NCBI GenBank assembly: GCA_903864935.1
Contig: CAIPHT010000017.1
Coordinates: forward strand, 16,096-80,095
From: Candidatus Vogelbacteria bacterium
GTDB taxonomy: Bacteria > Patescibacteriota > Minisyncoccia > Phycocordibacterales > XYD1-FULL-46-19
DNA: 64,000 nt
Reading direction: 5' to 3'
How positions within the stretch are numbered: the first letter of the stretch is position 1; each line of letters starts with the position of its first letter. The notes under the pieces are model-generated. The model worked only from the letters and a program-made list of their open reading frames with translations. It did no database searches and was not told the origin of the DNA. This document shows positions 1 to 64,000 of this stretch, one piece after another. The translations under genes and the position numbers were made by a program.

Positions 1-3000
1 TTAATACGGTTAGTTTGATTTTGAACGGGACAAATACTCTGACATATAATCATTTGCCAACTTTTTATCAAAATGGTTTTAAGAATCTCACTGTCGGTCA
101 AAGTGGGGGAACAACAACATTGGTAACAACAAACTCAGCTTATGGTTTAGCTGTTCGGTCTGTGTTGGCAATTGGTTCGGGCTCTTTGACAGGTTCAGGA
201 GTTGCTAATACGCTAAGTAATGGTGATTTATGGTTGGTAGGTTCTAACCCTCTCAGTTTTGATGCTAATTCGAGAATTTCTGTACCAAATTTGAGATTTT
301 GGAATACCGCAACAATCCCGTCTCTTACTAATGGTTATGATTGTAATATCGTAGTTGATTATAATTCTGGAGTTACTCAAACGGGCAATGTTGTTTTGAA
401 TGGTACGAAATCCTTGTTTGTTAGTGGAGAAAACGCTCCGGCCAGAACTCCTTCTTGGAATACTGCTGGTTATAATCTCTCAGTGGGAGGAAACATACAA
501 ATCGGTGCTAATGGTGGAGGAGATACTGGTCTTAAAACCCTCAACGCCACCGGTGCCGGTGGTCGCAACTCCACAATTACTGTGGGCGGGGACTGGCTCA
601 ATTATGGCACGGGGTCAGCTTCCTCGACCTTCGTTGCTGATAATTCTACGGTCATCTTCAACAAGACGTCCGGCACACAGAATCTAACCAGTGGTGGGAG
701 CTCCTTCTACAACCTCACCCACTCCGGCGCCGGTACCTTGAAGCTCTTGGCCAATGCCTTAACCGTCACTCACGATCTCACCAACTCTGGTGGTACCCTA
801 GACTCCAACGGTCAGACCATTAATGTCGCCGGCACTTGGAGCAACACCGCCAGCTTCTTGCATGGTTCAAGCACCGTCAACTTCACTGGTACCGATCAAG
901 GTATCTTCGGTACCTCCACCTTCTACAATCTCACCAAGACAGTCACTACCGCCGCCACCCTCACCTTCGAAGCGGCCAAGACCCAAGTCATTGCTGGTGT
1001 CCTCACCCTGCAAGGCGCTCTTAATCAACTTCTTTCTCTCGTTTCCTCGGTCGCTGGCACTGCCTTCAGTCTTAATCCTCTCAACATCAGTACCCTCAAC
1101 TTCCTCAGTGTCCAAGACTTCACCAATGCTTCATCAACCCCACTCATCCTCACCAACTCTCGTAACATTAGTGGTACCACCAACCTTGTCTTCGGACCGA
1201 CTACCGTCACGTGGACAGGAACCACCAACACCAATTGGAGTGTCGGTACTAACTGGGATGTGGGCTATGTACCAAACGCCACCGACAATGTCATCATCGC
1301 CAATACTGCCAACCAGCCGGTGCTCTCCACCTCTACCTCAGCCAACACCATCACCGTTAACTCTGGTGCAACACTTGCTGTCGGTACTTACAACTTAGCC
1401 ATCACGGGCACCTCGACTATTAATGGTACCTTAACCATTGGCAATTCAGCTGGCACTGGTTGGACGACGACCAACTTAATTATCGGTGCTAACGGTACCG
1501 CCTCGTCCACTGCCAATGGTACTATCTATTACAATCAGGTGACGGTGACGGGGACCTTGAGTCCGGATGCGACGGGGGTTTATACTGTAGTAGGGATGTA
1601 TAATGGTTATCCGTATTATCGACGAGGAACTGATAATTACTATGTTTATTATAATATGACGGGGTCGGGATTCGATTATTATCGTATCGGAACCGCGTTG
1701 GGCTCTACATATCCAGTTTGGAATTTTGTTGTTACTCAAGGTCTATTTAATCTTCCTAGCTCATCATACTTTAATAGTGGAACGACTGGCACCGCCACCG
1801 TCGCCAACGTCACCGCCTCCGGCGAATACACCAGATTAAACAATTCCAAAATAACTATTTCTGGTAATTATGATCAGTCGGCCACCTCATCTAAATTCCT
1901 CGCCGCCTCGTCGCTAATTACGGTTAATGGCAATGGCACTTTCACTGCGGATGGGACAGTAGCACCAACGCAGTATAATGGCGCTAGTTTAGTATTAAAT
2001 GGGGCGAATACTTTGACTTATAATTCCTTAGGCCCAGTTGTTCAAAATGGTTTTAATAATTTAACGGTTGCTCAAAATGGAAGCACTACTACTTTAGCTG
2101 GCAACTGGGCATATGGGGTTAAGAATCTTTTAACTGTTGGCTCGGGAACTTTGACTGGTAAAGTACTTTATTTGTCGAGCAATAATCCTTTGAGTGTGGA
2201 TGCCTCTGCACATATATTAACAGTCATGGCTTTTTATGGTACTGGTAATTCCATTCCTATTCCCTCGTGTGCCGGGTATGGCCAATTGTCTGTCTATAAT
2301 AGCGGAACAGTTATTCAAATGGGTAATATAATTGCAACTCAATTATTTTTAAATGCGGATGGATCAACTGGTTTATCAGCTACTTGGAAAACGGATGGTT
2401 ATAATCTAACCCTTGGAGGTAGTGTTACTATCGGCGCAAGCTCCGACTCCGGTCGCAAAACACTCGATGCCACCAGTGGTGCCACTAGTACTAGAAACTC
2501 CACCATCACCGTCGGTGGCAATTGGATTAACTATGGCAATGGAACAGCACCTTCACAGTTTATTGCCGCTAGTTCGACGGTTGTGATGACTGGCACTGGC
2601 GCGAGCGGAGCAATAACTTCTGGCTCCTCAACCTCCGCCTTCTACAATCTCACCATCAACGGCACCGGCGGGACTTACACTTTGCAAGATGCCGCCTCGG
2701 TGGCCGGCAATCTTAATGTCACGGCAGGCACTCTTGCCATTGGGGCGAATAATTTAGCGGTCACGGGCTCATCAACTATCACTAGCACCTTAACCCTTGG
2801 CACAGCCTCAAGTACCGGTTGGACAACAGGGGACTTGAATCTTGGTGCGAGCGGTACTATCACTTCCAATGCCACAACTTACTACAACCAAGTGACGGTG
2901 AGTGGGACTTCAAATCCAGATGTATCTGGAACCTACACCTTTTCCGGAACTTACAACGGAAGACCTTATTATAGAAGAGGAAGTGATAACTGGTATGTCT

Positions 3001-6000
3001 GGTATAACAACGATACTTATCTTAGATATTATATAACGTCAGCCGTTGGTAGCCGAACTGGAAATATTTGGTCAAACGGGACTCAAATGTCTAGCCCTAT
3101 TATTCCTGGAACATATGACCCTAACAATGGAGCGACCGGTAATCCAGTTATTGCCAACGTCACAGCCAGCGGGATTTATTATGGCGCGACTTCTGACGTG
3201 ACGATCTCTGGCAATTACACCCAAACCGCTGGCGGATATTTCAACGCTGGACCGTCATTGATTACCCAAAACGGCAACGGCACCTTCACCGCCGATGGCA
3301 ACAATGATGCGACCAAATCCCTGCAATTTAATAATGCTTCGCTTGTACTGAACGGAGCGAATACGTTGACTTATAATAATCTTTCAGCCACCTATGCCAA
3401 TGGATTCAACAACCTTACTTGCGGACAAAATGGTAATACGACGATAACATCAGGCACTTTCAGTATCCAGTCGTTAGTAACAATTGGGTCTGGGACATTG
3501 ACGGGCGGTCAGATTTTCTTGTACGGGGCTACTCCATTAAGTTTTGATGTAGCTTCACATCTATCTTCTAGTTATATATGGTTTACTCGATATTCAACTC
3601 AAACCATACCATTTCTTACGAATGGTTATGATAGTAATATAATTCTTAATGGTACTCCCGTTATCCAAAACAGTGATATAACAATTAACCCTAATAAGAA
3701 TTTGCAGATTCTTGGCGGGGCTAGTAGTGTGAGTACTTACAATACTAATGGCTATAATTTAACGGTTGGTGGGCTTGTTCAAATTGGCGCAGGCTCCGAC
3801 ACTGGACTCAAAAAGCTCGACGCCACTAGTGGTGCTACTAGCACGCGCAACTCGACCATCACCGTCGGAGGCAATTGGACGAATTATGGCAGTGGCTCAG
3901 CTCCGTCACAATTTGTCGCTGCGAGCTCGACCGTTATCTTCAATTCTACGGCCACGGGCAAGACAATTACTTCGGGCACAACGAACTCGCCATTCAACGC
4001 TGTACAATTCAACGGCGTGGGTGGTGCGTGGACTTTGCAGGATAATCTAACGGCCACTAGCACAACACTCACTAATGGTAACTTGATAGACAACGCCAAG
4101 ACTGTGACCGTGAATGGCAATATCTCGGTGGCTAACACGGCTGGCCTTTTGACCTCGACTGGTCCGTGGGTGCAGGGAGCGAGTGGTAATTTGAGTAATC
4201 CCAATACGGGTAATCCGTTTTATGCTTTAACGATTGCGGGCTCTGGAGTTACAACAACACTGACTGGGAATGTTAATGTTGGTAATTCGACTATCGGTGG
4301 CGCGACTACTATTGGTGGTATTACTACCGCCGGCAAACTTACAGGGAATTATAATTTAAATATAGCTGCGGCCGTTAATGATGCCCTAACGGTAAATAAT
4401 TTAACAGCAGATTCTCAAATTAGCAATCTTATTTTAGGTGTTCGAGGAGGTGATCGTACTCAAAAAGCAATTACCGTTTCGAATAATTTAGTTGCGGGTG
4501 ACATTCGGATTGCCACTAATGCAGGCTACAATTTGACGGCTACGGGTAATTGGAATTTAGGTAATAATATGGTCGGGTTTGATTCAGGTGCGACAGGATT
4601 AACACATTACACTGATATGGCCTCTTACACCTTAACCGCTGGGGTATTACAAATTGGAGAAAACCTTTCTCCTGGCTATTTAAAACTTGGCTCAAGCGCT
4701 TCTCATTCTATTTCCAGTATTACCAATGACAGTGGCTATTCCACTTGTAAACTAGAACTTGGTTCTTCTAACTTAGCCATCTCCGGCAACGTCGACCTCA
4801 CCGGTATCACTGTCACCCCTGGCTCTTCCACCTTCACCTTTAATGGCGCGGGCCTTCAGACTCTCACCACTAACAATCAATCCTTCTACAATCTCACCCA
4901 CTCCGGCGCCGGCACCTTGAAGCTCTTGGCCAATGCCTTAACCGTCACCCACGACCTCACCAACTCTGGCGGCACTCTAGACTCTAACGGCCAGACCATC
5001 AACGTCGCCGGCACTTGGAGCAACACCGCCAGCTTCCTCCACGGTTCAAGCACCGTCAACTTCACTGGTACCGACCAAGGTATCTTCGGTACCTCCACCT
5101 TCTACAATCTCACCAAGACCGTGACTTCGGCCGCCACCCTCACCTTCGAAGCCGCCAAGACTCAAATCATTGCTGGTGTCCTCACCCTGCAAGGGGCTCT
5201 TAACCAACTCTTGTCTCTTGTCTCCTCCGTCTCTGGCACCGCCTTCAGTCTTAATCCGCTCAACATCAGTACCCTCAACTTCCTCAGTGTCCAAGACTTC
5301 ACCAATGCTTCATCGACACCACTCATCCTCACCAACTCTCGTAACATTAGTGGTACCACCAACCTCATCTTCGGACCGACCACTGTCACGTGGACGGGAA
5401 CGACCAATACCAATTGGAGTGTCGGTACCAACTGGGATGTGGGCTATGTCCCTAACGCCACCGACAATGTCATCATCGCCAATACTGCCAACCAGCCGGT
5501 GCTCTCCACCTCGACTTCAGCTAACACTATCACTGTCAACTCTGGCGCGACCCTCTCTGTTGGCACTTACAACTTAGCCATCACGGGCACCTCTACTATT
5601 AATGGTACCTTAACCATTGGCAATTCAGCGGGTACTGGGTGGACGACGACCAATCTTGTTATTGGAGCCAATGGTACGGCTTCCTCCACTGCCAATGGTA
5701 CTATCTATTACAATCAGGTGACGGTGAGTGGTAATTCTTCACCTAGTGCAAATGGAACTTATACTGTTGCCGGAATTTATAATGGCACACCATATTATTC
5801 TTTAGGGAATAACTGGTATATTTGGCGCAGAGTGTCTGATAACTGGATGATTGGCCCAAGTCTTGATGTCCCGACTACTGCTGGGTGGTATCTCTCTGGT
5901 AGTTTAGTTGGTAGTTATTTCGTTTATGCAAATCCTGGATTTTCTGGGGCACCGGTTGTCGCTAATGTTACCTCTTCCGGCGAATATACCAGATTAAATA

Positions 6001-9000
6001 ATTCCAAAATCACTATCTCTGGCAACTTCGATCAATCGACAACAACTTCTAAATTCTTAGCCGCTTCGTCAATTATCACCATCAACGGCAATGGTACTTT
6101 CACTGCTGACGGCACAGTGAACAGCGCACAATATAATGGTGCGAGTTTGGTGCTTAATGGGGCGAATACTGTAACTTATAATAATGTATCAAGTAATACG
6201 TCTAATGGCTTTAATAATCTTACTGGGGGGCAGGGTGGCAATACTACAAATTTATATGGTGCCACAGCCTTTAACTTTACTGTAATTAATTCTTTAACTA
6301 TTGGTAATGGCACAATTGGTGGAGCCAATGCCTTGTTGTATTTATTGAGCGCGAATCCACTTAATGTAAGCTCTGGTTCGATAATAAATAATTATGCCTT
6401 GGTATTTTATGGTACAAACCAATATATCCCGGCTATCACCATTGGCTCGAATCTTGCTAGTGTTATTGTTGGCGGAACAAATAATACTGTCACTCAGACC
6501 GGAGACGTTGTTATCAGTAATGGGAATTTACAAATTAATGGTACTGGTTCAAACAATCGAACAGATAAGTGGAATACCAATGGCTATAATTTAAATGTTG
6601 GGAATAATTTAGAAATTGGCTATACCTCCAATAATGGCTTGCAACAACTTGATGCCACAAGTGATGCTACTAGCACTCGCAATTCTACAATTACGGTTAA
6701 GGGAAATTGGCTCAACTATGGTACAGGGGCTGTTAAGTCTAAATTCATTGCCGCCAGTTCAACGGTTGTCTTCATTGCCACCTCTACCACTCGTACAATT
6801 ACCAATGGATCAACCACTTCGCCATTTTATAATCTGACAATCAACGGATCGGGGAGTACCTTCACTCTGGCGGATAATGCTAGTGTGAATGGGGCACTAA
6901 CGGTGACGGCTGGCACTCTCGCCATTGGCACCAACGACTTGGCCGTCACTGGATCTTCAACTATCAACGGTGCTTTGACTCAGGGCACTTCGGCCAATAC
7001 CGGTTGGACAACAGGGGACTTGAATCTTGGTGCCAGCGGAACAATCACCTCCAACGCCACGACTTATTATAATCAAGTGACGGTGAGTGGGACTTTGAGC
7101 CCGGATGCGAGTGGAACTTATTCAATTCAGGCTGGAACTGTTAATGGATTTCCGTATTATAAGAGGTCAGACTCTGCTTACTATGTATGGAATACTTCGG
7201 GTAGGTGGGTTATCTCTTCAGTCGTTGGCAATTGGCTCACCGTGTCGAGTTGGATATATAGCCAACCCCTTTTAGCTCCGAATGGCACATATACTCCGTC
7301 TGGATCTCCAACTCCAACCGGTAACGCCACCGTCGCTAATGTCACGGCTAGCGGAATATATTACGGCGCAACTTCCAAAGTGACACTTAGTGGTAATTAC
7401 ACTCAAACCGCTGGCGGATATTTCAACGCTGGGCCATCTTTAATCACTGTGAATGGTAATGGAAATTTCACAGCGGATGGTAATAATGATGCCACCAAAT
7501 CCCAACAATTTAATAACACGAGTTTGGTTTTGAATGGAATTAACACTCTGACATATAATCATATATATGTTGGTTCATTAAACGGATTCAACAATCTAAC
7601 TGTGGGCCAAAGCACCAATACCACAACATTTGTTTCTGATTCTAATTTTAGCATTCGAGAGACACTTACTGTTGGCACGGGTACATTTTATAGTACGACC
7701 AATGGTAATTTTTATATGTATGGCAACACGCCATTAATTGTTGACGCCGCGTCGCATATTTCTCTCCCCGGGGGCCATTATCTATATTTTTATGGCGCAA
7801 GCTCAACTATCCCTGCCCTTGCAAATAATGGTTATGATTGTAGCCTTGCTGTTAGGGGAACAAATGCGACAATTACACAAACAGGGAATATCGTTATCAA
7901 TGGGTCTAATACATTAACGGTTGGTTTATCGGCGATTAGTTCTGTCGATACTTGGAAAACGGATGGCTACAATCTAACTGCCGGTGGAGGTCTCTACATT
8001 GGTACCGGATCAGACACGGGCCGCAAGACACTAGATGCCACTAGTGGCTCGACTAGTACTCGAAATTCTATCATCACTACTGGAGGCAACTGGCTCAACT
8101 ATGGTAACAGTGCCGACTCTGCTAATTCTTCTCGATTTATCGCCGCTAGCTCCACTGTCATCTTTAATTCCACCGCCACTGGTAAAGCTATTACTTCGGG
8201 GGCGAATGCTTCAAGCTATCCATTTAATGCCGTGCAATTCAACGGCGTCGGCGGAGCTTGGACTTTGCAAGACAACCTGACGGCAACTAGCACAACACTC
8301 ACTAATGGTAACTTAATTGATAACGGCAAGACGGTAACAGTGAATGGCAATATCTCGGTGGCCAACACGGCGAACCTCCTCACCTCGACTGGCTCTTGGA
8401 TACAGGGCGTGAGTGGCAGTATCAGTAACCCTCTTTCTGGTAATGCCTTCTACTCTCTAACTATTGCGGGGAGTGGGGTAACGACGACTCTCTCGGCCGA
8501 TGTTCGTGTTGGTTATAACGGTGGCGGATACGTGACCATAGGGCCGGGGACCTTAAACGGCGCTTATACTCTTAACATCTACCCGAGAGCCAACGACGTC
8601 ATAACGGTTAATAATCTTAATGCTTCTTCGCAAATTGCCGGCATGTTTATCAGAGCTCTAAACTCCGGCTTAACGCAAAAGGCGATGACTCTCCCGAATA
8701 ATTTTGTCACGGGGACTATCCGCTTTAGAAATGACAGCAACAATCTCACGGCCTCTGGTGATTGGAATTTGGGCAATAACTCTGTTACCGTCGATTCTCT
8801 CGTCGGCACACCAATTCTCTATACTGATATGGGCTCTAATAGTCTCACGGCCGGAGCAATTACTTTGGGTGGAAGTGGGGGTTGGAATGGTTATCTAAAA
8901 TTAGGCTCAAGTCTTACTAACTCCATCGCCAGCATCTCGGCTTATGACAGCTCTAGCAATGGCAATAAACTTAATTTGGGCACCGGCTCCACGGCGGTCT

Positions 9001-12000
9001 CGGGCAACATTAACTTCACGGGTGTCACTGTCACTCCAAATTCTTCCACAATCAACTTAACAGGCACCAGCACGCAGACTGTCATCTCAAGTGGGCAGTC
9101 ATTCTATAACCTCACTCACTCTGGCTCGGGCACTATGCTCTTGGCAGATAGCTTGGTGGCCACGGGCGCCTTCAATCACAATGCCGGTGCTTTGAATCCC
9201 GCGGGCTGGAATATTAATACCACCGGCAACTTCATTATCGCTGACGGCGCACAAGTCACCGCTTCGGGTTTGAATTCTTCTGTTTATTATAATCAAGTGC
9301 AAGTGACGGGGACTTTAACGCCAGACGCGACCGGGGTTTATACTTATGCGGGGATGTATAATAACGCTCCTTATTATCGAAGAGGAAGTGATAGTTATTA
9401 TATTTCATTCTCAACTAATGGCAGGTGGTATATCGGTGATACTTTAATCCCACAAGGGACGGGAATTTTTTGGCCAAGCAATACTGGAATTCAGTATTTG
9501 AATTCAACTTACGGAAATCATACGGGGACAACTTCTGGCGCTCCCGTCGTCGCCAATGTCACTGCTGCCGGCTTCATCGGCTCCACCTTCACAATTGGTG
9601 GCGATTTCAATGTCACTGGTCACTCGGGGGCTTTGCTTGCCCTTAACCCAAGCAATACTTGGTATCTTAATGTGGCCGGCGTAGCTACAGCCAATTATGT
9701 TAATGCTGCTTATTCTAACGCCAGCGGTGGGCACTCGGTCACTCAAGTCAATTCGACAGACTCTGGCCACAACAGCAATTGGGTCTTCGATGCGACGGCT
9801 CCTAGCACCACCGCTTCGGCGACGAGTGGTGGGAGTTCTTATAGCTTTGGCACTTGGACGGGGAGTGATGTAACTGTCGCCTTGAGTTGTGCTGATAATG
9901 TTGGTGGCACTGGTTGCGCGGCGGGCTATCCTAAATATTGTGTTGATACTGATAATTCTTGTACGCCAAGCACGGCTTATGTCGCGCCTCTCACTATCTC
10001 TTCGGCTGGCGAGACTTACATTCGTTATTATTCGGTTGATGTGGCTGGCAATATTGAGAGTATTCAGAGTCGGATTATTCAGATTGATAAATCTAATTCT
10101 ATTATTTCTAATCTTGCGCCGGCCACTGGTGCCACTATCACTAAGTCTGGACAGACCGTGACCTTTACCACTGACAAATCAAGTACTTGCCGTTTTGCGA
10201 CTTCGCCTAAGTCATATGACAATATGTCGGGTGATTATTCTTGTAGCGTGGCTAACAGTATTCAGATGAGCTGCGCGCTACCAAACTTTAATAATTATGG
10301 TACTCAAGACTTATACTTTGCTTGCGCCGATGCTCTTGGTAATGAAGATAGCGCCGAGACGGCAACGCACGTTATTTATAATATTCCAACTCCACCTCAC
10401 TCCGGTGGTGGCGGTTATGTCCAAATTATTTTCCCGACTATCCCAACCCTTGCGACACCGCCGGCCGGACCTTTCAAAGTTAAGATTAATGATGGTGCGC
10501 TAGTAACGAGAGAGAAGAAGGTGACCCTTAATCTCACCACGAGCCCCGACACCACGGCGGTCATCATCTCCACCAGTCCGGATTTTTCGAACGCTGTCAC
10601 TTTGCCGATTATCCCTTCATTGTCCGGCCAGACGAGTCTTGAGTATGATCTCTGTCAGGGGAGCCAGTCTTGCCTCAATAAGTCTTATACTATCTATACC
10701 AAATTCCTCTCGGCTTCGGGTGCGGATTCTCCAGCCTTCTCGGCTCAAACTTATCTTAATATCACATCACTAGCCGATCAGGTCGGGGGCTTCACCAATC
10801 AATTGAGCGAAGGCTTCTCGAATCTTGTTGGCTTCTTCGCGCCTAAGCCAGCGAATGTGTTCTCTCTACCACCGATTGGTGTAGCGGTCTCCTCGAGCAC
10901 CCCGCTCGCCTTCCAAGGTAAGTGGAATTTGGTCCCAACTCCAATGTCGAATTTTGTCTTTGCTTCGTTGCCATCCGACTTCCTCGCGGTCGCCAAGAAA
11001 TTCCCCCAAGTCGTTGGAGCGTTGAGCAAGGTAGGTATTACCCGCATGAATGGTGTGGAGCAACTCCAAGTCGCCAAGATCTCTTTGCCAGGGCTGGCCG
11101 AGTCGGCTGGTTTGCCGGTGGCGCAGAATGTGGCTGTAGCCGACTTCTCGCGGGCTGAGCTTAAGAAGGTGCCATCCAATATTATTTTTGCCAGAGCGGG
11201 GGAGAACAATTTGGATCTCAATGTTAAGTTGTCGATCAATAATCAAGGCACAGCGATTCAGACCGTGAACACGATTCAGGGACATCCTTTGACACTGGCG
11301 ATTAAACCCGACCACCCCGCCGAACGAGTGAAGGGTTACTTGATTTTCAAGACGAGCAAGGTCGCCGACCGAGGAAAGGCCTCGAGCTCCCTTGAGGCCT
11401 CTCCTCGAACAGCCCGAGCCTCTTCTCTGTTAGCTTCGATTGCCAACGCGATGCCCGACTTCGCCGTAGGCTTCGTCGAGGCGATGGATATCAAAGCTTC
11501 AAGTGTGCCGGTCTCACCAGAGACGACACCAGACCTTGTCCTCTCCTCCTTCGATTACAAGGACTCGGGTAATGGTATCTGGACAGCTGACGTCGCTTCA
11601 CCACTTGTCCTTGGTCAATACGAGCTTCGCACCGAAGTGGATTATGTTAATAAGAAGGATAAGCCCGAGACTGTCAGTATGGTGGTGGTTGTCGACCCAG
11701 AGGGTTATGTCTATCGCAAGTTGGCCGACGGGAGCGAGGCACGTATCACCGGCGCTAAGGTCTCTATTTTCTGGCTCCCTCCTTCGCCAAAGGCTTCGGC
11801 GAGGCAAGGCAATCCTTCATATGAACTCTGGCCGGCCACGAAGTTCCGCCAAGATAACCCTCAGACCACTGATGTCACCGGTCGCTACGCCTTCTTAGTG
11901 CCACCAGGAGAGTATTATCTCACAGCGACCGTTTCGGGTTATGGTGACTACAAGAGTGAGATATTCAAGGTCGAAGAAAATAAAGGGGTCTTCATGAATA

Positions 12001-12128
12001 TTGAGATGAAGGCGAAGTTCTCTTTGCCCGCGCTCTTCAATTTACAGAATATTTTATTGGCCGGAATCTTAATCGTTCTCGTCTACTTTGCTGTCCTTTT
12101 TACTTGGCGACGCAAAAGGCAAATTTAG
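1..12128 (+). CDS. Giant repetitive cell-surface protein, 5' end outside the window. It has Thr/Gly/Asn-rich beta-helix-like repeats, Ig-like modules, a C-terminal carboxypeptidase-regulatory-like domain and a C-terminal TM anchor.
   Basis: Continuous ORF of more than 4037 aa in frame from the window edge. The track start at 15 is only the first TTG, and upstream codons continue the repeat pattern NTVSLILNGTNTLTYN. Large tandem modules of about 330-650 aa recur, e.g. LVLNGANTLTYN...WKTDGYNLT.GG...KTLDATSGATSTRNSTITVGGNW. The C-terminal segment has the ...GRYAF..PPGEYYL.. pattern typical of CarboxypepD_reg-like folds. The last ~25 aa are hydrophobic (ILLAGILIVLVYFAVLF), followed by RRKRQI. Confidence 0.8.
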   Translation, partial: NTVSLILNGTNTLTYNHLPTFYQNGFKNLTVGQSGGTTTLVTTNSAYGLAVRSVLAIGSGSLTGSGVANTLSNGDLWLVGSNPLSFDANSRISVPNLRFWNTATIPSLTNGYDCNIVVDYNSGVTQTGNVVLNGTKSLFVSGENAPARTPSWNTAGYNLSVGGNIQIGANGGGDTGLKTLNATGAGGRNSTITVGGDWLNYGTGSASSTFVADNSTVIFNKTSGTQNLTSGGSSFYNLTHSGAGTLKLLANALTVTHDLTNSGGTLDSNGQTINVAGTWSNTASFLHGSSTVNFTGTDQGIFGTSTFYNLTKTVTTAATLTFEAAKTQVIAGVLTLQGALNQLLSLVSSVAGTAFSLNPLNISTLNFLSVQDFTNASSTPLILTNSRNISGTTNLVFGPTTVTWTGTTNTNWSVGTNWDVGYVPNATDNVIIANTANQPVLSTSTSANTITVNSGATLAVGTYNLAITGTSTINGTLTIGNSAGTGWTTTNLIIGANGTASSTANGTIYYNQVTVTGTLSPDATGVYTVVGMYNGYPYYRRGTDNYYVYYNMTGSGFDYYRIGTALGSTYPVWNFVVTQGLFNLPSSSYFNSGTTGTATVANVTASGEYTRLNNSKITISGNYDQSATSSKFLAASSLITVNGNGTFTADGTVAPTQYNGASLVLNGANTLTYNSLGPVVQNGFNNLTVAQNGSTTTLAGNWAYGVKNLLTVGSGTLTGKVLYLSSNNPLSVDASAHILTVMAFYGTGNSIPIPSCAGYGQLSVYNSGTVIQMGNIIATQLFLNADGSTGLSATWKTDGYNLTLGGSVTIGASSDSGRKTLDATSGATSTRNSTITVGGNWINYGNGTAPSQFIAASSTVVMTGTGASGAITSGSSTSAFYNLTINGTGGTYTLQDAASVAGNLNVTAGTLAIGANNLAVTGSSTITSTLTLGTASSTGWTTGDLNLGASGTITSNATTYYNQVTVSGTSNPDVSGTYTFSGTYNGRPYYRRGSDNWYVWYNNDTYLRYYITSAVGSRTGNIWSNGTQMSSPIIPGTYDPNNGATGNPVIANVTASGIYYGATSDVTISGNYTQTAGGYFNAGPSLITQNGNGTFTADGNNDATKSLQFNNASLVLNGANTLTYNNLSATYANGFNNLTCGQNGNTTITSGTFSIQSLVTIGSGTLTGGQIFLYGATPLSFDVASHLSSSYIWFTRYSTQTIPFLTNGYDSNIILNGTPVIQNSDITINPNKNLQILGGASSVSTYNTNGYNLTVGGLVQIGAGSDTGLKKLDATSGATSTRNSTITVGGNWTNYGSGSAPSQFVAASSTVIFNSTATGKTITSGTTNSPFNAVQFNGVGGAWTLQDNLTATSTTLTNGNLIDNAKTVTVNGNISVANTAGLLTSTGPWVQGASGNLSNPNTGNPFYALTIAGSGVTTTLTGNVNVGNSTIGGATTIGGITTAGKLTGNYNLNIAAAVNDALTVNNLTADSQISNLILGVRGGDRTQKAITVSNNLVAGDIRIATNAGYNLTATGNWNLGNNMVGFDSGATGLTHYTDMASYTLTAGVLQIGENLSPGYLKLGSSASHSISSITNDSGYSTCKLELGSSNLAISGNVDLTGITVTPGSSTFTFNGAGLQTLTTNNQSFYNLTHSGAGTLKLLANALTVTHDLTNSGGTLDSNGQTINVAGTWSNTASFLHGSSTVNFTGTDQGIFGTSTFYNLTKTVTSAATLTFEAAKTQIIAGVLTLQGALNQLLSLVSSVSGTAFSLNPLNISTLNFLSVQDFTNASSTPLILTNSRNISGTTNLIFGPTTVTWTGTTNTNWSVGTNWDVGYVPNATDNVIIANTANQPVLSTSTSANTITVNSGATLSVGTYNLAITGTSTINGTLTIGNSAGTGWTTTNLVIGANGTASSTANGTIYYNQVTVSGNSSPSANGTYTVAGIYNGTPYYSLGNNWYIWRRVSDNWMIGPSLDVPTTAGWYLSGSLVGSYFVYANPGFSGAPVVANVTSSGEYTRLNNSKITISGNFDQSTTTSKFLAASSIITINGNGTFTADGTVNSAQYNGASLVLNGANTVTYNNVSSNTSNGFNNLTGGQGGNTTNLYGATAFNFTVINSLTIGNGTIGGANALLYLLSANPLNVSSGSIINNYALVFYGTNQYIPAITIGSNLASVIVGGTNNTVTQTGDVVISNGNLQINGTGSNNRTDKWNTNGYNLNVGNNLEIGYTSNNGLQQLDATSDATSTRNSTITVKGNWLNYGTGAVKSKFIAASSTVVFIATSTTRTITNGSTTSPFYNLTINGSGSTFTLADNASVNGALTVTAGTLAIGTNDLAVTGSSTINGALTQGTSANTGWTTGDLNLGASGTITSNATTYYNQVTVSGTLSPDASGTYSIQAGTVNGFPYYKRSDSAYYVWNTSGRWVISSVVGNWLTVSSWIYSQPLLAPNGTYTPSGSPTPTGNATVANVTASGIYYGATSKVTLSGNYTQTAGGYFNAGPSLITVNGNGNFTADGNNDATKSQQFNNTSLVLNGINTLTYNHIYVGSLNGFNNLTVGQSTNTTTFVSDSNFSIRETLTVGTGTFYSTTNGNFYMYGNTPLIVDAASHISLPGGHYLYFYGASSTIPALANNGYDCSLAVRGTNATITQTGNIVINGSNTLTVGLSAISSVDTWKTDGYNLTAGGGLYIGTGSDTGRKTLDATSGSTSTRNSIITTGGNWLNYGNSADSANSSRFIAASSTVIFNSTATGKAITSGANASSYPFNAVQFNGVGGAWTLQDNLTATSTTLTNGNLIDNGKTVTVNGNISVANTANLLTSTGSWIQGVSGSISNPLSGNAFYSLTIAGSGVTTTLSADVRVGYNGGGYVTIGPGTLNGAYTLNIYPRANDVITVNNLNASSQIAGMFIRALNSGLTQKAMTLPNNFVTGTIRFRNDSNNLTASGDWNLGNNSVTVDSLVGTPILYTDMGSNSLTAGAITLGGSGGWNGYLKLGSSLTNSIASISAYDSSSNGNKLNLGTGSTAVSGNINFTGVTVTPNSSTINLTGTSTQTVISSGQSFYNLTHSGSGTMLLADSLVATGAFNHNAGALNPAGWNINTTGNFIIADGAQVTASGLNSSVYYNQVQVTGTLTPDATGVYTYAGMYNNAPYYRRGSDSYYISFSTNGRWYIGDTLIPQGTGIFWPSNTGIQYLNSTYGNHTGTTSGAPVVANVTAAGFIGSTFTIGGDFNVTGHSGALLALNPSNTWYLNVAGVATANYVNAAYSNASGGHSVTQVNSTDSGHNSNWVFDATAPSTTASATSGGSSYSFGTWTGSDVTVALSCADNVGGTGCAAGYPKYCVDTDNSCTPSTAYVAPLTISSAGETYIRYYSVDVAGNIESIQSRIIQIDKSNSIISNLAPATGATITKSGQTVTFTTDKSSTCRFATSPKSYDNMSGDYSCSVANSIQMSCALPNFNNYGTQDLYFACADALGNEDSAETATHVIYNIPTPPHSGGGGYVQIIFPTIPTLATPPAGPFKVKINDGALVTREKKVTLNLTTSPDTTAVIISTSPDFSNAVTLPIIPSLSGQTSLEYDLCQGSQSCLNKSYTIYTKFLSASGADSPAFSAQTYLNITSLADQVGGFTNQLSEGFSNLVGFFAPKPANVFSLPPIGVAVSSSTPLAFQGKWNLVPTPMSNFVFASLPSDFLAVAKKFPQVVGALSKVGITRMNGVEQLQVAKISLPGLAESAGLPVAQNVAVADFSRAELKKVPSNIIFARAGENNLDLNVKLSINNQGTAIQTVNTIQGHPLTLAIKPDHPAERVKGYLIFKTSKVADRGKASSSLEASPRTARASSLLASIANAMPDFAVGFVEAMDIKASSVPVSPETTPDLVLSSFDYKDSGNGIWTADVASPLVLGQYELRTEVDYVNKKDKPETVSMVVVVDPEGYVYRKLADGSEARITGAKVSIFWLPPSPKASARQGNPSYELWPATKFRQDNPQTTDVTGRYAFLVPPGEYYLTATVSGYGDYKSEIFKVEENKGVFMNIEMKAKFSLPALFNLQNILLAGILIVLVYFAVLFTWRRKRQI

Positions 12129-12221
12129 AAAATATGTTAAACCAAAAGTTTAAAAAAATTATTAAGAAGTGCTATAATTAAAAATAATAATCCCGTCAAG
12201 CGGGAGAAGAAAATAAAAAAC

Positions 12222-12587
12222 ATGTCAACACAGAAAAAAACACTACACTTTGTTCTAATTACTATCATTGTCTTAGCCTTGGTCTTCTTAGGTTGGCAAT
12301 ACATCTCGCTTAGTCAGAAATTGCAGGTGGCGGAGAAGGTGGTGGCTGGCCAACAAACTAATAAGAAGGTTCTCGCTTTCTCGGAGCTCTTTGTCACCAA
12401 TGTTTTGCAGGGTGGTTCATCGGTCTCCTTCGATCAACGTCTCCAGCTTGAGAATGCTGTCCGTGATATCAACGATCCCAAGATCTATGCGGCTTGGCAG
12501 AACTTCACTAATGCCAAGGATCAGGCCCAGATTCAACAAAATTTCTATGTTCTCTTCAGCCTGCTCCTAAAGAAAATTGAAGCTTAA
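12222..12587 (+). CDS. small hypothetical protein with N-terminal TM helix
   Basis: 121 aa ORF with a hydrophobic N-terminus (LHFVLITIIVLALVFLGW), preceded by a TGn-TATAAT-like element at about 12171-12179. No recognisable family. Confidence 0.45.
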   Translation: MSTQKKTLHFVLITIIVLALVFLGWQYISLSQKLQVAEKVVAGQQTNKKVLAFSELFVTNVLQGGSSVSFDQRLQLENAVRDINDPKIYAAWQNFTNAKDQAQIQQNFYVLFSLLLKKIEA

Positions 12588-12588
12588 A

Positions 12589-13230
12589 ATGTATACACTA
12601 CCCAAATTAAATTATGAGCTCGACGCGCTGGAGCCTTACTTGGATAAGGAGACGATGGCGCTTCATTATGGCAAGCATCATCAAACTTATTGCGATAAAT
12701 TAAATGGCGCGTTAGAAAAATATCCTGAGTTGGCCGAGAAACCAGCTGAGGAGTTATTAAAAGATTTAAGTAATTTGCCTGAAGAAATAAGGAAGCCTGT
12801 GCAAAATTTTGGCGGGGGATTCGTGAATCACAATTTCTTCTGGAGTATTATTACTTCGCCACGCCAGAGTCTCAACGAAGGCGGGTCAACGAGTAGTGAA
12901 GAGAATATCCCAACTGGCGAATTAGCGCAAAAAATTACTGAGCAATTTGGCAGTTTCGAAGATTTCAAAAAACAAGTAAGCGACAAGGCTCTTGGCCTCT
13001 TCGGTTCGGGTTGGGTCTGGCTTGTGCTTAATAAAGAGGGGAATTTAGAAATCACCACCACCCCTAATCAAGACTCACCTCTATCTGTTGGGCAAAAACC
13101 GCTCCTAACGATTGACGTTTGGGAACACGCTTATTATCTTAAGTATCAGAACCGCCGAGCCGAGTTCGTGACCGCCATTTGGTTCGTTTTTAATTGGCCG
13201 TTTATAGAAAATTTATTCACTTCTAAATAG
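12589..13230 (+). CDS. sodA: Fe/Mn superoxide dismutase
   Basis: N-terminus YTLPKLNYELDALEPY..HYGKHHQTY. C-terminal DVWEHAYYLKYQNRRAEF motif, which marks the Fe/Mn SOD family. The start is moved to the second ATG at 12589, immediately after the upstream ORF stop. Confidence 0.9.
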   Translation: MYTLPKLNYELDALEPYLDKETMALHYGKHHQTYCDKLNGALEKYPELAEKPAEELLKDLSNLPEEIRKPVQNFGGGFVNHNFFWSIITSPRQSLNEGGSTSSEENIPTGELAQKITEQFGSFEDFKKQVSDKALGLFGSGWVWLVLNKEGNLEITTTPNQDSPLSVGQKPLLTIDVWEHAYYLKYQNRRAEFVTAIWFVFNWPFIENLFTSK

Positions 13231-13268
13231 TGTTTTTTCTCTGATTTTGTGCTATTATCCTAATTAAT

Positions 13269-14051
13269 ATGGATATTAAAGACCTTAATCGTAGCCAATT
13301 TTTGTTGTTACTTCTTCTTATTATGTTCGTTTCGTCTATCACGACGGCGATTGTCACTGTTACCTTGATGGATCAATCACCGAACGCCGGAGTCTCCAAC
13401 ACTATCAATCGAGTTATTGAGCGCGTGATCCCCGGAGCCACCACTACAATTGTGCGGATTGTCAGAGAGACTCCTTCTGCGAGTGAGGGCGAACAGATTG
13501 TTAAAGCGATGGAAATTGTTGCTCCCTCAGTTGTTCGCCTCGATCGTAAGACTGATAAAGGGACGGAGAGTCTTGGCACCGGTTTTGTTGTCCGGGGTGA
13601 TATTGTGGCCACGGCACTTAAGAACCTCCCTGATGATGTTGCCGGCGTGACAATAACCAAGGGTGGGATCGCGGTCAGTGGTGACGTGGTTAAGCGAGAT
13701 GTAGCTGACAATATTGCTCTTATCCGTTTTGCCGCGACTAGTAGTTTGCCAACAGACAGATTGCTCTTTACTAAGAATTTGCCTGCCAGTGGTGCGACCA
13801 GTGTGGCCCTCGCTTATTCTGACAACGGGAGTCCTGAGATTATGATGGGAATTATCATGGGGATTATTCAAACAAACTCAACCTCCACACCAGGGATTAA
13901 TGCTGGTGTTATTCGCACCGGTTCGGTGATTGGAGATAATATTGGTGGACCGGTTATCAATACGGCCGGCGAGATTGTCGGTATTGGCATCTCTCGAGGC
14001 TACGCTCTCTCGGCGAGCGCTCTCCAGGCCATCGTTGACCAAATCAAATAA
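13269..14051 (+). CDS. membrane-anchored HtrA/trypsin-fold domain protein, predicted catalytically inactive
   Basis: N-terminal TM segment, then a region alignable by eye to the S1C protease core (GTGFVV..., ...DNIGGPV..GEIVGI). The His of the TNAHV motif is absent (GDIVATA). The Ser of GNSGGP is replaced by Ile (DNIGGP). There is no PDZ domain. Confidence 0.55.
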   Translation: MDIKDLNRSQFLLLLLLIMFVSSITTAIVTVTLMDQSPNAGVSNTINRVIERVIPGATTTIVRIVRETPSASEGEQIVKAMEIVAPSVVRLDRKTDKGTESLGTGFVVRGDIVATALKNLPDDVAGVTITKGGIAVSGDVVKRDVADNIALIRFAATSSLPTDRLLFTKNLPASGATSVALAYSDNGSPEIMMGIIMGIIQTNSTSTPGINAGVIRTGSVIGDNIGGPVINTAGEIVGIGISRGYALSASALQAIVDQIK

Positions 14052-14057
14052 TTATTT

Positions 14058-14089
<32 letters not shown>

Positions 14090-14125
14090 TTAATTAGGTC
14101 AATTAGTAATTAGACATTTTCTTGT

Positions 14126-16804
14126 ATGCCTCCATTTCAAAATTTCACAACTAAAGCCCGCGAAGTTATACGTCGAGCCCATGAGCTGGCTATTGAGCGT
14201 GGGCAAAATCAGGTTAACCCCTTCCATCTGTTGGCGGCTTTGTTGTTGCAAGAAGAGAGTATGGTTGTCTCAATTCTTGATAAATTAGAGGTTGATTCAC
14301 TTTCGCTAACCGATCACGTTTTGGACAGTATTGAGGCCTTTGGTGCGGGCAATGTGATGAGCCCCTCCTATCAGATTTATCTTACACCAGAGCTTGTTCG
14401 TATTTTTGACACCTCAGCGAAGATTGCCAGTAATTTGAATGAAGAATTTGTTTCGACCGAGCACTTGCTCCTGGCGCTTCTTGATGTCCCAAGTCCGGCG
14501 CGAGATCTCCTAACTCGTTTTAAAATTAGTAATGACGCTGTCTTAAATATTGTCCAAGAAATTAAAGCGGGCAACATCACTCCTGGGGCTAATCAAAAGA
14601 AGACCAAAGCGATTGAGAAATTCACCAAGAACCTTACCGACCTAGCGCGTGCTGACAAACTTGATCCGGTCATCGGTCGTGATGAAGAAATCCGTCGCGT
14701 GATGGAGATACTTTCTCGTCGCACCAAGAATAATCCGGTCTTGGTGGGTGAGGCGGGCACGGGCAAGACGGCTATTGCTGAGGGCTTGGCCTTGCGCATT
14801 GCTAAGGGTGAGGCGCCCGATTCTCTGCGCGACCGCGAGATTGTCTCGCTTGATCTTGGCATGCTCTTGGCTGGTACCAAGTATCGTGGTGAATTCGAAG
14901 AGCGTCTAAAAAATATAATTAAAGAAATTGAGAAATCTGAAGGTAAGATAATTCTTTTTATCGACGAAATTCATACTATTGTTGGCGCTGGTGCCGCTGA
15001 GGGGGCCGTGGACGCTTCGAATATGTTGAAGCCGGCTCTGGCCCGTGGCGAATTGCGCACTATTGGGGCGACCACGATTAAGGAATATCAAAAATATATT
15101 GAGAAGGACCAGGCCCTGACGCGTCGCTTCCAACCGGTTGTTGTCGAAGAGCCAAGTATTGAGGATGCTATCACTATCCTGCGCGGGGTCAAAGATAAGT
15201 ATGAATTGCATCATGGCGTGCATATTACCGATGGCGCGATTGTCGCGGCCGTCAACTTGTCGAGCCGTTATATTACCGACCGTTTCTTGCCAGATAAAGC
15301 GATTGACTTAATTGACGAGGCGGCTAGTGCCCTTCGTCTTCAGCTTGAGAATAAGCCCGCGGCGCTTGAAGATGGCGAACGCAAAATTATGCGTCTTGAA
15401 GTTGAGAAAGAGGCGATGAAGAAGGAGGTCAAATTGTCTGACGACAAGGAGGCCAAGACGCGGATTAAAGAAATAGATAAGAGCATTGGTGAGCTTAAAG
15501 AGACAATTCGTGAGCTTGAATTAAAGTGGAAGAATGAGAAACAAATCATCAGCGAGATTCGTAGCTCCAAGGCTGAGCTAGAGAAATTGCGTCTTGAAGC
15601 GAGTCACGCCGAGATGCGTGCGGACCTGTCTCGGGCCGCCGAGATTCTCTATGGCCGTATCCCTGAGATTAACAAAGCGCTCAAGCTCAAAGAGCAGAAA
15701 TTGAAGAAGCTCCAGAGCGCGCGCAAAATTTTGAAGGAGGAGGTGGGCGATGAAGAGATTGCCAAAGTTGTCTCACGCTGGACCGGTATCCCCGTGATGA
15801 AGATGCTTGAAGAAGAGACCGACAAATTGGCTCGTGTGGAGGAGGAATTGAAGAAGCGGGTGCGGGGCCAAGCCGAAGCAGTTGATCGCGTTGGAGAAGC
15901 CGTTAAGCGGTCTCGCGCCGGTATCTCTGACCCTGACCGTCCGATTGGCTCCTTCATGTTCTTAGGCCCTTCTGGTGTCGGTAAGACAGAATTGGCCCGT
16001 GCCTTGGCTGGCTTTCTCTTCAATGATGAGAAGGCGCTTATCCGCGTGGATATGTCGGAGTATATGGAGAAATATTCGGTCTCTAAACTTATTGGTTCGC
16101 CTCCCGGTTATGTTGGTTATGAAGAGGGGGGTAACTTGACCGAGATTGTGCGTCATCGCCCTTATTCGATTCTTCTTTTTGATGAAATTGAGAAGGCTCA
16201 TCCTGAAGTTTTCAATGTGTTACTCCAGGTTCTTGATAATGGACGCCTGACCGATGCCAAGGGGCGAACTGTTAATTTTAAGAATACCATTATTATTATG
16301 ACCTCCAATATTGGCAGTCAATTTATCAAGAATTATCAGCGCATTGGTTTCTCGAGCGGTGATGAGGGTGCCGATTTTGGCGCTGTCAAGACGAAGATTG
16401 AAGAAAGTTTGCGCGAACACTTCCGTCCTGAATTCTTAAATCGTCTTGATGAGATTGTTGTCTTCAGTCCGTTGTCCAAGGAGACATTGCGTGAGATTGT
16501 TGATTTGCAACTTGATATTGTGCGTGAGCGTTTAATTAAGAAGGGGATTAAGTTAGATGTTTCTGACGAGGTTATGAATTTCTTGTCGGGCGAAGGTCAT
16601 AACCCAGAGTATGGCGCTCGACCGTTGAAGCGTTTGATTCAGAGCAAAATTTTGAATCCGGTGGCTCAATTCATCATTGGTAAGAAGATTGATGGGGGAG
16701 GGATTGTCACTGTCTCGCTCAAAGACGGGGTGCCTTTTGTCGAATTAACTAAAGCGGTTAAATCTAAGATTAATCCAAGAGTTAAGACCGGGGGAACAAA
16801 ATAA
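14126..16804 (+). CDS. Hsp100/Clp AAA+ chaperone with two ATPase modules (ClpB/ClpC family)
   Basis: Two Clp_N repeats and D1 Walker A ([15 protein letters not shown]). A long coiled-coil middle domain of about 120 aa, which is ClpB-like. D2 Walker A ([15 protein letters not shown]) and a Clp D2-small domain. D2 also contains [10 protein letters not shown], an IGF-type ClpP-docking loop, which is ClpC/ClpA-like. Confidence 0.9.
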
Positions 16805-16820
16805 AGGGATTCTCCTTCCT

Positions 16821-16867
16821 GCGCACAAGAAAAAAAGCGACCAAAGTCGCCCTTTTTTCTTGTGCGC
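16821..16867. terminator. Long GC hairpin (gcgcacaagaaaaaa...ttttttcttgtgcgc) between the Hsp100 gene and tRNA-Tyr, plausibly a bidirectional terminator.
   Basis: Inverted repeat of about 21 bp arms with A/T runs on both sides. It overlaps the 3' end of the minus-strand tRNA. Confidence 0.6.
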
Positions 16868-16945
16868 AGGGAGGGATTCGAACCCCCGTAGGCCGAAGCC
16901 GAGTGATTTACAGTCACTTGCAATTGACCACTCTGCCACCTGCGC
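16863..16945 (-). tRNA. tRNA-Tyr (anticodon GTA), long variable arm
   Basis: The minus-strand sequence GCGCAGG..GGCAGAGTGGTCAA..AGTGA-CTGTAAA-TCACT..long arm..GGGGGTTCGAATCCCTCC-CTGCGC-A folds as a class II tRNA. Anticodon loop is CUGUAAA. Confidence 0.85.
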
Positions 16946-16985
16946 ATATTTAATTGTAAAATCTCACAAAAAGTAAGACAAACAA

Positions 16986-17041
16986 GTCACTTGCAATTGA
17001 CTTCACCCCGCCACGGCGGGGCAGGCTCTGCCACCTGCGCA
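16986..17041 (-). repeat. Partial duplicate of the tRNA-Tyr 5' region (nt 1-16 and 19-34), split by a 24-nt insertion containing a CCCCGCC-GTG-GCGGGG hairpin.
   Basis: The 16-nt blocks tgcgcaggtggcagag and gtcaattgcaagtgac (tRNA sense) match the tRNA gene exactly, 40-70 nt upstream of it. No T-arm follows, so this is not a second tRNA. Confidence 0.7.
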
Positions 17042-17111
17042 AATGAACCTCTTAATCTTAAAACAAAAAGCCTCTTTTCGCAACTTTGGTTTGTTGTTTT
17101 ACGTCAACTCC

Positions 17112-17140
17112 TTGACATTGTGTCAAGTATGGTATATAAT
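17112..17140 (+). promoter_or_regulatory. Consensus sigma70-type promoter: TTGACA, 17-nt spacer, TATAAT. The -35 lies inside the small palindrome TTGACAttgTGTCAA.
   Basis: cttgacattgtgtcaagtatggtatataat read directly. It sits about 110 nt upstream of the 17249 CDS. Confidence 0.65.
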
Positions 17141-17197
17141 AAGTAAGGATGATAAAAGGCAGGCTAAGTGGCCTGTTTTTTGCCTAATTTAAGAGTG

Positions 17198-17226
17198 AAA
17201 TGTCCAACATCCGATGTTGGACATTT
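17198..17226. repeat. 29-nt perfect palindrome AAATGTCCAACAT-CCG-ATGTTGGACATTT (copy 1). It lies in the leader between the promoter and the RBS of the 17249 gene.
   Basis: 13-bp arms with a 3-nt centre. A second copy is at 18731-18758. Confidence 0.9.
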
Positions 17227-17248
17227 GAACATTGAAAAGGAGGAAAAG

Positions 17249-17566
17249 ATGAAGACAAACGCCGTTTTTTTGGGTATGTTGGTGGTCGCCATTGTCCTTT
17301 TGGCCCTGCAGTTTTGTCGGCCTGAAGTGATCGTTGCACCACCGGCTACTTCCACAACCACGACGACCCGTGTCGTCACCCCTCACCCCGTCTCTGAGCC
17401 GCTGGCCGTTAGGCCTGCGTCTCTGCCTGTTCCGACACTGTCGCCAGTTGCGCAATTGTCGGAAGTTGATCAGAAGTTGGACCAAAATGGTTTCGCCCTA
17501 TCGGCGGAGACCCATAAGATGTCGGTGCGTCTACCTGTCGCGTCGGCAAAAAACATCAACAAGTAG
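17249..17566 (+). CDS. small secreted or membrane-anchored Thr/Pro-rich hypothetical protein (GC-rich cassette gene 1)
   Basis: AAGGAGG RBS 6-7 nt upstream of the ATG. N-terminal hydrophobic segment (AVFLGMLVVAIVLLALQF). GC-rich relative to its surroundings. The track ORF began at an earlier in-frame ATG at 17168 that overlaps the palindrome. Confidence 0.55.
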   Translation: MKTNAVFLGMLVVAIVLLALQFCRPEVIVAPPATSTTTTTRVVTPHPVSEPLAVRPASLPVPTLSPVAQLSEVDQKLDQNGFALSAETHKMSVRLPVASAKNINK

Positions 17567-17581
17567 AAGGAGATTGAAGAG

Positions 17582-18646
17582 ATGAAGAAGATGTTGTTTG
17601 TGCTCGCATTGGCCCTCGTGGTCGTTGCCACGCCCGTTTGGGCGGCCCCTACCGAGGACGAACTCCTGCGTATGGCCAGCGCCTACGCTGGTCTCAACGT
17701 GACGCAGTATGAGGGGGACTTCGGGTTTACTCGGCTCCTTGTGAACGGATCGACACAGTTGGTCAACGGGAGCTTCACCATGATGGCAAACGGCGAGATC
17801 CCTCGCCTAGTCATCAATGGCGAGCAGGTCGTGGATTGGGGCGACGAGCCGTTGAGTGGTCTCCCTGAGAACAAAGTGGGCAGCGCGACCGATTACCACG
17901 TCCAGCTTAACGGCTGGGACGGGGAGTTGGGTCGCTACGTGACCTATGGGTGGTTCCAAGTCCCGCTCATGAAGCCGGGCGATCCCATTGCGGTTCAACT
18001 CTCCCTGTATTTTCAAGAGAGGCTTGTCAGCTTCGATCTCGACGGTCGACCGGCGGGCTCGGTGGTCTTGCGTATTATCGGCGACTCACGCTTCAGTTAC
18101 GATACCAATCGTGGCGCCTTCGATGTCTGGGTGGATCCAGCTTCGGCCGGTGACTACGAGATTGTCGATGTCGCCAGCGGAGAAGTACTGGCTACCGGGA
18201 GCATTCAGGTTGGTGCGAGCGGTAACAACACGGTCAATGCCATAATGCCCAACGGCATTAAGGAGTTGATCCCCGCCGGTGAGGACAGCATGTCTTGGTC
18301 CAACCAGAATTTCCAAGCCGTGAGTACTGGCAAGGCCTGGGTGCCGATGTTGGTCTACGTTGCTCGTGCCTACGGCTCTGGTCTGTCCATTGGTCCCAAT
18401 TTGCCATTCGGTGGGACCATTAACGTCTATTCGGTTGACGGTGACGAGTCAAAACTCGTACTCACAAAGGATGTCCCGATGAGTGTCGAGGTACCCTTTC
18501 CCGGTGGCGTGGGCAAGGCCGGTGGTTCCAATGTCGAGGTTCCCGCCGGCTTTGACCATCTCGTAATCCAGGTTGTCGGCAACGACAACAGCTGGAACAC
18601 TTCCTTCAGTCTCTGGGCCTGCCGCAATGGCGGTGGCAAAGGCTGA
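17582..18646 (+). CDS. secreted hypothetical protein, 354 aa, with a cleavable-looking signal peptide (GC-rich cassette gene 2)
   Basis: AAGGAG RBS. Signal peptide MKKMLFVLALALVVVATPVWAAP. Clearly higher GC than the neighbouring genes. No family recognised. Confidence 0.65.
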   Translation: MKKMLFVLALALVVVATPVWAAPTEDELLRMASAYAGLNVTQYEGDFGFTRLLVNGSTQLVNGSFTMMANGEIPRLVINGEQVVDWGDEPLSGLPENKVGSATDYHVQLNGWDGELGRYVTYGWFQVPLMKPGDPIAVQLSLYFQERLVSFDLDGRPAGSVVLRIIGDSRFSYDTNRGAFDVWVDPASAGDYEIVDVASGEVLATGSIQVGASGNNTVNAIMPNGIKELIPAGEDSMSWSNQNFQAVSTGKAWVPMLVYVARAYGSGLSIGPNLPFGGTINVYSVDGDESKLVLTKDVPMSVEVPFPGGVGKAGGSNVEVPAGFDHLVIQVVGNDNSWNTSFSLWACRNGGGKG

Positions 18647-18667
18647 TCGCTTCCTTCCTGTTCGAAC

Positions 18668-18697
18668 CAAGCCCCCGACGCAACGCGTCCGGGGGCT
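18668..18697 (+). terminator. GC hairpin (aagcccccgacgc..gcgtccgggggctt) after cassette gene 2, with no clean U-tract
   Basis: Imperfect 13-bp inverted repeat immediately after the stop at 18646. Confidence 0.4.
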
Positions 18698-18730
18698 TTC
18701 TACTTCTCCTTCTTAATATTATAACACAGA

Positions 18731-18758
18731 AAAATGTCCAACATCCGATGTTGGACAT
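18731..18758. repeat. 29-nt palindrome copy 2 (AAAATGTCCAACAT-CCG-ATGTTGGACAT), downstream of the cassette and upstream of rpmG
   Basis: 25 nt identical to copy 1. Confidence 0.9.
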
Positions 18759-18780
18759 CTGAGGGACATTTTGGAGAATT

Positions 18781-18809
18781 TGCCTTTTTGGGCCTTTTCC
18801 TGTATAGTA
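18781..18809 (+). promoter_or_regulatory. candidate promoter TTGCCT, 17-nt spacer, TATAGT upstream of rpmG
   Basis: ttgcctttttgggccttttcctgtatagt. Spacing is canonical, but the -35 is a weak match. Confidence 0.35.
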
Positions 18810-18833
18810 AGACGGTCCTAAATATATATCATT

Positions 18834-18992
18834 ATGTCACAAGATTTTTTAATCAGATTAAGCTGTAAGACCTGCAAACGCATTAACTATTGGTCCAGCA
18901 AAAACAAGAAAAAAGTTGAGCGCAAGATTGAGCTCAAGAAATATTGTAAGTGGTGCAAAAAGAATACCACACACATCGAAACCAAGAAATAA
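18834..18992 (+). CDS. rpmG: 50S ribosomal protein L33 (zinc-ribbon form)
   Basis: 52-aa ORF MSQDFLIRLSCKTCKRINYWSSKNKKKVERKIELKKYCKWCKKNTTHIETKK. It has the C..C...C..C spacing and the LKKYC..C...THIETK signature of L33. Below the ORF-track length cut-off. Followed by a hairpin and T7 terminator at 18982-19008. Confidence 0.8.
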   Translation: MSQDFLIRLSCKTCKRINYWSSKNKKKVERKIELKKYCKWCKKNTTHIETKK

Positions 18993-19008
18993 GCCTCTTG
19001 GTTTTTTT
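18982..19008 (+). terminator. intrinsic terminator after rpmG: CCAAGA/TCTTGG stem plus TTTTTTT
   Basis: 6-bp stem, 8-nt loop, U7 tract. Confidence 0.5.
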
Positions 19009-19053
19009 GTTGCTTGCTTGGTTTTTAGTTTCTAAATAGTTTATACTTATAGA

Positions 19054-20385
19054 GTGGTAAATTATCGTCAAATAATTTATTTCCTTTTGTTAACTTTATT
19101 TTTTCTTTTTAATCCGTCTCCGGCTTTAGCCGATACGGCTTCTTCGCCCAGCTTCAATATGCTCGAAGGGGTGATTGCTCCGGCGGGTTATTCGGCTTCA
19201 AGCAATTTCAAACTAGATGGTCTCATTTCGCAATTTAGCATTGGGCCAAGTCAGGCTGTTGATTTTATCCTGAAGAGTGGTTTACTTTATTTCCCTATTA
19301 TCAGTACCCCTGTCGTTACGGCTTCGGCCGGTCCGGGCAAAGTCTCTCTCTCGTGGACACCGGCCACCGGGCTCCTTGGTTGGCGGGCGGGCGAATATAT
19401 CGTTGGTTGGTCAGACACTTCGGGCGGGCCTTATAATCTTGTTAGCGCGGGGACTGATCTTAGCTACACTAAGGCGGGTCTAGGTAATAATAGCCCTTAT
19501 TATTTTGTGATTAAAGTTAAGGATATGTTGGGTAATGATGTGGCCACTTCTACCGAGGTCTCGGCAACCCCGGTCCCTAATAATGACAATGGGGGAGGCG
19601 GTGGTGGCGGTGGCGGAGGTGGTAGTGGCTCTGGTCGTGTCTCAGGAGCGGGGGCAACATTTAGGGGGCGAGCTTTCCCCAACAGTGACGTGTCGCTCTT
19701 CCGTGATGGACAATTCGTCGCCACCACCAAAGCGGGGCCCGATGCTAATTTTGAAATTTCTGTCGCCAGTCTTGCCGCTGGTCTTTATAATTTTGGTGTG
19801 AATTCGACCGATAATTCTGGCCGGCAATCTTTAATTCAAACTTTCCCCGTGACCTTAACGGAGGGAGCCTCAGTGGTTGTTAGTGGTATTTTCATCGCCC
19901 CGTCAATCTCAGTGGATAAACAGGAGGTGAAGCAGGGTGATAATATTGCCATTTTCGGTCAGAGTATTCCCGATGGCAAAGTGACAATTGCCGTGAATTC
20001 GGAGAAACAAATTTTTGCTCAAGCCTCGACCGACAAATCTGGTGTTTACTTATACAATCTCGATACGGTAGTGTTGGAGATGGGGGGTCACACGGCCAAA
20101 TCTAAGGCGGCCTTGGTCAATGAGGTAAGCCCCTTTGGCCCGACAGCCGGCTTCAAGGTAGGGACGGAGAATATTTTGTTAGATCAAGCAGCGAAGAAAT
20201 GTCCGGCTAAAGGCGACCTGAATGGTGATTGTAAGGTTAATTTGATCGATTTCTCGATTGCTGCTTACTGGTACAAGCGACCACTCTCGGCCACCTTCCT
20301 CGCGCTGGAGAAGACTAAATTAAATGGTGACGGCAAACTCAATCTTACTGACTTCAGTATCATGGCGTATTATTGGTCGAAGTAA
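19054..20385 (+). CDS. Secreted protein with an FN3-like module, a poly-Gly linker, an Ig-like domain and a C-terminal dockerin-like duplicated calcium-binding loop.
   Basis: N-terminal signal or anchor (IIYFLLLTLFFLFNPSPALA). GGGGGGGGGGGSGSG linker. The C-terminus has two copies of the D-x-N-x-D-G-x-x-N-x-x-D loop (GDLNGDCKVNLIDFSIAAYW and KLNGDGKLNLTDFSIMAYYW), as in type I dockerins. Confidence 0.65.
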   Translation: MVNYRQIIYFLLLTLFFLFNPSPALADTASSPSFNMLEGVIAPAGYSASSNFKLDGLISQFSIGPSQAVDFILKSGLLYFPIISTPVVTASAGPGKVSLSWTPATGLLGWRAGEYIVGWSDTSGGPYNLVSAGTDLSYTKAGLGNNSPYYFVIKVKDMLGNDVATSTEVSATPVPNNDNGGGGGGGGGGGSGSGRVSGAGATFRGRAFPNSDVSLFRDGQFVATTKAGPDANFEISVASLAAGLYNFGVNSTDNSGRQSLIQTFPVTLTEGASVVVSGIFIAPSISVDKQEVKQGDNIAIFGQSIPDGKVTIAVNSEKQIFAQASTDKSGVYLYNLDTVVLEMGGHTAKSKAALVNEVSPFGPTAGFKVGTENILLDQAAKKCPAKGDLNGDCKVNLIDFSIAAYWYKRPLSATFLALEKTKLNGDGKLNLTDFSIMAYYWSK

Positions 20386-20417
20386 TAAAATTAACCTAAT
20401 TACTAAAAAAAATTCCA

Positions 20418-21365
20418 ATGACCCAAATTTCAAAATTTTTTAGACATTGTATTTTTGGCGCTTATTTAGGTCAATTAGAAATTAGAATAATTAGAAATTA
20501 TTTTCTGATCATTGTTTTGTTTTCATTTTTTCTGGCTACCCCCGCTCTTGCCCTAGACATCTTCCTCTTCCCCGCTCAGCCTGAATTAAGCAACGATAGC
20601 CTTGTCGTCTCCTTCGGTCTTGATACTGGCGCGGATAAGATCAATGCCGTTTCGGGCGAATTATCATATGATGTGAGCAAATTAGAACTGGTCACGACTT
20701 CTAATGCCAACTCTTTTATCTCTCTCTGGCTTGAAGCACCCAATACTAAGACGGCTGGCTCGGTTTCTTTCTCGGGTATCGCTCCAGGTGGTTTTGCCGG
20801 ACAGGGGAAAATTATTTCGCTTATTTTCAAATCTAAGACAGGGGAGCATGAGGCCTTAAATTTTGTTCATATTAAAAATGTCGAGATCCTCAAGAACGAC
20901 GGCACCGGTAGTCCTATTGCAACTAAAATTATTTCTCCCAGCGCTAGTTTGATAAGCTCTCTTGATGTATCGAGTGCTTCTGACAATAGCGCGCCCGAAC
21001 TCTTCAAACCAATTTTAAGTAAGAATGATCCGCTTCTTGGCAATCAGTCTTATCTCATCTTCAGCACCACTGATAAGGGTTCAGGTGTGGATAAGTATTT
21101 TGTTGCCGAGACTAAGTCGCGTCTCAATATCCATAATGCCGAGTCTCTCTCCGCTGCCATGTGGCAAGAAGCAGAGAGCCCATATCTCCTGCAAGACCAG
21201 TCTCTCTCGAGTTATGTCTATGTGAAGGCGGTGGATAGGGCTGGTAACGCCCTCGTCGTGGAGCTTGATCAAGGTAAAAATATTTATCAATTCTGGTGGT
21301 TCTGGGTTATAATTATAGTGGCGCTTATTGGCGTATGTCTTTGGTTAAAAAGAAAGTTTTTCTAA
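20418..21365 (+). CDS. membrane protein with a cohesin-like beta-sandwich domain and an Ig-like domain (paralog 1 of 3); the start is uncertain
   Basis: A domain of about 140 aa is shared with the 21335 and 22863 genes (..SGELSYDVSKLELV...GSVSFSGIAPGG...ISLIFKSKTGE..NDGTG). C-terminal TM (FWWFWVIIIVALIGVCLWL). The 19-nt upstream motif TAGGTCAATTAGAAATTAG lies inside the annotated N-terminus at 20467-20485, so the true start may be further downstream. Confidence 0.5.
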   Translation: MTQISKFFRHCIFGAYLGQLEIRIIRNYFLIIVLFSFFLATPALALDIFLFPAQPELSNDSLVVSFGLDTGADKINAVSGELSYDVSKLELVTTSNANSFISLWLEAPNTKTAGSVSFSGIAPGGFAGQGKIISLIFKSKTGEHEALNFVHIKNVEILKNDGTGSPIATKIISPSASLISSLDVSSASDNSAPELFKPILSKNDPLLGNQSYLIFSTTDKGSGVDKYFVAETKSRLNIHNAESLSAAMWQEAESPYLLQDQSLSSYVYVKAVDRAGNALVVELDQGKNIYQFWWFWVIIIVALIGVCLWLKRKFF

Positions 21366-22723
21366 TAGCTCTGTTTGTCACCTTAGGCCTTTTGGCGTGT
21401 CCGGGGGCTTCTGTGTGGGCCGCCGATTTTGGAATCTCTTCGCCGAAGAATACTTATGAGGTAGGGGAGACAATCCCCATTAAAATTTATGTCGCGAGTC
21501 CCGCCGAGGCCTCCAACGCCGTCTCGGGTGTGGTAAGTTTTCCTAATAATAGATTACAGGCTACCTCTCTGGCCAAGACCGGCTCCGTCGTTAATATGTG
21601 GGTCCAAGAACCAGCCCACTTTAACGCTGACGGCCAAGTTAATTTTGAGGGCGTAATTTTGAACCCGGGGTACAAGGGGAGTGCGGGCACAATTCTAACC
21701 ATTAATTTTAAAGCGCTCACGACCGGTACCGCTAAATTAAGTTTTGCCAACGGTTCTATCTTGGCCAATGATGGTGAGGGGACTAATATTTTGAAAAAAT
21801 TGGGGCAAATTTCTCTCACCATAGTCCCCGCTTCAGGGTTAAAAGTGTCCCCTGTCTCTCCTAATAAAACTGTCTCCAACAAGCCTCTAATAGCGACGAC
21901 TACCCTGCAAATAGACACCACACCACCCGAGCAATTAGCCATCGTTGAGATTGAGTCGACGAATTCTAAGCGTGCCCGTTTCTCTTTCTCGGCGAGCGAT
22001 TATCTCTCTGGCGTTGATTATTATGAGTTCAGTGTTGATGACTTGATCACTGGTCGCTTACCTTATGGCTCGAACGTCTATGAGACTACCGATCAAACTT
22101 CTGGTTCACATCGCCTTAAGATTAGTGTCTTCGACAAGGCGGGTAACGAGACCTCGCAAACAATTAATTTTGAAATCAAGCGAGAGACTTTCTTCGGTCT
22201 TGGGTCAATTTTCTCTGGCAATGGCAGTGTGATTGTGCTTGTTGTGGTGGGTGGCTTAATCTTGCTCTTAATCCTTATTATTTTACTCGTCCTTCTTAAG
22301 AGTCTTCGTCGCTTGTTCGTTCTCGAACGCGAATTAACTCAAGCGAAGACGGGGGCTTCTTCGCCCGTTGTCGCCGAGAGCCCAGCTATCAAGCCATATC
22401 AAGAAGCCTTACCGAGCACAGCCAAAATTCTCTTCCGTGGGCGCTCCGAAGCGACGCAGGCCGTGGTCTTATTGCGCAACGGACAGATTGTGGCTGAGAC
22501 CAAGCCAGGCGCTGATAATATCTTTGAATTTACTTTAGACAATTTGCCGGCCGGCTTCCAACACTTCGCACTTGTCGCGCTCGAGGCCATTGGCAATCCT
22601 ACGCTCACGCAAGATTATCCGGTGATGCTCTCGGCCGGTGCTTCAATTGTTGTCTCAGGTGTCGAGATTAAATTACCAAGTATCCCCAAAAAAGATTTTA
22701 ATTATTCTGAACCTAATGTATAA
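21335..22723 (+). CDS. Membrane protein (paralog 2) with a signal peptide, a cohesin-like domain, an Ig-like domain, a TM helix and a C-terminal beta-sandwich domain homologous to the middle of the 19054 protein.
   Basis: The ATG at 21335 (MSLVKKKVFLIALFVTLGLLA) is chosen over the GTG at 21296. The domain FGISSPKNTYEVGETIPIKIYV...TILTINFKALTTGTAKLSFANGSILANDGEGTNIL parallels the 22863 protein. After the TM, the segment FRGRSEATQAVVLLRNGQIVAETKPGADNIFEF... aligns with FRGRAFPNSDVSLFRDGQFVATTKAGPDANFEI... of the 19054 protein. Confidence 0.55.
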   Translation: MSLVKKKVFLIALFVTLGLLACPGASVWAADFGISSPKNTYEVGETIPIKIYVASPAEASNAVSGVVSFPNNRLQATSLAKTGSVVNMWVQEPAHFNADGQVNFEGVILNPGYKGSAGTILTINFKALTTGTAKLSFANGSILANDGEGTNILKKLGQISLTIVPASGLKVSPVSPNKTVSNKPLIATTTLQIDTTPPEQLAIVEIESTNSKRARFSFSASDYLSGVDYYEFSVDDLITGRLPYGSNVYETTDQTSGSHRLKISVFDKAGNETSQTINFEIKRETFFGLGSIFSGNGSVIVLVVVGGLILLLILIILLVLLKSLRRLFVLERELTQAKTGASSPVVAESPAIKPYQEALPSTAKILFRGRSEATQAVVLLRNGQIVAETKPGADNIFEFTLDNLPAGFQHFALVALEAIGNPTLTQDYPVMLSAGASIVVSGVEIKLPSIPKKDFNYSEPNV

Positions 22724-22862
22724 TTGAAGAGAAGATAAAAATTAATCTAATTACTAATTTCTAATTAACCTAAAAAAATAACCAATAACCAAAATTTAGA
22801 AATTGGGATTTGGAATTTGTTTAGAAATTAGAGTAATTAGGTCAATTAGAAATTAAGTAATA

Positions 22863-24341
22863 ATGAATTGGAAATTTAAAATTACACTCGTCTTGCTTGC
22901 TGTCATGTTGGCTTCTCCCGCTTTCGCCGCTGATCTTAAAGTTAGCGTTAGCAAGAGCGAAGTTGTCGTGGGCGAATTAATTACGGTGCGCATCATTGTG
23001 AGCACCCCCGATCAGGCGGCCAATGCCCTCTCGGGCGTCCTTAATTTTAATCCGAGCAAATTACAAGTCGTCTCTCTGTCTAAGTCTGGCTCCGTCGTTA
23101 ACCTTTGGGTGACCGAGCCGGATTTTTCTAATGCTAAGGGGCAAGTCTCTTTTGAGGGGGCTATTTTGAACCCCGGCTTCACGGGGAGTGCGGGCACAGC
23201 CCTTACTATCAATTTCAAGGCTAAGGAGACAGGCTCGGCCACCATCTCTTTTGCCAACGGCTCGGTCTTGGCCAATGATGGCTCAGGGACGAGTATTTTA
23301 AACAAACTCGGCCAGGCCATTATCTCTATCAAAGCTTTGGCGCCCAAAGTAGAGCCGGTAGTAGAAGAAGAACCAGTTGTGGCCCCAACTCCCGCCCCTG
23401 AAGTTAAGAAATCAACAACGGTACCGGGAGCTCCAGTTATCTCTTCGACAACTCACTTCGATCAGACTCGGTGGTATAACAATCGTTTCCCTAAATTCTC
23501 TTGGACTCTTCCCGATGATGTCACGGACGTTAGCTTCTTGTTTAATGATGAGAAATTGGCGACACCGGGGACTAAGAGCGATGGCCTCTTTGATGATTAT
23601 ACGGCCGACAACGAGGTGCCAGACGGTGTGTGGTACTTCCACCTTCGCCTCAAGAATAGTAAGGGCTGGGGGCCATCAGCGACCTTCGCTATCCATGTTG
23701 ATGGGACAGTACCGAACCGTTTAGAGGTTGAGGAGAAGAAATTAAGCGATCTTAATTATAAAACCAGTTTTATTTTTGACGGTACCGACGAGCTCTCAGG
23801 TCTCTCTCAATACGAATTTATTATTGATGACCTTAAGCCCGAGATAATACCCGCCGACAAGTCTCATGTCTACGAGACACCAGCGCTCTCTTCTGGCCAT
23901 CACACCTTAGTGGCCCGCGCGGTTGACCAAGCCGGTAACAAATTAGAGAAGAAGATTGAGTTCGAGATAATCTCTCCGCTTACCAAGGCCTCGCTTTATC
24001 GTTGGGGCAATGAACTTGTCATAATTTTGTCAGTCCTTATCCCACTTATTCTCCTCCTTTTAGCTTTAATTTATATTCTCATCATCGGCAGTCGCAAAAT
24101 TGCCAAGCTTAAGCGTAGTCTGCGTCAAGAAGTCAACGAGGTAGAGGAACATTTGCATCAAGCCTTTGACTTCATCCGTGATGATTTGCGTGAGCAAGTG
24201 AAATTGATTGAGAAGACGAAGGGCAAGCGCAAACTTACCTTGCTAGAGAACAAAATTATGCGCAAATTGCGCACCAATCTCACCGAAACCGAGAAATATA
24301 TCAAGAAAGACATTGAAGAAATTACGGAAAAAATCAAGTAA
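22863..24341 (+). CDS. Membrane protein (paralog 3) with a signal peptide, a cohesin-like domain, an Ig-like domain, a TM helix and a charged coiled-coil cytoplasmic tail.
   Basis: The N-terminal domain is about 50 percent identical by eye to the 21335 protein. Pro/Val/Glu-rich linker. Ig-like segment with the Y.S.D.AGN motif. TM (LVIILSVLIPLILLLLALIYILII), then a K/E-rich tail. The motif TAGGTCAATTAGAAATTAAG lies immediately upstream. Confidence 0.6.
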   Translation: MNWKFKITLVLLAVMLASPAFAADLKVSVSKSEVVVGELITVRIIVSTPDQAANALSGVLNFNPSKLQVVSLSKSGSVVNLWVTEPDFSNAKGQVSFEGAILNPGFTGSAGTALTINFKAKETGSATISFANGSVLANDGSGTSILNKLGQAIISIKALAPKVEPVVEEEPVVAPTPAPEVKKSTTVPGAPVISSTTHFDQTRWYNNRFPKFSWTLPDDVTDVSFLFNDEKLATPGTKSDGLFDDYTADNEVPDGVWYFHLRLKNSKGWGPSATFAIHVDGTVPNRLEVEEKKLSDLNYKTSFIFDGTDELSGLSQYEFIIDDLKPEIIPADKSHVYETPALSSGHHTLVARAVDQAGNKLEKKIEFEIISPLTKASLYRWGNELVIILSVLIPLILLLLALIYILIIGSRKIAKLKRSLRQEVNEVEEHLHQAFDFIRDDLREQVKLIEKTKGKRKLTLLENKIMRKLRTNLTETEKYIKKDIEEITEKIK

Positions 24342-24398
24342 AATTGACCTAAAATTGTTGATTTTTGCCTTTTGATTTGCCAATGTTATAATAGCCCT

Positions 24399-24776
24399 AT
24401 GGCCCCTAAAAAAACTATGACAATTGAAGATTTGGCTAAGTTAATGAAGCAAGGCTTCTCTAAAGCTGATACAGACACCGATAAAAAAATCGATAACTTA
24501 GCTGTTGCAATGCAAAAAGGCTTTGCTAAGGCCGAGAAAGATACCGATAAAAAAATCGATAACTTAGCGGTTATGGTTCAGCAAGGTTTTGAAGAAGTTC
24601 ATGCCGATATTTCCGATCTCAAGACCGACATTTCTCGTTTGGATGGAAGAATGGACAACATTGAGACCCGAATGGATAGCCTCGAACTTAAAATTGATGG
24701 CGTGAGAAGCATCATTGTTGTCGAGCATGGCAAGAGAATTGAGAAGCTCGAAAAGGCAGTTTTTCTTGGCCATTAG
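24399..24776 (+). CDS. small coiled-coil protein with an internal 22-aa tandem repeat (TDKKIDNLAV.MQ.GF); likely leaderless
   Basis: The ATG at 24399 lies 6 nt after a TGn-TATAAT box (24384-24392). The nucleotide repeat gatac(c/a)gataaaaaaatcgataacttagc occurs twice, 66 nt apart. Confidence 0.5.
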   Translation: MAPKKTMTIEDLAKLMKQGFSKADTDTDKKIDNLAVAMQKGFAKAEKDTDKKIDNLAVMVQQGFEEVHADISDLKTDISRLDGRMDNIETRMDSLELKIDGVRSIIVVEHGKRIEKLEKAVFLGH

Positions 24777-24778
24777 AA

Positions 24779-24799
24779 CTTAGAGGCTTCGCCTCTAAG
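24779..24799. repeat. REP-like palindrome, family 1, copy a: CTTAGAGGC-TTC-GCCTCTAAG
   Basis: Perfect 9-bp arms with a 3-nt loop, 2 nt after the stop of the 24399 gene. Confidence 0.9.
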
Positions 24800-24812
24800 T
24801 GAAGTTGTTTTT

Positions 24813-25193
24813 ATGAAAATCATAAAAGAAGGGAACGAGCTAGTTCTAAGGCTCCCCTTGTTACAAAAAGAGAATAATTTCTATAAAGGGGAGGAAGATT
24901 TAATTGATACCCAAAACTTAATTGGGGTTGTTTCCGGTAATGAATATACTATTTCTCAATTGAATGATCTTTCTTATAAAGGTGACCAACAAGAAGGTAT
25001 GCCGATTATCTATTTCTCAAGCAAAGAAGAACTAAAAGAAGCTTGTAAAACCTGTGGAATTGACATCTGGGAACACCCACTCTGTGCTTATTGTGGAAAA
25101 GTTATCAGAGGAAGCTCTACTTGGGCGAGCAAAGGTACCCAATGTTGGGATTGTTCTAATTTAGAGAACTTAGAGGCTTCGCCTCTAAGTTGA
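24813..25193 (+). CDS. hypothetical protein with a C-terminal Cys-rich zinc-ribbon-like segment; its stop codon is embedded in REP1 copy b
   Basis: 126 aa. C-terminus CKTCG..(11 aa)..CAYCGK..(12 aa)..CWDCSN. The last codons (LEASPLS) are encoded by the palindrome. Confidence 0.5.
   Translation: MKIIKEGNELVLRLPLLQKENNFYKGEEDLIDTQNLIGVVSGNEYTISQLNDLSYKGDQQEGMPIIYFSSKEELKEACKTCGIDIWEHPLCAYCGKVIRGSSTWASKGTQCWDCSNLENLEASPLS
25169..25189. repeat. REP-like palindrome, family 1, copy b (identical to copy a)
   Basis: cttagaggcttcgcctctaag. Overlaps the 3' end of the 24813 CDS and sits 24 nt upstream of the transposase ATG. Confidence 0.9.
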
Positions 25194-25212
25194 TAAGTAT
25201 AAACAAAAACAA

Positions 25213-25878
25213 ATGGCTCAAAGAAAAGTCGAGTTTGCAATTGGAGAGTACTATCATATCTACAATCGAGGGGTTGAGGGTCGGTGTATTTTTGCTGACC
25301 AGAAAGATCTGGCTCATTTTGCGCAAAGTGTCGAAGAGTTTAATGGAAACAATGTGGTCGGAGGCCTGTATATGGGCTCTTTTAAGAAACACAAAGAGAG
25401 GGGAGAGAAATTGGTAAATATAATTTGTTACGCTTTTAACCCTAATCATTACCACTTTTTAATGACCCCGTTGGTTGATAAAGGGATAGAAAATTTTATG
25501 CAAAGGCTTGGTACGGGTCACGCTATGTTTTTTAATAATCAACACAAAAGGAAGGGCCGATTGTTTCAAGGGGTTTTCAAATCTGTTCATGTTGGTTCAA
25601 ATAGACAGCTTTTGCATGCGAGTGTTTATGTTAATCTTAACGATAAAATCCACCAAATCGGAGGCGAAGCCTCTAAGTTGGTAAAGACAAGTTGGGGTAG
25701 TTATTCTTCGAATTCTTCAAAAAAGAGAGACTTTTTGCTTGGTGACACCAGTATTATTACCGATCAATTTAAAAATTTTCAAGAATATAAAAAATTTGCT
25801 GAAGAAATTTTGCCTGATATTATTGCCCGCAAAAAATCTCTAAAAGAGCTTGAAGAATTGATGTTGGATGAGAATTAA
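25213..25878 (+). CDS. HuH-family tyrosine transposase of the IS200/REP-associated (RAYT-like) type, copy 1
   Basis: N-terminal IGEYYHIYNRGVEGR. HuH motif NPNHYHFLM. RKGRLFQGVF. Tyr-containing segment ASVYVNLN, then WGSYSS. Paralogous to the 42223 gene. Flanked by family-1 palindromes, with a degenerate copy (GAGGCGAAGCCTCTAAG at 25662-25678) inside the CDS. Confidence 0.75.
   Translation: MAQRKVEFAIGEYYHIYNRGVEGRCIFADQKDLAHFAQSVEEFNGNNVVGGLYMGSFKKHKERGEKLVNIICYAFNPNHYHFLMTPLVDKGIENFMQRLGTGHAMFFNNQHKRKGRLFQGVFKSVHVGSNRQLLHASVYVNLNDKIHQIGGEASKLVKTSWGSYSSNSSKKRDFLLGDTSIITDQFKNFQEYKKFAEEILPDIIARKKSLKELEELMLDEN
25662..25678. repeat. degenerate REP1 copy (3' arm and loop only) inside the transposase CDS
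   Basis: ggaggcgaagcctctaag, encoding IGGEASKLV. Confidence 0.6.
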
Positions 25879-25882
25879 TCAC

Positions 25883-25903
25883 TTAGAGGCGAAGCCTCTA
25901 AGT
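25883..25903. repeat. REP-like palindrome, family 1, copy d: CTTAGAGGC-GAA-GCCTCTAAG, i.e. the opposite orientation
   Basis: Exact reverse complement of copies a and b, 5 nt after the transposase stop. Confidence 0.9.
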
Positions 25904-25937
25904 TGTAGAAATTTCCCCCTGACTTATCCACTTTTTT

Positions 25938-25962
25938 ATCGCTAAATATAGCGATTTTTTTG
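25938..25962 (+). terminator. hairpin ATCGCTA-aata-TAGCGAT plus T7; -10 box TATAAT at 25964-25969 directly after
   Basis: 7-bp stem then a U-tract. The giant-gene ATG is 14 nt after the -10, so that gene is probably leaderless or nearly so. Confidence 0.5.
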
Positions 25963-25982
25963 GTATAATATAAGCAAACTTT

Positions 25983-28900
25983 ATGTTTTCTGTTTGGCAA
26001 AATTTCGTGAGTAGAAAAGGCTTTTTTGGCGTTCTTTTTTTGATTGTTTTTTCTTTTATTTTGACGCCAACTTTTTCGGCTTTTGCCGTCACCGGTGTCC
26101 CGGCCACCATGAGCTATCAGGGTCGCTTGGCGAACTCAGCCGGTGATCTTGTTGGTGGTGCCGGTGCCATCTATTCTTTCAAATTTTCTCTCTGGGACAA
26201 TGCGACCGTTGGTGCGGGTTCGCAAGTTTGGCCAGCGGGCGCGCCCACCGCTGTCAATGCTACCGTCCGTCAAGGTCTCTTCAACGTCAACATTGGCGAC
26301 ACCGGGAGTGGTTATCCCGATGCTCTCAATTACGACTTCAGTCAGAACAACAAAATTTATTTGCAGGTTGAAGTCTCTTCCGACGGTCTTACTTACGAGA
26401 CTCTTGGTCCTCGTCAACCCATCACCAGTGCGCCCTTCGCTCAAGTCGCGGGTCAAGTCTCTGGCTCTGCTGTCTCCACTATGGGTGGTCTTGTCGTTAA
26501 CGGCGGGGTCACTAGCACCCACTCCACCACCACCGGCTCGGGCTACTTCGGCACCGCTTTAGGCCTCGCCGGTCAGTATATTAATTCTTGGTCTGACCTC
26601 GCCACTTATCTCCCCGTTGTTGTTGGTTGGAGCACCAGCTCTGATAGCACCAACTTCGCCACTCTCCTCGCTGGTACGACGACGGATGCTCTTGCTGAAG
26701 GTGTCAATCACAAGTATTACAGCAACGTCTACGTCGCTGATTATATTTCTTCCTCCTCCACCCTTGCCTCCTCGTTAAATTATTGGGCCAAGTCGGGGAG
26801 CGATCTTAGTTACACTGCGGGGAATGTTGGTGTCGGGATGAGCCCTGTCTACAAGCTTGATGTCAATGGCGCGATAAGGGCTAATGGTAGCAATATTATT
26901 GCTGGAGGCGGTTCGGTGTTTGGTTGGATTTTTGGTTCGAACGGTTTATCTAATGTTGACACTACCTTAAACACCTCGGCCGGTTACAATATTTTATTTA
27001 AAAATGGTACATCCGAGCAAATGAGAATCTCTTCAGGGGGTCTTGTTGGTATCGGCACCACCACCCCTACACAAAGACTCGACGTCCTCGGCAACATCCA
27101 AGTCAACGGCACCTCCTCCTACATGATCAATGGCGTCAACCTTGCTTTTGGTTCAACCACAAAACAAAATTATTTCTTCGGTGCGGCGGGCAATAGTAAT
27201 ATCACTGGGAGTTATAACACCGGTGTCGGCAAGGGCGCGCTCGTCACCACCACTTCGGGCGGTTACAATACGGCCGTTGGGCGTCAATCTCTCTACCTTA
27301 ATACTATCGGTTCATCAAACACGGCTTTGGGTAATAACGCTCTACAATCTGTCTCGGCAGGTGATGGCAATGTCGGCCTTGGTGCTGATGCTGGTCAATA
27401 CGAGCTCGGTTCTAACTCTTTCTACCTCAATAATATTGATCAGAACGATACCGCCGGCGACAAGGCCTACTCCTTATTGTATGGCAAATTCTCTGGTGTG
27501 GCCGGTTCGCTCACCAACCAATTCCTCACCGTCAACGGCAAACTTAATATCGGTACCACTACCATGGCCTCGACCTTCAACATTCAAGGTATCTCCGGTG
27601 TCTCGGCCTTAAATATTGCCTCATCAACTGGAGCTCCGATGTTCACGGTGGCAAGCAATGGCAACGTCGGTATCGGGACCAATGCGCCAGCGTATCCTTT
27701 GGACGTAAACGGGAATGCTAAAGTTAATGGAGTTTTGACCGTATTGAATGGCACTTCTTATGGTATTCTTGCGGGACTTTCAAAATTGAATTTGTATGAT
27801 AATGCCGGGAATGCCTCATATCAAAATAGTTATACTGGAGGTTGGGGTTTTGGAATTGGGAATATCTCGCCTACCTATACTTTAGACGTTAAAGGAAGTG
27901 GAGCTGCTGGTGGTATCTTTAATGTCGCTTCGTCGTCAGGAGTAAGTGCTTTGATGGTTTCGAATAATGGCAACGTCGGCATTGGCACAAACGCACCATC
28001 TACTGGGTTACATCTTTATGATAATACAAGCACTGCTAATAAAGCTCTTATGAGATTAGAGACTACGGCTGGAAGTGGTCAGAATGCTGGAATAAGAATG
28101 ATTGGCGGGGCTAGCAATGCAGATTGGATGATTGGTACTAATAGAGCCGATTTAGCTGGTGCAGGAGACAGCCTATTATTTTATAAAAGTTTAGGCACAG
28201 CCGGAACTAAAATGGTGATCCAAGATAACGGCAACGTCGGTATTGGCACCACTTCGCCCGCAACAGCCTTACATGTTTATGGCGCAACACCAGAGATTAG
28301 GTTAGATGCGAGTGGTAGCGTCAATGCTCAATATACTTTAAATCAAAACAATGTTAAATATGGTTTATTGGGTCTATCGCTAGCCACTGATCAGCTTGCT
28401 CTTGGGTCAGCTGTCGGTGACGTTGTCCTTAGAGCTAACGCTGGTCAGAAACTTATGTTAAGCGCCAACGGTTCAGGCGCAAGCTCGACCATGACTTTAT
28501 TGAATGGTCTTGTTGGGATTGGCACCACCACCCCAAGCTCCTTGCTTCATCTCTATGGCAGTAGCGCCAACCCTTTGATTCTTGAGAGAAATAGCAGCCT
28601 TGCTAATGTTGGAATTCAATTCAAAGATACTTCGGGCTCTTGGTATGCTGGTAAGGGTACTGGGACGGGGAATTTTGCTATTGGTACTGATGCTAATCTT
28701 GGGGCCAGCACAATTTTTAATATTCAATCGAATGGTAACGTTGGTATTGGGACTTCTTCACCAGCTAACCCTTTGACCGTTGCGGATAAAGCTCAGATCG
28801 GAACATCTATTACAAACACCTCTCAGTCCGCCTCACTTGTTGTCCAAGGCACGGCTTCAAGAGCAGCCATGTATATTCAGGGTGATGCTTCGCGTTCAGC

Positions 28901-31900
28901 TTCGACCGATTTGATTTATTCAGTCAATAGATATGGAGTCGCTGGCGGATTCCAAATGTTCGGTGATCACAGCATGCTTATCGGCAGTACCGGGAAAGAA
29001 TTTCAATATCAAGGTAGCACCGGCTATGTCGGTATCGGCACTACCTCACCATCACAGTTATTGACCGTTGGGAATAACAATCAATTTACCGTCACGTCTG
29101 GGGGAGCGGTTAGTGCCACGGGCGGATTCTCGACCAATGGCACTGTCAACGCTGGTTATTATCAACTTGGCGGTATCCAAGCCTTTGCTTACTCTGGGAC
29201 GCAGGTCCAAGTTTCGCCGGCCGCCTATTGGCAATCCCTCGGCTTATTTACCAATGGTTCAGAAAAAGTTTCTATTTTAAGTAATGGCAACGTCGGTATC
29301 GGTACCACTACCCCATGGGCCAAACTTTCTCTTCAGAATTCCTACGGCTCCACAGGGGCTTTGCTTGATATTGCCACTACCACCTCGTCGGCTTTTGCCA
29401 CTTCATCGGTCTTCTATGTGGGGTCCAATGGTTACGTCGCGGTGGGAACGAACAATCCAACCAATCTTTTTGAAGTTGATGTTGGTGGTGTTTATAAGGT
29501 AGCAGTAAATGCAGGAGGAACATTTGTTGCCAAGAATGACGTAATGACCAACCTGATTGGTGATCTTGGCTCAAAATATCAGAAGATAATGCTTGATCAA
29601 GCAAACGGTTTGAGATTCTTTGCTGGCTCTTCGGCTTCCAATGAGTATATGAGAATCAACCAATCTGGCCTCGTCGGCATCGGCACCACTTCACCAATGG
29701 CCACTCTGTCTGTCATGGGCACTTCAACCTTGCCGGGCGTTAATCCTTTTGTTGTCGCTTCTTCGTCTGGTGTTCAACTTTTAACCGTGTTGCCGAATGG
29801 TAATGTGGGGGTGGGGACAACAAATCCGAGTGCTAAATTAACAGCATTTTCCGATGCAACATCCGGCGCAATAGGAGACACTCTAAGAGTATTTTCTGGT
29901 CTAGGGTCTGTAGCATTAAAAATATATTCAACCACAAATGGTGACGGATTGATCATCAATCAGTATTATCAGGGTTCAGGGCAAAATTATATCAGAATGG
30001 CGGATATCGTGTCTAACTCAGGAGATACTTCAGAAGCACAAATTCGGTTTCTAACTAAGCCAAACTCAGCAAATCCTAGCGAAGCAATGCGAATTACTGG
30101 CAGTGGTTTTGTTGGTATCGGTACTACGAGCCCCGCTCTTAAATTGCATGTATTAGGCACTATTGGTCTGCCGGCTACTTCTGGTACGGCCCAGAATGGT
30201 GTCGCAAGATTCTCGGTTGACCCAGCCGGAACGGGTTATGTTTTGGATATGGGTGTTCTCTCCGGTGCCTCATGGTTGCAGACAACTATTGCCGGTGACC
30301 TAGGCACTTATGGTTCTTTGCTCTTGAACCCACGCGGGGGCAATATCGGTATTGGCACAGCTACTCCGGGTAAGACCTTAGATGTGAATGGTGATATCAG
30401 AATAGGGGTAAATAATAAACTTTATTTGGTCTCAACAAATGATAGTAATTATCTATCATATAATGAGTGGAACACTGCCTCCTCGATTGGTCTTAAGTTT
30501 TTAATTAGTGGCAACGAGAAGATGAGAATTGATGCTTCCGGCAACGTCGCCATTGGCACCTCAACCCCTTGGGCCAAGCTCGCCATTCAGAATTCCTACG
30601 GCTCCACTCAGGCCTTGTTTGATATAGCGACGACGACTTCATCAGCCTTCGCCACCTCGTCGGTCTTCTATGTTGGGGCGAATGGCAATGTGGGTATCGG
30701 CACGGCGAACCCTGCCAAGAGACTGTCAATAACGGATGCGAATACGGCCTTAAGCGCGTATGCTTTAAATATTAGTGCTTATAAGAGCTCTGGCAATTTC
30801 TCTGGACTCTCGTTTGGCGATGATAGTGGCGGAACTGTTTGGGGCGCAATTAAGTTCAAAGCCGATACCAATAACGACAGTTCTTTGAGATTCTTGACTT
30901 GGGACGGGACGACTGGCGGCACAGAGAGATTAACAATCAAGGGAGTTGGGGGCTCAGTTGGTATTGGTTCTACTTCTCCTATTTCTACCCTCTCTGTTAA
31001 AGGTGTTGCCGGCTATAATCCATTCACCATTTCTTCTTCCACGGATGCTTCGCTCCTCACTATCTTACAGAATGGCAACGTCGGTATTGGGACAAGTAGT
31101 CCGGCGACTTCTTTGGATGTTTATAGTAATACGACGGACAATATCTTCCGTTTGATGACGGGGCCCGCTATTGGGGTGATGCCCACCTTTACCATGTCAC
31201 AAGGGGGAACCAACAATTTTCAAATTGGCCGAGCGCTAACTCTTTTCAACCCTAACCTTGGGGGTATCGCCGCCGAGAATGATGTCGGTTTCTCTGCCCC
31301 GACCAACCGAAGCCTCTATTTTGGTACCGCCGCTAATCCTTACTTAGCAATAAGAAATGGTGGCAATGTGGGTATTGGCACGACGAGCCCCCCTGATTTA
31401 CTAACTGTTTACCATGATAGCTCCGCAGACACCGTCTTAAATATTTCTAATAATAGCCTCAGTGCAAGTTACGGGAGTTCGGTTTTGAAGTTCAGCCAAG
31501 GAAACGGTGAGGCAGCCTATATCTCTTGGAATCAGGCAAACCAGCTTTTTAAATTTGTAGCTGGACGAAATAATTTTAATAACTTCTCTTTCAATACTGT
31601 TACAGGAGGAGCTGAGGTCTCAAGATTATTTATACAAAATAATGGTAACGTTGGTATCGGCTCCACTTCACCAATGGCCACCTTGTCAGTAATGGGCACC
31701 TCGACCTTGCCGGGCGTTAATCCTTTTGTCGTCGCTTCTTCATCCGGTGCTCAACTTTTGACGGTGTTGCCAAATGGCAAAGTGGGCATAGGGACAACCG
31801 GACCTGTTACTAAGTTATCTTTATCGGATGCCACGTCCACTTTTCTAACTATTTCTAATACTAACAATGCTAGTGGTGTGGTCGGAGGAATGTTGTTCTC

Positions 31901-34900
31901 AAGTCAATACGAATCAACGTATAGAAAAGGGGCTATCTCTTTTGTGCGGACTGAGAGTAACGCAAACAGGGGTTATCTCTCTTTTGCCTTGGATGCCAGT
32001 AACACCGCTAGTAACGTTGACTCTGATATTATCGGTAATACAAAAATGGTCATTGACTATACTGGCTCTGTCGGGATTGGAACGACGGCCCCAGGGGCAA
32101 AGTTAGATATTGTTGGTGTAAATAATCAATTAAGAATTACTAATGCAGACGGAACTAATTATTATAGTATCGGTAGGAGTAATTCAAACGGGTATTTAGA
32201 GTTTAGTTTAACTGGTGCTAATTCTTATGGATATACATTCAATGGTGGCCTCGTCGGTATCGGTACCACTTCACCAATGGCCACCTTATCAGTAATGGGC
32301 ACTTCAACCTTGCCGGGCGTTAATCCTTTTGTCGTCGCTTCTTCATCCGGTGCTCAACTTTTGACTGTATTGCCGAGTGGTAACGTGGGAATTGGTATTT
32401 CTAATCCTGCTCAGTTACTGGATGTTGAGGGGAGAATAAGAGCTAATACCCTTGAGTTTGGCGCTAACAATAGTTATCTCGGTTATCTTGATCAGGGGGG
32501 TCTAGTCTTTAACTCTTCGGGTGTGGGGACTATCTATAATGCTTACTCTGGTTCCAACCTCTTCCTTTCTAGTAACGGAGGCAACGTGATATTGGGGATG
32601 AGAGATGACGGACTCGCTTCTTATAATGGCAAGGTGGGCATCGGCACTTCAACTCCTTTTGCCAAACTTGCCATTCAGAATTCCTTTGGTTCCACTCAGG
32701 CCTTGTTTGATATTGCGACGACCACTTCATCCGCCTTCGCCACCTCGTCGGTCTTCTATGTTGGGGCGAATGGTAATGTGGGTGTTGGTACTAACCTCCC
32801 GACAAATAAATTTACCGTCAGTGGGACAGTTGACCCTGTGCGCTTCCATAGCACCGGTCAAAATGTCTTAGAAATTTCTAGTACGGGGAATAGTGAGAAT
32901 GGTGTTAGATTCACTCGTAGCGGCGATGCCTCTTACTGGACCTTGGGGATGGATAATAATTCGACTAATGACTTTTATCTTGGCTCTAGCGGTTTTGGAA
33001 CAAAGTATCTAACTGTTTTGCAAACAAACGGCAACGTTGGTATTGGCACCACCACACCAATCTCCACTCTCTCTGTTTCCGGTACCGCGGGCATTAATCC
33101 GTTTACCATTGCTTCATCCACCGGCCAGACAATGCTAACAATGCTTCAGAATGGCAATGTGGGAATCGGTACAGCGAATCCAATTTCGCCTCTAACTATT
33201 TCTAAAAATTCTGCCACTACGGCAACTTGGTTAAATTTGGATAATACTGATGTTGGGGGCGCGGGGGTAATGTTGGATTTTACACAAGGCGGAGGGATGA
33301 TGGGACGAATAAATAGTTACTATGCTGGTAATGGGTTATGGAATCTTGGTTTGGGGACAAATGCTAACTCAGGATTGCCGGTGTTGTTTGTGACAAACGG
33401 CCGAGTGGGAGTAGCGAGCACTACGCCACAATCCACCTTCGCTGTCTCTGGTATCGCTGGCACAAATCCTTTCACTATTGCTTCTTCAACTGGCCAGACA
33501 ATGCTAACAATGCTTCAGAATGGCAACGTCGGTATTGGTACAGCGGCGCCAAGTTATCCATTGGATGTTGTCGCAAATTCAAGTGGATCAAATTTGAATC
33601 TTATAAACAACCCCAGTAATCTTTCGGGGATTAGATTTGGGGTAAATGGAACGCCTGCCTCTTCTTACACGACGATTTTCGCTGATGGCAGATCTACCGG
33701 TTATTTGTATATTAAAACTAATGATATTGAGCGATTCCGCATCGACTCAAATGGCAACGTCGGTATTGGCACGACAACCCCAAGTGATATCCTAAGTATC
33801 CAAGGTAATTCATCAATCCTTGGTAATACTCCTTCCGTTGGACTTAATAATACGGATTCTGGAGGTAGATTGTGGAGTATTTATTCTTCTGGTAACAGTA
33901 ATTCTATTGGCGGTGGTAAGTTTAGTATTTTTGATAAAACAGCCAGTTTAAATAGACTCGTTATTGATTCCTCTGGCAATGTGGGGATTGGTACTTCTAG
34001 CCCACAGTCAATTCTTCATCTCTATGGTGCGACAGTTAAGCCTCGACTCGAGCGTTCGGTTAGTTCGGGCGCGGCAGTTTTGGACTTCTGGCCATCGGGT
34101 ACTTTGAGTCAGGCTAATTCTGTTTGGAGTTTTGGTATGGTTGAGAATAATAGTAATTTCTCGGTCAATCAATGGACTGGCTCGCAAACTTTGCAGAGAC
34201 TTCTTGTTGATACGAATGGCAACGTTGGTATTGGTACGACGAGTCCTGCGGCGACTTTGGATATAGAGATAAATAATACATCAGGAGCTTCAACCATTCC
34301 TGTTTTTAGAGTAGGAAATTTGGCGGGTACTCCAGCCTACTTTGGTATTACATTGGGCGGTTCGGCGAGTGGTTGGGAAAATATCGCACAGCTCCAACTT
34401 AATGGGACTAAATACATATCTTTAGATGGTGGGCAATCCACAGTTGATTTACATAAAAATATGTTATTGGATAATAATGTATCTTTTCAGGCATCTTCCA
34501 ATGGATTTAACAACTTTGTTCCTTATAACACAGCTTTTTCAAATGGATTCTCTTTTGATACAGGCTCAATATTTAGCTTCCAGACAAATGGTAGTCCGGT
34601 TATGACAATATTAAATAATGGCAACGTCGGCATTGGCTCCACCACCCCGCTCTCCACCCTCTCAGTCTCCGGCACGGCTGGCACCAACCCATTCACAGTC
34701 GCTTCCTCCACTGGCAACGCGATGTTGACGATGCTTCAGAATGGCAATGTGGGAATCGGTACAGCGAATCCCGGGAACAAGCTTCATATTGTAGGTGGGG
34801 GTCTCTCTTTGGGTGATAGCGTTTCTGCCTTAACAACAAGGGGATTATTTAATATTCACGACTCAAGTAATGCTCGAATGAGCATTACTAAAGCAAGCGT

Positions 34901-37900
34901 TGGAGGGTTTAGATTTGATGTGACTGGGTCTGGAAGTAGCTACAGATTAAATATCGGAGATGATAATGTTGCTAATAGTGGCGATACTAATGCTTGGATG
35001 ACCTTTACTAATCTCGGCCTCGTCGGCCTCGGCACCACCACCCCTAACGCCAACCTTAATATCTTCGGTACCACCAACACCTTCATGCGGGTAGCCTCTT
35101 CAACCAATCAGAATATCTTCGTCATTGATAATAATGGCGACGTCTCCATGTCTGGTGGCTTGGCTCTCACTGGTCTCACTGGCAACATCATCACCTCAAC
35201 CAATGTTAAGCAAGCCATCCAAGACTTAGACACCAGCCTATATAATCAACAGAACAATACTAAGGAGATCACTGGTTTCCCTAACCGCACCGACACGAGC
35301 ATTGCCTTCACTAGCGGCACCCGCACCTTCACCATCACCGGCACCAACTTCAAGCTCTACTCAGTCGGCAAAGAATATACCAAGAATACCGAATCCATTG
35401 GTCTCCCTAACACTGTCGGCCTCTACTATATATACTACGACAAGACCAGCCACAACTTAGCCACCAGCACCACCGCTTGGGGTCTCACCGATGGCACCAT
35501 CCAAGTCGCCACGGTCTATTGGGATGGCACCACTGGCGTGTTGGGCGAAGAGCGTCACGGGGTCACCATGGATGGCGCCACTCATGAGTATCTCCACCAT
35601 ACTGTCGGTACCAGATACCAGTCTGGCTTAGCTGGTACCTTCAATTCCGACAGAACCTTCTCCATCACCGCTGGCGCGGTGGATGACGAAGATATCGAAG
35701 AGACAATCCCACTCACCACGACTGGTCGTATTCTCTACCACAATGGTCCAACCAACTTCACTTATACTTCGGCCACCTCCAGCTTCTTCGATGAGACTTG
35801 TACGGGCGGAGTTGTCTGTTACGACAATGCGGGCACCAAGGCGGCCGTCACAAACAACAACTATGTCGCCTATTGGATCTTCGCCACCAATGACCCGACC
35901 ACCCCAATCTACTCAATGATGGGTCAACGCCAAGACACCAGCCTCGCTAATGCTCAAGCTAATCAGACCTATGGCAGCCTCACACTTGGGACCCTCCCAT
36001 TTGCTGAGATGAAGTTACTCTATCGTGTCATTGTCAGGAACAACGCCGGCAGTACCTTGTCCGTCGATGACTATCGCTCCGTCTCTAACCTCCCATCGGG
36101 CACCTACCTCGCTACTTTGCACAGCAGTTTGACTGGTCTTACTAATGACGACCACACTCAATACGCTTTGCTCGCTGGTCGCGCTGGTGGTCAGAGTTTA
36201 ATTGGTGGCAATACCGCCGGAGACAATCTCACCTTGTTTGGCAACTCCATTGACTACGGCAATATCTTCACTCAACCTTATGGGGGGAGCTTAACGGTGG
36301 GCACCACTTCTACTATCACCCTCGCCAACACCTTATTCAATGTGGCTTCGTCTACTGGTGCCAATTACTTAACGGTGTTGAAGAATGGGAATGTTGGGAT
36401 TGGGACGAGTAGTCCAAGCACAAATTTTTACGTACAGGGCAATTCGGAGGTTACGGGGTATCTTATTGCTGGAGGGGCTTATTCCAACGCCGATACAGTT
36501 AGAATTTCTCTTGATGAATATACTGACCGAAGTAGAATTGCGACAGCTGGATATACCAACAAATATTATGCGGGAAGGGCGACCGGAGTAAATGGCGAAC
36601 ACCGTTTCTATGTTGGAGCCAATGGCTCATGGAATGAAGCACTAAGTATTCTATCTTCTGGTTCCATCGGTATTGGCACTACCACCCCTCTCGCCAAGCT
36701 TGATCTCACTGGGACCCTTGGGTCACTGGCCGATATCTTCAACGTCTCCACGAGCACGGGGGCCAACTTAGTCTCAAGTCTCTTCCGCATTACGGCCAAC
36801 GGCGATGTGTCTATTGGCGGAGCTAATCTTGGTAATTACAGCACCACCACCATCAATAATGACTTAGTGGTTGGTGGTGGCGCTCTCACTTACTCTTCAT
36901 CCACTGGCATTGTCTCAATTGATAATGTGGAGTTGGGAGCCACCTCCTTCCCAACTGATGCCGGGATGGTTAGCTGGATGGATATGCCTCTCACCTCAGG
37001 TACGGCTGCCGGTGTCGGTGTGGCTTATACTGCCAACCTCGCGGGCAACCCTATCCTTTCCATCGCTGGTATCTCTGATGGTAATGGCGACCTCTCGAGC
37101 TTTGGTGTTGGTATTGGTACCACCAGTGTGCCTGCCTTCCTTACAATCCAAAATGCTTCGACCACCAGCAATATGCCTCTGCTGCTTTTTGCTTCGTCTT
37201 CTGGATCTTCAATCCTCTCTATTTCTAATAATGGCAATATCGGGATTGGGACGAGTACCTCAGGTGGGACACTCCACGTAATTAATCCTACTGGTATAAC
37301 CTCAGCTAAGTTCCAGGCTGGCACTGGTAACACAATCACTAATTCTTTGTTAGAAATCTTACCTAATAGTGGGCTTAGTAAAATTTATTTCTCCTCTGAC
37401 AATAATGGGCAAAGAATGGTTTATCTTGATACGACGGGTTCACCAAGAATGAATATCGATAACTCGTCTATTGTCCAAGGTTCTAATCGTTTAATCAATT
37501 GGACATCTGGCGACATGAACGCCTCCGCTGATATTGGTCTTTCTCGCGGGGCCGCTGGTAAATTATATGTCGGCAATGGGGCAACCTATGACTATACCGG
37601 AGGATTAATCGCTGGGTCTGTGGGCATTGGCTCCAGCACTCCCGTGGCCAAGCTTTCCATCCATGATAATTCGGGACTCGCGGCATCTAATCCACTCTTC
37701 ACCATTGCTTCATCGAGCGCCGCGGGCACGGGCACTACCACTTTGTTGACGATACTCGGGAATGGCAACTTGGGCATTGGCACCGCTTCGCCGAATTCTC
37801 CACTTCAAATTTCTAACACTACCGCTACTACCAAATTTATTCGAGTGGGGACCAACTCCAATCCTTCCACCACAGCCAATGCTGGCGGTATAGTCGTGGA

Positions 37901-39824
37901 TGTTAACGGTGGTGGTGGGGTCTATATGGGAGACTCAGCCAACGGTCTTTATGGTAAGTATGAGGCCTATGGTGGGAAGATAGGTATCGGCTCAATGTCC
38001 AATCATCCTGTTGGTTTGTTTACAAATAGTGTTGAGCGATTAAGTATCACCAACGGTGGTTTGGTTGGCATTGGCACCACGACACCATCGGCGAAGTTCT
38101 CTATTCAGAATGCCTTCGGCGCGACTGGGGCTCTGTTTGATATTGCCACCACCACTTCTTCAGCTTTTGCTACCTCGTCACTCTTCACCGTGTTGGCCAA
38201 TGGTAATGTGGGTATCGGGACGAATAATCCGACATTGATATCTGGAGGAAGTGGTTTACATATTAAAAATAGTAACGGTGAAGGGAATCTTAGATTGGAT
38301 AGCACAGTTGGTAATAATCAACAGGTATTTGAATTAAGGACCGAAGGAACAGTGACAGGTTTTGAATTATACGATATTACTAATGGAAAAAGTAAAATAT
38401 GGGTTAAACCGAATAATGGTGACATAATGCTGATGAACAGCAACGTTGGCATTGGCACCACTTCACCAATTGCTAAATTATCAGTGATTGGAAATACTTA
38501 TCTAGGAGGCAATCTTACCGCCACAGGCACTCTTGATGTTGCCGGTACCACAACGATACCTTTTGGTTCCAAGATTGGCGACGTTGCGGGTAGTAATTAT
38601 GTGACCGTTGAGAATAGGCCATTCGATGGGACCTATGCCAGTGGCAGTATCCCTTTGATTAAATTCAACTCCCTGTTCCCTGGTGACTCATCGGTGGGTG
38701 GGATTGATAGGAGTTTGATAATTACGGCTAGTGGTGGTGTCTCGCCTTCACTTCAATTTGCCGCTGAAGATTTTGCCGATACCGCAAATGTCGGAAAAAT
38801 TATTTATGATACCCATAATAATAGAATGGTTGTTAGTGATATTACTGGTACGGGCGCTGTTAATTCAGTTGATTTGTTCATCCCTAATGGTAATGTGACA
38901 ATTAACGGGCTTAATAGTAACGGCGCCGTCTATTCGAATGGCGGTTTGCTCACCAACACCAATCCATCCTCTCGTGATTACAAGAAGAATATTATTGACA
39001 CTAATCTTAATCTTGACGCTCTACTCGGCTTGCAAGTTAAATCATTTGTTTGGAAGAATAATGGCCAGAGTGATTTTGGTCTGATTGCCGAGGAGGTTAA
39101 GAGTGCTTTGCCTGAGCTCTATGTGGATGATGGCAAGACCAAGGGTTATCGCGCCGACCACTTACCATTCTACTTATTGCAGATTGCTCAGCGCCAAGAA
39201 GGGGAGATTAATAGTTTGAACGAGCAAATCACCTCATTGCTCGGCGCCAGCACTAGCTCACCAATTACTCTCACCGAGGGTGGTCTGATTGATCCAAGTT
39301 TACTCGCCGTCTCTAGCTCAAGCCTCGCGGTGGCGACAACAACAGCCGAGACTTCTACTTCTACCGCTTTCTCAATTATCTCTGATCGGCTGCTTACGGG
39401 TGTCGGTACTGTCAAAGAGCTTGTCTCTGAGCGCATGGTGGCGATGGTGGGCCTCTTCGATTATATCAAGGCTAAGGTGGTCGAGACGGATACGCTTAAG
39501 GTCCAGAAGGGGATGGAGATTAAAGATTCGGCCACTGGCGATATCTACTGTGTCTTGATCGTGAATGGCGAATGGCAGAAGACGAAGGGCAAATGCTCGG
39601 ATGTCCCTGTTGCGCCTACCACGCCAAGCACGCCTACTTCTCCCGCTCCCGCTGACTCTTCTTCTGGCTCTTCCACCCCTTCGACTTCCGGTGATACTAG
39701 CACCAGCACACCTAGCTCTGATACTCCGGTAATTACCACTGATTCTTCTGTCCCTCCTGCCCCAACCGAACCAGCCCCAACTCCTGATCCTGTCCCAGCT
39801 CCAGCCCTCGAACCAGCTCCCTAA
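25983..39824 (+). CDS. Giant secreted fibre protein (4613 aa) with about 44 NGNVGIGTTxP-x3-L repeats, a tail-fibre-like central region, a C-terminal intramolecular chaperone (peptidase S74 / endosialidase-chaperone type) domain and a Pro/Thr/Ser-rich tail.
   Basis: N-terminal hydrophobic anchor (GFFGVLFLIVFSFILTPTFSAFA). The motif recurs every 60-130 aa. The C-terminal segment NTNPSSRDYKKNI..LDALLGLQVKSFVWKNNGQSDFGLIAEEVKSALPELYVDDGKTKGYRADHLPFYLLQIAQRQEGEINSLNEQI matches the S74 autoproteolytic chaperone pattern (SDRRLKENI..VSY.WK.....GFIAQEV..V.PE...). Confidence 0.85.
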   Translation: MFSVWQNFVSRKGFFGVLFLIVFSFILTPTFSAFAVTGVPATMSYQGRLANSAGDLVGGAGAIYSFKFSLWDNATVGAGSQVWPAGAPTAVNATVRQGLFNVNIGDTGSGYPDALNYDFSQNNKIYLQVEVSSDGLTYETLGPRQPITSAPFAQVAGQVSGSAVSTMGGLVVNGGVTSTHSTTTGSGYFGTALGLAGQYINSWSDLATYLPVVVGWSTSSDSTNFATLLAGTTTDALAEGVNHKYYSNVYVADYISSSSTLASSLNYWAKSGSDLSYTAGNVGVGMSPVYKLDVNGAIRANGSNIIAGGGSVFGWIFGSNGLSNVDTTLNTSAGYNILFKNGTSEQMRISSGGLVGIGTTTPTQRLDVLGNIQVNGTSSYMINGVNLAFGSTTKQNYFFGAAGNSNITGSYNTGVGKGALVTTTSGGYNTAVGRQSLYLNTIGSSNTALGNNALQSVSAGDGNVGLGADAGQYELGSNSFYLNNIDQNDTAGDKAYSLLYGKFSGVAGSLTNQFLTVNGKLNIGTTTMASTFNIQGISGVSALNIASSTGAPMFTVASNGNVGIGTNAPAYPLDVNGNAKVNGVLTVLNGTSYGILAGLSKLNLYDNAGNASYQNSYTGGWGFGIGNISPTYTLDVKGSGAAGGIFNVASSSGVSALMVSNNGNVGIGTNAPSTGLHLYDNTSTANKALMRLETTAGSGQNAGIRMIGGASNADWMIGTNRADLAGAGDSLLFYKSLGTAGTKMVIQDNGNVGIGTTSPATALHVYGATPEIRLDASGSVNAQYTLNQNNVKYGLLGLSLATDQLALGSAVGDVVLRANAGQKLMLSANGSGASSTMTLLNGLVGIGTTTPSSLLHLYGSSANPLILERNSSLANVGIQFKDTSGSWYAGKGTGTGNFAIGTDANLGASTIFNIQSNGNVGIGTSSPANPLTVADKAQIGTSITNTSQSASLVVQGTASRAAMYIQGDASRSASTDLIYSVNRYGVAGGFQMFGDHSMLIGSTGKEFQYQGSTGYVGIGTTSPSQLLTVGNNNQFTVTSGGAVSATGGFSTNGTVNAGYYQLGGIQAFAYSGTQVQVSPAAYWQSLGLFTNGSEKVSILSNGNVGIGTTTPWAKLSLQNSYGSTGALLDIATTTSSAFATSSVFYVGSNGYVAVGTNNPTNLFEVDVGGVYKVAVNAGGTFVAKNDVMTNLIGDLGSKYQKIMLDQANGLRFFAGSSASNEYMRINQSGLVGIGTTSPMATLSVMGTSTLPGVNPFVVASSSGVQLLTVLPNGNVGVGTTNPSAKLTAFSDATSGAIGDTLRVFSGLGSVALKIYSTTNGDGLIINQYYQGSGQNYIRMADIVSNSGDTSEAQIRFLTKPNSANPSEAMRITGSGFVGIGTTSPALKLHVLGTIGLPATSGTAQNGVARFSVDPAGTGYVLDMGVLSGASWLQTTIAGDLGTYGSLLLNPRGGNIGIGTATPGKTLDVNGDIRIGVNNKLYLVSTNDSNYLSYNEWNTASSIGLKFLISGNEKMRIDASGNVAIGTSTPWAKLAIQNSYGSTQALFDIATTTSSAFATSSVFYVGANGNVGIGTANPAKRLSITDANTALSAYALNISAYKSSGNFSGLSFGDDSGGTVWGAIKFKADTNNDSSLRFLTWDGTTGGTERLTIKGVGGSVGIGSTSPISTLSVKGVAGYNPFTISSSTDASLLTILQNGNVGIGTSSPATSLDVYSNTTDNIFRLMTGPAIGVMPTFTMSQGGTNNFQIGRALTLFNPNLGGIAAENDVGFSAPTNRSLYFGTAANPYLAIRNGGNVGIGTTSPPDLLTVYHDSSADTVLNISNNSLSASYGSSVLKFSQGNGEAAYISWNQANQLFKFVAGRNNFNNFSFNTVTGGAEVSRLFIQNNGNVGIGSTSPMATLSVMGTSTLPGVNPFVVASSSGAQLLTVLPNGKVGIGTTGPVTKLSLSDATSTFLTISNTNNASGVVGGMLFSSQYESTYRKGAISFVRTESNANRGYLSFALDASNTASNVDSDIIGNTKMVIDYTGSVGIGTTAPGAKLDIVGVNNQLRITNADGTNYYSIGRSNSNGYLEFSLTGANSYGYTFNGGLVGIGTTSPMATLSVMGTSTLPGVNPFVVASSSGAQLLTVLPSGNVGIGISNPAQLLDVEGRIRANTLEFGANNSYLGYLDQGGLVFNSSGVGTIYNAYSGSNLFLSSNGGNVILGMRDDGLASYNGKVGIGTSTPFAKLAIQNSFGSTQALFDIATTTSSAFATSSVFYVGANGNVGVGTNLPTNKFTVSGTVDPVRFHSTGQNVLEISSTGNSENGVRFTRSGDASYWTLGMDNNSTNDFYLGSSGFGTKYLTVLQTNGNVGIGTTTPISTLSVSGTAGINPFTIASSTGQTMLTMLQNGNVGIGTANPISPLTISKNSATTATWLNLDNTDVGGAGVMLDFTQGGGMMGRINSYYAGNGLWNLGLGTNANSGLPVLFVTNGRVGVASTTPQSTFAVSGIAGTNPFTIASSTGQTMLTMLQNGNVGIGTAAPSYPLDVVANSSGSNLNLINNPSNLSGIRFGVNGTPASSYTTIFADGRSTGYLYIKTNDIERFRIDSNGNVGIGTTTPSDILSIQGNSSILGNTPSVGLNNTDSGGRLWSIYSSGNSNSIGGGKFSIFDKTASLNRLVIDSSGNVGIGTSSPQSILHLYGATVKPRLERSVSSGAAVLDFWPSGTLSQANSVWSFGMVENNSNFSVNQWTGSQTLQRLLVDTNGNVGIGTTSPAATLDIEINNTSGASTIPVFRVGNLAGTPAYFGITLGGSASGWENIAQLQLNGTKYISLDGGQSTVDLHKNMLLDNNVSFQASSNGFNNFVPYNTAFSNGFSFDTGSIFSFQTNGSPVMTILNNGNVGIGSTTPLSTLSVSGTAGTNPFTVASSTGNAMLTMLQNGNVGIGTANPGNKLHIVGGGLSLGDSVSALTTRGLFNIHDSSNARMSITKASVGGFRFDVTGSGSSYRLNIGDDNVANSGDTNAWMTFTNLGLVGLGTTTPNANLNIFGTTNTFMRVASSTNQNIFVIDNNGDVSMSGGLALTGLTGNIITSTNVKQAIQDLDTSLYNQQNNTKEITGFPNRTDTSIAFTSGTRTFTITGTNFKLYSVGKEYTKNTESIGLPNTVGLYYIYYDKTSHNLATSTTAWGLTDGTIQVATVYWDGTTGVLGEERHGVTMDGATHEYLHHTVGTRYQSGLAGTFNSDRTFSITAGAVDDEDIEETIPLTTTGRILYHNGPTNFTYTSATSSFFDETCTGGVVCYDNAGTKAAVTNNNYVAYWIFATNDPTTPIYSMMGQRQDTSLANAQANQTYGSLTLGTLPFAEMKLLYRVIVRNNAGSTLSVDDYRSVSNLPSGTYLATLHSSLTGLTNDDHTQYALLAGRAGGQSLIGGNTAGDNLTLFGNSIDYGNIFTQPYGGSLTVGTTSTITLANTLFNVASSTGANYLTVLKNGNVGIGTSSPSTNFYVQGNSEVTGYLIAGGAYSNADTVRISLDEYTDRSRIATAGYTNKYYAGRATGVNGEHRFYVGANGSWNEALSILSSGSIGIGTTTPLAKLDLTGTLGSLADIFNVSTSTGANLVSSLFRITANGDVSIGGANLGNYSTTTINNDLVVGGGALTYSSSTGIVSIDNVELGATSFPTDAGMVSWMDMPLTSGTAAGVGVAYTANLAGNPILSIAGISDGNGDLSSFGVGIGTTSVPAFLTIQNASTTSNMPLLLFASSSGSSILSISNNGNIGIGTSTSGGTLHVINPTGITSAKFQAGTGNTITNSLLEILPNSGLSKIYFSSDNNGQRMVYLDTTGSPRMNIDNSSIVQGSNRLINWTSGDMNASADIGLSRGAAGKLYVGNGATYDYTGGLIAGSVGIGSSTPVAKLSIHDNSGLAASNPLFTIASSSAAGTGTTTLLTILGNGNLGIGTASPNSPLQISNTTATTKFIRVGTNSNPSTTANAGGIVVDVNGGGGVYMGDSANGLYGKYEAYGGKIGIGSMSNHPVGLFTNSVERLSITNGGLVGIGTTTPSAKFSIQNAFGATGALFDIATTTSSAFATSSLFTVLANGNVGIGTNNPTLISGGSGLHIKNSNGEGNLRLDSTVGNNQQVFELRTEGTVTGFELYDITNGKSKIWVKPNNGDIMLMNSNVGIGTTSPIAKLSVIGNTYLGGNLTATGTLDVAGTTTIPFGSKIGDVAGSNYVTVENRPFDGTYASGSIPLIKFNSLFPGDSSVGGIDRSLIITASGGVSPSLQFAAEDFADTANVGKIIYDTHNNRMVVSDITGTGAVNSVDLFIPNGNVTINGLNSNGAVYSNGGLLTNTNPSSRDYKKNIIDTNLNLDALLGLQVKSFVWKNNGQSDFGLIAEEVKSALPELYVDDGKTKGYRADHLPFYLLQIAQRQEGEINSLNEQITSLLGASTSSPITLTEGGLIDPSLLAVSSSSLAVATTTAETSTSTAFSIISDRLLTGVGTVKELVSERMVAMVGLFDYIKAKVVETDTLKVQKGMEIKDSATGDIYCVLIVNGEWQKTKGKCSDVPVAPTTPSTPTSPAPADSSSGSSTPSTSGDTSTSTPSSDTPVITTDSSVPPAPTEPAPTPDPVPAPALEPAP

Positions 39825-39829
39825 TTTGT

Positions 39830-39842
39830 CTAGGCCTTGCCT
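39830..39842. repeat. 13-nt remnant of the REP family-2 palindrome (CTAGGCCTTGCCT) between the giant gene stop and the LamG gene
   Basis: Exact match to the core of the 42886 copy. The chance of this at this length in 64 kb is negligible. Confidence 0.6.
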
Positions 39843-39869
39843 GGACAAAACCAAGTGCTTAAAATATTT

Positions 39870-42077
39870 ATGAATAAAATTTTATTTTTTATAATCTCTA
39901 TTAGTTTAGGCTTGACCTTTTCTCTTCCCGCCTTTTCTCTGGCCGCACAAATTGATTCCGCCCCCACTCGTGGCCTTGTTGGCTACTGGTCTTTCGACGA
40001 AGGGACCTCTACTATTGCCCATGATTATTCAGGGAATAAAAATAATGGGACTTTGGTGGGAACTCCTAAACCTAGTTGGGTTGCTGGTAAAAATGGTAAA
40101 GCTTTAATTTTGAATGATGCGACGCAATATGTTGATGCGGGGACAGGTAATACGGGTGTTTATAATCCGGGTCAAACCTTTACTTTGTCTGTTTGGGTAT
40201 TACCAACTGCAACCGGTAAAGCTAGTGGAGCTGATATAATTCAAAAACAAACAGGCTCTGCTTCACCGTATGCGAGTTGGTCACTTGATTTTAGTAATAA
40301 TCAGGAATTTGGGCTTGGCTTAGGTGGGACAAATAATACATTTTATGATTTCAGGGCAAAAACGCCAGCCGTTGCACTTAATCAGTGGTACCATGTTGTG
40401 GCAACTTATGATGGCACGACGATAAAAACATATTTAAATGGGGCCCTGTCTAATTCCGAAGTTTTCCCACTGACTATTAAATACACCAGTGACAAACTTG
40501 TTTTTGGATCATGGTCTTATGGTCAGGCAACTAATTTATTTGTCGGTAAAATAGATGAAGCTCGCATCTACAACCGTGCCCTAACAGCCGGCGAAATTTC
40601 TGCCCTTTATCAAACCAGCGCCACCAAGATTAATCCAGCACCGCCGATCAATAAAGCTGGTCTTAATGCTGGACTCATTGCTTATTGGACGATGGATACT
40701 CAAGATATTAATTGGACGACGAGCCGGATGATTGATAAGTCGGGGAGTGGTAACACGGGCACACTTGGAGCCTTTACTAGTACGGCCTCGGCTCTGGGTA
40801 AATTGGGACAGACGCTCAAGTTCAATGGTACGAGCAATTATCTGGTCAATAGTCAGGTGGTTAATATCACCAAGTCCACCGTCTCGGCGTGGGTCAATTT
40901 GCCGAGCTACCCCACGAGCGGGAGCTTGGGCATGCTCGCTGGTTTTGCTCAAGGTAATAATTCTGATACTCACGACAAGGACCTCTTCATCGATGGGAGT
41001 GGTAAGGCCTATTATTACACTTACACTGGCCAACTCAAGTGCACCACTGAGCCGACCAATGCCATTCCGCGCAATTCTTGGCACTTGGTCACCGGCACTA
41101 ACGATGGTGTTAACAATTATCTTTATATTGATGGACAGCTGGCCGGTTCGGTCTCCGCCGGTAATTCGTATGCTGGCTATGGTTCGGCCAACCTGCTTGT
41201 TGGGGGCAAAGTTAATTATTCCGGCTCGGTTGGTTGTGGTACCGGCAACACCACGCGCACCTATCTCCCGGCGAATACCAAGATTGATGATGTGCGCATC
41301 TACAACCGCGCGCTCTCAGCGAGTGAAGTTAAAACTTTATATAATCAGAGCCAGGGGACAAAAGTGAATGCTCCTCCGACTCTCAAACCTCTTGGTCTCG
41401 ACTCCGGCCTTGTCGGTTATTGGACAATGAACAATCAAGACATTAATTGGAAGACGATGACGATGGTAGACAAATCCGGCAAAGGCAACACTGGCACGCT
41501 CACCAACATGCCTACCTCCACTTCCCCCGTCGCCGGCAAAATTGGTCAGGCGTTGAAGTTTAATGGGAGTAGTTACGTTGATACTAATAGTGCAAGTCTT
41601 GGTCTAACAAATAGTAGTGATCTGACCGTCTCTGTTTGGTTTAAAAGAGCCGATTCGGATGTCGGCCAGCATCATTTGGTTAGTGATTATAATAAAAATA
41701 CGCCAACGGGTTGGATGTTTATGTTCGAATCTAACTACTTATGGATAAAAAATTATCAAACGAGCGCAGTGAACGCAAGAATGTCTGCATCCGTCTCAAC
41801 CATTATTGATACGAAGTGGCATCACGCAGTCGGGATAATAAAAGGAGATGGAACAGATACAAAATTATATATAGACGGCATCCTCCAAGGGAGCAGTTTT
41901 TTTGGTGGTGCGGGAGGCATTGTGACTCAATTGAACATGGGAAGCGGGAATGTAACTATCGGGAGACAGTCCTTGCCTTCTGAAAGATTTTTCAATGGCT
42001 CTATCGACGACACCCGCATCTATAATCGCACCCTTACCCCCGCCGAAGTCCTCCAACTCTACCGCCAAGGAAAATAA
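39870..42077 (+). CDS. secreted protein with three tandem LamG / ConA-like lectin-glucanase domains
   Basis: Signal peptide MNKILFFIISISLGLTFSLPAFSLA. Three repeats each start (L)VGYW(S/T)(F/M)D and end D(E/D)xRIYNR(A/T)L(T/S)..E(I/V)..LY, the hallmark of the LamG_3 / ConA-like superfamily. The ATG at 39870 is chosen over the upstream TTG. Confidence 0.75.
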   Translation: MNKILFFIISISLGLTFSLPAFSLAAQIDSAPTRGLVGYWSFDEGTSTIAHDYSGNKNNGTLVGTPKPSWVAGKNGKALILNDATQYVDAGTGNTGVYNPGQTFTLSVWVLPTATGKASGADIIQKQTGSASPYASWSLDFSNNQEFGLGLGGTNNTFYDFRAKTPAVALNQWYHVVATYDGTTIKTYLNGALSNSEVFPLTIKYTSDKLVFGSWSYGQATNLFVGKIDEARIYNRALTAGEISALYQTSATKINPAPPINKAGLNAGLIAYWTMDTQDINWTTSRMIDKSGSGNTGTLGAFTSTASALGKLGQTLKFNGTSNYLVNSQVVNITKSTVSAWVNLPSYPTSGSLGMLAGFAQGNNSDTHDKDLFIDGSGKAYYYTYTGQLKCTTEPTNAIPRNSWHLVTGTNDGVNNYLYIDGQLAGSVSAGNSYAGYGSANLLVGGKVNYSGSVGCGTGNTTRTYLPANTKIDDVRIYNRALSASEVKTLYNQSQGTKVNAPPTLKPLGLDSGLVGYWTMNNQDINWKTMTMVDKSGKGNTGTLTNMPTSTSPVAGKIGQALKFNGSSYVDTNSASLGLTNSSDLTVSVWFKRADSDVGQHHLVSDYNKNTPTGWMFMFESNYLWIKNYQTSAVNARMSASVSTIIDTKWHHAVGIIKGDGTDTKLYIDGILQGSSFFGGAGGIVTQLNMGSGNVTIGRQSLPSERFFNGSIDDTRIYNRTLTPAEVLQLYRQGK

Positions 42078-42096
42078 TTACCGCCAAGGCAAAAAT
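42059..42096. repeat. 19-bp tandem direct duplication (ctaccgccaaggaaaataa / ttaccgccaaggcaaaaat) spanning the LamG gene stop codon
   Basis: 17 of 19 positions identical, immediately adjacent. Confidence 0.7.
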
Positions 42097-42120
42097 TTCA
42101 CCGAGGTAGTTTTTTGCCCA

Positions 42121-42149
42121 ATCACCGCTAGGCATTGCCTAGCGGTGAT
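42121..42149. repeat. REP-like palindrome, family 2, copy a: core CCGCTAGGC-ATT-GCCTAGCGG, extended to 14-bp arms (ATCACCGCTAGGCA/TGCCTAGCGGTGAT)
   Basis: Perfect inverted repeat read directly. Confidence 0.9.
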
Positions 42150-42195
42150 TATACGTTGCAAACAAAGGCTAAATTTATCCACATTTTTCCATTTT

Positions 42196-42216
42196 CCGCT
42201 AGGCATTGCCTAGCGG
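42196..42216. repeat. REP-like palindrome, family 2, copy b, followed by TATAAT and the transposase ATG
   Basis: ccgctaggcattgcctagcgg, then tataat (42217-42222), then ATG at 42223. Confidence 0.9.
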
Positions 42217-42222
42217 TATAAT

Positions 42223-42903
42223 ATGTTTATGTCGGAAAGGAAATTTATTTTTTCGATCGGTGAATTTTATCACATCTATAATCGTGGAGTAGAGAAGCGC
42301 GTTATCTTTAACACGGTCGCAGACAAATATCGTTTCTTGAAGTTGCTTTATTTGTGTAATGGAGGAGAGCCTTTTAAGTTCGATGAACTAAAGAGAGGTG
42401 AGGAATATCTATTCAGACGGGGCGAACCGATTGTTGATATATGCGCCTATTGTTTAATGGACAATCACTATCATCTTATCCTGAGAGAAATTAAGGAGGG
42501 CGGGATCAGTATTTTTATGCACCGGCTTGGGACTTCTTACTCAGCCTATTTTAATAAATTGAATGAACGCAAAGGGTCATTATTCCAAGATAAATTTGGG
42601 GCCAGACATTTTGATAGTGATGAATATTTGAAATATGGGATTGCTTATAATCATCTTAATCCGGTGAAAATGGTTGAGCCCAAGTGGAAGGAGGAGGGCA
42701 TTAAAGATATGGATAAGGTAAAAAAATTTATCGAGAAATATCGCTTTTCTAGTTATCTTGATTATAAGGGCCAAAAACGGAACGAAAATCGCATTTTGAA
42801 TATGGATTCTTTGCCCGAGTATTTTGATAATGCCAAGGAGTTTGACGATTACTTAACTGATTGGCTAGGTTATCATGCGGAAGAACCGCTAGGCCTTGCC
42901 TAG
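42223..42903 (+). CDS. HuH-family tyrosine transposase of the IS200/REP-associated (RAYT-like) type, copy 2
   Basis: IGEFYHIYNRGVEKR. HuH motif MDNHYHLIL. RKGSLFQDKF. YGIAYNHLNPVK, comparable to the Y..NPVK motif of REP-associated Y1 transposases. FSSY. The stop codon TAG lies inside REP2 copy c. Confidence 0.8.
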   Translation: MFMSERKFIFSIGEFYHIYNRGVEKRVIFNTVADKYRFLKLLYLCNGGEPFKFDELKRGEEYLFRRGEPIVDICAYCLMDNHYHLILREIKEGGISIFMHRLGTSYSAYFNKLNERKGSLFQDKFGARHFDSDEYLKYGIAYNHLNPVKMVEPKWKEEGIKDMDKVKKFIEKYRFSSYLDYKGQKRNENRILNMDSLPEYFDNAKEFDDYLTDWLGYHAEEPLGLA

Positions 42904-42906
42904 CGG
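42886..42906. repeat. REP-like palindrome, family 2, copy c (loop variant CTT), overlapping the transposase stop
   Basis: ccgctaggccttgcctagcgg. Confidence 0.9.
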
Positions 42907-42957
42907 TAATTTAATGTCGATAAATAAGGCTTAAATAGCCACTGCTTTTGGAGTTTT

Positions 42958-42984
42958 CCCTAGGCATTGCCTAGCGGTTTTTTT
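42958..42984 (+). terminator. REP family 2, copy d (5' arm degenerate: CCCTAGGCATTGCCTAGCGG) plus T7; acts structurally as a hairpin and U-tract terminator
   Basis: Hairpin followed by ttttttt. Confidence 0.6.
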
Positions 42985-43040
42985 GCTTGAGAGACGAATT
43001 ATGTTAGGATATATGAGACCATATGTCAGAAATGGTATAT

Positions 43041-43114
43041 GGGCCTATAGTTCAATGGTAGAACAATGGTCTCCAAAACCATCGATCGAGGTTCGAGTCC
43101 TCGTGGGCCCGCCA
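43041..43114 (+). tRNA. tRNA-Trp (anticodon CCA), CCA end encoded
   Basis: GGGCCTA-TA-GTTC-AATGGTA-GAAC-A-ATGGT-CTCCAAA-ACCAT-CGAT-CGAGG-TTCGAGT-CCTCG-TGGGCCC-G-CCA. Cloverleaf folded by hand. Confidence 0.85.
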
Positions 43115-43171
43115 GAAACAGGATTTAAGAAGGTTTGCTTATTTTTTGCCATCGTTTATAATAGGCTTAAT

Positions 43172-43291
43172 ATGATAGAACAACCACAAGAAAACAAAGG
43201 CGAAATTGTCCCTCAAGATTTTGTTGAGGAGGTAATGAGAGCCTATAACCAAGCACTAGAATCATTAGCAAATAATCCTGATGGTTCTTAG
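43172..43291 (+). CDS. small acidic hypothetical protein (39 aa), low confidence
   Basis: ATG after the TATAAT at 43156-43161. The upstream part of track ORF 42983..43291 overlaps tRNA-Trp and is rejected. Confidence 0.25.
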   Translation: MIEQPQENKGEIVPQDFVEEVMRAYNQALESLANNPDGS

Positions 43292-43295
43292 TTTT

Positions 43296-43490
43296 ATGTC
43301 AGACGAATTAAAAGTTAAAGCTCAAAAATTAGGTCAATTATTAGCCAATTCCAACAAGATCGATTTAGACCAGAAGATGAAAGTTCTGGGTCTTCTCAAG
43401 GATCTTACGGAGGGCAAAATTGATGAGATAATTACTTATCTCGAAGAGAAGGAAGGTTCGGGCAGTCTTGAGTTAATTCTTGCCATCTAA
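43296..43490 (+). CDS. small amphipathic hypothetical protein (64 aa); 3' end overlaps the convergent miaA
   Basis: MSDELKVKAQKLGQLLANSN... with K/L heptad-like periodicity. No family recognised. Confidence 0.3.
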   Translation: MSDELKVKAQKLGQLLANSNKIDLDQKMKVLGLLKDLTEGKIDEIITYLEEKEGSGSLELILAI

Positions 43491-44394
43491 TTCTCTTGTC
43501 CCGTTTAAACCAGGTTAGCTGGCGTTTACTGTATTTTACTATCTCTCGATAAAGTTGCTCGATCATCTCCTGTTTGGTAATTTTTCCGCCAGCTGGCGGA
43601 TGCAAAAAGCGTGACACATGGCGATATTCTAAACCTAAATTCTCAAGGCGCTTCCACGACACACCATTCTGGTGTATTTTTTTTACCTCAGCCACCATCC
43701 CACTCTTAATTCTCTCAACTAGGCGTTTATAGATTTTTTTGTTTAATTTTTCTTGGTCAATTTTAATACCGATAATTTCAAAATCATATTGTGAATTGCG
43801 AAGTCCAACTTCGGGCTCTCTTGAAGTTGGACTTCTCAATTCAGGCACCTTGCCCAATTTTTTGGCAATTTCAATCGCTCGAATTAATCTAACCGGATTT
43901 TGGCTATCAATAGTCTTGGCTCGCGCTGAGTCTAGTTTTTTAAGCATAGCAAAAAGTTGAGCGGGAGTTTTTTTGCTTAGCTCAGACCGAAGTTTTTTGT
44001 TCGGCTCAACCTCAGGCAAAACAAGGTTGTCAACGACCGCCTGAATATAGAAGCCGGTACCGCCGACAATAATCGGTGTCTTGCCTCGAGCGATAATTTC
44101 TTTGATTTTCTTATCAGCCAGCTTTTTGAAATCCGAGACGGTAAAAACTTTTTTGGGGCTTATCACATCAAGCAAGTGGTGGGGGATGCCGGCCATCTCC
44201 TTCTTGGTGACTTTGCCACTGCCTATATCTAAGCCCTTATAGACTTGTCTGGAGTCAGCGCTAATAATCTCACCCCCTACCTTCTTCGCCAGTTTGATAG
44301 AATAGGCGGTCTTACCACTAGCCGTCGGTCCGACGATAACGTAGATTTGAGGCCTATTCTTGGGTGTTTTTACTGGATTGATTTTCTCTCTCAT
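43432..44394 (-). CDS. miaA: tRNA dimethylallyltransferase
   Basis: P-loop GPTASGKT. The conserved segments SADSRQVYKGLDIGS..K, HHLLD and VGGTGFY..A are those of MiaA. Confidence 0.9.
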   Translation of the reverse strand: MREKINPVKTPKNRPQIYVIVGPTASGKTAYSIKLAKKVGGEIISADSRQVYKGLDIGSGKVTKKEMAGIPHHLLDVISPKKVFTVSDFKKLADKKIKEIIARGKTPIIVGGTGFYIQAVVDNLVLPEVEPNKKLRSELSKKTPAQLFAMLKKLDSARAKTIDSQNPVRLIRAIEIAKKLGKVPELRSPTSREPEVGLRNSQYDFEIIGIKIDQEKLNKKIYKRLVERIKSGMVAEVKKIHQNGVSWKRLENLGLEYRHVSRFLHPPAGGKITKQEMIEQLYREIVKYSKRQLTWFKRDKRIRWQELTQDCPNLPSLRDK

Positions 44395-44430
44395 ATCGTT
44401 TAAAATAAACCTAGTTCACTAAATAAGCAA

Positions 44431-44514
44431 GCCGAAGTGGCGGAATTGGTAGACGCGCACGACTCAAAATCGTGTATCGCAAGATGTGAGAGTTCGATTC
44501 TCTCCTTCGGCACC
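44431..44514 (+). tRNA. tRNA-Leu (anticodon CAA), class II with long variable arm
   Basis: GCCGAAG-TG-GCGG-AATTGGTAGA-CGCG-CACGA-CTCAAAA-TCGTG-long arm-GAGAGTTCGATTCTCTC-CTTCGGC-A. Confidence 0.85.
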
Positions 44515-44519
44515 CACAT

Positions 44520-45497
44520 ATGTCAAATAATTACGAAGATCACATCTTCCTTATTGAGGTTGATAAAATTAAACCTAATCCTTATCAACCAAGGCGTGAA
44601 TTCAACGAAGAGCGTTTGCGAGATTTGGCTGACTCTATTAAGCAATATGGCGTCCTTCAGCCCCTCGTTGTCACGAGAAAGGAGGTGGAGCGCGAGGATG
44701 GTAGCCTCTATACCGAATACGAAATCATCGCCGGTGAGCGCCGTTGGCGTGCCTCGAAGTTGGCCGGCTTACCACAAGTCCCTGCCATTATCCGCACGGG
44801 CGAACAGAGCGACAAAGAGAAGTTGGAGCTAGCTATTATTGAGAATCTCCAACGTGAGGATTTGAATTCGGTTGACCGCGCCCAAGCTTTTGCTCGCTTG
44901 GTTTCGGAATTTGGCTTATCTCATGGCGAGGTGGGCAAACGTGTCGGCCGCAGTCGTGAGTATGTCTCGAACACCATTCGCATTCTCAATTTGCCTCAAG
45001 AAATTTTGACAGCCTTGGTCGCGGGTCAGATTGCCGAGGGTCACACCAAGCCACTCTTGATGCTGGCCGATCACCCCGAAGAACAAATCACCGTCTTCAA
45101 AGAGATTATGATTAAGAGGCTTACGGTGCGTGACACCGAGTCCATCGCCCGGCGTATTGCCTATGATCGGGTGCGCAAGAAGGAGACTTTTGTTGAGCCC
45201 GAGATCATTGAGCTCGAGAGCAAATTAACCGAGAAATATGGCAATCGAGTGAAGGTGGAGTCTAAGGGCGACACCGGCGGGCGAATTATGATTGACTTTA
45301 CTTCGTCCGACGAGCTGCGCCGCATCCTCTCCATGCTTGAGCAAGGTGGCCCGTCAAGTGTCATTGATATCCCCCTTACTGGTTTGGCCCCAGAGGAGGC
45401 GAGTCAAGAAATTAATATCGCCGAGACGAAGCCCGGACAAGAGGCCGAGCTTGAAGAGCCCGAGGACCTCTACTTCATTAAGAATTTTTCTCTTTAA
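44520..45497 (+). CDS. parB: chromosome partitioning protein ParB/Spo0J
   Basis: The I.P...QPR, GVLQP..V, GERRWRA and I.ENLQRE.L motifs are present. Confidence 0.9.
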
Positions 45498-46951
45498 ATT
45501 TTGTTCGTTAGGAGATAGTTGCGGATATGTCTTTTGGCATCTGTCGTTTTGGTGAAGTCGAGCCACTTCTTAGAGGGCTTACTGTTTTTACTGGTGGCAA
45601 TTTCTACTAAGTCGCCATTTTTTAATTTGGTATCAAGGCTAGACATTTTTTTATTAACTTTAGCCCCGAAGGCGTGGTGGCCGATATCGGAGTGGATGGC
45701 ATAAGCAAAATCAATGGGGGTGGCATTCTTGGGCAATTCTACAACTTCGCCCTTGGGGGTGAAGACAAAAATACGCTCATGAACTAGGCGGTCTTTCACA
45801 AAAGAGATAAACTCAGTGTCATCCTTAAGGTGCTTCTGCCATTCAATCAACTCTTCAACCCAGGCCATATCCTTGGTTATTTTTTCACCAATTGTTCCAT
45901 TTTTTTTATTTTTCTTACCTTGTTCATCGTAGACGACGTGTGAGGCAATACCGTATTCGGCTTCATTTTGCATTTGCTCGGTTCTTATTTGAATTTCTAA
46001 AGCATTGCCGTCACCAGTAAAAATTGAAGTGTGGATACTCTGATAACCGTTTGGCTTAGGGTTGGCAATATAATCCTTGAGTCGCCCAGGGATAGGGCGC
46101 CAGAGATTATGTATAACACCAAGAGCTTGATAACATTCGTCGTTGGTCTTTACGATCACGCGGAGGGCCGAGATATCATAGATCTCGTCCATGTCCATAT
46201 TTTTGCGGAGAAGTTTGGTGTAGAGGCTATAGAGATATTTGATGCGGTAGTCGATAACAAAATCTTTTAAACCGCGAGCTGATAATTCTTTTTGTAGAGT
46301 GCGATAAATTTTTTCCAAACGTTTAATTGTCTCCTTACCTTTTGTCTTTCTTAGGGCAACAACTTTTTGATAATCATCGGGAAAAGCATAAGGGAAACTG
46401 GCATCCTCAAGCATACCCTTAAGACGCCAAACACCGAGGCGGTTGGCGAGTGGGGCATAAATCTCTAGTGTTTCTAAAGCGATACGTTTTTGTTTGTCTG
46501 CTGGTAGGTGGTTTAGGGTTCGCACGTTGTGAAGGCGGTCAGCCAGACGAATCATAATAATACGAATATCCTCGGCCATGGCGACGAAGAGTTTGCGCAA
46601 ACTCTCGGCGTGACGATTGGTCCCGCGATATTTGAGAGCACCAAGCTTGGTTACTCCCTCCACCATGAAGGCAATTTGTTTGCTAAATTCACGCTCGATA
46701 TCTGCCAGCGTGACTTCGGTATCTTCAACGGTGTCGTGCAAGAGACCGGCGGCAATAGTCTCGGCGTCAGCTTTAAACTCGGCCAATATGAGGGCGGTAT
46801 TAAAAGGGTGGATAATATAAGGCTCACCTGAGGCCCGCTTCTTTTCGCCGTGCGCTTTATCAGCAAAAGCAAACGCCTTTAAAATAAGCGCTTTGTCAGC
46901 GTCGCTTGGGTCTCTCATTAGGGCAATGATTTCTTTCGGATTTATCTCCAT
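45494..46951 (-). CDS. rel: short RelA/SpoT-family (p)ppGpp synthetase/hydrolase with HD, synthetase and TGS domains but no ACT/C-terminal domain
   Basis: HD motif (HDTVEDT). Synthetase segment YQSIHT..G...EIQIRT. TGS-like C-terminus (VFTPKGEVVELPKNATPIDFAY). Confidence 0.85.
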   Translation of the reverse strand: MEINPKEIIALMRDPSDADKALILKAFAFADKAHGEKKRASGEPYIIHPFNTALILAEFKADAETIAAGLLHDTVEDTEVTLADIEREFSKQIAFMVEGVTKLGALKYRGTNRHAESLRKLFVAMAEDIRIIMIRLADRLHNVRTLNHLPADKQKRIALETLEIYAPLANRLGVWRLKGMLEDASFPYAFPDDYQKVVALRKTKGKETIKRLEKIYRTLQKELSARGLKDFVIDYRIKYLYSLYTKLLRKNMDMDEIYDISALRVIVKTNDECYQALGVIHNLWRPIPGRLKDYIANPKPNGYQSIHTSIFTGDGNALEIQIRTEQMQNEAEYGIASHVVYDEQGKKNKKNGTIGEKITKDMAWVEELIEWQKHLKDDTEFISFVKDRLVHERIFVFTPKGEVVELPKNATPIDFAYAIHSDIGHHAFGAKVNKKMSSLDTKLKNGDLVEIATSKNSKPSKKWLDFTKTTDAKRHIRNYLLTNKI

Positions 46952-46978
46952 TGCCTCTAAAATAGCACAAAAGGGAAT

Positions 46979-49147
46979 TTATTTCATCCGATGGGGATTA
47001 TGATTGGCGCAAGTTTTATTAGAGCAACGCTCAGGGATAGTTTTTGTCCCCTCCATCATTAGGGACCCACACTCGGGACAAATTCGGCCCGTTGGTTTGG
47101 ATTTAATAATGTTCTTGCACTTGGGATAATTCGAACAGCCGTAGAAGACGCCAAAGCGACCGCGCTTTTCCACCATCGTCCCCACTTTGCAGATTGGGCA
47201 CTCCACACCCGTGTCGCCCTGTTTCTCTTGCCCTTCGATCACCGCATCTTTCTTAATATATTTACACTTTGGATATTTCGAACAAGCGACAAAACGGCCA
47301 AACTTGCCATCGCGCTCGACAAGGTCACCACCACAGTCGGGACATTGCTCGCCGGTTAATTTTGGGCCTTCTAATTCTTTGCCTTCGAAGGTTAGAGCCC
47401 CGTCACAATCAGGGAATTTCGAACAGCTAAAGAATTTGCCACTCTTGGCAAGTTTGATGATCATCGAAGAGCCACATTTCGGGCACTTCATATCCTTAGG
47501 GGCCTCGCCGAGGTTGGTAATTTTCTCAATTTTCTTTTTGCTGGCGATATCTTTGGTAAATGGGGTGTAGAAATCTTTAAGCGTTTTAACATAATCACGT
47601 TTGCCTTCGGCAATCTCATCAAGATTATCCTCCATCTCCGCCGTGAAGCTATCGCTAATATAATCAGCAAAATATTGGCTCAAGAAATCGCTCACCACCT
47701 CACCCGTGTCTGTCGGTTTAAGAGCCTTATTATCTTTAATAACATAACCACGATCCTGAATCGTTTTAATAATGGCGGCATAAGTACTTGGGCGACCAAT
47801 ACCACGCTTTTCTAATTCTTTAACCAAACCGGCTTCTGTATAGCGGTGAGGCGGTTCGGTTTCTTTACCAGTGGAGTTCACTTCTAAGAGTTTGAGCGGG
47901 TCGCCCTTCTCAAGTTTAGGCAAATCAATTTCTTCACCACGGGCTTCGGGGTCGGCCTTAAGCCAACCGTCGAAGAGAACGCGAGAACCAGAAGTTTCAA
48001 AAACGGGGATCTCTTTGTTGTCAGCAACCGCCGTAATCTTGGTACGCAAACTCTCAGCATCAGCCATCTGGCTCGCAACAGTACGTTGCCAGATAAGCTC
48101 ATAAAGTTTTTTCTCTTGTGGACTAGTACCAGCCGAGATAATTGTTGAGTGGGTTGGGCGAATAGCTTCGTGGGCTTCTTGAGCATTCTTGCTCTTAGTC
48201 TTGAATTGCTTTGGGTCAGAATAATTATCACCGAATCTTTTTTTAATGACACCCGTAATTTCGTCGACAGCTTGCTGTCCAAGGGTCGTGCTATCGGTAC
48301 GCATGTAAGAAATATGACCCGCTTCATAAAGTTTCTGAGCGAGACGCATAGTAATACTTGGCGCATAACCTAAGCGCGAAGAAGCGGCCTGTTGCAAGGT
48401 GGAGGTGGTGAAGGGGGCGCGAGCCGAACGTTTGGCTTTGGTCTCCTCAATACTCTCCACTTGCCAATCAGCCTTCTTGGCTCGTTCGACAATATCTGTG
48501 GCCTCTTTTTCTGTCTTAGGTTCAATTGAACAATGGAAGGGGATTTGGTTTTTCTTCTTATCCTCGAAGAGAGCATCAATCACCCAATATGCTTCGGGGA
48601 TGAAGGCCCGAATTTCTTTTTCTTTCTCGACGATTAAACGTAGGGCGGGGGATTGCACCCGGCCGGCCGAGAGGCCATAGCGCACCTTCTGCCAGATAAG
48701 CGCCGAGAGATCGTAACCAAAGAGACGGTCTAAGACACGTCGGGCTTCTTGAGCGACACGCAAATTGGTATCGATCACGCGTGGATGCTTCATTGCTTCT
48801 TGCACGGCCTCCTTAGTAATTTCGTGGAAGGCTATACGCTTGGGATTCTTTAATTTGAGGGTCTGCTCTAGATGCCAAGCAATCGCCTCACCTTCGCGGT
48901 CGGGGTCAGTGGCAAGCAAGACCTCGTCAGCTTTTTTGGTTAACTTCTTTAATTCTTCAATGACATGTTCCTTGCCTTTGCTGATCTCGTAATGGGGGAC
49001 GAAACCGCCAGAAATATCGATAGCATTCTTGTTAGATTTTGGAAGATCACGAATATGCCCAACACTCGCTCGCACGGTATAGGCATTATCTAAATACTTG
49101 GCAATAGTCTTGGCTTTTGCCGGTGATTCTACTATGAGGAGCTTCAT
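46979..49147 (-). CDS. topA: DNA topoisomerase I with three C-terminal zinc ribbons
   Basis: TOPRIM N-terminus MKLLIVESPAKAKTI. The start is moved from the track start at 49168 to the Met at 49147. Active-site region ...HISYMRTDS... C-terminal CxxC..CxxC repeats. Confidence 0.9.
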   Translation of the reverse strand: MKLLIVESPAKAKTIAKYLDNAYTVRASVGHIRDLPKSNKNAIDISGGFVPHYEISKGKEHVIEELKKLTKKADEVLLATDPDREGEAIAWHLEQTLKLKNPKRIAFHEITKEAVQEAMKHPRVIDTNLRVAQEARRVLDRLFGYDLSALIWQKVRYGLSAGRVQSPALRLIVEKEKEIRAFIPEAYWVIDALFEDKKKNQIPFHCSIEPKTEKEATDIVERAKKADWQVESIEETKAKRSARAPFTTSTLQQAASSRLGYAPSITMRLAQKLYEAGHISYMRTDSTTLGQQAVDEITGVIKKRFGDNYSDPKQFKTKSKNAQEAHEAIRPTHSTIISAGTSPQEKKLYELIWQRTVASQMADAESLRTKITAVADNKEIPVFETSGSRVLFDGWLKADPEARGEEIDLPKLEKGDPLKLLEVNSTGKETEPPHRYTEAGLVKELEKRGIGRPSTYAAIIKTIQDRGYVIKDNKALKPTDTGEVVSDFLSQYFADYISDSFTAEMEDNLDEIAEGKRDYVKTLKDFYTPFTKDIASKKKIEKITNLGEAPKDMKCPKCGSSMIIKLAKSGKFFSCSKFPDCDGALTFEGKELEGPKLTGEQCPDCGGDLVERDGKFGRFVACSKYPKCKYIKKDAVIEGQEKQGDTGVECPICKVGTMVEKRGRFGVFYGCSNYPKCKNIIKSKPTGRICPECGSLMMEGTKTIPERCSNKTCANHNPHRMK

Positions 49148-49239
49148 ATAATGGTTATAGTGTAGCAAGTATTAGCCTTCTTGTCACAATTTGTCAAATT
49201 GGGGATTGTTTTTGCTGTTTATTTTTTGTAAACTAAATA

Positions 49240-49530
49240 TCAGAGGTCGACTGTCGGGAATGTCTCCCGCCGGCCGATCCAACTGCTAAACATGATGGAG
49301 GAATTTGTCATGGGAACGCAGCGGCGTCTTGTTCTGGCCAGCTTCGTCGCATAGGGTATTGAAAAGAACCCACCTAACTACGCCTTTCTTTGGTGTAGAT
49401 AGGCCCCGGTGCGAGCCCGGGTGGCGAAGGTTTGGCAAAAATGTTTTAGGGAGGCAGGCACTTTGGACCTGCGCATCCCGCCACCGGCGTGCCGTTCCTA
49501 TTGGATTCGGCGCGCCTCTTTTTTTTATAA
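49240..49530. ncRNA. GC-rich structured intergenic island of about 290 nt, a candidate small RNA of unassigned class
   Basis: Sharp local GC rise in a 434-nt AT-rich intergenic region between topA and the PaaX-like gene. Many short complementary GC blocks (ggccccggtgcgagcccgggtggc etc.). Ends in ggcgcgcctcttttttttat. Track ORFs on both strands (49286..49546 minus, 49305..49598 plus) are Arg-rich and unconvincing. No match recognised by eye to RNase P, tmRNA, SRP or 6S. Confidence 0.3.
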
Positions 49531-49555
49531 AATTATCAAAAGTCATATCAATTGA

Positions 49556-49590
49556 CGCTAACTATATTTTCACGGTCGTGAATAATTTGT
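49556..49590. promoter_or_regulatory. Left flanking element of the PaaX-like gene: CTAACTATATT followed by the imperfect palindrome TTCACGGTCGTGAA
   Basis: taactatattttcacggtcgtgaataatttgttag. The palindrome core is at 49569-49582. Confidence 0.6.
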
Positions 49591-49602
49591 TAGAATAACA
49601 AG

Positions 49603-50166
49603 ATGAAGTTTAGTTTAAAACTTAAGCCAAGCGAATTGGAATCAGGCGAGCTGAGTATACCTCTTGCTGTTCTCGCCGTAATCGCTGTCTCTGGTATTAT
49701 GGCAACAGCTTCTGTGGCTCCTGGAGTGATGCCTCTTCTTAAATATTTAAAAAAGAAAAGAAAAATATATCCCTCGCATATAAACTCCTGCCTAGATCGG
49801 CTGATTAAAAATGGGTTAATTCATAAAAAGGATGGTAAATTGTCTTTAACCACAAAAGGTGAACTACGCTTATCAAAATATCAAGAAGAACTTTCCCCAA
49901 GCAGAAGAAAATGGGATAAAAAATGGCGAATTGTGATTTTTGATATTTGGGAAAAGAGTCGCAAGAAGAGAGACTTTTTGCGGAATGAATTATCCGACTT
50001 CGGTTTTGTTAAATTGCAGAATAGCGTTTGGGTGACCCCTTATGATTGTGAAGAGTATGTTAATTTATTAAAAACGGATATCGGGATTGGTCGGGGAGTT
50101 GTTTATATAATAGCCGATAAAATTGATAACGAACTCGTTCTCAAAAAGATATTTGGTTTAGTTTAG
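49603..50166 (+). CDS. PaaX-like winged-helix transcriptional regulator
   Basis: wHTH-like SCLDRLIKNGLIHKKDGKLSLTTKG, followed by WDKKWRIVIFDIWEKSRKKRDFLRNELSDFGFVKLQNSVWVTP. That second segment parallels the WDG.W..L.......R..L...L...GFG.L..S....P segment of PaaX family proteins. Confidence 0.5.
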   Translation: MKFSLKLKPSELESGELSIPLAVLAVIAVSGIMATASVAPGVMPLLKYLKKKRKIYPSHINSCLDRLIKNGLIHKKDGKLSLTTKGELRLSKYQEELSPSRRKWDKKWRIVIFDIWEKSRKKRDFLRNELSDFGFVKLQNSVWVTPYDCEEYVNLLKTDIGIGRGVVYIIADKIDNELVLKKIFGLV

Positions 50167-50167
50167 T

Positions 50168-50202
50168 CACTAACTATATTCTCACGACCGTGAAAAAATA
50201 GT
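50168..50202. promoter_or_regulatory. Right flanking element of the PaaX-like gene: CTAACTATATT followed by CTCACGACCGTGAA, the inverted core
   Basis: taactatattctcacgaccgtgaaaaaatagttag. Shares the 11-nt direct repeat CTAACTATATT with the left element. Confidence 0.6.
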
Positions 50203-50232
50203 TAGTCATTTAAAAATGAATTGATCTTATTT

Positions 50233-51159
50233 TTAAGCCAACCTTACTTCGCCCATGGATTCCTTAATTATGCCTTTAATCTCCATGGTGGAGAGGATGA
50301 TATTAGCTTCGCTGGCGGAGAGTTCGGCCACTTCGATAAGCTCATCGCGGGGGAAGGAGTCGGTCTCTAAGATATCAACAATTTTTTGTTCGATGGGGGA
50401 GAGGTCGAGGAAGAGGCGACCTTGCTTTTCTCTTTCTTTCTCATCAGTATTGAAGCCGAGCGCTTGGAGTAAGTTCTCACTTTTATTAATGGGCATGGCG
50501 CCTTGGCGGATTAAACTATTAGCACCACGAGAAGATGGAGAGAAGATAGAGCCCGGCACGACGAGAACATCTCGATTGTATTCCATCGCGAGGCGCGCGG
50601 TGATAAGGGTGCCCGATTTCTCCCCCGCCTCTATTATAAGAGTGGCATGAGAGAGCCCCGCCATAATGCGATTGCGCCTTGGGAAGGTGTGGAGGCCGGC
50701 GGGGCACTCGGGCTCAAGTTCGGACAAGAGACATCCCCCTCGTTCTATTATCTCGTCGGCTAAGCGATGGTTGGTAAAAGGGTGGAGAACATTGCGACTG
50801 GTGCCCGAGCCAGGGACGGCGATGGTTAGCAAATTATTTTTAAGCGCGCTCTGGTGGGCGATAGTGTCGATACCTAAAGCAAGTCCGGAGACTATAACAA
50901 TGGGGTAGCCGGCGAGTCCAGCAATTAATTCTTCGCAAGCCTCTTTGCCATAACGGGAATATTTGCGCGAGCCAACCACGGCCAAGAATTTATATTCGTT
51001 ATCTCTGGGCAAATCCCCTTCTAGATATAGAAATTCTGGCGGGTCATTGATTTCCTTAAGCAAAGCGGGGAAGTCTTTTGGCTCTAATTTTTTGAATTTA
51101 GATTTCACTGATAAATATTTTAGCAAATTAAGAAATTTCTCGCACGATTTGCAAAACAA
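50233..51159 (-). CDS. dprA: DNA processing protein DprA (Smf)
   Basis: The core segment VVGSRKYSRYGKEACEELIAGLAGYPIVIVSGLALGIDTIAHQSAL...GTSRNVLHPFTNHRLA carries the GxGxD and nucleotide-binding-fold elements of the DprA/Smf core. Confidence 0.85.
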   Translation of the reverse strand: MFCKSCEKFLNLLKYLSVKSKFKKLEPKDFPALLKEINDPPEFLYLEGDLPRDNEYKFLAVVGSRKYSRYGKEACEELIAGLAGYPIVIVSGLALGIDTIAHQSALKNNLLTIAVPGSGTSRNVLHPFTNHRLADEIIERGGCLLSELEPECPAGLHTFPRRNRIMAGLSHATLIIEAGEKSGTLITARLAMEYNRDVLVVPGSIFSPSSRGANSLIRQGAMPINKSENLLQALGFNTDEKEREKQGRLFLDLSPIEQKIVDILETDSFPRDELIEVAELSASEANIILSTMEIKGIIKESMGEVRLA

Positions 51160-51219
51160 TTTAGTCTTCGGCTATAATAATGAGCGGATTACAACTCAAA
51201 CATAAGGAGTGATTGCACT

Positions 51220-51339
51220 ATGGATACCGAGGAGAAGGATGTTCTGCCAGTAAGTGAATCTGAACCACTGTCGGTTAAGGTCACAAAAGACGCCGTCCCT
51301 GGTCCCAACCCCGACGAGGAGACCGAGGGCCGTTTGTAA
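51220..51339 (+). CDS. small GC-rich acidic ORF (39 aa) between a sigma70-like promoter and serS; possibly a leader peptide or an artefact
   Basis: Promoter TTGCAA, 18-nt spacer, TATAAT at 51149-51178. TAAGGAG RBS. Followed by hairpin CCCGC-tca-GCGGG and T7 at 51368-51397. Confidence 0.3.
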   Translation: MDTEEKDVLPVSESEPLSVKVTKDAVPGPNPDEETEGRL

Positions 51340-51448
51340 TGATGACCTCTTGCTCTCATGCCTCCGTCCCGCTCAGCGGGCCGGGGGCGCTTTTTTTCTT
51401 CCTTATTATTTGCTATCATTAAATCAATCAATTAATCCACTATATATT

Positions 51449-52711
51449 ATGTTAGACATCAAATTCATTCGAGAGAATAAGGACCTCATTAACGAAGCCG
51501 CCCGCAAGAAGCGCTTAGACTTCAAGGTTGAAGAATTGCTTAAGATTGACGAAGAACGAGTTAAGGTTGTCTCAAGAGTTGATGAACTTCGTCGCCAGCA
51601 GAATGAAGCGAGTGATGGTATTGCCCGTGCCGAAGGAGATGAGAAAGCCAAGCTGATTGAGACAATTTCTAGCGTTAAGGGCGAACTCCAGCAAAAGGAA
51701 GAAGAGCTTAAGGAGATAATGAAGGCGTGGCAAGGTCAAATGCTCTTGGTGCCCAACATCCCCGATATTAGTGTGCCCGAGGGTGATGATGATTCTGGCA
51801 ATCAAGAGGTGAAGGTTTGGGGCGATATTCGCAAATTTGATTTCATCCCTAAGGATCATGTGGAGTTAATGACGAATCTTAAGTTGGCCGAGTTTGATCG
51901 TGGTACCAAAGTGGCCGGCTTCAGAGGTTATTTTCTTAAGAATGAAGCAGCTGAGCTCTCCATGGCGCTTTGGCACTATGCCATGAGCGTAGCGCGCGAG
52001 GATGGCTATACCCCACTTATGGCCCCGATTATTGACCGTCCGGAGATGTTTATGGGCACCGGTTACTTGCCGCAAGGTGAAGAAGATCTCTACAAGACAC
52101 AAGATGGCGAATATTTGGCTGGTACGGCCGAAGTGCCAACCATGGGTTATTATTTTGACGAAGTGATTCCGCGCGAGCACTTGCCGATTAAATTTGTCGC
52201 CTTCTCCCCTTGTTATCGTCGTGAAGCGGGGAGCCATGGCAAAGATACCAAGGGGCTTATCCGTGTGCACGAATTTTATAAAGTAGAGCAAGTGGTCTTG
52301 TGCGAGGCAAGTCATGAGGAGAGTGTGAAGTATCACGAAGCGATTCTCTCCAACGCCGAGAAAATTATGCAAGGTCTGGAGATTCCTTATCACGTCGTGG
52401 TCAATTGTACTGGTGACCTTGGTCAAGGTCAGGTGAAGAAATATGATATTGAGGCTTGGGTGCCATCAGAGAATAAATATCGTGAGACTCACTCCATCTC
52501 TTACTTCCATGACTTCCAAACTCGTCGTTCGAATATTAGATATAAAGATGCTGAAGGTAAAATGCGACTTACTCATTCTCTAAACGGCACGGCTCTGGCC
52601 TCGCCACGTATTCTCGTGGCTCTTCTTGAAAATAACCAACAAGCCGATGGCTCCATCTTGATTCCTAAAGTTCTCCAGCCTTATATGGGTGGGCGCACTG
52701 TTATCAAATAA
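51449..52711 (+). CDS. serS: seryl-tRNA synthetase
   Basis: Start MLDIKFIRENKDLI (the track start at 51254 is rejected). N-terminal coiled-coil arm. The class II motifs around FRRE, GSHGKDTKGL.RVHEF and a C-terminal GGRT-like segment are present. Confidence 0.9.
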   Translation: MLDIKFIRENKDLINEAARKKRLDFKVEELLKIDEERVKVVSRVDELRRQQNEASDGIARAEGDEKAKLIETISSVKGELQQKEEELKEIMKAWQGQMLLVPNIPDISVPEGDDDSGNQEVKVWGDIRKFDFIPKDHVELMTNLKLAEFDRGTKVAGFRGYFLKNEAAELSMALWHYAMSVAREDGYTPLMAPIIDRPEMFMGTGYLPQGEEDLYKTQDGEYLAGTAEVPTMGYYFDEVIPREHLPIKFVAFSPCYRREAGSHGKDTKGLIRVHEFYKVEQVVLCEASHEESVKYHEAILSNAEKIMQGLEIPYHVVVNCTGDLGQGQVKKYDIEAWVPSENKYRETHSISYFHDFQTRRSNIRYKDAEGKMRLTHSLNGTALASPRILVALLENNQQADGSILIPKVLQPYMGGRTVIK

Positions 52712-52714
52712 AAA

Positions 52715-53575
52715 ATGGCCCTATCTAAAGCCGAAATTTTACAAGCTAGTCGGGAGCGTGACCGGCATAAGCGGCAGGGAGCCGTTTTTATAGGAGTGGG
52801 TCTTATTATTCTTATTGTTGGTGTCTTTTTGATTCTCCTCAACCTTTCTTTTTTGCGGGTTAACAATGTGAAGATTATTGGCCAAACTAGCGCCGACCCA
52901 GATACGATCAAAGAGTTCGTGAATAAACAATTGACCGGACGGTATCTCGGTCTTGTCCCCAAGAGTAGTATTTTCTTTGTCACTAAGAGTGTTCTCGTTA
53001 ATGGGGTTTCGCGAGAATTCCCTGGCTTGGCTAAGGTGAGTATTACTTGGCCTGACCTCAACACTTTGGCTATTCTCATTGTTGATCGTGAGTCTAAAGT
53101 GCTCTGGTGTGTGGATGGTGAGAAAGATAAGAGTTGTTATTACTTATCACCTGAGGGGCTGGCTTATCAAGAAGCGCCAAGTTTCTCCGACGCCCTTTTT
53201 ATTGAACTGCATACTAAGCAACCTTTGAAAAAAATAGGGGAGAAGGTGATTGATCCAAAAACTTTAATCAGAACGACAGCCTTTCTTAATTTTATGAAGA
53301 GCTCAATGACCTTATGGCCTAAGTCGGGATTACTTTTGTCGCGCGCCGAGGTTTATTCGCAAAATGATTTTATTGCTTTTCTCTTCGACCCTGCTAATCC
53401 CGCTTGGCAAGCGCAAGTTCTCTTTAATGTTGATCGTGGGGCCAATAACTTGATTACCGACTTCCACTCCGTCCTTAAGAACGACAAATTCCAGTCCGAT
53501 TGGAAGGCGGGCAACGGCGGGCTCAATTATCTTGACCTCCGCTTCCCTGGGAAGGTTTTTTACAGGTTCCGCTAA
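52715..53575 (+). CDS. ftsQ: FtsQ/DivIB-like cell division protein with a TM helix and a POTRA domain
   Basis: Short cytoplasmic N-terminus, TM (AVFIGVGLIILIVGVFLILL), then a POTRA-like pattern VNNVKIIGQT....I........G....V.......L......V..V.I.WPDLNTLAILIVDRE. Confidence 0.5.
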   Translation: MALSKAEILQASRERDRHKRQGAVFIGVGLIILIVGVFLILLNLSFLRVNNVKIIGQTSADPDTIKEFVNKQLTGRYLGLVPKSSIFFVTKSVLVNGVSREFPGLAKVSITWPDLNTLAILIVDRESKVLWCVDGEKDKSCYYLSPEGLAYQEAPSFSDALFIELHTKQPLKKIGEKVIDPKTLIRTTAFLNFMKSSMTLWPKSGLLLSRAEVYSQNDFIAFLFDPANPAWQAQVLFNVDRGANNLITDFHSVLKNDKFQSDWKAGNGGLNYLDLRFPGKVFYRFR

Positions 53576-53590
53576 AGGCGCGAGGCTTTT

Positions 53591-53680
53591 CAAAATTACT
53601 AAGCCTCGCTTAACTGCCGGGCTACAAATGAGGGGATTTTTGACATTGACAGGGAGGTATTGTTAGTGCTATAATTAAAG
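53591..53680 (+). promoter_or_regulatory. Promoter module copy 1: conserved 45-nt upstream block, then TTGACA, an 18-nt spacer and TGcTATAAT
   Basis: caaaattactaagcctcgcttaactgccgggctacaaatgagggg...ttgacagggaggtattgttagtgctataat. About 88 percent identical by eye to copy 2 at 54531-54623. Confidence 0.65.
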
Positions 53681-53739
53681 TAGAAAGAATAAACGGCTAC
53701 TGGCAAAGCCAGCAAGCTTTTGAAAAGGAAGGAGCTGCT

Positions 53740-54357
53740 ATGAAGGATCCTCTTACCATTCTCTTTGTTGAGGATGGCGATGGACACTTTGCTGACCTGC
53801 AGCAGATGCTGGCCATCGAGATTCCTCGCTTGCCGATCCGGGTCAACGCGCTTTTTGCTCGCACCCAAGTCGAAGCCGAGGCCCTGCTAAATCAGGCTGA
53901 TGCCGTGATGACCGATGTTTTCTTTCCCGCCGAAGTCGGAGACAAAGAAGCCGGTAACGGTCTGGCAATTGTCGCGCTCTGCTTGGAGAAGAAAAAACCC
54001 GTGGTTTGGATCACAAGCACCTATCATCATGGGACGAAGACTGACCCTCTCAACGAATGGGGGTGTAAACACGGCCTCAAGATGTTCGACTCCTGCACTC
54101 CGGACTCAACTAGTGAGAACGATACAGAGGGCGATCATAAGCCGTGGAAGTCAGCCCTTTTGGGACTCTTCTATGTGATTGTGGCTGTCGAAAGCGGGGC
54201 GGCGATCTTCAAGGATGGCTGCATTATTCAGAGCCGTAACGGTCATGGCCTTCATCACTGCATGTACGATATACATTACTATTGCAGTGGGGAAGGAGAC
54301 CTCTCTCGGGAGCCGGTTCTGATCAAGATGAAGGAAGAGGGGTTCCCCCTCGACTGA
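53740..54357 (+). CDS. stand-alone CheY-like receiver-domain protein with an additional C-terminal region of unknown function (GC-rich, SD-led)
   Basis: AAGGAG RBS. ILFVEDGDG..L.., then a hydrophobic beta-strand followed by the Asp of AVMTDVFFP (candidate phospho-acceptor). The conserved Thr is in VVWITST. Confidence 0.5.
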   Translation: MKDPLTILFVEDGDGHFADLQQMLAIEIPRLPIRVNALFARTQVEAEALLNQADAVMTDVFFPAEVGDKEAGNGLAIVALCLEKKKPVVWITSTYHHGTKTDPLNEWGCKHGLKMFDSCTPDSTSENDTEGDHKPWKSALLGLFYVIVAVESGAAIFKDGCIIQSRNGHGLHHCMYDIHYYCSGEGDLSREPVLIKMKEEGFPLD

Positions 54358-54530
54358 ACTCTTTCCACAATACTTTCCGCCCGCAGTGCCGCCTGGCTCT
54401 GTCGGGCGGTTTCTGTTTATCTCAATTATATGTGAAGCCCCGAGTGCTTCACATCATCCGACCGTGCCCGCCAAAGCTTTAGTGTCAGCGGCGGTTGTTT
54501 TACTGAACGAGCCCTCGCTTGAATCCCCAG

Positions 54531-54623
54531 CTCAAAATTACTAAGCTTCGCTTAACTGCAGGGCTACAAATAAGGTGATTTCTGGTCTTGACAGAGAGGG
54601 GTCATTGGTGCTATAATTAAAAG
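54531..54623 (+). promoter_or_regulatory. Promoter module copy 2 (TTGACA, 18-nt spacer, TGcTATAAT) upstream of the small gene at 54675
   Basis: ctcaaaattactaagcttcgcttaactgcagggctacaaataaggtgatttctggtcttgacagagaggggtcattggtgctataat. Confidence 0.65.
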
Positions 54624-54674
54624 AGAGTAACTTTGTATCGTCTAGTGCTTCTAAACTTGAGACAGGAGGTCTAT

Positions 54675-54872
54675 ATGGACAAGATTTACGAGGACAATGA
54701 CTTGATTGTAAGTGTTGATTCAGACCTTGGGGTTGTTGTTGAGTTGAAATCTCGCGACAATGTCGGTGTCAGGATTGACCCCACCCTGGGGTCCTTGGTT
54801 GTCCAGGTGAGAGCTGGGTCGGAGATGGTTGTCTCCGGGAAGGGGATGACGGAAATCCGAGCCTTGACATAG
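54675..54872 (+). CDS. small hypothetical protein (65 aa), GC-rich, AGGAGG RBS
   Basis: MDKIYEDNDLIVSVDSDLGVVVELKSRDNVGVRIDPTLGSLVVQVRAGSEMVVSGKGMTEIRALT. Followed by a strong terminator. Confidence 0.45.
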   Translation: MDKIYEDNDLIVSVDSDLGVVVELKSRDNVGVRIDPTLGSLVVQVRAGSEMVVSGKGMTEIRALT

Positions 54873-54883
54873 AAGACTTTTTG

Positions 54884-54940
54884 TCACCGCCGGACGACCA
54901 GCGAGAAATCGCTGGCTCGTCTGGCGGTTTTTCGTTTTTA
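54884..54940 (+). terminator. long imperfect hairpin (about 19 bp: caccgccggacgaccagcga-gaaa-tcgctggctcgtctggcggt) plus a T-run
   Basis: read directly. Confidence 0.7.
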
Positions 54941-54988
54941 TACACAGTCTGGTCGGGCAAAGTCGTGAATTTGTAGTATAATTAAATC

Positions 54989-55384
54989 ATGCGCTTTCTA
55001 GCGATTATTGTTAACTATATCATCTGGCATTATACGCGGGCGATTTTGGAATTCAGTCATATTTATAAAAATATTCTATCTTTTCTTTTTAATTTCTTTT
55101 CGATCCCGATTCTTATTCGTTCTTATTTTGCCCCGTGGCGTCGCATGGGTGAAGATTATACCAAGAATATTGTCACGGACTTGGAGGATGTGGCCTCGGT
55201 CTTTGTGGTGAACACCATTATGCGTTTGGTGGGTATGGTAATGCGCACGATAATTATTGTCTTGGGGCTTCTCTTTATTGCTTTGGTTGCCTTGTTTTAT
55301 CCCATCTTACTTTTTATCTGGCTGATTATGCCCTTGATTTTAATTTTCCTAGTAACGCTCGGGGTTGGCCTAATTATCAATTAA
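54989..55384 (+). CDS. small polytopic membrane protein, hypothetical
   Basis: 131 aa with at least 3 hydrophobic helices. Overlaps the next gene by 4 nt, so it is probably co-transcribed. Confidence 0.55.
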   Translation: MRFLAIIVNYIIWHYTRAILEFSHIYKNILSFLFNFFSIPILIRSYFAPWRRMGEDYTKNIVTDLEDVASVFVVNTIMRLVGMVMRTIIIVLGLLFIALVALFYPILLFIWLIMPLILIFLVTLGVGLIIN

Positions 55385-55387
55385 GAT

Positions 55388-57838
55388 ATGGATATTAAAC
55401 AAATTTTAAAAAGTAGTCCGCTTTATCCTGTCCTTGTTGTGGAATCTATTTTGTCTTCGCGTTGGCGAACCTTCATTATCAAGCTTAGCAGTATATTATT
55501 GCTCTTATTGTTTGCTCTCGCCACCTTCTTTTCCTTTGCCAATCCGGAGTTGGTCTTGGTGGCGCCTCGGGTTTGGGGCTTGGTTTGTCTCGCCCTTGCC
55601 TTTTATATTATGGCGAAGATGACGGAGTGGCACTTCAACTCCTCTTATTATTTTGATAATGTGGCGCTCAATCGCTATAAGCCCGGCGATCTCTTTACCT
55701 TCACCGTGGGGCGAGTTCTTATGTCGACCAAAGGGGGAGATGTCCTTGCGGGCTTCATGACTTCTTCGGTTGGACACCATATTCTCTCACGTTGTGGTAT
55801 CTCAAGCAGTGACATTAAGAAATTTCTTGAATTGCGACCGGTGGGACAATTCTATAAATTGCCGATTAATTCTGATCGAGTTTTGAAATTGCGCGAGCTT
55901 GGCACCTTTCTCTTCGAAAATGACAAAAGTTTTTCACAATTTCTCGCTGAGCACGGTATCAACCAAGAAAAATTAATCGGAGCGCTCAATTGGGTGGTCT
56001 ATGAGATTGAGTTCGGCGAATATCGCAAGCGTTGGTGGAGTGAGACCAATCTGGCTAAATTGCCTGGCATCGCCAAGGATTGGGGCTTTGGCAACACTGG
56101 TACGCTCGATCAATACAGCTGGGATTTAATTTATGGGCTCGAGTTCTCATCTGACCTCTACGAATATTCTTCGCGTCTAGACGAAATCAGCCAGATTGAA
56201 ACAATTTTATCGAAACAAAAAGAGGCCAACGTCTTTATTGTGGCCGATACTTCGGGGGAGCGAATGGACGCCGTCTGGCATGTTGTTCGACAAATTAAAG
56301 ACGGTACGGCTTCGCCCGCCCTCGAGCACAAGCGTCCCGTTCTCTTCAATTCGGCCGTCTTCCTCTCTCGTTTCAAAAATAAGTCTGACCTGGAGACCGA
56401 GTTGCTAAAAATTTTTAGAGAGGTTAGCTCGGCCGGCAATGTTATTTTAATTTTTGACAATTTCTCAGCTTTTCTTCGTGGTTTCGAAGCTCTGCAATCT
56501 AATTTGCTCGAATTGCTTTACTCTTTTCTTAATTCTAACGCCGTTCAGGTCGTCGGTCTTACTAGTAATGATGACTTCCATCGTGACCTCGAGAATAATT
56601 CTACCTTGATGACCCTCTTTGATCGGGTTTTTATTCGTCCACTTCCGGTCGAATCAATTATCCATAATCTAGAGCAAACAGTTTGGTCAATTGAGGCGCG
56701 CTATAAATTATTCTTTACTTATCCGGCCCTCTTGGCCATTGTCACAGGGGCGGACAAATATTTTGCCGTTAGTGACTCGGGCGATAAGGCAGTAGATCTC
56801 TTGACGGAGATTATCCCTTGGGCGACAGGTCGAGGTTATAAGGTTATTGGCGAGGACGAGGTCAATGAGTTATTGCAGAGCAAATCAGGAATTCCGGTTG
56901 GCAAAATTAACGAAGCCGAGAAAGAGAATTTAATGTTGTTAGAGAAAAATCTTGCCAAGCGAGTTGTGGGGCAAAGTGAGGCGATTAATCAAGTTAGCAA
57001 TGCTCTTCGTCGAGCTCGCTCGGGCATACGCAACGACAAGAAGCCGATTGGCTCTTTCTTGTTCCTTGGCCCGACTGGTGTGGGTAAGACTGAGACAGCC
57101 AAGGCTCTCGCCGAAATTATGTTTGGTAATGAGAAGATGTTGCTTCGCCTCGATATGGCTGAATTCCAGACCCCTGAAGGGGCCGACACCCTTATTGGTT
57201 CGGCGGCCGATGGCAAACCGGGGGTCTTAGCTAATCTGGTGCGCGAACATTCTTACGGCGTCTTATTGCTTGATGAGTTCGAGAAGGCTCACGCGGACGT
57301 CCACGATTTGTTTCTCACTATTTTTGACGAGGGTTATTTTTCTGACAAGAGTGGCCGACAAGTAAGTTTGCGCAATATGATTATCATTGCCACTTCTAAT
57401 GCTGGAGCCGATACTATCTGGGAAAGTCTCAAGGCTGGCAAAAAGCCAGAGACAGACGTCTTGATTAATGATCTGGTCGAGCGAGCCATCTTCAAGCCCG
57501 AATTATTGAATCGTTTTGACGCGGTCGTGATTTATCATCCTCTGGCCGAAGTTGAGCTTAATCAAATTTCTCGACTAATGCTTGGTCGCTTGGCTTCGCG
57601 TTTGGCTAACCAAGGTGTCACTCTGATGATTAGCGATTATTTAGTGCAAGTGGTGGCCAAGCTTGGGGCCAACGAGGTCTTTGGGGCTCGCCCAATGCAA
57701 CGTTTTATCCAAGATAAGATTGAACAACAAATTGCCGATAGCCTTATCCGTGGAGATGTGGCGAGTGGTGGGATTATCGCTTTCGAACCGCAAACTGAGA
57801 CACATGAACCAATTCTGATTGTCAAAAATTTAAAATGA
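55388..57838 (+). CDS. Membrane-anchored Clp/Hsp100-like AAA+ ATPase with an N-terminal TM region, a degenerate D1-like module with no Walker A, and an intact ClpB-type D2 module with no IGF loop.
   Basis: TM helices in the first 100 aa. The middle region keeps ...GNVILIFDNFSAFLRG (compare ILFIDEIH of D1), but the position of GEAGTGKT reads VFIVADTSGERMD. The C-terminal 330 aa contain VVGQSEAINQVSNALRRARSG, Walker A GPTGVGKTETAKALA, Walker B LLLDEFEKAH, sensor IIIATSNAG and a D2-small domain. Confidence 0.8.
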   Translation: MDIKQILKSSPLYPVLVVESILSSRWRTFIIKLSSILLLLLFALATFFSFANPELVLVAPRVWGLVCLALAFYIMAKMTEWHFNSSYYFDNVALNRYKPGDLFTFTVGRVLMSTKGGDVLAGFMTSSVGHHILSRCGISSSDIKKFLELRPVGQFYKLPINSDRVLKLRELGTFLFENDKSFSQFLAEHGINQEKLIGALNWVVYEIEFGEYRKRWWSETNLAKLPGIAKDWGFGNTGTLDQYSWDLIYGLEFSSDLYEYSSRLDEISQIETILSKQKEANVFIVADTSGERMDAVWHVVRQIKDGTASPALEHKRPVLFNSAVFLSRFKNKSDLETELLKIFREVSSAGNVILIFDNFSAFLRGFEALQSNLLELLYSFLNSNAVQVVGLTSNDDFHRDLENNSTLMTLFDRVFIRPLPVESIIHNLEQTVWSIEARYKLFFTYPALLAIVTGADKYFAVSDSGDKAVDLLTEIIPWATGRGYKVIGEDEVNELLQSKSGIPVGKINEAEKENLMLLEKNLAKRVVGQSEAINQVSNALRRARSGIRNDKKPIGSFLFLGPTGVGKTETAKALAEIMFGNEKMLLRLDMAEFQTPEGADTLIGSAADGKPGVLANLVREHSYGVLLLDEFEKAHADVHDLFLTIFDEGYFSDKSGRQVSLRNMIIIATSNAGADTIWESLKAGKKPETDVLINDLVERAIFKPELLNRFDAVVIYHPLAEVELNQISRLMLGRLASRLANQGVTLMISDYLVQVVAKLGANEVFGARPMQRFIQDKIEQQIADSLIRGDVASGGIIAFEPQTETHEPILIVKNLK

Positions 57839-58884
57839 TTAAAGTTAGGAATTTTTTAATTAGGAATCATCACATTCGTTGGGGAGTTGTTGGCCTTATT
57901 TTTTTGGCGATCATTTTTGTTTTTTGTTTTGCCACTTGGGCTGTAATGAAGATTACTTATTATACTCTCTGGCGTGAGCACTCTATATCGTATCAGTCAC
58001 AAGATTTGGCTAATAGTACCGATATTGAACAGACCATCTCCTCCTATCTTCTTGATAAGCCAGTGACCAATTTGCCTTTGTCAGCAGGGGCCTTCTTAGT
58101 TAGTGACCTTACTTCTAAAGAGACAGTCGTGGGACGTAATGAGGACCAAGTTTTACCCATCGCTTCGGTGACCAAACTTATTACCGCTTCGGTGGCTGAA
58201 CAATTATTAAGACCCGACCAGCCCGTCGTTGTCACCAAGGAGGCGTGGCAAACCTATGGCAATACCGGCCAGCTCAGTGTGGGAGAGAAGTTGCCACTTA
58301 AGATTATTCTCTACCCTTTGCTCCTAACTTCGAGCAATGATGCGGCTGAGGCGATTGCCACTGCTTATGGTCGAGATAAGTTTATTAGCAAGATGAATGA
58401 GTTTGCCAAGAGTATTGGGATGACCCATACCCACTTCGATGACCCGAGTGGTTTGTCGGCTGATAATCTCTCAACGCCTAACGACTTGTCTAAATTGGCG
58501 AGCTATTTGTATGAGAAAAAACCGGAGCTCCTGGCCATTACCAGAGAGACCTCTTACCACTTCGGTCGCCATACTTGGACCAACTATAATAATGTCTCTC
58601 TGATGAAGTATTATATCGGGGGCAAGAATGGTTATACCACTGAGGCCAATCGCACTCTTGTCTCACTCTTCGAGGTGCCAATCAACAGTTCGTCATCAGC
58701 CAATTCTAAGGTGACAGTAAAGAAGAACCGTCTCTTGGCCGTCGTCTTGCTCCAAAGTGATGACAAAAAGAAGGATGCTCGCAATTTAATAAATTATTTG
58801 GCTCGCTACGCCTCCTTCAATAATGGCAAGAACGGCTTCGTGCCGATTAACCCCCCGTCAGTTAGCGGATTGCCTAAAACCTAA
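57835..58884 (+). CDS. dacA: D-alanyl-D-alanine carboxypeptidase (penicillin-binding protein, S11 family), membrane-anchored
   Basis: SxxK (ASVTK), SxN (SSND) and K(T/N)G (KNGYT) active-site triads with appropriate spacing. N-terminal TM. Confidence 0.7.
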   Translation: MIKVRNFLIRNHHIRWGVVGLIFLAIIFVFCFATWAVMKITYYTLWREHSISYQSQDLANSTDIEQTISSYLLDKPVTNLPLSAGAFLVSDLTSKETVVGRNEDQVLPIASVTKLITASVAEQLLRPDQPVVVTKEAWQTYGNTGQLSVGEKLPLKIILYPLLLTSSNDAAEAIATAYGRDKFISKMNEFAKSIGMTHTHFDDPSGLSADNLSTPNDLSKLASYLYEKKPELLAITRETSYHFGRHTWTNYNNVSLMKYYIGGKNGYTTEANRTLVSLFEVPINSSSSANSKVTVKKNRLLAVVLLQSDDKKKDARNLINYLARYASFNNGKNGFVPINPPSVSGLPKT

Positions 58885-58904
58885 AAATCTTCTTTAATAA
58901 GGGG

Positions 58905-59963
58905 ATGAGTAATTTCTGGCAAGAACTAAAAGATTCTAAAAAGACGTTCTTTGTCTTGGCACCAATGTATGACGTGACCGACGCGGCTTTTCGCCAGATG
59001 TTTGTTAAGTATGGAAGGCCCGATGTTTTTTTCACCGAATTCGTCTCGGCCGACGGCTTAGCTAGCGAAGCTGGGTGCGAAAAATTAAAACGTGAACTTT
59101 ATTTTGAAGAAAACGAGCACCCAATCGTCGCCCAAATTTTTGGTTCTAATCCTGAGACAATTAAAACGGCGGTTAAGTTGATCAAAGAGCTTGGTTTTGA
59201 TGGCGTGGATATTAATATGGGTTGTCCTGATCGTGCTGTCGAGAAGCAGGGGGCTGGCTCGGCTCTTATCAAGAACCCTAAGCGGGCGCAAGAAATAATT
59301 TTAGCGGCCAAGGAAGCCGCCCGTTCGACGAACTCAGGGCAAGGAGACATGCCTGTCTCGGTTAAGACGCGTCTGGGTTATAACAAAATTGATTTGGATT
59401 GGATTAAGAATATTTTAGAAACAAAACCTTCGGCCCTGACCGTACACTTGCGCACGCGCAAAGAAATGTCTAAAGAAGATGCCCATTGGGAAGAGGCCAA
59501 ACTTTTGGGCGAGCTTGGGCGTGAATATGATGTCCCGATTATCTGTAATGGCGATGTTACGAGCGTTGAACAGGGGATTGAACTCGCTAAGAAATATAAA
59601 ATCGACGGCATCATGATTGGGCGTGGTGCTTTTGGCAAACCGTGGCTCTTCGGAGGCTCGGCTGTGAGAAATGCGACTTCAAGTGAGCCCGAAGTCGTTT
59701 TTCGCACAGTTGAGCCAGACTTACCAACAAGACTTAAAATCATGCTCAAGCATTCTCGCCTCTTCGAAAAATTATATTTGCTTGGCCCTACCAATGACCA
59801 GCTCTTCCACGGCCACACCAAGAACTTCGCGGTTATGCGCAAACATTTCAAAGCTTATGTCACCGGCTTCAAGGGCGCCCTTGCCCTTCGCGCCAAACTG
59901 ATGGAAACCCAAAACGCCGACGAGGTTGAAAAAATCATCACCAACTTTCTCAACTCAAGGTAA
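58905..59963 (+). CDS. dus: tRNA-dihydrouridine synthase
   Basis: FVLAPMYDVTD..FR, VAQIFG, DGVDINMGCP and SVKTRLGY are the DUS family motifs. Confidence 0.85.
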   Translation: MSNFWQELKDSKKTFFVLAPMYDVTDAAFRQMFVKYGRPDVFFTEFVSADGLASEAGCEKLKRELYFEENEHPIVAQIFGSNPETIKTAVKLIKELGFDGVDINMGCPDRAVEKQGAGSALIKNPKRAQEIILAAKEAARSTNSGQGDMPVSVKTRLGYNKIDLDWIKNILETKPSALTVHLRTRKEMSKEDAHWEEAKLLGELGREYDVPIICNGDVTSVEQGIELAKKYKIDGIMIGRGAFGKPWLFGGSAVRNATSSEPEVVFRTVEPDLPTRLKIMLKHSRLFEKLYLLGPTNDQLFHGHTKNFAVMRKHFKAYVTGFKGALALRAKLMETQNADEVEKIITNFLNSR

Positions 59964-59970
59964 TCAATCG

Positions 59971-59984
59971 TTCACGGTCGTGAA
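59971..59984. promoter_or_regulatory. third copy of the TTCACGGTCGTGAA palindrome, downstream of dus and upstream of a GC-rich small gene
   Basis: cgttcacggtcgtgaatagttta. Same core and the same ATA(A/G)TTT 3' flank as the copy at 49569. Confidence 0.6.
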
Positions 59985-60078
59985 TAGTTTATTACCTAAA
60001 AGAATCTTTTTCGCTTGATTTTTATTTAGACCAGCGCATACTTATTCTTGGGTTGATCAACACATGGAGGACTTTGTT

Positions 60079-60306
60079 ATGAAGAAGTTGTTGGCCGTGT
60101 GGTGTGCGTTTCAGGCGGGGCTTCACAAGGCCGGCTGGTTTGGCATTGTCAAGGCACTGGGCGAATTCGATCACTCCGAATTTCGCCAGAACCTTCCTCC
60201 TGAACAGGCCGAGGAGGTTCGGGCTCGCATCGTTCAAGCGAAAGACGAGGAGGCTGAAAATTTCCATCTCCACTGGGAGCGACGACGACGCCTGCTCTTC
60301 CGCTGA
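60079..60306 (+). CDS. small GC-rich hypothetical protein (75 aa) with GGAGG RBS; low confidence
   Basis: GGAGG 8 nt before the ATG at 60079 (the track start at 60064 precedes the RBS). A competing ORF exists on the minus strand (60022..60327), so the coding strand is uncertain. Confidence 0.3.
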   Translation: MKKLLAVWCAFQAGLHKAGWFGIVKALGEFDHSEFRQNLPPEQAEEVRARIVQAKDEEAENFHLHWERRRRLLFR

Positions 60307-60533
60307 AGCATAAGCAAGGAGGTTCAAATGGAAGTCTTAGATGCAATCTTTCTTTGGGATTTTTTCTGGAGGAATCTGAGGCAATTGGTGATGCTGATCT
60401 GGAATCTCATCTTCAATCCTGACAACGTTTTCTTCTCGTGAGTGTCCGGCGCGGGCCCCATCATGGGGCACGCGCCGGTTTTTGTTTTAGGATGCCTTTT
60501 GTCATCTCTCGAGCTCCTTGCTATAATCTCTTT

Positions 60534-61562
60534 ATGTCTGAAGTTGCCCTATATCGCAAATATCGCCCGAGCAAATTTAGTGAAGTGATTGGCCAGGACC
60601 AAGTCACGGGTGTCTTGGCGGAGTCTATTAAACACGACAATATTGTCCATGCTTATCTCTTCTCTGGACCACGTGGGACCGGCAAGACGAGCGTCGCCCG
60701 TATCTTCGCCAAGGCCTTGGGCACGAGCGATAACGACTTGATTGAGATTGATGGCGCCTCTAATCGCGGGATTGATGAGATTCGCGCTTTGCGTGATGCC
60801 GTGCGCACTCTACCCTTCGAATCGCGCTATAAGGTCTACATTATCGACGAGGTGCACATGTTGACTAAAGATGCCTTCAACGCCCTTCTCAAGACCTTAG
60901 AAGAGCCACCAGCGCATGTTATCTTTATCCTAGCGACCACTGAACAGCACAAAGTGCTAGAAACAATTGTCTCGCGTTGCCAGTCTTACGTTTTTAAAAA
61001 ACCAACTATTGAAATTCTTAAGAAGGTGGCTAAAGATATTGCTAAAGAAGAGGGCTTCACCGTCTCGGATGATGTGGCGGACCTCTTGGCCTTCATGGGG
61101 GACGGCTCCTTCCGTGACACTATTGGTATTTTGCAAAAAATTATCGGTTCATCGGCGGATAAGAAAATTGCACTAGAAGAAGTGGAGAGAATTACCGGCG
61201 CGCCAGCGATGAGGTTGGTTTATGATTTTATCTTAGCTCTCGCTGATGGCAATCGCGACCAGGCCTTAACCTTGATTGATAAGGGTGTAGAGACCTCTAT
61301 TGATTTCAAAATTTTCTTGAAGTTGGTAATGAGAGAAATTCGCCTCGCCTTACTTCTTGTCATGGCCCCATCTTTAGAAAATAAAATAATGAATGAAGCG
61401 GGGGAGAAAGAGACTGAATTTTTCAATACGCTTAAAACCAAACCTCAGTCCAAGATCTTGGCCCCTGCCTTGCGTGAATTTCTCGATACGTATTTACAAT
61501 TATCTGGCTCGTATCTTCCTCAAGTCCCTCTTGAACTTGCGGTAATTAAGATTTTGGGGTAA
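60534..61562 (+). CDS. dnaX: DNA polymerase III subunit gamma/tau, short form (domains I-III only)
   Basis: YRKYRP..F.EV.GQ, Walker A GPRGTGKTS, DEVHML (Walker B), SRC sensor. The ATG lies 7 nt after TGcTATAAT (60520-60527), so the gene is probably leaderless. The track start at 60438 is rejected. Confidence 0.85.
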   Translation: MSEVALYRKYRPSKFSEVIGQDQVTGVLAESIKHDNIVHAYLFSGPRGTGKTSVARIFAKALGTSDNDLIEIDGASNRGIDEIRALRDAVRTLPFESRYKVYIIDEVHMLTKDAFNALLKTLEEPPAHVIFILATTEQHKVLETIVSRCQSYVFKKPTIEILKKVAKDIAKEEGFTVSDDVADLLAFMGDGSFRDTIGILQKIIGSSADKKIALEEVERITGAPAMRLVYDFILALADGNRDQALTLIDKGVETSIDFKIFLKLVMREIRLALLLVMAPSLENKIMNEAGEKETEFFNTLKTKPQSKILAPALREFLDTYLQLSGSYLPQVPLELAVIKILG

Positions 61563-61628
61563 AAATAGAGTGGAGTTTGTAACATTTGTTCAAGACCTTG
61601 CGCAAGCAAGGTAAGCAAGGAGGTTATT

Positions 61629-61961
61629 TTGGGTGTTTATAAGTTGGCAAAAAAGAAGGGGAGTTTCAAGATTGAAGAATTCACTGCGTTTAGTTTTGGA
61701 GCGCTTCGCTCCGGAACGAGGTTTTACACCAACGAGGAAGGCTACGGGTCTTCCTATAAGAAGGAATACCCCGACCCTAAGAAAGAAAAAACCGATGATC
61801 GTAACACTCGTCGACTTGGCGGACGTGGCGGACGTTGCCACTTCTCAGACGAAGATGTTGTGTATGTGGCCTTGTCGGAGCAGAAACGGGTAAAAAGGGA
61901 GATGGCCAAGGAGGCCCTCCTTAGGGTAAATAGCAAGAAAACTGGGCCCAAGGCCCACTAA
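61629..61961 (+). CDS. small basic hypothetical protein (110 aa), GC-rich, AGGAGG RBS, TTG start
   Basis: RBS aggagg at 61617-61622. No family recognised. Confidence 0.35.
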   Translation: MGVYKLAKKKGSFKIEEFTAFSFGALRSGTRFYTNEEGYGSSYKKEYPDPKKEKTDDRNTRRLGGRGGRCHFSDEDVVYVALSEQKRVKREMAKEALLRVNSKKTGPKAH

Positions 61962-61988
61962 ACTGCGGGAGCAGAGGAGGTCTCAATC

Positions 61989-62291
61989 ATGTCCACTCCT
62001 AAGAAACCGAGGAAAAGGAAACGCTATGTCCAATCGCACTTTTTCGAGCTTGTTCCCGGAACCGTTTTCCGTGACGCCGATGAAGGCAGCGGGAAGCGCT
62101 ATGTCAAAATGTTTCTTCCTTTTGAGGAGCAACGGGATCCGAGAAAAGCGAACAGCCAACGCCTTACGTCCAAAGGCGAAGAAGGAGGCTATCGCCACTT
62201 CAGTCCGAACACGAAGGTGTTTGCGACCCAGGTGGAGATGGATCGGGCCACAGATGCTCTTGTGCAGCGGATGAACAGGATTCATCCCTGA
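61989..62291 (+). CDS. small basic hypothetical protein (100 aa), GC-rich, GAGGAGG RBS
   Basis: Followed by a strong GC hairpin and T-rich terminator at 62309-62356. Confidence 0.4.
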   Translation: MSTPKKPRKRKRYVQSHFFELVPGTVFRDADEGSGKRYVKMFLPFEEQRDPRKANSQRLTSKGEEGGYRHFSPNTKVFATQVEMDRATDALVQRMNRIHP

Positions 62292-62308
62292 CTTTCCCCT
62301 GACCAAGC

Positions 62309-62356
62309 CGGCCACCAGCGCGTATCGTCGCGCGGGTGGCCGTTTCTATTTATTTT
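62309..62356 (+). terminator. intrinsic terminator: 14-bp GC stem (cggccaccagcgcg/cgcgcgggtggccg) plus a T-rich tract
   Basis: read directly. Confidence 0.7.
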
Positions 62357-62422
62357 AAAATCAATTAAAAATCTTACTTCGCTCTACTGAGCTCAGCATC
62401 TTCGTCACCTTCGTTCCTCGAG

Positions 62423-62493
62423 CTGCGGGACTTGGAATCGAACCAAGATACTGAGCTTCAAAGGCTCATGTCCTACCTTTAGACGATCCCGCA
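62423..62493 (-). tRNA. tRNA-Gln (anticodon TTG)
   Basis: Minus-strand TGCGGGA-TC-GTC-TAAAGGTAG-GAC-A-TGAGC-CTTTGAA-GCTCA-GTAT-CTTGG-TTCGATT-CCAAG-TCCCGCA-G. 3-bp D stem. Confidence 0.75.
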
Positions 62494-62721
62494 ATATTTA
62501 CTAAATTGTTCTAATATTAAACACTTTTTTCTGACTTTTCGCAATAATGGGCAAAGGCCCTATTGACCAAACTTTATATTAATTGTAGTTTTAAGTCAGA
62601 TTGGGTCTGGTGCCTGATCGTTGAAATCGGATAAGGTGGGTCGTCTGCCCGCCAAGTCCACAGACCTCTCCCCTGGGGAAGAGGTTGGCAATGCAGCTCT
62701 GGTGGCTGCGGAAAGGATGAG

Positions 62722-63750
62722 ATGGGAATCGCAAATACGAGTTTTCGACTTGAAGTCTATCTGGAGTCGGCGAATTTATCGTTGCTCTGTCAAGTTAAGC
62801 CGATGCCTCCGGCTGACCGAGTATCGCACATCGATGGTATTATCCGTTTGGTGGTCGGGACTGTGGCCGAGCTTGATGCGGCTTCGGTGAAGTCGGCGAC
62901 GGAGAGGGAGCTTGTGTCCCTTGTTAAATCGCTCAACCTGGCCATCAAGGATCAGTACTCACCTATCGGGGATGAAAATGAAGATGCCTACGTCAAAGCG
63001 ATTGGCACTGCCTGTCTGGCTCTCTATGAGTCCTTGCCAGAGCGCTTCGACATCCTTATTGGCCTGAGGAGAGCACTCCTTGACCTTATGTTGGCCAGCT
63101 GGTCCTCAGAGTGGACCGAGGTCGAAGATACCGAGAAAAAGATCGTTTTCATCCTTGAAGCCACAACGGCCGATTCACGGCTCGACCAACATGTTGCGGG
63201 CTGGCTACGGGCCCATTTCTTTAGCGGGAGCATGAATTCTGTGCAGGAGTTTCGGGGCGAAATCCTCTGCCGCAAGTTGATGAAAATGGATGCGTCGAAG
63301 CGGCCGACGGCGATCATGCGGGCCGTCCTTGCGCATTGGTTCCGGAATCTGGATTCGCCGACGGCTGCCGCCCTCTACAAGGTCGGAGTCTGCTTGACGG
63401 AAAACCCTCCGGCGTTTGATGCCGCGGCCGCATCAGTCATTGCGCACACTGATGCCGTCAGAGCCCTTGCCTACAAGGCCACGGTGGTTGTGGATTGGCT
63501 TAAGGGGAGCGACAAACTGCTGGCCTTCGACTTCCGCATCAAGCACCTCGACCCGGCCACGGGGAGGATTGACCTTGAGACAGATCGGTTCGATGGCGGC
63601 TACTTTACTCTCGCGACCATCTTCCAAGAGGCTCGCGTTACTCTCATGCCGTACAAGGAAAGAACGGGCGATGACAACTTCACGGTCATGCTGACCCTCG
63701 TGGACAGCGGGGAGCAACTCAGGGCAGACGAGACCGAAAAAATCTGGTAG
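62722..63750 (+). CDS. hypothetical cytoplasmic protein (342 aa), moderately GC-rich
   Basis: AAAGGATGAG RBS region. No recognisable motifs. Followed by a strong terminator. Confidence 0.5.
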   Translation: MGIANTSFRLEVYLESANLSLLCQVKPMPPADRVSHIDGIIRLVVGTVAELDAASVKSATERELVSLVKSLNLAIKDQYSPIGDENEDAYVKAIGTACLALYESLPERFDILIGLRRALLDLMLASWSSEWTEVEDTEKKIVFILEATTADSRLDQHVAGWLRAHFFSGSMNSVQEFRGEILCRKLMKMDASKRPTAIMRAVLAHWFRNLDSPTAAALYKVGVCLTENPPAFDAAAASVIAHTDAVRALAYKATVVVDWLKGSDKLLAFDFRIKHLDPATGRIDLETDRFDGGYFTLATIFQEARVTLMPYKERTGDDNFTVMLTLVDSGEQLRADETEKIW

Positions 63751-63774
63751 GCACCACCAGAACATTGAATTACG

Positions 63775-63812
63775 CAGCCCGCACTGTCAAAAGTGCGGGC
63801 TGTAGCTTTTTA
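63775..63812 (+). terminator. intrinsic terminator: 11-bp stem cagcccgcact/agtgcgggctg plus TTTTT
   Basis: read directly. Confidence 0.8.
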
Positions 63813-63868
63813 TTAAGAACCAATGTTTGGATATTGACTCTTATCTTATAGTGAAATAAAATTAAGTT

Positions 63869-64000
63869 ATGAAAGAAGAACTTAATCCAGAACCAAAATT
63901 TGAAGAAACGGAGCTTGGGGCGTGGGCCAAGAGACAGGAGGAACAAGAGCTTCCTCCATTAGAGCACCTGGATTGTAAGTATTGTGAGGACTCAGGGACT
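63869..64000 (+). CDS. 5' part of a gene continuing beyond the window (MKEELNPEPKFEETELGAWAKRQ...)
   Basis: Open frame to the window edge. Nothing identifiable. Confidence 0.25.
   Translation, partial: MKEELNPEPKFEETELGAWAKRQEEQELPPLEHLDCKYCEDSGT

Follow-up and report, generated by a model that had tools for sequence, protein, structure and literature searches.

SD-led modules between the core genes of the window

The window, the 64,000-nucleotide stretch of DNA analysed here, derives from a Paceibacteria-type CPR organism, an ultra-small bacterium, and has a GC content of 46.3%. Between its core genes lie seven modules of one or two open reading frames (ORFs), each ORF led by a Shine–Dalgarno (SD) sequence and every module followed by a GC-rich hairpin and T-run terminator; the terminators at 54388 and 63774 came from a scan and the others were read directly from the sequence. 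The modules, and the core-gene starts discussed below, are the following.

17112–17140, + strand: module A, consensus σ70 promoter from the promoter scan (TTGACA-17-TATAAT, 12/12)
17198–17228 (left) and 18732–18762 (right), unstranded: palindromic repeat of 27–31 nt bracketing module A
17249–17566, + strand: isl105, 105 aa, SD AGGAGG at 5 nt, GC3 0.61
17582–18646, + strand: isl354, 354 aa, SD AAGGAG, GC 57.7%, GC3 0.70
18671–18703, + strand: module A terminator, GCCCCCG...CGGGGGC then TTTCT, read from the sequence
24387–24401, + strand: start of the 24399 gene, TATAAT, 6 nt, ATG 24399
ATG 42229: second Y1-transposase gene, leaderless-type start
ATG 49603: PaaX-like gene, leaderless-type start
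51149–51398, + strand: module B, between dprA and the serS start; promoter-like site 51149–51178 (10/12), SD AAGGAG, isl39 (51220–51339, 39 aa, acidic), terminator 51360–51398
53590–54420, + strand: module C; 95-nt repeat with a 12/12 promoter (53646–53675), leader of ∼58 nt, SD, isl205 (53740–54357, 205 aa), terminator 54388–54420
54532–54939, + strand: module D; second copy of the 95-nt promoter repeat of module C, 12/12 promoter 54588–54617, SD AGGAGG, isl65 (54675–54872, 65 aa), long GC hairpin terminator 54886–54939
54977–54991, + strand: start of hyp131, TATAAT, 6 nt, ATG 54989
60062–60488, + strand: module E; isl75 (60079–60306, 75 aa, SD GGAGG), isl37 (60328–60441, 37 aa, hydrophobic, SD AGGAGG), terminator 60446–60488
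60499–60536, + strand: dnaX promoter and start, TTGTCA-17-TATAAT, 6-nt spacer, ATG 60534, no SD
61612–62356, + strand: module F; isl110 (61629–61961) and isl100 (61989–62291), tandem paralogous small basic proteins, AGGAGG each, terminator 62310–62356
62722–63813, + strand: module G; isl342 (342 aa, weaker SD AAGGA, GC 55.7%, GC3 0.67), terminator 63774–63813

A preliminary description of this DNA had set eight GC-rich, SD-led segments with strong GC hairpin terminators against SD-less core genes, and an unbiased motif scan of both strands bore this division out. An SD (AGGAGG, GGAGG or AAGGAG, with the weaker AAGGA at 62722) lies 4–11 nt upstream of all the ORF starts in these segments, and the only intergenic SD-to-start pairs were those of the eight segments and of 60328–60441, a 37-codon ORF absent from the earlier list; all remaining matches fell within known genes. 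An SD thus precedes 10 of 10 islet ORFs and 0 of 28 core genes. Within the scanned regions, 12/12 promoters occur solely upstream of modules A, C and D; none was identified for modules E, F and G, and no terminator separates dnaX from module F.

The GC content of the eight segments is 56.9% (17249–18646), 54.2% (51220–51339), 52.9% (53740–54357), 51.0% (54675–54872), 57.0% (60079–60306), 48.9% (61629–61961), 52.5% (61989–62291) and 55.7% (62722–63750). Mean GC3 is 0.62 (range 0.55–0.70) for the ten SD-led ORFs versus 0.47 for the 28 non-SD genes (Mann–Whitney p=4.4e-6), among which parB alone exceeds 0.55. When each islet was compared with equal-length in-frame windows from core genes, the GC of 17582–18646 and 62722–63750 lay beyond the core distribution (p<5e-4), deviation was marginal to clear for 53740–54357, 17249–17566 and 60079–60306 (p 0.006–0.07), and the ORFs at 51220, 61629 and 61989 were unremarkable (p 0.09–0.35), as was the added one at 60328. 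The claim of GC-richness therefore holds for the group and for the overall GC3 offset but not for 4 of the 10 ORFs taken singly, about half lying individually beyond the core range. Since some islets are unremarkable in GC and the giant genes reach 54% GC in parts, the robust discriminator of the two classes is the combination of SD, promoter and terminator rather than GC alone. An assembly artefact was excluded, as independent assemblies from other samples have an identical gene order and carry 62341–63998 at 100% identity.

Many core genes carry leaderless-type start signals

We confirmed a leaderless-type start signal for dnaX, the 24399 gene, the second Y1-transposase gene, hyp131, the PaaX-like gene, topA and the giant gene, the last with a 13-nt spacer between box and start. 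Homology to DnaX begins from ATG 60534 (Pfam), and the promoter and start architecture of dnaX is identical in the sister genome L085. Leaderless starts had earlier been proposed for dnaX, the 24399 gene, the transposase gene and the giant gene, where the proposal stands, and also for serS (ATG 51449), which in this window has no good −10 box at 4–9 nt; in a sister genome serS has TATAAT followed by 8 nt. Downstream of hyp131, the clp-like gene at 55388 (3-nt gap), dacA at 57835 (4-nt overlap) and dus at 58905 (20-nt gap) are without an SD, as are operon-internal core genes across the clade.

To place these starts in a larger sample we pooled −10 hexamers with at least 5/6 matches from six genomes (83 non-SD and 29 SD genes). 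The peak lies 6–8 nt ahead of the start codon, where 23 of the 83 non-SD genes and 0 of the 29 SD genes have such a hexamer; the 5–9-nt window is enriched, containing 26 of all 70 hexamers (binomial p=8e-8). Such spacing fits leaderless mRNAs. With a −10 box placed 6–8 nt before the ATG in many core genes, their transcription would be expected to begin on the start codon or immediately beside it, yielding leaderless mRNAs. For downstream core cistrons, the overlaps or 3–30-nt gaps, A-rich spacers and lack of an SD suggest SD-independent reinitiation.

Modules differ in conservation and content

The leader of module A is ∼100 nt long and includes a small hairpin and U-run at 17158–17185; promoter and leader hairpin are conserved ahead of the orthologous ORF pairs of seven genomes or loci. 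A small ORF (67–102 aa) paired with an ORF of ∼350 aa occupies the clpB/tRNA-Tyr–rpmG interval, or lies next to it, in six other genomes of Paceibacterota/Vogelbacteria, always SD-led; isl354 is syntenic in L090, L092, L093, L094 and L095, and L090 and L094 have weak orthologues of isl105 in the corresponding place. Relatives share 43%, 29% and 34% identity with isl354, versus 94%, 72% and 74% for ClpB. In L096 a pair of this type adjoins a serine recombinase. The palindromic repeat that brackets module A, of which none is expected by chance, was not found in the sister genome L090.

isl105 has an N-terminal membrane anchor, a tail rich in Pro, Thr and Val, and a dN/dS of 0.85. The N-terminus of isl354, read from sequence alone, is signal-peptide-like, and its AlphaFold model (pLDDT 82) is an all-β sandwich with domain-level similarity to the receptor-binding domain of C. 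perfringens enterotoxin, Cry toxins and HA70; the model looks receptor-binding. Exhaustive phmmer searching recovered ∼100 relatives of isl354; those with organism names are all CPR (Paceibacterota twice, Vogelbacteria and Gottesmanbacteria), one more being named just ‘bacterium’.

In module C, isl205 has a receiver-domain-like fold (AlphaFold pLDDT 87, with matches to response-regulator receivers) and a dN/dS of 0.16. Its syntenic orthologue in L085 (10001–10618) has the same repeat, promoter and terminator and is 66.5% identical and also 54–57% GC, core proteins of that sister genome being 77–98% identical; the isl205 module is flanked by long direct repeats in two contexts. Module D is missing from L085, and the entire module B is missing in the sister genome, where the dprA–serS gap is 62 nt. 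The dus–dnaX slot, occupied here by module E, holds in L085 an unrelated SD-led, GC-rich ORF of 103 aa; terminator and dnaX promoter are conserved despite the different ORF. isl110, isl100 and a single 100-aa ORF in the corresponding slot of L085 belong to a single family (blastp E 2.6e-6 and 1.8e-5; 31–34% identity). Module G adjoins tRNA-Gln (62422–62493, minus strand); isl342 is absent from L085, has no match in plasmids or phages, and was its own sole match in a word-indexed search of 5.8 billion proteins. In limited comparisons isl39, isl65, isl75 and isl37 had no match in the sister locus or in profile libraries, and the shortest of them are putative coding ORFs. The islets had no matches in phage, plasmid or defence libraries.

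The two classes recur in related genomes

The SD/GC dichotomy was also seen in five related loci (p 0.002–0.23), a small sample that is partly non-independent because it is made up of orthologous regions. The same families are SD-led in all genomes examined, even in a 52%-GC relative without compositional contrast, and the GC3 offset ranges across genomes from +0.08 to +0.33. Of seven more distant Parcubacteria loci scanned, six contain no more than one SD-led ORF each, together with many −10 boxes at 5–9 nt. Between sister genomes, dN/dS is 0.16–0.85 for islets versus 0.02–0.12 for core genes. dS ranges from 0.6 to above 3, mostly above 1, and is saturated, while islet GC3 stays at 0.62–0.71 in both genomes. 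Some slots differ between sister genomes by module loss, by replacement with unrelated SD-led GC-rich ORFs, or by duplication.

Hints of mobility are the serine recombinase in L096, the direct repeats around the isl205 module, inversions of tRNA-Tyr and tRNA-Gln, and a tRNA half-copy. Relatives also have SD-led GC-rich metabolic genes, namely ornithine decarboxylase with an aminotransferase (L090), pyrF with pyrE (L092) and a radical-SAM gene (L088). These look like classical imports, so part of the class may have a non-CPR origin.

A probable clade-wide accessory class and its alternatives

We consider it probable (roughly 0.6) that the modules represent a clade-wide accessory class of autonomous promoter–leader–SD–ORF–terminator units interspersed with core genes that are leaderless or SD-less. 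Accessory genes would be lineage-restricted and fast-evolving, wedged between core genes in one- or two-gene modules, often near tRNA genes. In modules A, C and D the unit has a consensus −35/−10 promoter and a predicted 5′UTR of ∼50–100 nt, then a canonical SD ahead of a GC3-rich ORF, and it is closed by a strong intrinsic terminator; module B has a weaker promoter-like site. The terminator may insulate the next leaderless promoter. The predicted products include a β-sandwich protein that looks receptor-binding, a peptide with a membrane anchor, a protein resembling receiver domains and small peptides of basic or hydrophobic character. These have no common function, which weakens the reading of the class as a regulon, although as a description the preliminary suggestion of a distinct gene set with a different initiation mode is supported by the retention of SDs within families. 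Because the split is common to related genomes, the class is probably old rather than a recent high-GC import. Some modules are syntenic orthologues across species whose proteins evolve 3–10 times faster than those of neighbouring core genes; others come and go, are duplicated, or give way to unrelated modules in the same intergenic slots.

The preliminary description, whose interpretation is partly supported, had favoured repeated uptake of genes from a high-GC donor and named Actinobacteria as a candidate. Higher GC3, SDs and strong terminators do look foreign, as would be expected if an SD-using non-CPR donor such as an actinobacterial host had left its composition and signals in the islets. 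The patchiness of isl39, isl65, isl75/37 and isl342 between sister genomes, the tRNA adjacency and recombination scars, and the plausible imports in relatives (ornithine decarboxylase, aminotransferase, pyrE, pyrF, radical SAM) point the same way. However, wherever origin could be tested the result ran against such a donor: every islet with detectable homologues has them in CPR genomes alone, the libraries searched yielded no phage, plasmid or defence family, and synteny of the largest islet extends over six genomes, its SD, promoter and leader being conserved. An islet GC3 of 0.55–0.70 is also expected to fall far below actinobacterial values. With synonymous sites saturated between sister genomes, a GC3 that persists in both appears maintained rather than an unameliorated residue, and we think this origin improbable for the class.

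Persistence of the GC3 excess would also suit native genes that were never transferred, in which selection keeps both leadered SD-dependent translation and GC-rich coding, for instance through post-transcriptional control in the 5′UTR, mRNA stability or translation by a subset of ribosomes; the few genes that bear an SD in the SD-less Bacteroidia offer an analogy. So would the SD, promoter and 5′-proximal hairpin and U-run of isl105/isl354, kept in seven genomes while the protein is 29–43% identical, the SD retained in L093 without GC contrast, and core genes, operon-internal ones included, that are SD-less throughout the clade. We nonetheless regard purely native descent as rather unlikely, given non-homologous replacement, presence/absence and tandem duplication in sister-genome slots, the same families in different contexts (once beside a recombinase), functionally heterogeneous products, and a GC3 offset (+0.08 to +0.33) that is hard to fit to one selective optimum. 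Ordinary GC heterogeneity, chance purine-rich motifs, GC-rich spacers mistaken for ORFs or a chimeric assembly could be invoked for the four ORFs that are not GC-deviant singly, the 54%-GC parts of the giant genes, isl342 with its lone self-match, and the four short ORFs without matches in limited comparisons. Such an artefact is very improbable: SDs stand at correct spacing in 10/10 islet ORFs versus 0/28 core genes, every module ends in a terminator, isl354 and isl205 show confident folds and purifying selection, the pattern recurs in independent genomes, and independent assemblies agree in gene order and across 62341–63998. For the accessory class, and because unameliorated foreign DNA is at odds with saturated dS, we prefer to attribute the GC3 excess to genes still being exchanged within a GC-richer accessory pool of the CPR, to selection on particular genes, or to both.

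Comparison with known systems

Genomes rich in leaderless genes form GeneMarkS-2 ‘group C’, for example Actinobacteria and Deinococcus-Thermus, whose other genes, whether operon-internal or leadered, are reported to rely on RBS sites (Lomsadze et al. 2018, PMC6028130). The text of that study contains no match to ‘Parcubacteria’ and appears not to cover CPR lineages. As in group C, many first genes here have a Pribnow box 6–8 nt from the start codon and one genome needs two start-site models; unlike group C, operon-internal core genes are SD-less and SDs occur only in an accessory class of distinct composition.

The atypical or horizontally transferred class of genes, such as class III in E. 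coli, and flexible genomic islets share several traits with the modules: a deviant composition, patchiness in close relatives, a position near tRNA genes, repeats at the flanks and products that are for the most part hypothetical. As a rule, atypical genes exceed their genome in AT content (PMC6028130), whereas those described here are GC-richer. Their largest modules are moreover syntenic and SD-led over several species, with no donor lineage detectable outside the clade and no amelioration despite saturated dS. Translation in Bacteroidia is SD-poor, with an occluded anti-SD and an SD retained on rpsU. The resemblance lies in the genome-wide lack of SDs on core genes and the small minority of genes that keeps a strong one; in contrast to Bacteroidia, many core genes here seem to have no leader at all, instead of one with an A-rich, Kozak-like context, and the SD-bearing set is accessory and variable rather than a ribosomal-protein autoregulatory gene.

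Shine–Dalgarno sequences are confined to accessory modules

The gene content of the window (64 kb, 46.3% GC) is typical of CPR/Patescibacteria, comprising a housekeeping set (clpB, sodA, miaA, parB, relA/spoT, topA, dprA, serS, dacA, dus and dnaX), four tRNAs, two IS200-like Y1 transposase genes, two giant surface-protein genes and genes for cohesin-, dockerin-, Ig-like and LamG-domain proteins. Its DnaX is at most 55% identical to those of species representatives, the top matches being Paceibacterota/Parcubacteria MAGs. A chimeric assembly is ruled out, since several ENA and Logan assemblies contain the same strain and these independent contigs agree. Start codons were curated for 38 complete genes. 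Pfam homology placed the serS start at 51449 and the dnaX start at 60534, the latter in agreement with the promoter position; naive longest ORFs overextend these genes upstream by 65 and 32 codons, respectively, so start models trained on RBS motifs will be misleading in this lineage.

We scanned both strands for GGAGG, AGGAG or GAGGA followed 4–12 nt on by a start codon and an ORF of at least 30 codons. The intergenic matches were only the islet ORFs of the preliminary description and one extra ORF (60328-60441, isl37), all others lying inside known genes, while isl342 (62722) was not among these strong-motif matches and carries a weaker AAGGA. The Shine–Dalgarno (SD)-led class thus consists of ten ORFs in seven modules: isl105 and isl354 (A), isl39 (B), isl205 (C), isl65 (D), isl75 and isl37 (E), isl110 and isl100 (F) and isl342 (G). 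SD sequences at functional spacing were found in none of the 28 core genes. Mean GC3 is 0.62 (range 0.55–0.70) in the ten SD-led ORFs versus 0.47 in the 28 non-SD genes (p=4.4e-6), so that the proposed two-class pattern is real. GC2 does not differ between the classes, indicating that the shift is mainly one of codon choice, with fewer T-ending and more G- and C-ending codons. High-expression translational selection is not supported as its cause, GC3 being only 0.44–0.53 in rpmG, clpB and sodA.

Each islet was also compared with core-gene windows of equal length. GC lay clearly outside the core range for 17582-18646 and 62722-63750, three further islets were marginal to clear, and the ORFs at 51220, 60328, 61629 and 61989 did not deviate. 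The segments had been called visibly GC-rich; this holds for the class as a whole and for the two long islets but not for 51220, 61629 and 61989, so that for individual segments the description is only half right. It is the signal architecture that sets the class apart. Within the scanned regions, perfect (12/12) sigma-70 promoters occur only before modules, at 17112, 53646 and 54588; these belong to modules A, C and D, and a promoter-like site matching at 10/12 precedes B. Each module is closed by a GC hairpin with a T-run, as the preliminary description had proposed. The islets are not structured RNA genes, since Rfam gave no match beneath them (at gathering score or at E≤1) either here, where the four tRNAs were the sole matches in the window, or at the sister locus.

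Many core genes have leaderless-type start signals

Clean TATAAT or TAGAAT boxes lie 6 nt before the ATG of dnaX (60534), the 24399 gene, the second Y1-transposase gene (42229), hyp131 (54989) and the PaaX-like gene (49603). Weaker boxes are found at 6–7 nt in topA, the Ig-dockerin gene, relA and miaA, and the giant gene has a 13-nt spacer from box to start. Of the leaderless starts originally proposed, those of dnaX, the 24399 gene, the second Y1-transposase gene and the giant gene were upheld, but those of serS here, the Hsp100 gene and the cohesin-like gene were not confirmed. When gene calls of six genomes were pooled, −10-like hexamers (at least 5/6 matches) peaked 6–8 nt before the start, occurring there in 23 of 83 non-SD genes and 0 of 29 SD genes; the 5–9 nt window contained 26 of 70 such hexamers (p=8e-8). 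Operon-internal core genes overlap or follow gaps of 3–30 nt with A-rich spacers and likewise have no SD, as seen for sodA, hyp286, the clp-like gene, dacA, dus and the LamG gene.

This arrangement resembles the leaderless-rich group C genomes of the GeneMarkS-2 study (PMC6028130), in which first genes also have a Pribnow box ∼6–8 nt upstream of the start codon. In group C, however, the other genes, internal or leadered, use SD-type ribosome-binding sites, whereas here internal core genes are SD-less and SD sequences occur only on GC-rich accessory ORFs. The start of parB (44520) comes 5 nt after tRNA-Leu ends (3′ end 44514; region 44431-44522), and no promoter separates the two; tRNA-Leu processing could generate a near-leaderless parB mRNA.

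Module slots in a sister genome and wider relatives

A sister genome (JGI 3300034015, contig Ga0373121_0334534, 215 kb; represented by loci L085 and L090), reached through the 205-aa islet protein, shares with the window the gene order miaA–dnaX and clpB–giant gene, core proteins being 77–98% identical. An isl205 orthologue (66.5% identity) occupies the same slot with the promoter repeat, SD and terminator likewise in place, and at 54–57% GC against ∼40% in its flanks is as GC-rich as the window copy. The isl105/isl354 pair also retains its slot, at 43% identity (ClpB, 94%). The dnaX–tRNA-Gln slot holds one member of the isl110/isl100 family, which is tandemly duplicated in the window, and in the dus–dnaX slot the terminator and the leaderless dnaX promoter are conserved and enclose an unrelated ORF of 103 aa, SD-led and GC-rich. 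Modules B, D and G were not found in the sister genome; thus isl39, isl65, isl75/isl37 and isl342 are absent or replaced there.

Synonymous divergence between the two genomes is saturated for essentially all genes, with dN/dS of 0.02–0.12 in core genes, 0.16 in isl205, 0.22 in isl354 and 0.85 in isl105. Because of this saturation, dS does not separate xenologous replacement from fast vertical evolution as the source of low islet identity. Islet GC3 is nevertheless 0.62–0.71 in both lineages despite synonymous turnover, from which we infer a maintained offset rather than the waning signature of a donor.

Further carriers of the pair (a small ORF of 67–102 aa with one of ∼350 aa) are a Paceibacterota MAG, GCA_964655995.1, a Vogelbacteria MAG and one more contig, where it lies in or beside the clpB/tRNA-Tyr–rpmG interval and is always SD-led. 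In a seventh genome (L096) the neighbours of the pair are a tRNA, OLD/UvrD-type genes and a serine recombinase, the only case of such a recombinase beside it. A promoter and short leader hairpin with a U-run are kept upstream of the pair in 7/7 genomes. This hairpin (17141-17185 in the window, with equivalents in L090, L092, L093, L094, L095 and L096) has a GC stem of 5–8 bp followed by the U-run, ∼20 nt downstream of the promoter, with one covarying pair across the seven genomes; it could serve in leader attenuation or stabilise the 5′ end.

The SD/GC3 split is seen again in L085, L088, L090, L092 and L094, the last two and L088 being loci of further relatives. In the relative L093 (52% GC) the SD is kept and the GC contrast is gone, and more distant Parcubacteria loci have essentially no SD. 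Additional metagenome loci of the isl205 family are SD-led and GC3-rich with a terminator at the end.

Origin of the modules

The preliminary description offered two explanations for the islets: they were acquired repeatedly from a high-GC donor, with Actinobacteria as one candidate, or they form a distinct gene set using a different initiation mode. The first fails for every islet in which it is testable. Homologues of isl354 and isl205 come from CPR genomes or from loci with the same SD-less/leaderless core architecture, several of them syntenic, and all isl354-family members with organism names are CPR (one further record is labelled only ‘bacterium’). The CPR-only homologues, multi-genome synteny and maintained GC3 offset together defeat a recent high-GC donor for these islets. 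Such a donor may still account for isl342 (no homologue in one search), for isl39, isl65, isl75 and isl37 (compared with the sister locus and profile libraries only) and for the SD-led metabolic genes that occur in relatives alone (those for ornithine decarboxylase and an aminotransferase, pyrE, pyrF and a radical-SAM gene). The second explanation is supported as a description, the SD being kept across related genomes, including L093.

A phage, plasmid or defence origin was rejected, since none of the ten ORFs matched PHROGs, PADLOC or NCBIfam, IMG/VR held no relative of the isl205 family, and tblastn found no match for isl342 in plasmids or phages nor for isl354 in phages. Integron cassettes are promoterless, bounded by attC and placed beside IntI; modules A, C and D, in contrast, carry consensus promoters and B a promoter-like site, no attC was found and the window has no integrase, so integron-like cassettes were likewise rejected. 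No repeat is common to all modules; the repeats found were a 27-nt palindrome specific to the pair and one of 95 nt. The many short isl342 contigs are 100% identical fragments of one locus and not copies of a multi-copy element.

Mobility and repeats

The SD-led modules clearly belong to the flexible genome, as shown by gain, loss and replacement slot by slot between genomes, one tandem duplication, direct repeats, the 27-nt palindrome bracketing module A, and tRNA inversions with a half-copy.

Repeats and rearrangements associated with the modules and transposase genes (window coordinates unless a locus is named)
53590-53684 and 54532-54626: 95-nt direct repeat (83% identity) flanking the isl205 module
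L088 9719-9846 and 10708-10835: 128-nt direct repeat (80% identity) flanking the isl205 module in an unrelated context
16862-16945, minus strand: tRNA-Tyr, in the opposite orientation to that in four related genomes (plus strand, after clpB)
16985-17047: partial tRNA-Tyr copy (5′ half) whose D-loop region contains a 22-nt GC hairpin insertion
62422-62548: tRNA-Gln and flank, inverted relative to L085 18729-18855, with SD-led modules on both sides in the window
49535-50231: clean 697-nt insertion relative to the sister genome, containing a PaaX/Cas2-like 187-aa gene (49603-50166)
49558-49581 and 50182-50205: 24-nt inverted repeats flanking the PaaX/Cas2-like gene
24775-25905: REP-like palindrome ACTTAGAGGCTTCGCCTCTAAGT in several copies around 25213-25878 (an IS200-like Y1 transposase gene)
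42120-42978: a different REP-like palindrome, CCGCTAGGCATTGCCTAGCGGT, in several copies around 42229-42903 (the second Y1 transposase gene)
60311-60324 and 61612-61625: identical 14-nt TAAGCAAGGAGGTT (stop codon context and SD) before the unrelated isl37 and isl110

The 95-nt repeat carries a promoter with a −10 region similar to the leaderless promoter (54969-54986) of the core gene that follows, a hint of insertion or duplication at leaderless promoters. In relatives the tRNA-Tyr–rpmG interval is a variable hotspot with SD-led GC-rich cargo, either ornithine decarboxylase and aminotransferase or pyrF and pyrE. The PaaX/Cas2-like gene is AT-rich (36% GC) with a leaderless-type start (TAGAAT, 6 nt, ATG), and so is mobile with ‘native’ signals; mobility alone is therefore not tied to the GC/SD signature. 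The palindromes around the Y1 transposase genes resemble REP/RAYT arrangements.

Products of the modules

As previously suggested, the islets mostly encode small proteins or proteins of no recognisable family: in addition to the profile libraries named above, Pfam gave no match at or above the curated cut-off for any of the ten products, with one sub-threshold match of isl100 to DUF1639 (E=0.0012). The isl354 product has a signal-peptide-like N-terminus and a confident AlphaFold model (pLDDT 82) of an all-beta multi-sandwich, with domain-level similarity to the receptor-binding domain of C. perfringens enterotoxin, Cry-toxin domains and botulinum HA70. The model suggests a secreted binding protein, although global TM-scores are low and this role is therefore only a lead. 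The isl205 model (pLDDT 87) has a receiver-domain-like fold with a C-terminal extension, and the other products are small acidic, basic or hydrophobic peptides. There is no evident common function; expression architecture and rapid turnover are the shared traits.

Implications for translation initiation in CPR bacteria

The pattern belongs to known kinds, namely leaderless-rich genomes and atypical or flexible gene classes. What appears new, judging from the sequences compared, is that SD-dependent initiation in a CPR clade would be confined to a class of compositionally distinct accessory modules, the class itself being conserved across species. The hallmark of a Bacteroidia-like, SD-restricted translation is a 16S rRNA that keeps its anti-SD although most mRNAs make no use of it; neither the window nor the related loci contain an rRNA gene. 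No earlier account of the pattern came up in the literature searched, and full-text searching there for leaderless mRNAs in CPR bacteria turned up no paper on them. What keeps the modules GC-rich may be exchange inside a GC-richer pool of CPR genes, biased conversion or selection.

We tentatively propose, with a probability of about 0.2 for the reading as a whole, that the SD–anti-SD pathway is reserved for a mobile GC-rich accessory set, housekeeping genes relying on leaderless or reinitiation-type translation. The accessory set would be largely secreted or regulatory, possibly serving host interaction; its compositional offset would be actively maintained; and promoter–leader–SD–ORF–terminator units would move, landing beside leaderless promoters and tRNA genes. 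If the SD pathway is reserved in this way, the cell would have two separate control channels, and a change in 30S or SD-dependent initiation would turn the accessory programme on or off.

Taken together, SD, consensus promoter and terminator give a sequence-only flag for fast-evolving accessory genes in an uncultured episymbiont-type lineage. Among these genes is one for a probable secreted protein, with predicted beta-sandwich domains similar to the receptor-binding domains of toxins. A compositional and translational split that outlasts saturated synonymous divergence is unexpected under simple amelioration theory, and, given its persistence, CPR can serve to test how, and for what reason, initiation mechanisms are partitioned in bacteria.

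Additional structured elements

A GC-rich, strongly structured transcript-like element of ∼285 nt (49240-49525, plus strand; fold z-score −3.4) closes with a terminator; its two ends are conserved in the sister genome (L085 6300-6620), and it has no Rfam match. It includes an SD-led 14-codon ORF (MGTQRRLV...; 49310-49354) and may be an eleventh module not listed before, a small-protein gene or a novel sRNA. In the sister genome ∼300 nt of GC-rich non-coding sequence, including a terminator, lie between clpB and tRNA-Tyr (L090 1690-1990); the window lacks this stretch, and at gathering score Rfam assigns it to no family. The L088 locus, which carries a second isl205 homologue, also contains a tmRNA and a LOOT RNA (Rfam RF03000), at 527-923 and 4212-4325.

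Follow-up and report, generated by a model that had tools for sequence, protein, structure and literature searches.

A linked set of cohesin and dockerin genes in Patescibacteria, probably a module for surface display

The P1-P4 genes and their boundaries

The window analysed here, a stretch of 64,000 nucleotides from a Candidatus Vogelbacteria contig, contains four forward-strand ORFs, P1 to P4, in the places where the original prediction had put a dockerin-like protein followed by three paralogous cohesin-like membrane proteins. Hydropathy analysis gives P2, P3 and P4 each an N-terminal signal peptide and one C-terminal-side hydrophobic helix, in agreement with the predicted membrane anchoring, and gives P1 a signal peptide only. 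The genes and their flanking features are as follows.

18978..19005, + strand: terminator-like hairpin and T-run, 5' of P1
19054..20385, + strand: P1, 443 aa, GTG start; secreted, dockerin-bearing protein without a membrane anchor
20418..21365, + strand: P2, 315 aa from the ATG at 20418; short membrane-anchored cohesin protein
21335..22723, + strand: P3, 462 aa from M14, as in public gene calls; membrane-anchored cohesin protein
22863..24341, + strand: P4, 492 aa; long membrane-anchored cohesin protein
24372..24776, + strand: small coiled-coil ORF, 134 aa, without a signal peptide, between P4 and the next hairpin
24778..24800, + strand: terminator-like hairpin with a 10 bp stem

The exact start of P2 is uncertain, with public gene calls placing it 33 codons later, and the P3 ORF opens at 21296 (475 aa). 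Both hairpins come from a consensus scan only; the first probably closes the preceding transcription unit, with P1 opening a new one, and the second is likely to be the 3' end of that unit. The 134 aa coiled-coil ORF may be co-transcribed with P1-P4; it forms a singleton cluster, and was not found beside the operon in more distant loci.

Domains of the dockerin and cohesin proteins

P1 is a Sec-secreted protein, and its signal peptide is likely to be cleaved at ALA|DT. Members of the P1 family are ~440 aa long and ~50% identical across Patescibacteria, and some of them carry the NCBI name 'dockerin type I repeat-containing protein'. The protein is ordered as a PamT-like N-terminal segment, an FN3 domain, a poly-Gly linker, two Ig domains and a C-terminal dockerin.

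19054..19131, + strand: signal peptide, aa 1-26 (hydropathy; helix 4-19 in the AF2 model)
19132..19308, + strand: N-terminal conserved segment, aa 27-85
19309..19578, + strand: fibronectin type III domain, aa 86-175 (AF2 strands 88-171)
19579..19644, + strand: poly-Gly/Ser flexible linker, aa 176-197, GGGGGGGGGGGSGSG
19645..20169, + strand: tandem Ig-like domains of Big_6 type, aa 198-283 and 284-372
20200..20382, + strand: dockerin module, aa 383-443, with two calcium loops and three helices

Three strand motifs like S-x-[NS]-F-x-L occur in the segment at aa 27-85, which is similar to the N-terminus of PamT, a CPR pilus protein, and is modelled with low confidence in the AF2 monomer (pLDDT 32-44). 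P1 scores 18.2 bits against NCBIfam NF058579 (CPR_pilus_PamT), which is matched by 9 of 51 family members (best E 2.5e-9), all scores in the family falling far short of the 240-bit model cut-off; in one member, P0162, aa 16-104 align with model positions 10-97. Pfam fn3 is found in 27/51 members and the family profile also matches solved FN3 domains, while the linker (pLDDT <50 at 181-193) is present in the family consensus. The tandem Ig domains (AF2 pLDDT >85) match Pfam Big_6 with 25.6 bits in P1 and are recognized in 50 of the 51 members. Family variants have N-terminal head domains swapped or added and retain the polyGly-Ig-Ig-dockerin cassette, a pattern that fits a constant anchor with a variable payload.

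The predicted dockerin at the P1 C-terminus is borne out by profile, sequence and model. P1 scores 22.1 bits with Pfam Dockerin_1 (PF00404), 0.8 bit short of the 22.9 cut-off (E 1.8e-4), and 45/51 family members match (best E 3.4e-8). The P1 sequence also matches solved dockerins (E 1.6e-4), those found with the single sequence or the family profile being 2y3n_B, 5nrm_B, 4fl4, 2yik, 1daq and 2mte. Helices at 397-406, 413-422 and 431-442 are modelled by AF2 with pLDDT 92-94, and the calcium loops sit inside this confidently predicted three-helix module (pLDDT >90). Two 12-residue loops with F/Y-rich helices are present as described, loop 1 (388-399) reading D388-L-N-G-D-C-K-V-N-L-I-D399 and loop 2 (422-433) reading K422-L-N-G-D-G-K-L-N-L-T-D433, with a DFSI-x-AY-[WY] helix after each; the exact pattern D-x-N-x-D-G-x-x-N-x-x-D that had been claimed occurs in neither, because Cys replaces the 'G' in loop 1 and Lys replaces the initial Asp in loop 2. 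The loop 1 ligands D388, N390, D392 and D399 are 100% conserved in the family and N396 is 96% conserved, and a conserved pair, Cys383 and Cys393, flanks this loop. In 29/51 members loop 2 opens with Lys or Arg, and thus one calcium site may be weakened. No other P1 domain is as conserved as the dockerin (mean identity 67%).

P2, P3 and P4 share a common plan of signal peptide, cohesin, Ig-like stalk and one transmembrane (TM) helix.

20550-20942, + strand: P2 cohesin-like domain, ~aa 45-175
~aa 205-290, + strand: P2 Ig domain, Big_13/OmpL47-like
21291-21347, + strand: P2 TM helix, aa 292-310, then a 5-residue tail
21422-21829, + strand: P3 cohesin domain
21908-22183, + strand: P3 Big_13/DUF7743 Ig domain
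22229-22297, + strand: P3 TM helix
22427-22690, + strand: P3 extra Ig domain after the TM helix, 45% identical to P1 Ig1
22929-23336, + strand: P4 cohesin domain, aa 23-158
23424-23717, + strand: P4 FN3-like middle domain, aa 188-285
23718-23978, + strand: P4 Big_13 Ig domain, aa 286-372 (Pfam 29.2 bits, cut-off 27)
24015-24089, + strand: P4 TM helix, aa 385-409
24096-24338, + strand: P4 conserved coiled-coil tail, predicted to be cytoplasmic (family tail consensus)

The three proteins are indeed paralogues, the P3 and P4 cohesin domains being 56% identical (E 1e-47) and P2 and P4 32% identical (E 2e-15), and their shared domain is cohesin-like, as proposed. P4 scores 31 bits with Pfam Cohesin (cut-off 24.1), which 25/41 family members match, and its single sequence matches solved cohesins at E 3e-4 to 1e-3 (4uyp_A, E 3e-4); the cohesin family profile reached no solved cohesin by sequence at E <0.01. 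The AF2 model of P4 (pLDDT 91.5) finds as its top Foldseek match the C. perfringens cohesin-FN3 construct 2w1n (E 6e-12), in an alignment that spans the cohesin plus the next, FN3-like domain. Single cohesin modules align with TM 0.68-0.80 and rmsd ~3 Å (TM 0.80 for 2vo8), the cohesins matched being 2w1n, 1g1k, 2vo8, 4dh2, 5nrm_A and 2vn6; among the top 50 matches all single-domain ones are cohesins and none is PapD/FimC-like. Within the membrane proteins, conservation is highest in the cohesin (mean identity 0.525). All three also carry the expected Ig-like module with D-x-A-G-N, of Big_13, OmpL47 or DUF7743 type, although the literal Y.S.D.AGN ascribed to them is found only in the upstream giant protein (aa 3338, YYSVDVAGN).

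Gene linkage across Patescibacteria

The gene set is found again in hundreds of genomes of ultrasmall Patescibacteria, the named lineages being of the Parcubacteria/Paceibacteria type. Counting only loci with enough flanking DNA, two to five cohesin genes lie directly 3' of a P1 homologue in 77 of 77 genome loci whose downstream flank is long enough, and P1 is present in all 61 metagenome loci that were retrieved through the cohesin and have room upstream. The linkage of P1 and cohesin genes is thus near-obligate, and since the same arrangement is repeated in every related locus of this kind it lies far beyond chance. In most related loci the gene that directly follows P1 is of the P2 type, which a few loci lack. 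No dockerin carrier besides P1 was found in the window and 165 related loci. A literature search found no paper describing the operon; the new result is the linkage of the dockerin gene to the cohesin genes, both domains having already been named in databases. Each single dockerin gene is accompanied by two to five distinct cohesin genes, an observation that we have counted against the explanation favoured below.

Proposed surface display and its alternatives

The linkage means that P1 and P2-P4 work together, and does not specify which of their surfaces touch. The explanation that we consider probable is that they form a non-cellulosomal cohesin-dockerin module for surface display in this Patescibacteria (Paceibacterota-type) genome. 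P1, having no anchor of its own, would be exported by Sec and lose its signal peptide, and its calcium-binding C-terminal dockerin would plug into the cohesin modules at the N-termini of P2-P4. Each of these proteins would be fixed in the cytoplasmic membrane by its single TM helix, with one or two Ig/FN3-like stalk domains raising the cohesin above the membrane. P1 would thereby be tethered to the cell non-covalently, by a binding presumed to depend on calcium, and its two Ig domains, poly-Gly hinge and FN3 domain would project the PamT-like segment outward, where it may engage some further partner. The operon is probably a general means by which Patescibacteria hold a surface protein on the cell.

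The conserved N-terminal segment of P1, with its low-confidence model, could instead be the part that contacts P2-P4. More specifically, P1 might be a pilus or fibre subunit or tip adaptor whose PamT-like segment completes or accepts a β-strand, with P2-P4 taking the role that the membrane-anchored chaperones PamC/PamD or the anchor PamR have in the CPR Pam pilus, and their resemblance to cohesins being incidental. We regard this as unlikely. The family matches to PamT, a stand-alone PamT-like ORF ~2 kb 3' of the cohesin genes in one related locus (L079; E 1.3e-13), and the conservation of a segment that is poorly modelled alone, as expected if it folds on a partner, are all consistent with it, and the Pam chaperones and anchor are also two-domain β-sandwich proteins with a C-terminal TM helix (bioRxiv 10.64898/2026.03.03.709456). 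The PamT scores are nevertheless far under cut-off, the NCBIfam Pam components do not match P2-P4 at E up to 1, the P4 N-domain exceeds the Pfam Cohesin cut-off with exclusively cohesins as its single-domain matches in the Foldseek top 50, and the most conserved part of P1 is the dockerin, not the N-terminus. Strand exchange is also compatible with surface display, in that the dockerin can be the anchor and the N-terminus the strand-exchange site.

The Pam pilus of Ca. Mycosynbacter amalyticus is, like P1-P4, a CPR-specific surface system encoded in one operon, with Sec-exported Ig/FN3-type subunits and several membrane-anchored two-domain β-sandwich proteins that have a C-terminal TM helix. 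It differs in that the P1-P4 cluster is without PamA/PamB-type pilins or PapD-like chaperones as judged by NCBIfam and Foldseek. The Pam paper makes no mention of cohesin or dockerin, and Pam homologues are reported mainly from Saccharimonadia and Microgenomatia (bioRxiv 10.64898/2026.03.03.709456), as against the Parcubacteria/Paceibacteria type of the named lineages that have the P1-P4 operon.

The suggestion that the cluster docks and organizes the adjacent giant adhesins on the envelope found no support, and we think it improbable. In 57 of 84 loci giant ORFs do adjoin the operon, in most cases immediately 5' of P1, and in the window a 4613 aa protein lies 1.6 kb downstream, but both giants in the window lack dockerin and cohesin by Pfam, family HMMs and loop pattern, and no canonical dockerin loop occurs in non-P1 ORFs among ~739,000 ORF residues of the window and 85 loci. 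Moreover, the giant ORFs are a heterogeneous single-linkage group with differing C-terminal modules, and any tie to them would be indirect, via another part of P1 such as the N-terminus.

An enzyme complex resembling a miniature cellulosome, for the degradation of host or environmental glycans, is most improbable, for although cohesin and dockerin domains are present and another part of the window encodes a lectin-like protein with three Laminin_G_3 domains, P1 has FN3 and Ig domains only and no catalytic or carbohydrate-binding module, each cohesin protein has one cohesin with no CBM or SLH found, and the neighbourhoods examined hold no further dockerin-bearing gene. A cellulosome proper was likewise rejected, there being no enzymes, no multi-cohesin scaffoldin and no second dockerin in the same ~739,000 residues; the proposed surface module has no link to cellulose degradation.

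The clostridial type I pairs (C. thermocellum CipA/Xyn10B, 1OHZ; C. cellulolyticum, 2VN6; A. cellulolyticus, 5NRM/4UYP) are close known systems. Their dockerins and that of P1 are ~60 aa long with two duplicated EF-hand-like loops and a helix after each, and their cohesins and those of P2-P4 are ~140 aa β-sandwiches that match in sequence and fold. The near-symmetrical P1 repeats DFSIAAYWY and DFSIMAYYW resemble those that permit dual binding in type I dockerins (PMC12484212). Unlike the clostridial systems, the P1 dockerin bears no enzyme, there is no multi-cohesin scaffoldin or CBM, the cohesins are single and membrane-anchored, loop 2 of the P1 family usually begins with Lys/Arg and a Cys pair lies around loop 1, and the host is a Patescibacterium whose DNA in the window shows no sign of cellulolysis.

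The proposed display module follows the same logic as the cell-surface anchoring scaffoldins of cellulosomes (SdbA/OlpB/Orf2p type with SLH domains; sortase-anchored ScaE), in which an envelope-fixed cohesin attaches a secreted dockerin-bearing protein to the cell by capturing it (PMC12484212, section 4). The P2-P4 anchor is a C-terminal-side TM helix instead of an SLH domain or LPXTG motif, P4 and P3 have predicted cytoplasmic tails (a coiled coil and an Ig-like domain respectively), and neighbouring genes encode two to five distinct anchors, each with a single cohesin.

In structure, P4 is matched best by the cohesin-FN3 of Clostridium perfringens GH84C (2W1N) and the GH33 cohesin (2VO8). 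In the C. perfringens glycoside hydrolases cohesin-dockerin pairing is used outside cellulose degradation. There the modules are on secreted enzymes, which they join, whereas here they are on non-enzymatic membrane proteins and one non-enzymatic ligand.

The dockerin and cohesin genes

Four co-directional genes make up the cluster (ORF calls in the window), the first encoding a secreted protein with a C-terminal dockerin and the other three membrane-anchored paralogues that each have a single cohesin; terminator-like hairpins bracket the four.

18978-19005, terminator-like hairpin
19054-20385, + strand, P1, 443 aa, dockerin-bearing protein whose sole hydrophobic segment is N-terminal (hydropathy)
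20418-21365, + strand, P2, cohesin protein (signal peptide; single hydrophobic helix close to or toward its C-terminal end)
21335-22723 (ORF opening at 21296), + strand, P3, cohesin protein (signal peptide; single hydrophobic helix close to or toward its C-terminal end)
22863-24341, + strand, P4, cohesin protein (signal peptide; single hydrophobic helix close to or toward its C-terminal end)
24778-24800, terminator-like hairpin

The original prediction of a dockerin followed by three cohesins is borne out by profile searches and structural models. Pfam Dockerin_1 (PF00404) aligns with P1 residues 386-438 at E 1.8e-4 (22.1 bits, 0.8 bit below the cut-off of 22.9) and matches 45 of 51 P1 family members at E < 0.01, with a best E of 3.4e-8. 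The single P1 sequence also matches the solved dockerins 2y3n_B (E 1.6e-4), 2yik and 5nrm_B, and the family profile matches six solved dockerins. Dockerins were judged by two duplicated 12-residue EF-hand-like Ca2+ loops with Asp or Asn at positions 1, 3, 5, 9 and 12, each followed by a helix. Loop 1, within the last 60 residues of P1 (D388-L-N-G-D-C-K-V-N-L-I-D399), is canonical, and its positions 1, 3, 5 and 12 are invariant across the family (n=51). Loop 2, in the same 60 residues (K422-L-N-G-D-G-K-L-N-L-T-D433), carries the expected Asn or Asp at positions 3, 5, 9 and 12 (N, D, N and D); its position 1 is Lys in P1 and mostly Lys or Arg in the family (Lys 20, Arg 9, Asp 6 and Glu 5 of the 51 members), which makes this site atypical. 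Both loops are followed by DFSI-x-AY-[WY]. In the AlphaFold2 model of P1, built from a 51-sequence alignment, the module adopts the compact three-helix dockerin fold (helices 397-406, 413-422 and 431-442, pLDDT 92-94).

Two cysteines, Cys383 and Cys393 (window 20200-20232), flank loop 1 in about 80% of family members. Cys383 lies five residues before the loop and Cys393 occupies its position 6, normally Gly in dockerins; the pair may make a stabilizing disulfide, a clasp on the first calcium loop.

Pfam Cohesin (PF00963) matches P4 residues 26-139 at 31 bits, above its cut-off of 24.1, and 25 of 41 cohesin family members at E < 0.01. It gives no match for P2 or P3 on their own, and these are assigned through homology to the P4 cohesin domain (56% identity, E 1e-47, for P3; 32% identity, E 2e-15, for P2). 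P4 additionally matches the solved ScaC cohesin 4uyp_A (E 3e-4 to 1e-3) and passes Pfam Big_13 at residues 338-369. The AlphaFold2 model of P4 residues 1-380 (mean pLDDT 91.5) contains a cohesin beta-sandwich of about 140 residues, and Foldseek ranks 2w1n, a cohesin-FN3 construct from C. perfringens, first among its PDB matches (E 6e-12). Alignments to single cohesin modules span approximately 145-155 columns with target TM scores of 0.68-0.80 and an rmsd of about 3 A (2vo8, TM 0.80, rmsd 3.0; 1g1k_A, TM 0.74, rmsd 2.9; 4dh2_A, TM 0.72; 5nrm_A, TM 0.70; 2vn6_A, TM 0.68). The models thus give P4 a cohesin fold rather than a plain Ig fold, and P1 an ordered dockerin rather than disordered loops. 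Searched against PDB sequences, the cohesin family profile returned Ig-like adhesin domains only and no cohesins, so the family is divergent. Invariant Asn residues of the P2-P4 cohesin family might correspond to Asn residues that contact the dockerin in the C. thermocellum cohesin, a possibility given no weight here.

Beyond its TM helix and a stop-transfer-like KSLRR motif, P3 has an Ig-like domain (residues 378-465 numbered from 21296, window 22427-22690) that shares 45% identity (E 1e-16) with Ig domain 1 of P1, a secreted protein. Its predicted location under the positive-inside rule is the cytoplasm, an odd place for an Ig fold. L001, L002 and L006, the closest relatives, have the same architecture, and most P3-type genes elsewhere lack it. 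P4 has a conserved cytoplasmic coiled coil. Between P4 and the terminator-like hairpin lies a 134-aa coiled-coil ORF (24372-24776) with no signal peptide and an internal duplicated segment (DTDKKIDNLAV.MQ.GF); none was seen beside the cluster in more distant loci, and a tie to the P4 coiled coil is speculation.

Linkage and conservation of the operon

The nearest homologues are in Paceibacterota/Parcubacteria-type Patescibacteria, and a P1 profile scan of species-representative genomes gave at least 450 tblastn-confirmed matches. A representatives search with the P1 profile gave 2100 matches at E <= 1e-30, a number inflated by giant FN3-repeat proteins and rejected as a family size. Eighty loci were examined, from Taylor-, Nomura-, Vogel-, Magasanik-, Uhr-, Buchanan-, Niyogi- and Staskawiczbacteria, Paceibacterota and Peribacteraceae, and linkage was scored with domain HMMs built from our own alignments. 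Two to five cohesin-type genes lie downstream of the P1 homologue in every locus having downstream DNA (77/77), directly after it except for one intervening ORF in L075, and in most loci a short P2-type gene opens the run and a P4-type gene closes it. The linkage also holds in the reverse direction: among 80 metagenome loci retrieved by the cohesin profile, P1 is upstream in 61 and the other 19 have less than 1.5 kb of upstream DNA, such that P1 is missing despite upstream room in none of the 80. Within P1, conservation peaks in the dockerin (mean pairwise identity 0.67 against 0.44-0.58 in the other domains), and within the membrane proteins it peaks in the cohesin (0.525 against 0.20-0.44). 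Apart from P1 and its homologues, no ORF among about 739,000 ORF residues (window plus 85 loci) has a dockerin HMM match or even a single canonical loop.

The cohesin and dockerin domains are not themselves new, since NCBI already labels some members 'cohesin domain-containing protein' or 'dockerin type I repeat-containing protein'. We found no description of the operon in the literature on cohesin or dockerin with Patescibacteria, Parcubacteria or CPR within the searchable library, nor any paper there linking cohesin-dockerin to Patescibacteria envelope biology; one mention of a Saccharibacteria dockerin protein concerns a protein other than P1. What is new is the cohesin-dockerin operon as such, which is anchored in the membrane, is not cellulosomal and is conserved throughout a major lineage of uncultured bacteria, and its linkage is the main new result.

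Several other identities for the operon and its products were considered and rejected. A Pam pilus operon (the CPR pilus) is not indicated, as P2-P4 lack NCBIfam matches to any Pam family at E up to 1, and neither PamA/PamB-type pilins nor PapD-like PamC/PamD chaperones were found among them by NCBIfam or Foldseek; all single-domain fold matches are to cohesins and none is PapD/FimC-like, contrary to a Pam chaperone identity. A cellulosome is at odds with P1, which has only FN3 and Ig domains besides its dockerin and no catalytic or carbohydrate-binding module, and a cellulosome scaffoldin with P2-P4, which have one cohesin per protein, no CBM or SLH match and a TM-helix anchor. SEML1_0315, an essential 'dockerin domain' protein of Southlakia (Cell 2023, PMC10633639), is not a P1 orthologue; at 927 aa, with three Ig/FN3-type domains listed and no cohesin neighbours, it falls outside the P1 family.

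Two copies of the P1-plus-cohesins operon are present on separate contigs of one MAG, CAYZGX01 (L033 and L035), reflecting either a true duplication or a mixed bin. Immediately 5' of P1 in 51/84 loci (L003:7104-7463, L004:7580-7969 and 49 others) is a small protein, roughly 134 aa long, that combines a TM helix at the N-terminus with a conserved core (LP..E.PT.ATV.D...LKDQPFF..AK.GDKVLIY..A.KAILYDP). Neither the window nor its closest relative, L006, has such a protein near P1.

A predicted surface tether

Patescibacteria represent a very large and mostly uncultured share of bacterial diversity and are thought to live attached to other cells. They have no outer membrane, and to our knowledge the building and anchoring of their surface structures are largely unknown. 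The operon offers a compact gene set, present in hundreds of genomes, whose parts have well-understood biochemistry. The obligate gene linkage and the conservation of both domains lead to the prediction that the cohesins bind the dockerin, and P1 is probably tethered at the surface in this manner, with its N-terminus outward. P1 would be secreted and retained by the binding of its dockerin to the P2-P4 cohesins, which would stand on Ig/FN3 stalks over single TM anchors, and its FN3 domain and PamT-like N-terminus would be presented outward to a putative partner. In the predicted arrangement, one secreted protein would plug into sockets on several membrane anchors in a Ca2+-dependent manner and so be tethered. 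If true, this would take cohesin-dockerin beyond the assembly of enzymes and make it a part of envelope architecture in general within a major lineage, and would supply both a conserved dockerin as a handle to pull down surface complexes from enrichment cultures and a natural set of membrane-anchored cohesins for protein display.

In the rest of P1, the model confidently places FN3 at residues 88-171 and Ig domains at 199-280 and 289-370, with a poly-Gly hinge between FN3 and the first Ig domain. A Foldseek search with the full P1 model returned FN3/Ig tandem proteins only, the 60-aa dockerin being too small to surface. Residues 27-85 are modelled at pLDDT 32-44 yet are conserved, contain three S-x-[NS]-F-x-L-like motifs, and are the only part of P1 matching the NCBIfam model CPR_pilus_PamT (NF058579). 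That match scores 18.2 bits against a cut-off of 240, with an alignment limited to the N-terminal ~70-95 residues; nine of 51 P1 family members match (best E 2.5e-9), all with scores far under 240 bits, and P1 thus does not qualify as a PamT equivalog. PamT is the proposed tip subunit of the CPR Pam pilus (bioRxiv 10.64898/2026.03.03.709456). A stand-alone PamT-like protein of 258 aa is encoded about 2 kb 3' of the cohesin genes in a Nomurabacteria MAG (L079:5074-5850; NF058579 E 1.3e-13, 50.9 bits, under the cut-off), and it has S-x-N-Y-x-L N-terminal motifs in common with P1.

Variant members of the P1 family have N-terminal head domains added or swapped and retain the polyGly-Ig-Ig-dockerin cassette, which suggests a constant anchor with variable payloads. 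Ten such variants of 500-680 aa (P0255, P0266, P0281, P0294, P0311, P0313, P0325, P0341, P0292 and P0316) either have an extra domain after FN3 or have the head replaced by other domains, in some by a Cys-rich module (CGNNIKE.GEQCD...).

A more specific role, which we regard as unlikely, is that P1 serves as the basal adaptor of a CPR host-attachment organelle, its N-terminus joining a fibre or pilus and its dockerin plugging into the TM cohesins. The PamT-like segment would then make the junction through beta-strand complementation, with the syntenic giant tail-fibre-like protein or a Pam-like filament as candidates for the fibre, and the conserved cytoplasmic tails of the cohesins would couple the outer structure to the cell interior. 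Were P1 such a link between membrane and fibre or pilus, the operon would be of high interest; in Paceibacteria, cohesin-dockerin would then anchor the attachment apparatus in the membrane, the place proposed for PamR in Saccharimonadia.

Giant proteins and surrounding genes

The genes around the cluster are housekeeping genes (SOD, trypsin-like protease, ClpB, topoisomerase I and tRNAs) together with those of two giant secreted proteins. The suggestion that the cluster organizes these giant adhesins is not supported as originally framed; neither has a cohesin or dockerin, and a link to them would need another part of P1. Pfam matches nothing in one of them and a Peptidase_S74 tail-fibre chaperone domain in the other. 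Giant ORFs adjoin the operon in 57/84 loci and are heterogeneous.

The protein with the chaperone domain (25983-39824) is a secreted product of 4613 aa with dozens of '...NGNVGIGT...' repeats and a Peptidase_S74 intramolecular-chaperone domain at residues 4329-4379 (~38967-39119), as in phage tail fibres, followed by a Pro/Thr/Ser-rich tail. A tail-fibre-like protein is reported to be a constant neighbour of pam operons as well (bioRxiv 10.64898/2026.03.03.709456). Directly 3' of the giant gene, 39837-42077 encodes a protein of 746 aa that has three domains of the concanavalin-like lectin type Laminin_G_3 and weakly matches a sialidase N-terminal domain.

Upstream of P1 is an ORF-free gap of 408 bp (18647-19053), in which Rfam has no match and where a strong terminator-like hairpin lies 330 nt after the preceding ORF ends. 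Only about 7 nt separate a TATACT-like hexamer from the GTG that starts P1, which could mean a leaderless transcript or a mis-set start. The promoter scan was uninformative, and Rfam and tandem-repeat scans gave nothing relevant. The 64-kb window has two genes for Clp-type AAA+ chaperones, one full-length and ClpB-like (14126-16804, 892 aa) and one of 816 aa with AAA_2 and ClpB_D2-small domains (55388-57838).

The block comprising the 4613-aa giant gene and the lectin-like gene is flanked by paralogous Y1 (IS200-like) transposase-like genes (25213-25878 and 42223-42903; 37% identity, E 2e-31), the second of which reaches Pfam Y1_Tnp. This block could be mobile or rearranged, which fits the position of the giant gene downstream of the operon here and upstream of it in most other genomes.

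Follow-up and report, generated by a model that had tools for sequence, protein, structure and literature searches.

Surveys of RAYT transposases describe them mainly from Proteobacteria, with other subclasses in Cyanobacteria and Bacteroidetes, and do not mention CPR lineages (PMC5581495); in the full-text literature, no paper was found linking RAYTs or palindromes of the kind described below to Patescibacteria. In REP/RAYT systems such as E. coli rayT/yafM (structure 4ER8), the gene is vertically inherited, has few copies and is flanked by its own palindromes, some of them inverted, with one palindrome family per gene, and classical REPs exceed 100 copies per genome (Nunvar 2010, PMC2817692). 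TnpA_Y1 subclass 2.4 (Quentin et al. 2018, PMC6006769), which corresponds to RAYT group 4 of Bertels et al. 2017, is hosted by Cyanobacteria and Bacteroidetes, carries the motifs NH[IFV]H, WQ and YIxNNP, and is the only described group with REPs in frame inside tnpA_REP, these being symmetric 'double-foot' REPs (PMC6006769). The repeats flanking group 4 genes have a low genomic frequency, with about 14 occurrences (PMC5581495). The TIRYT-like subclass 2.1 (PMC6006769, PMC3733652) is defined by NH[YF]H, FQ, Y[IV]HLNP, a length of ~238 aa and an SS tail motif, and is reported either to lack REPs or to carry terminal inverted repeats that are unrelated and contain GGGGWSAS (Quentin et al. 2018; Di Nocera et al. 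2013, PMC3733652).

Two further kinds of element are relevant. The IS200/IS605 TnpA enzymes (IS608, ISDra2, IS200) share with the present locus a Y1 HuH core acting on single-stranded DNA hairpins, a hairpin-bracketed gene and a hairpin immediately upstream of the start codon. The Rickettsia palindromic elements and the intragenic GTAG/CGTC REPs (PMC3733652) resemble it in lying in frame in housekeeping genes, to which they add few residues. The arrangement of HuH gene and hairpins in the ultrasmall CPR/Patescibacteria is probably an undescribed variant of the known REP/RAYT system.

The HuH/Y1 gene and hairpins of the window

The window is the whole 64-kb stretch (64,000 nucleotides) of Candidatus Vogelbacteria DNA that was analysed. 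Perfect copies of the family-1 pattern CTTAGAGGC-NNN-GCCTCTAAG were found at 24779, 25169 and 25882, and a decayed one at 25657; these surround or lie within ORF 25213..25878, and the window has no copy outside 24779-25902. This confirmed the three perfect copies and one degenerate intragenic copy of the first-pass annotation, including the inversion of the third, which is visible as a GAA instead of a TTC loop; the first two positions held, and those given as 25883 and 25662 were corrected to 25882 and 25657. A search with CTTAGAGGCNNNGCCTCTAAG allowing at most three mismatches returned four matches in 64 kb against 0.03 expected, and four or more were found in 0 of 100 shuffles. The features are as follows.

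24778..24800, no strand: family-1 hairpin, extra upstream copy, ACTTAGAGGC.TTC.GCCTCTAAGT, core 24779-24799
24801..25190, plus strand: 390-bp segment of unique DNA and one hairpin copy, missing from the contig of another sample (L003)
25167..25191, no strand: family-1 hairpin at position U, AACTTAGAGGC.TTC.GCCTCTAAGTT, core 25169-25189
25213..25878, plus strand: HuH/Y1 (RAYT-like) gene, 221 aa
25657..25677, no strand: decayed family-1 hairpin at position H3, in frame, ATCGGAGGC.GAA.GCCTCTAAG
25881..25903, no strand: family-1 hairpin at position D, ACTTAGAGGC.GAA.GCCTCTAAGT, core 25882-25902
42120..42978, plus strand: second HuH system with its own hairpin family, paralogue 42223..42903
42120-42150, 42196-42216, 42885-42907 and 42958-42976: family-2 hairpin CCGCTAGGC.ATT.GCCTAGCGG around that paralogue

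The extra upstream hairpin, which begins 2 nt past the end of the stop codon in ORF 24372..24776, is the left edge of the polymorphic 390-bp segment. The 21-nt core of the U hairpin stops 23 nt upstream of the HuH gene's ATG; the D hairpin, its loop inverted relative to the upstream copies, begins 2 nt past that gene's stop codon. All three mismatches of the H3 copy are in its left arm, leaving GGAGGCGAAGCCTCTAAG intact from 25660, and the copy codes for I148-GGEASK-L155 of the protein. Family-1 stems reach 10-11 bp; folded as single-stranded DNA, the perfect copies gave -9.1 to -10.2 kcal/mol (z -5.2 to -5.9) and the decayed copy -6.9 kcal/mol (z -2.7). Perfect hairpins with a stem of at least 9 bp and a 3-nt loop numbered eight in the window, against ~0.2 expected from shuffles, and fell into three families, two of which enclose HuH genes. 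No Rfam family matched at 24000-26500. A promoter role for the upstream hairpin was considered and rejected, the sigma-70 scan having given no convincing match.

The protein carries N78-H79-Y80-H81-F82 (nt 25444-25458, with H79-Y80-H81 at nt 25447-25455), a presumed catalytic Y139 within YVNLND (nt 25627-25629) and an S160-W161 motif in a helical C-terminal tail, in agreement with the HuH motif and downstream tyrosine noticed earlier. H79-Y-H81 and Y139 did not vary across 55 homologues, and the family motif around the tyrosine, Y-V-N-L-N-[D/N/Y/F], does not match the class 2 Y---NP. Pfam Y1_Tnp (PF01797) was the sole family match of the window protein, at 22.4 bits against a gathering cut-off of 23, and was matched by 54 of the 55 homologues at E<=1e-3 (best E 1.3e-8). 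Against the NCBIfam RAYT equivalog NF047646 the protein scored 16.5 bits, far below the cut-off of 80. Sequence and profile searches returned no relatives in the PDB, where fold comparison alone found any, and hhalign aligned the protein weakly with E. coli RayT (E 0.04), pairing HYH with HMH, FQG with WQP and Y139 with Y115. The best structural matches of its AlphaFold model (pLDDT 81) were all Y1 transposases, and the predicted fold matched E. coli TnpA_REP (4ER8) far better than IS200/IS608 TnpA. With a HuH motif and a single tyrosine on a following helix in a predicted ferredoxin-like HuH fold, the protein belongs by motifs and structure to the HuH/Y1 (TnpA_Y1) superfamily. Its family comprises 1,023 clusters at 50% identity in the representative library (E<=1e-30). 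Scans of viral contigs with the exact hairpin pattern and with the protein found neither the hairpin nor the HuH family, and a phage origin of either was therefore dropped.

The second paralogue (226 aa, 37-39% identical) exceeded the Pfam Y1_Tnp cut-off with 26 bits and has YNHLNP as its tyrosine motif. The family-2 copy at 42885-42907 provides its stop codon, and the copy at 42958-42976 has one mismatch. Judged by published motifs only, the window paralogues resemble subclass 2.1 (NHYH, FQ, YVNLND or YNHLNP, SSW/SSY). The Patescibacteria family is set apart from subclass 2.4 by its motifs NHYH, FQ and YVNLN[DN], and from REP/RAYT proteins by a length of ~220 aa, the helical tail and YVNLN[DN]. 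Paralogues with distinct hairpin families were also found at three related loci (L065, L068 and L103), the identity among paralogues there and in the window being 30-39%. Family-3 hairpins (17198 and 18734) bracket a non-HuH gene in the window, as hairpins do at one other locus (L039); a variant without the segment between the family-3 pair was sought and none was found.

The unit from U to D hairpin (~735 bp) could be envisaged as an autonomous IS200-type insertion sequence, with the hairpins as its ends and solo hairpins as by-products. Its size and layout are IS200-like, a single Y1 gene lying between subterminal hairpins of which one is just before the start; the sole Pfam match is to an IS200-like family, and the neighbourhood of the window gene is unlike that of its 68-77%-identical relatives, no synteny being found between the window and the closest of these. 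Three relatives are, however, syntenic with one another (HisRS, S26, Pth, S1, HuH, lactamase-B, GyrA), and the window holds one copy each of two diverged paralogues with no second identical copy of either. Near-identical copies, distinct end hairpins and the Y---Q signature, all traits of IS200/IS605 (PMC6006769 Table 1), are absent: both 'ends' are one perfect palindrome, not distinct left and right hairpins, and this palindrome is also found by itself within genes. The missing Y---Q (Quentin et al. 2018, PMC6006769) and the much greater nearness of the fold to RAYT than to IS200/IS608 TnpA likewise make this explanation improbable. Integron-like stacking of cassettes at the HuH gene was also set aside: an extra NTP_transf_2 gene, present in one of two compared loci (L130 vs L131), adjoins the D hairpin and has no hairpin after it.

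Instead, the locus is probably a Patescibacteria-specific relative of REP/RAYT (a 'REPtron'), in which a chromosomal HuH/Y1 endonuclease gene is accompanied by its cognate palindrome. The REP/RAYT signature proposed in the first-pass annotation is partly supported: the HuH gene has its own hairpins and a predicted RAYT fold, but the system is not a canonical REP/RAYT one.

Hairpins at homologous loci in Patescibacteria

Homologous Patescibacteria loci (87 in number) were retrieved from metagenome contigs via conserved peptide patterns, with predicted gene starts. The hairpin census required perfect Watson-Crick stems; near-100% pairing is a consequence of this requirement, and the information lies only in how varied the stems are and where they are placed. 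Most of the loci had a perfect, genome-specific hairpin with a conserved foot, ACTTRG/CYAAGT, and a variable top and loop. Four positions recurred. Position U, most often ~14 nt upstream of the start codon, was filled in 65 of the 87 loci, and position D, 2 nt after the stop codon, in 55. The two in-frame positions correspond to two surface loops of the protein: H2, near residue 60, held a perfect hairpin in 35/87 loci, and H3, near residue 150 and just past the catalytic tyrosine, in 41/87. In a 79%-identical homologue a perfect hairpin occupies the place of the decayed copy of the window. That copy is not, as had been suggested, a sign of recombination of the element with its own gene, but a decaying occupant of the family-wide H3 site. 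With its residue-60 site empty and its residue-150 copy decaying, the window system looks partly run down.

Within a locus the copies were alike, a single 7-nt core being shared by all copies in 57 of the 64 loci with at least two hairpins; between loci there were 34 different cores. Stem changes between genomes were compensatory, 10 of 11 pairs being altered on both sides, and at one locus (L132) each of the three copies showed the compensatory variant CTGAGAGGC/GCCTCTCAG. Two loci (L051 and L089) each had one imperfect or composite hairpin recurring at several positions, indicating that the copies derive from each other and are not stems selected independently. In-CDS loops were in one codon phase in 76 of 77 cases. 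The consensus of 60 upstream hairpins was nCC-ACTTGG....CCAAGT-Gn.

These hairpins differ from REPs, whose stems are longer and imperfect and whose 5' foot bears a GT[AG]G tag, in having perfect 10-11 bp stems, a 3-nt loop and no such tag. With subclass 2.4 they share in-frame intragenic placement, symmetry and low frequency; in contrast to that subclass, they have the foot ACTTRG, and their two intragenic sites, one preceding the HuH motif and the other following the Y motif, are fixed and orthologous.

Perfect two-fold symmetry would also suit a dimeric protein binding double-stranded DNA, and a conserved foot with a variable centre recalls some bipartite recognition sites. The palindromes could on this basis be binding or recombination sites of another protein (a dimeric regulator, a restriction-modification system or a recombinase), with the HuH gene nearby incidentally or for regulation. 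This we consider very unlikely: hairpins were associated with the HuH gene in 75 of the 87 loci at positions fixed relative to it, their variants follow the individual paralogue, no other conserved neighbour gene accompanies them, and a 3-nt spacer with 10-bp arms matches the single-stranded hairpins of Y1 enzymes (4ER8).

A further explanation holds that the hairpins are cis-acting expression signals, namely terminators, insulators, mRNA-end stabilisers or translation brakes, kept alike by gene conversion, and that the HuH protein has another function and does not process them. E. coli REPs do stabilise mRNA ends. The U and D copies lie close to the start and stop codons, non-HuH genes are bracketed too (the 17198/18734 pair and L039), and a simple scan flagged the copies at 24778 and 25903 as terminator-like. 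However, the T tract after these stems was poor, two of the four conserved positions are within the CDS, and the dispersed copies described below are mostly in housekeeping genes, where a terminator would be harmful. Loops occurred in both orientations and imperfect copies had no G-T excess on the sense strand (23 G-T against 30 A-C mispairs), which argues that the palindrome acts as DNA rather than RNA; the RNA-structure reading was rejected on this G-U test. Each HuH paralogue, moreover, has a different hairpin, and homologous recombination could hardly homogenise a 4-bp top and loop when the sites share only a 6-bp foot. Thus, expression signalling is an unlikely account of the hairpins, if less so than the two explanations weighed before it.

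Dispersed copies and the 390-bp segment

As mentioned above, family 1 is confined to this locus within the 64-kb window, a pattern that the first-pass annotation had associated with a local terminator rather than a dispersed REP. Since all family-1 window copies lie within 1.1 kb of the gene, dispersal in this genome is unproven. In relatives, 11-12 copies were found in 0.53-0.70 Mb of flanking DNA, or ~1 per 45-60 kb. Against the refuting conditions of the first-pass annotation, confinement of the palindrome to one locus or failure of the protein against Y1 models, the outcome is formally borderline. REPs are numerous and dispersed extragenically, whereas these copies are mostly intragenic and their number is 10-100 times below that of classical REPs, which fits an activity that is weak, acts mostly in cis or is absent.

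The dispersed exact copies in relatives were mostly inside ORFs, in frame and in linkers. The host genes, named by Pfam, were YchF, PheT, MnmA, GuaA, GlyRS, ArgRS, UvrB/C/D, MurB and PurH, the three Uvr genes being hosts of Rickettsia palindromic elements or intragenic REPs as well (PMC3733652). In YchF of one relative (L006), two hairpins in tandem make up an insert of 17 residues that is absent from 94%-identical orthologues, and YchF of another (L134) has a different hairpin variant in the same linker. The empty YchF site shows CTTGG. With YchF found filled, empty and variant, the relatives carry in-frame intragenic palindromic elements of the RPE-like kind. They differ from Rickettsia palindromic elements and intragenic GTAG/CGTC REPs in their unit of 21-25 nt (7-8 codons), in being tied to a cognate HuH gene, and in changing in concert across sites within a genome. 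In the window, in-frame hairpins occurred in the HuH gene, at the C-terminus of ORF 24813..25193 and at that of the second paralogue, and nowhere else.

ORF 24813..25193, which lies within the 390-bp segment, encodes 126 aa with a Cys-rich C-terminus; its last eight codons come from the hairpin at 25169, and translation gave the end ...NLEASPLS*, bearing out the hairpin-encoded LEASPLS described previously. Its homologues were rejected as hairpin-flanked cargo, being found in phage-like gene arrays without hairpins. In the comparison of L003 with the window, the junction of the 390-bp variant lies exactly inside a 26-nt repeat (24775-24800 = 25165-25190). Recombination between the 26-nt repeats together with gene conversion could be an alternative source of this variant and of the identity of the copies.

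Proposed mechanism and significance

The locus probably represents a REP/RAYT-like system of a new type, low in copy number and mostly intragenic, in which the HuH enzyme would be the catalyst; binding, cleavage site and strand transfer are drawn from E. coli TnpA_REP and IS608. When DNA is single-stranded during replication or transcription, the palindrome would fold as a hairpin, which the enzyme would bind via the variable top and loop. Tyr139, with a metal held by His79/His81, would nick the strand at the conserved foot, and the strands would then be rejoined. Hairpins would in this way be copied or replaced at sites offering the foot sequence, preferably close to their own gene, and now and then DNA flanked by a pair of hairpins, for example the 390-bp segment 24801-25190, might be moved. 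The U hairpin may also restrain expression of the HuH gene, as suggested by analogy alone with the leader hairpin of IS200.

We more tentatively envisage, with doubt outweighing confidence, a phylum-wide self-homogenising HuH-hairpin system in which a RAYT-fold enzyme writes palindromes of 7-8 codons in frame, the foot serving as target and the top and loop as specificity code. Either single palindromes or inverted doublets would be written, and would enter permissive linkers in essential genes as well as two fixed loops of the enzyme's own gene; the foot would be a conserved 6-bp cleavage or target site and the top a fast-evolving 4-bp stretch which acts with the loop. If this were true, the system would actively generate the small, lineage-specific insertions by which CPR housekeeping proteins are marked, and hairpin pairs could capture or move the genes between them, for example the phage-type ORF 24813..25193.

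The family offers a natural experiment in which a short hairpin has a constant foot and a variable top, and dozens of enzyme-hairpin pairs can be read from sequence, with paralogues using different hairpins in one genome and with filled and empty sites in near-identical essential genes. The short hairpin, the many pairs and the filled and empty sites thus make recognition rules, and the unsettled question of how REPs spread, testable with short oligonucleotides. There is also a consequence for annotation, in that hairpins can be the origin of small inserts specific to CPR in aminoacyl-tRNA synthetases, YchF, MnmA and Uvr proteins. Should the activity be real, it would have a bearing on the tolerance of streamlined genomes for a mutagenic element in their essential genes.

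The HuH protein and the palindromes of the window

The first-pass annotation had taken the 221-aa product of the ORF at 25213..25878 for a Y1 transposase. Y1_Tnp was indeed its sole Pfam match, although at 22.4 bits it fell short of the cut-off of 23, and the NCBIfam RAYT model scored 16.5 bits against a cut-off of 80. Y1_Tnp was matched by 54 of the 55 homologues sampled. More than 1,100 homologues were found, and all lineage-named sources were Patescibacteria (Paceibacterota, Woesebacteria, Giovannonibacteria, Kaiserbacteria). When 1.84 billion representatives were searched with a profile, 1,023 clusters were found at E<=1e-30, and the looser limit of E<=1e-10 gave 10,031. In the homologue alignment, invariant residues include Y14, H15, N18-R19-G20, N78-H79-x-H81, G120, Y139-x-N141-L142-N143, H147 and S160, with F118 and Q119 nearly invariant. 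Searches of solved structures with the sequence and with the 55-sequence profile gave no match, and the structure referred to here is a predicted model, whose fold is much closer to E. coli TnpA_REP (RAYT) than to IS200/IS608 transposases.

Palindromes and second HuH gene of the window
24779-24799: family-1 perfect copy, CTTAGAGGC-NNN-GCCTCTAAG, loop TTC
25169-25189: family-1 perfect copy, same stem, loop TTC
25882-25902: family-1 perfect copy, same stem, loop GAA
25657-25677: family-1 degenerate copy, 3 mismatches, all in the left arm
42223..42903: second HuH/Y1 paralogue, 226 aa, 37-39% identical, Pfam 26 bits
Starts 42120, 42196, 42885, 42958: family-2 palindrome, CCGCTAGGC.ATT.GCCTAGCGG, around the paralogue
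17198-17226 and 18734-18758: family-3 hairpin, ATGTCCAACAT.CCG.ATGTTGGACAT, perfect stems of 13 and 11 bp

A pattern scan of the 64 kb recovered the three perfect copies and one degenerate copy of family 1 previously annotated; the last perfect copy had to be shifted by 1 nt and the degenerate one by a few nt, the remaining description being correct, including the hairpin-encoded C-terminus of ORF 24813..25193 (NLEASPLS-stop). These were the only matches in the window at up to three mismatches, against 0.03 expected. With their flanks the stems reach 10-11 bp, and the perfect copies fold as single-stranded DNA at -9.1 to -10.2 kcal/mol (z about -5 to -6). The window holds eight perfect hairpins with a stem of at least 9 bp and a 3-nt loop, against about 0.2 expected from shuffles, and all eight fall into three families.

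The family-2 palindrome occurs in the window in its four copies around the paralogue only (0.14 expected); the first lies centrally in a palindrome with a 14-bp stem, and the stop codon of the paralogue is provided by the third. Three further loci (L065, L068, L103) likewise carry second paralogues with palindromes of their own, the same cognate association of gene and hairpin. That the palindromes are instead the sites of another protein appears very improbable. Family-3 hairpins bracket a two-ORF unit, encoding a small membrane protein and a secreted 354-aa protein (17582..18646), in an arrangement identical in contigs of four other samples; no HuH gene lies near them (17198-18758). Similarly, in a Paceibacterota MAG (L039) the stem and TTC loop of the window, at 855-875 and 1438-1458, bracket a histidine-phosphatase-like gene (916..1461), whose C-terminus, ELRGFTSK followed by the stop codon, is encoded by the 3' copy, and no HuH gene was present in 8 kb of this locus.

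The region 42120-42978 is followed by a tRNA-Trp gene (43041-43114). The first HuH gene lies between paralogous cohesin-like secreted proteins (20.5-24.3 kb) and a highly repetitive protein of surface type, 4,613 residues long (25983-39824), which starts about 80 nt past the downstream hairpin, a neighbourhood that differs from that of its closest homologues.

Four orthologous hairpin positions and in-frame copies

We fetched 80 metagenome loci encoding homologues 40-56% identical, together with genome loci from the exact-palindrome search, and searched around each HuH gene for perfect stems with a 3-nt loop. The loci had been retrieved via conserved peptide or DNA patterns, their contigs are metagenomic and their gene starts are predicted. 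Hairpins occupied four positions: upstream of the gene (U) in 65 of 87 loci, most commonly with 14 nt between the end of the stem and the ATG; just past or overlapping the stop codon (D) in 55/87, most commonly starting 2 nt after it; and within the coding sequence near residue 60 (H2; 35/87) and residue 150 (H3; 41/87). All four were filled in 12 of the 87 loci, three in 33 and none in 12. By our own arithmetic, a perfect 8-bp stem has a chance of about 0.003 per 200 nt.

The foot of the stem, A-C-T-T-R-G / C-Y-A-A-G-T, is conserved at 90% or more at most positions, while the loop and the four adjoining pairs vary between genomes (34 distinct 7-nt cores). Of the 64 loci with at least two hairpins, 57 had one core common to all copies, with loop orientation free to vary among positions. 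In an alignment of 60 upstream hairpins both sides had changed at 10 of 11 stem pairs; the 98% pairing there is a consequence of selecting perfect stems, and it is the presence of a hairpin at a fixed place and the variety of stems that are informative. A 68%-identical relative of the window gene (L132) carries the compensatory change CTGAGAGGC/GCCTCTCAG in all three of its copies, in locus L051 one imperfect hairpin recurs at three positions, and in L089 one composite hairpin recurs at both gene ends; since each repeats its own variant, the hairpins within a genome are copies of one another.

In 76 of 77 hairpins within the coding sequence the loop forms one codon, giving the peptide L-(G/R)-x-x-x-x-K. 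These copies appear in the protein alignment as insertions of 7-8 residues, replaced by a gap in some homologues and by decaying remnants in others, and the H2 and H3 peptides match within one genome (LGTPTTK at both in L086). In the predicted model H2 falls in a low-confidence loop ahead of the HuH-motif strand; H3 lies directly past the Tyr139 helix. In the window gene H2 is empty and H3 holds the decayed copy at 25657, which is perfect, CCAACTTAGAGGC.GAG.GCCTCTAAGTTGG, in a 79%-identical relative.

Dispersed copies and evidence of turnover

The exact 18 specified bases of family 1 were found in 38 stretches of a 596-Gb genome collection, where about 9 sites are expected by chance (596e9/4^18, our own arithmetic). 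Five came from clearly unrelated bacteria, consistent with that expectation, and nearly all others from Patescibacteria MAGs (Paceibacteria, Yanofskybacteria, Kaiserbacteria, Saccharibacteria), several with copies on 3-6 separate contigs. Loops are uniform within a genome, orientation excepted, and different between genomes. Copies away from HuH loci lie mostly within long ORFs, in two stop-free phases read as LRGxASK or (N/H)LEAxPLS, and the peptide usually falls between domains of the host protein; Pfam-named hosts are YchF, GMP synthase, GlyRS, PheRS-beta, UvrD, ArgRS, UvrC, PurH, D-Ala-D-Ala carboxypeptidase and MnmA. In the metagenome loci, 11-12 genome-specific copies away from the gene were counted in 0.53-0.70 Mb, about half within long ORFs; copy numbers per genome are extrapolations from such flanks.

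PheRS beta carries HLEAKPLS or NLEARPLS at the same spot past its YGY-x-KI motif in a Saccharibacteria and a Paceibacterota MAG (L009 7970, L024 803), and MnmA carries a hairpin in three genomes (L010, L027, L134); both genes look like recurrent hot spots. Many hairpin copies form the exact centre of far longer perfect palindromes, with stems of up to 23-24 bp (L043, L088, L005 2215-2279, L023 3869-3925), which would reflect either inverted copying of the flanks around a hairpin or entry of a hairpin into the loop of an existing one.

Close relatives differ in the presence of hairpins. YchF has 382 aa in L006, as against 365 aa in 90-94%-identical orthologues, the additional 17 residues (LLRGLASQ-NLEARPLS) being a tandem pair of hairpins whose loops are opposite. 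The 94%-identical orthologue of L133 is empty at this point at the DNA level and reads GGTCTTGGAATAAAAGAT; the CTTGG foot within it may represent either a target motif or a scar left where a hairpin was lost. In L134 this linker is filled by a hairpin doublet of that genome's own variant, ACTTGGAAGC, and its MnmA carries a second variant, again as a doublet. Contig L003 (1,251 bp), which comes from a different sample, matches the window at 99.9-100% identity on either side of a gap of exactly 390 bp, with the junction in the 26-nt repeat common to the copies at 24779 and 25169. The missing segment carries ORF 24813..25193. Its homologues, 33 in number, belong to phage-like arrays with genes for terminase, DNA methylase and RNase H, and no hairpins were found there. 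Thus a gene of phage-array type, polymorphic in the population, sits between two hairpins beside the HuH gene. An autonomous IS200-like element is an unlikely reading of these loci.

Compared with the closely related, syntenic L131, locus L130 has an extra nucleotidyltransferase (NTP_transf_2) gene at 3727-4380, directly adjoining the downstream hairpin of its HuH gene with no hairpin past it.

Proposed mode of action and relation to REP/RAYT systems

Copies occur on either strand of host genes, in both loop orientations and with perfectly palindromic stems; sense-strand mispairs in 55 imperfect copies (G-T 23, A-C 30) show no G-T excess, and the hairpin matched no Rfam family. These observations favour a DNA-level over an RNA-level element. 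IS200 possesses a leader hairpin, and by analogy the upstream copy possibly has a secondary role in limiting expression, which its fixed spacing to the ATG supports. Hairpins of purely cis-regulatory function that gene conversion keeps alike seem a doubtful account of the whole, although somewhat less so than an IS200-like element. The homogeneity of copies sharing only a 6-bp foot is explained poorly by ordinary recombination and would be accounted for by enzymatic copying or replacement.

The biochemistry of E. coli TnpA_REP and IS608 TnpA is well established, and by analogy with it the HuH enzyme probably nicks, rejoins and copies its own hairpins. The palindrome would extrude as a hairpin from single-stranded DNA, with the variable top and loop serving for binding; Tyr139 would then nick at the conserved foot, with a metal held by His79 and His81, and rejoining would copy or replace hairpins at foot-bearing sites, preferentially in cis.

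Such an arrangement would work like a REPtron. REPs inserted in frame within tnpA_REP have been reported as unique to subclass 2.4, and subclass 2.1 as lacking REPs (Quentin et al. 2018, PMC6006769); the family described here is closer to subclass 2.1 by its motifs (NHYH, FQ, YVNLN[DN]/YNHLNP, SS-type tail), as compared through the published motif tables only. Intragenic REPs are known, many in repair genes, and some have been equated with Rickettsia palindromic elements (Di Nocera et al. 2013, PMC3733652), while RAYT groups 1 and 4 have low flanking-repeat counts (Bertels et al. 2017, PMC5581495). None of the three studies covers Patescibacteria, and a full-text search, with most subscription journals outside it, yielded no paper describing such a system in this phylum. 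Canonical REP/RAYT systems are marked by a GTAG tag, a high copy number, an extragenic location, the equivalog score and a Y---NP motif, all missing here, whereas their structural and organisational features are present. The family is therefore not placed in the characterised RAYT groups and is regarded as a variant of REP/RAYT.
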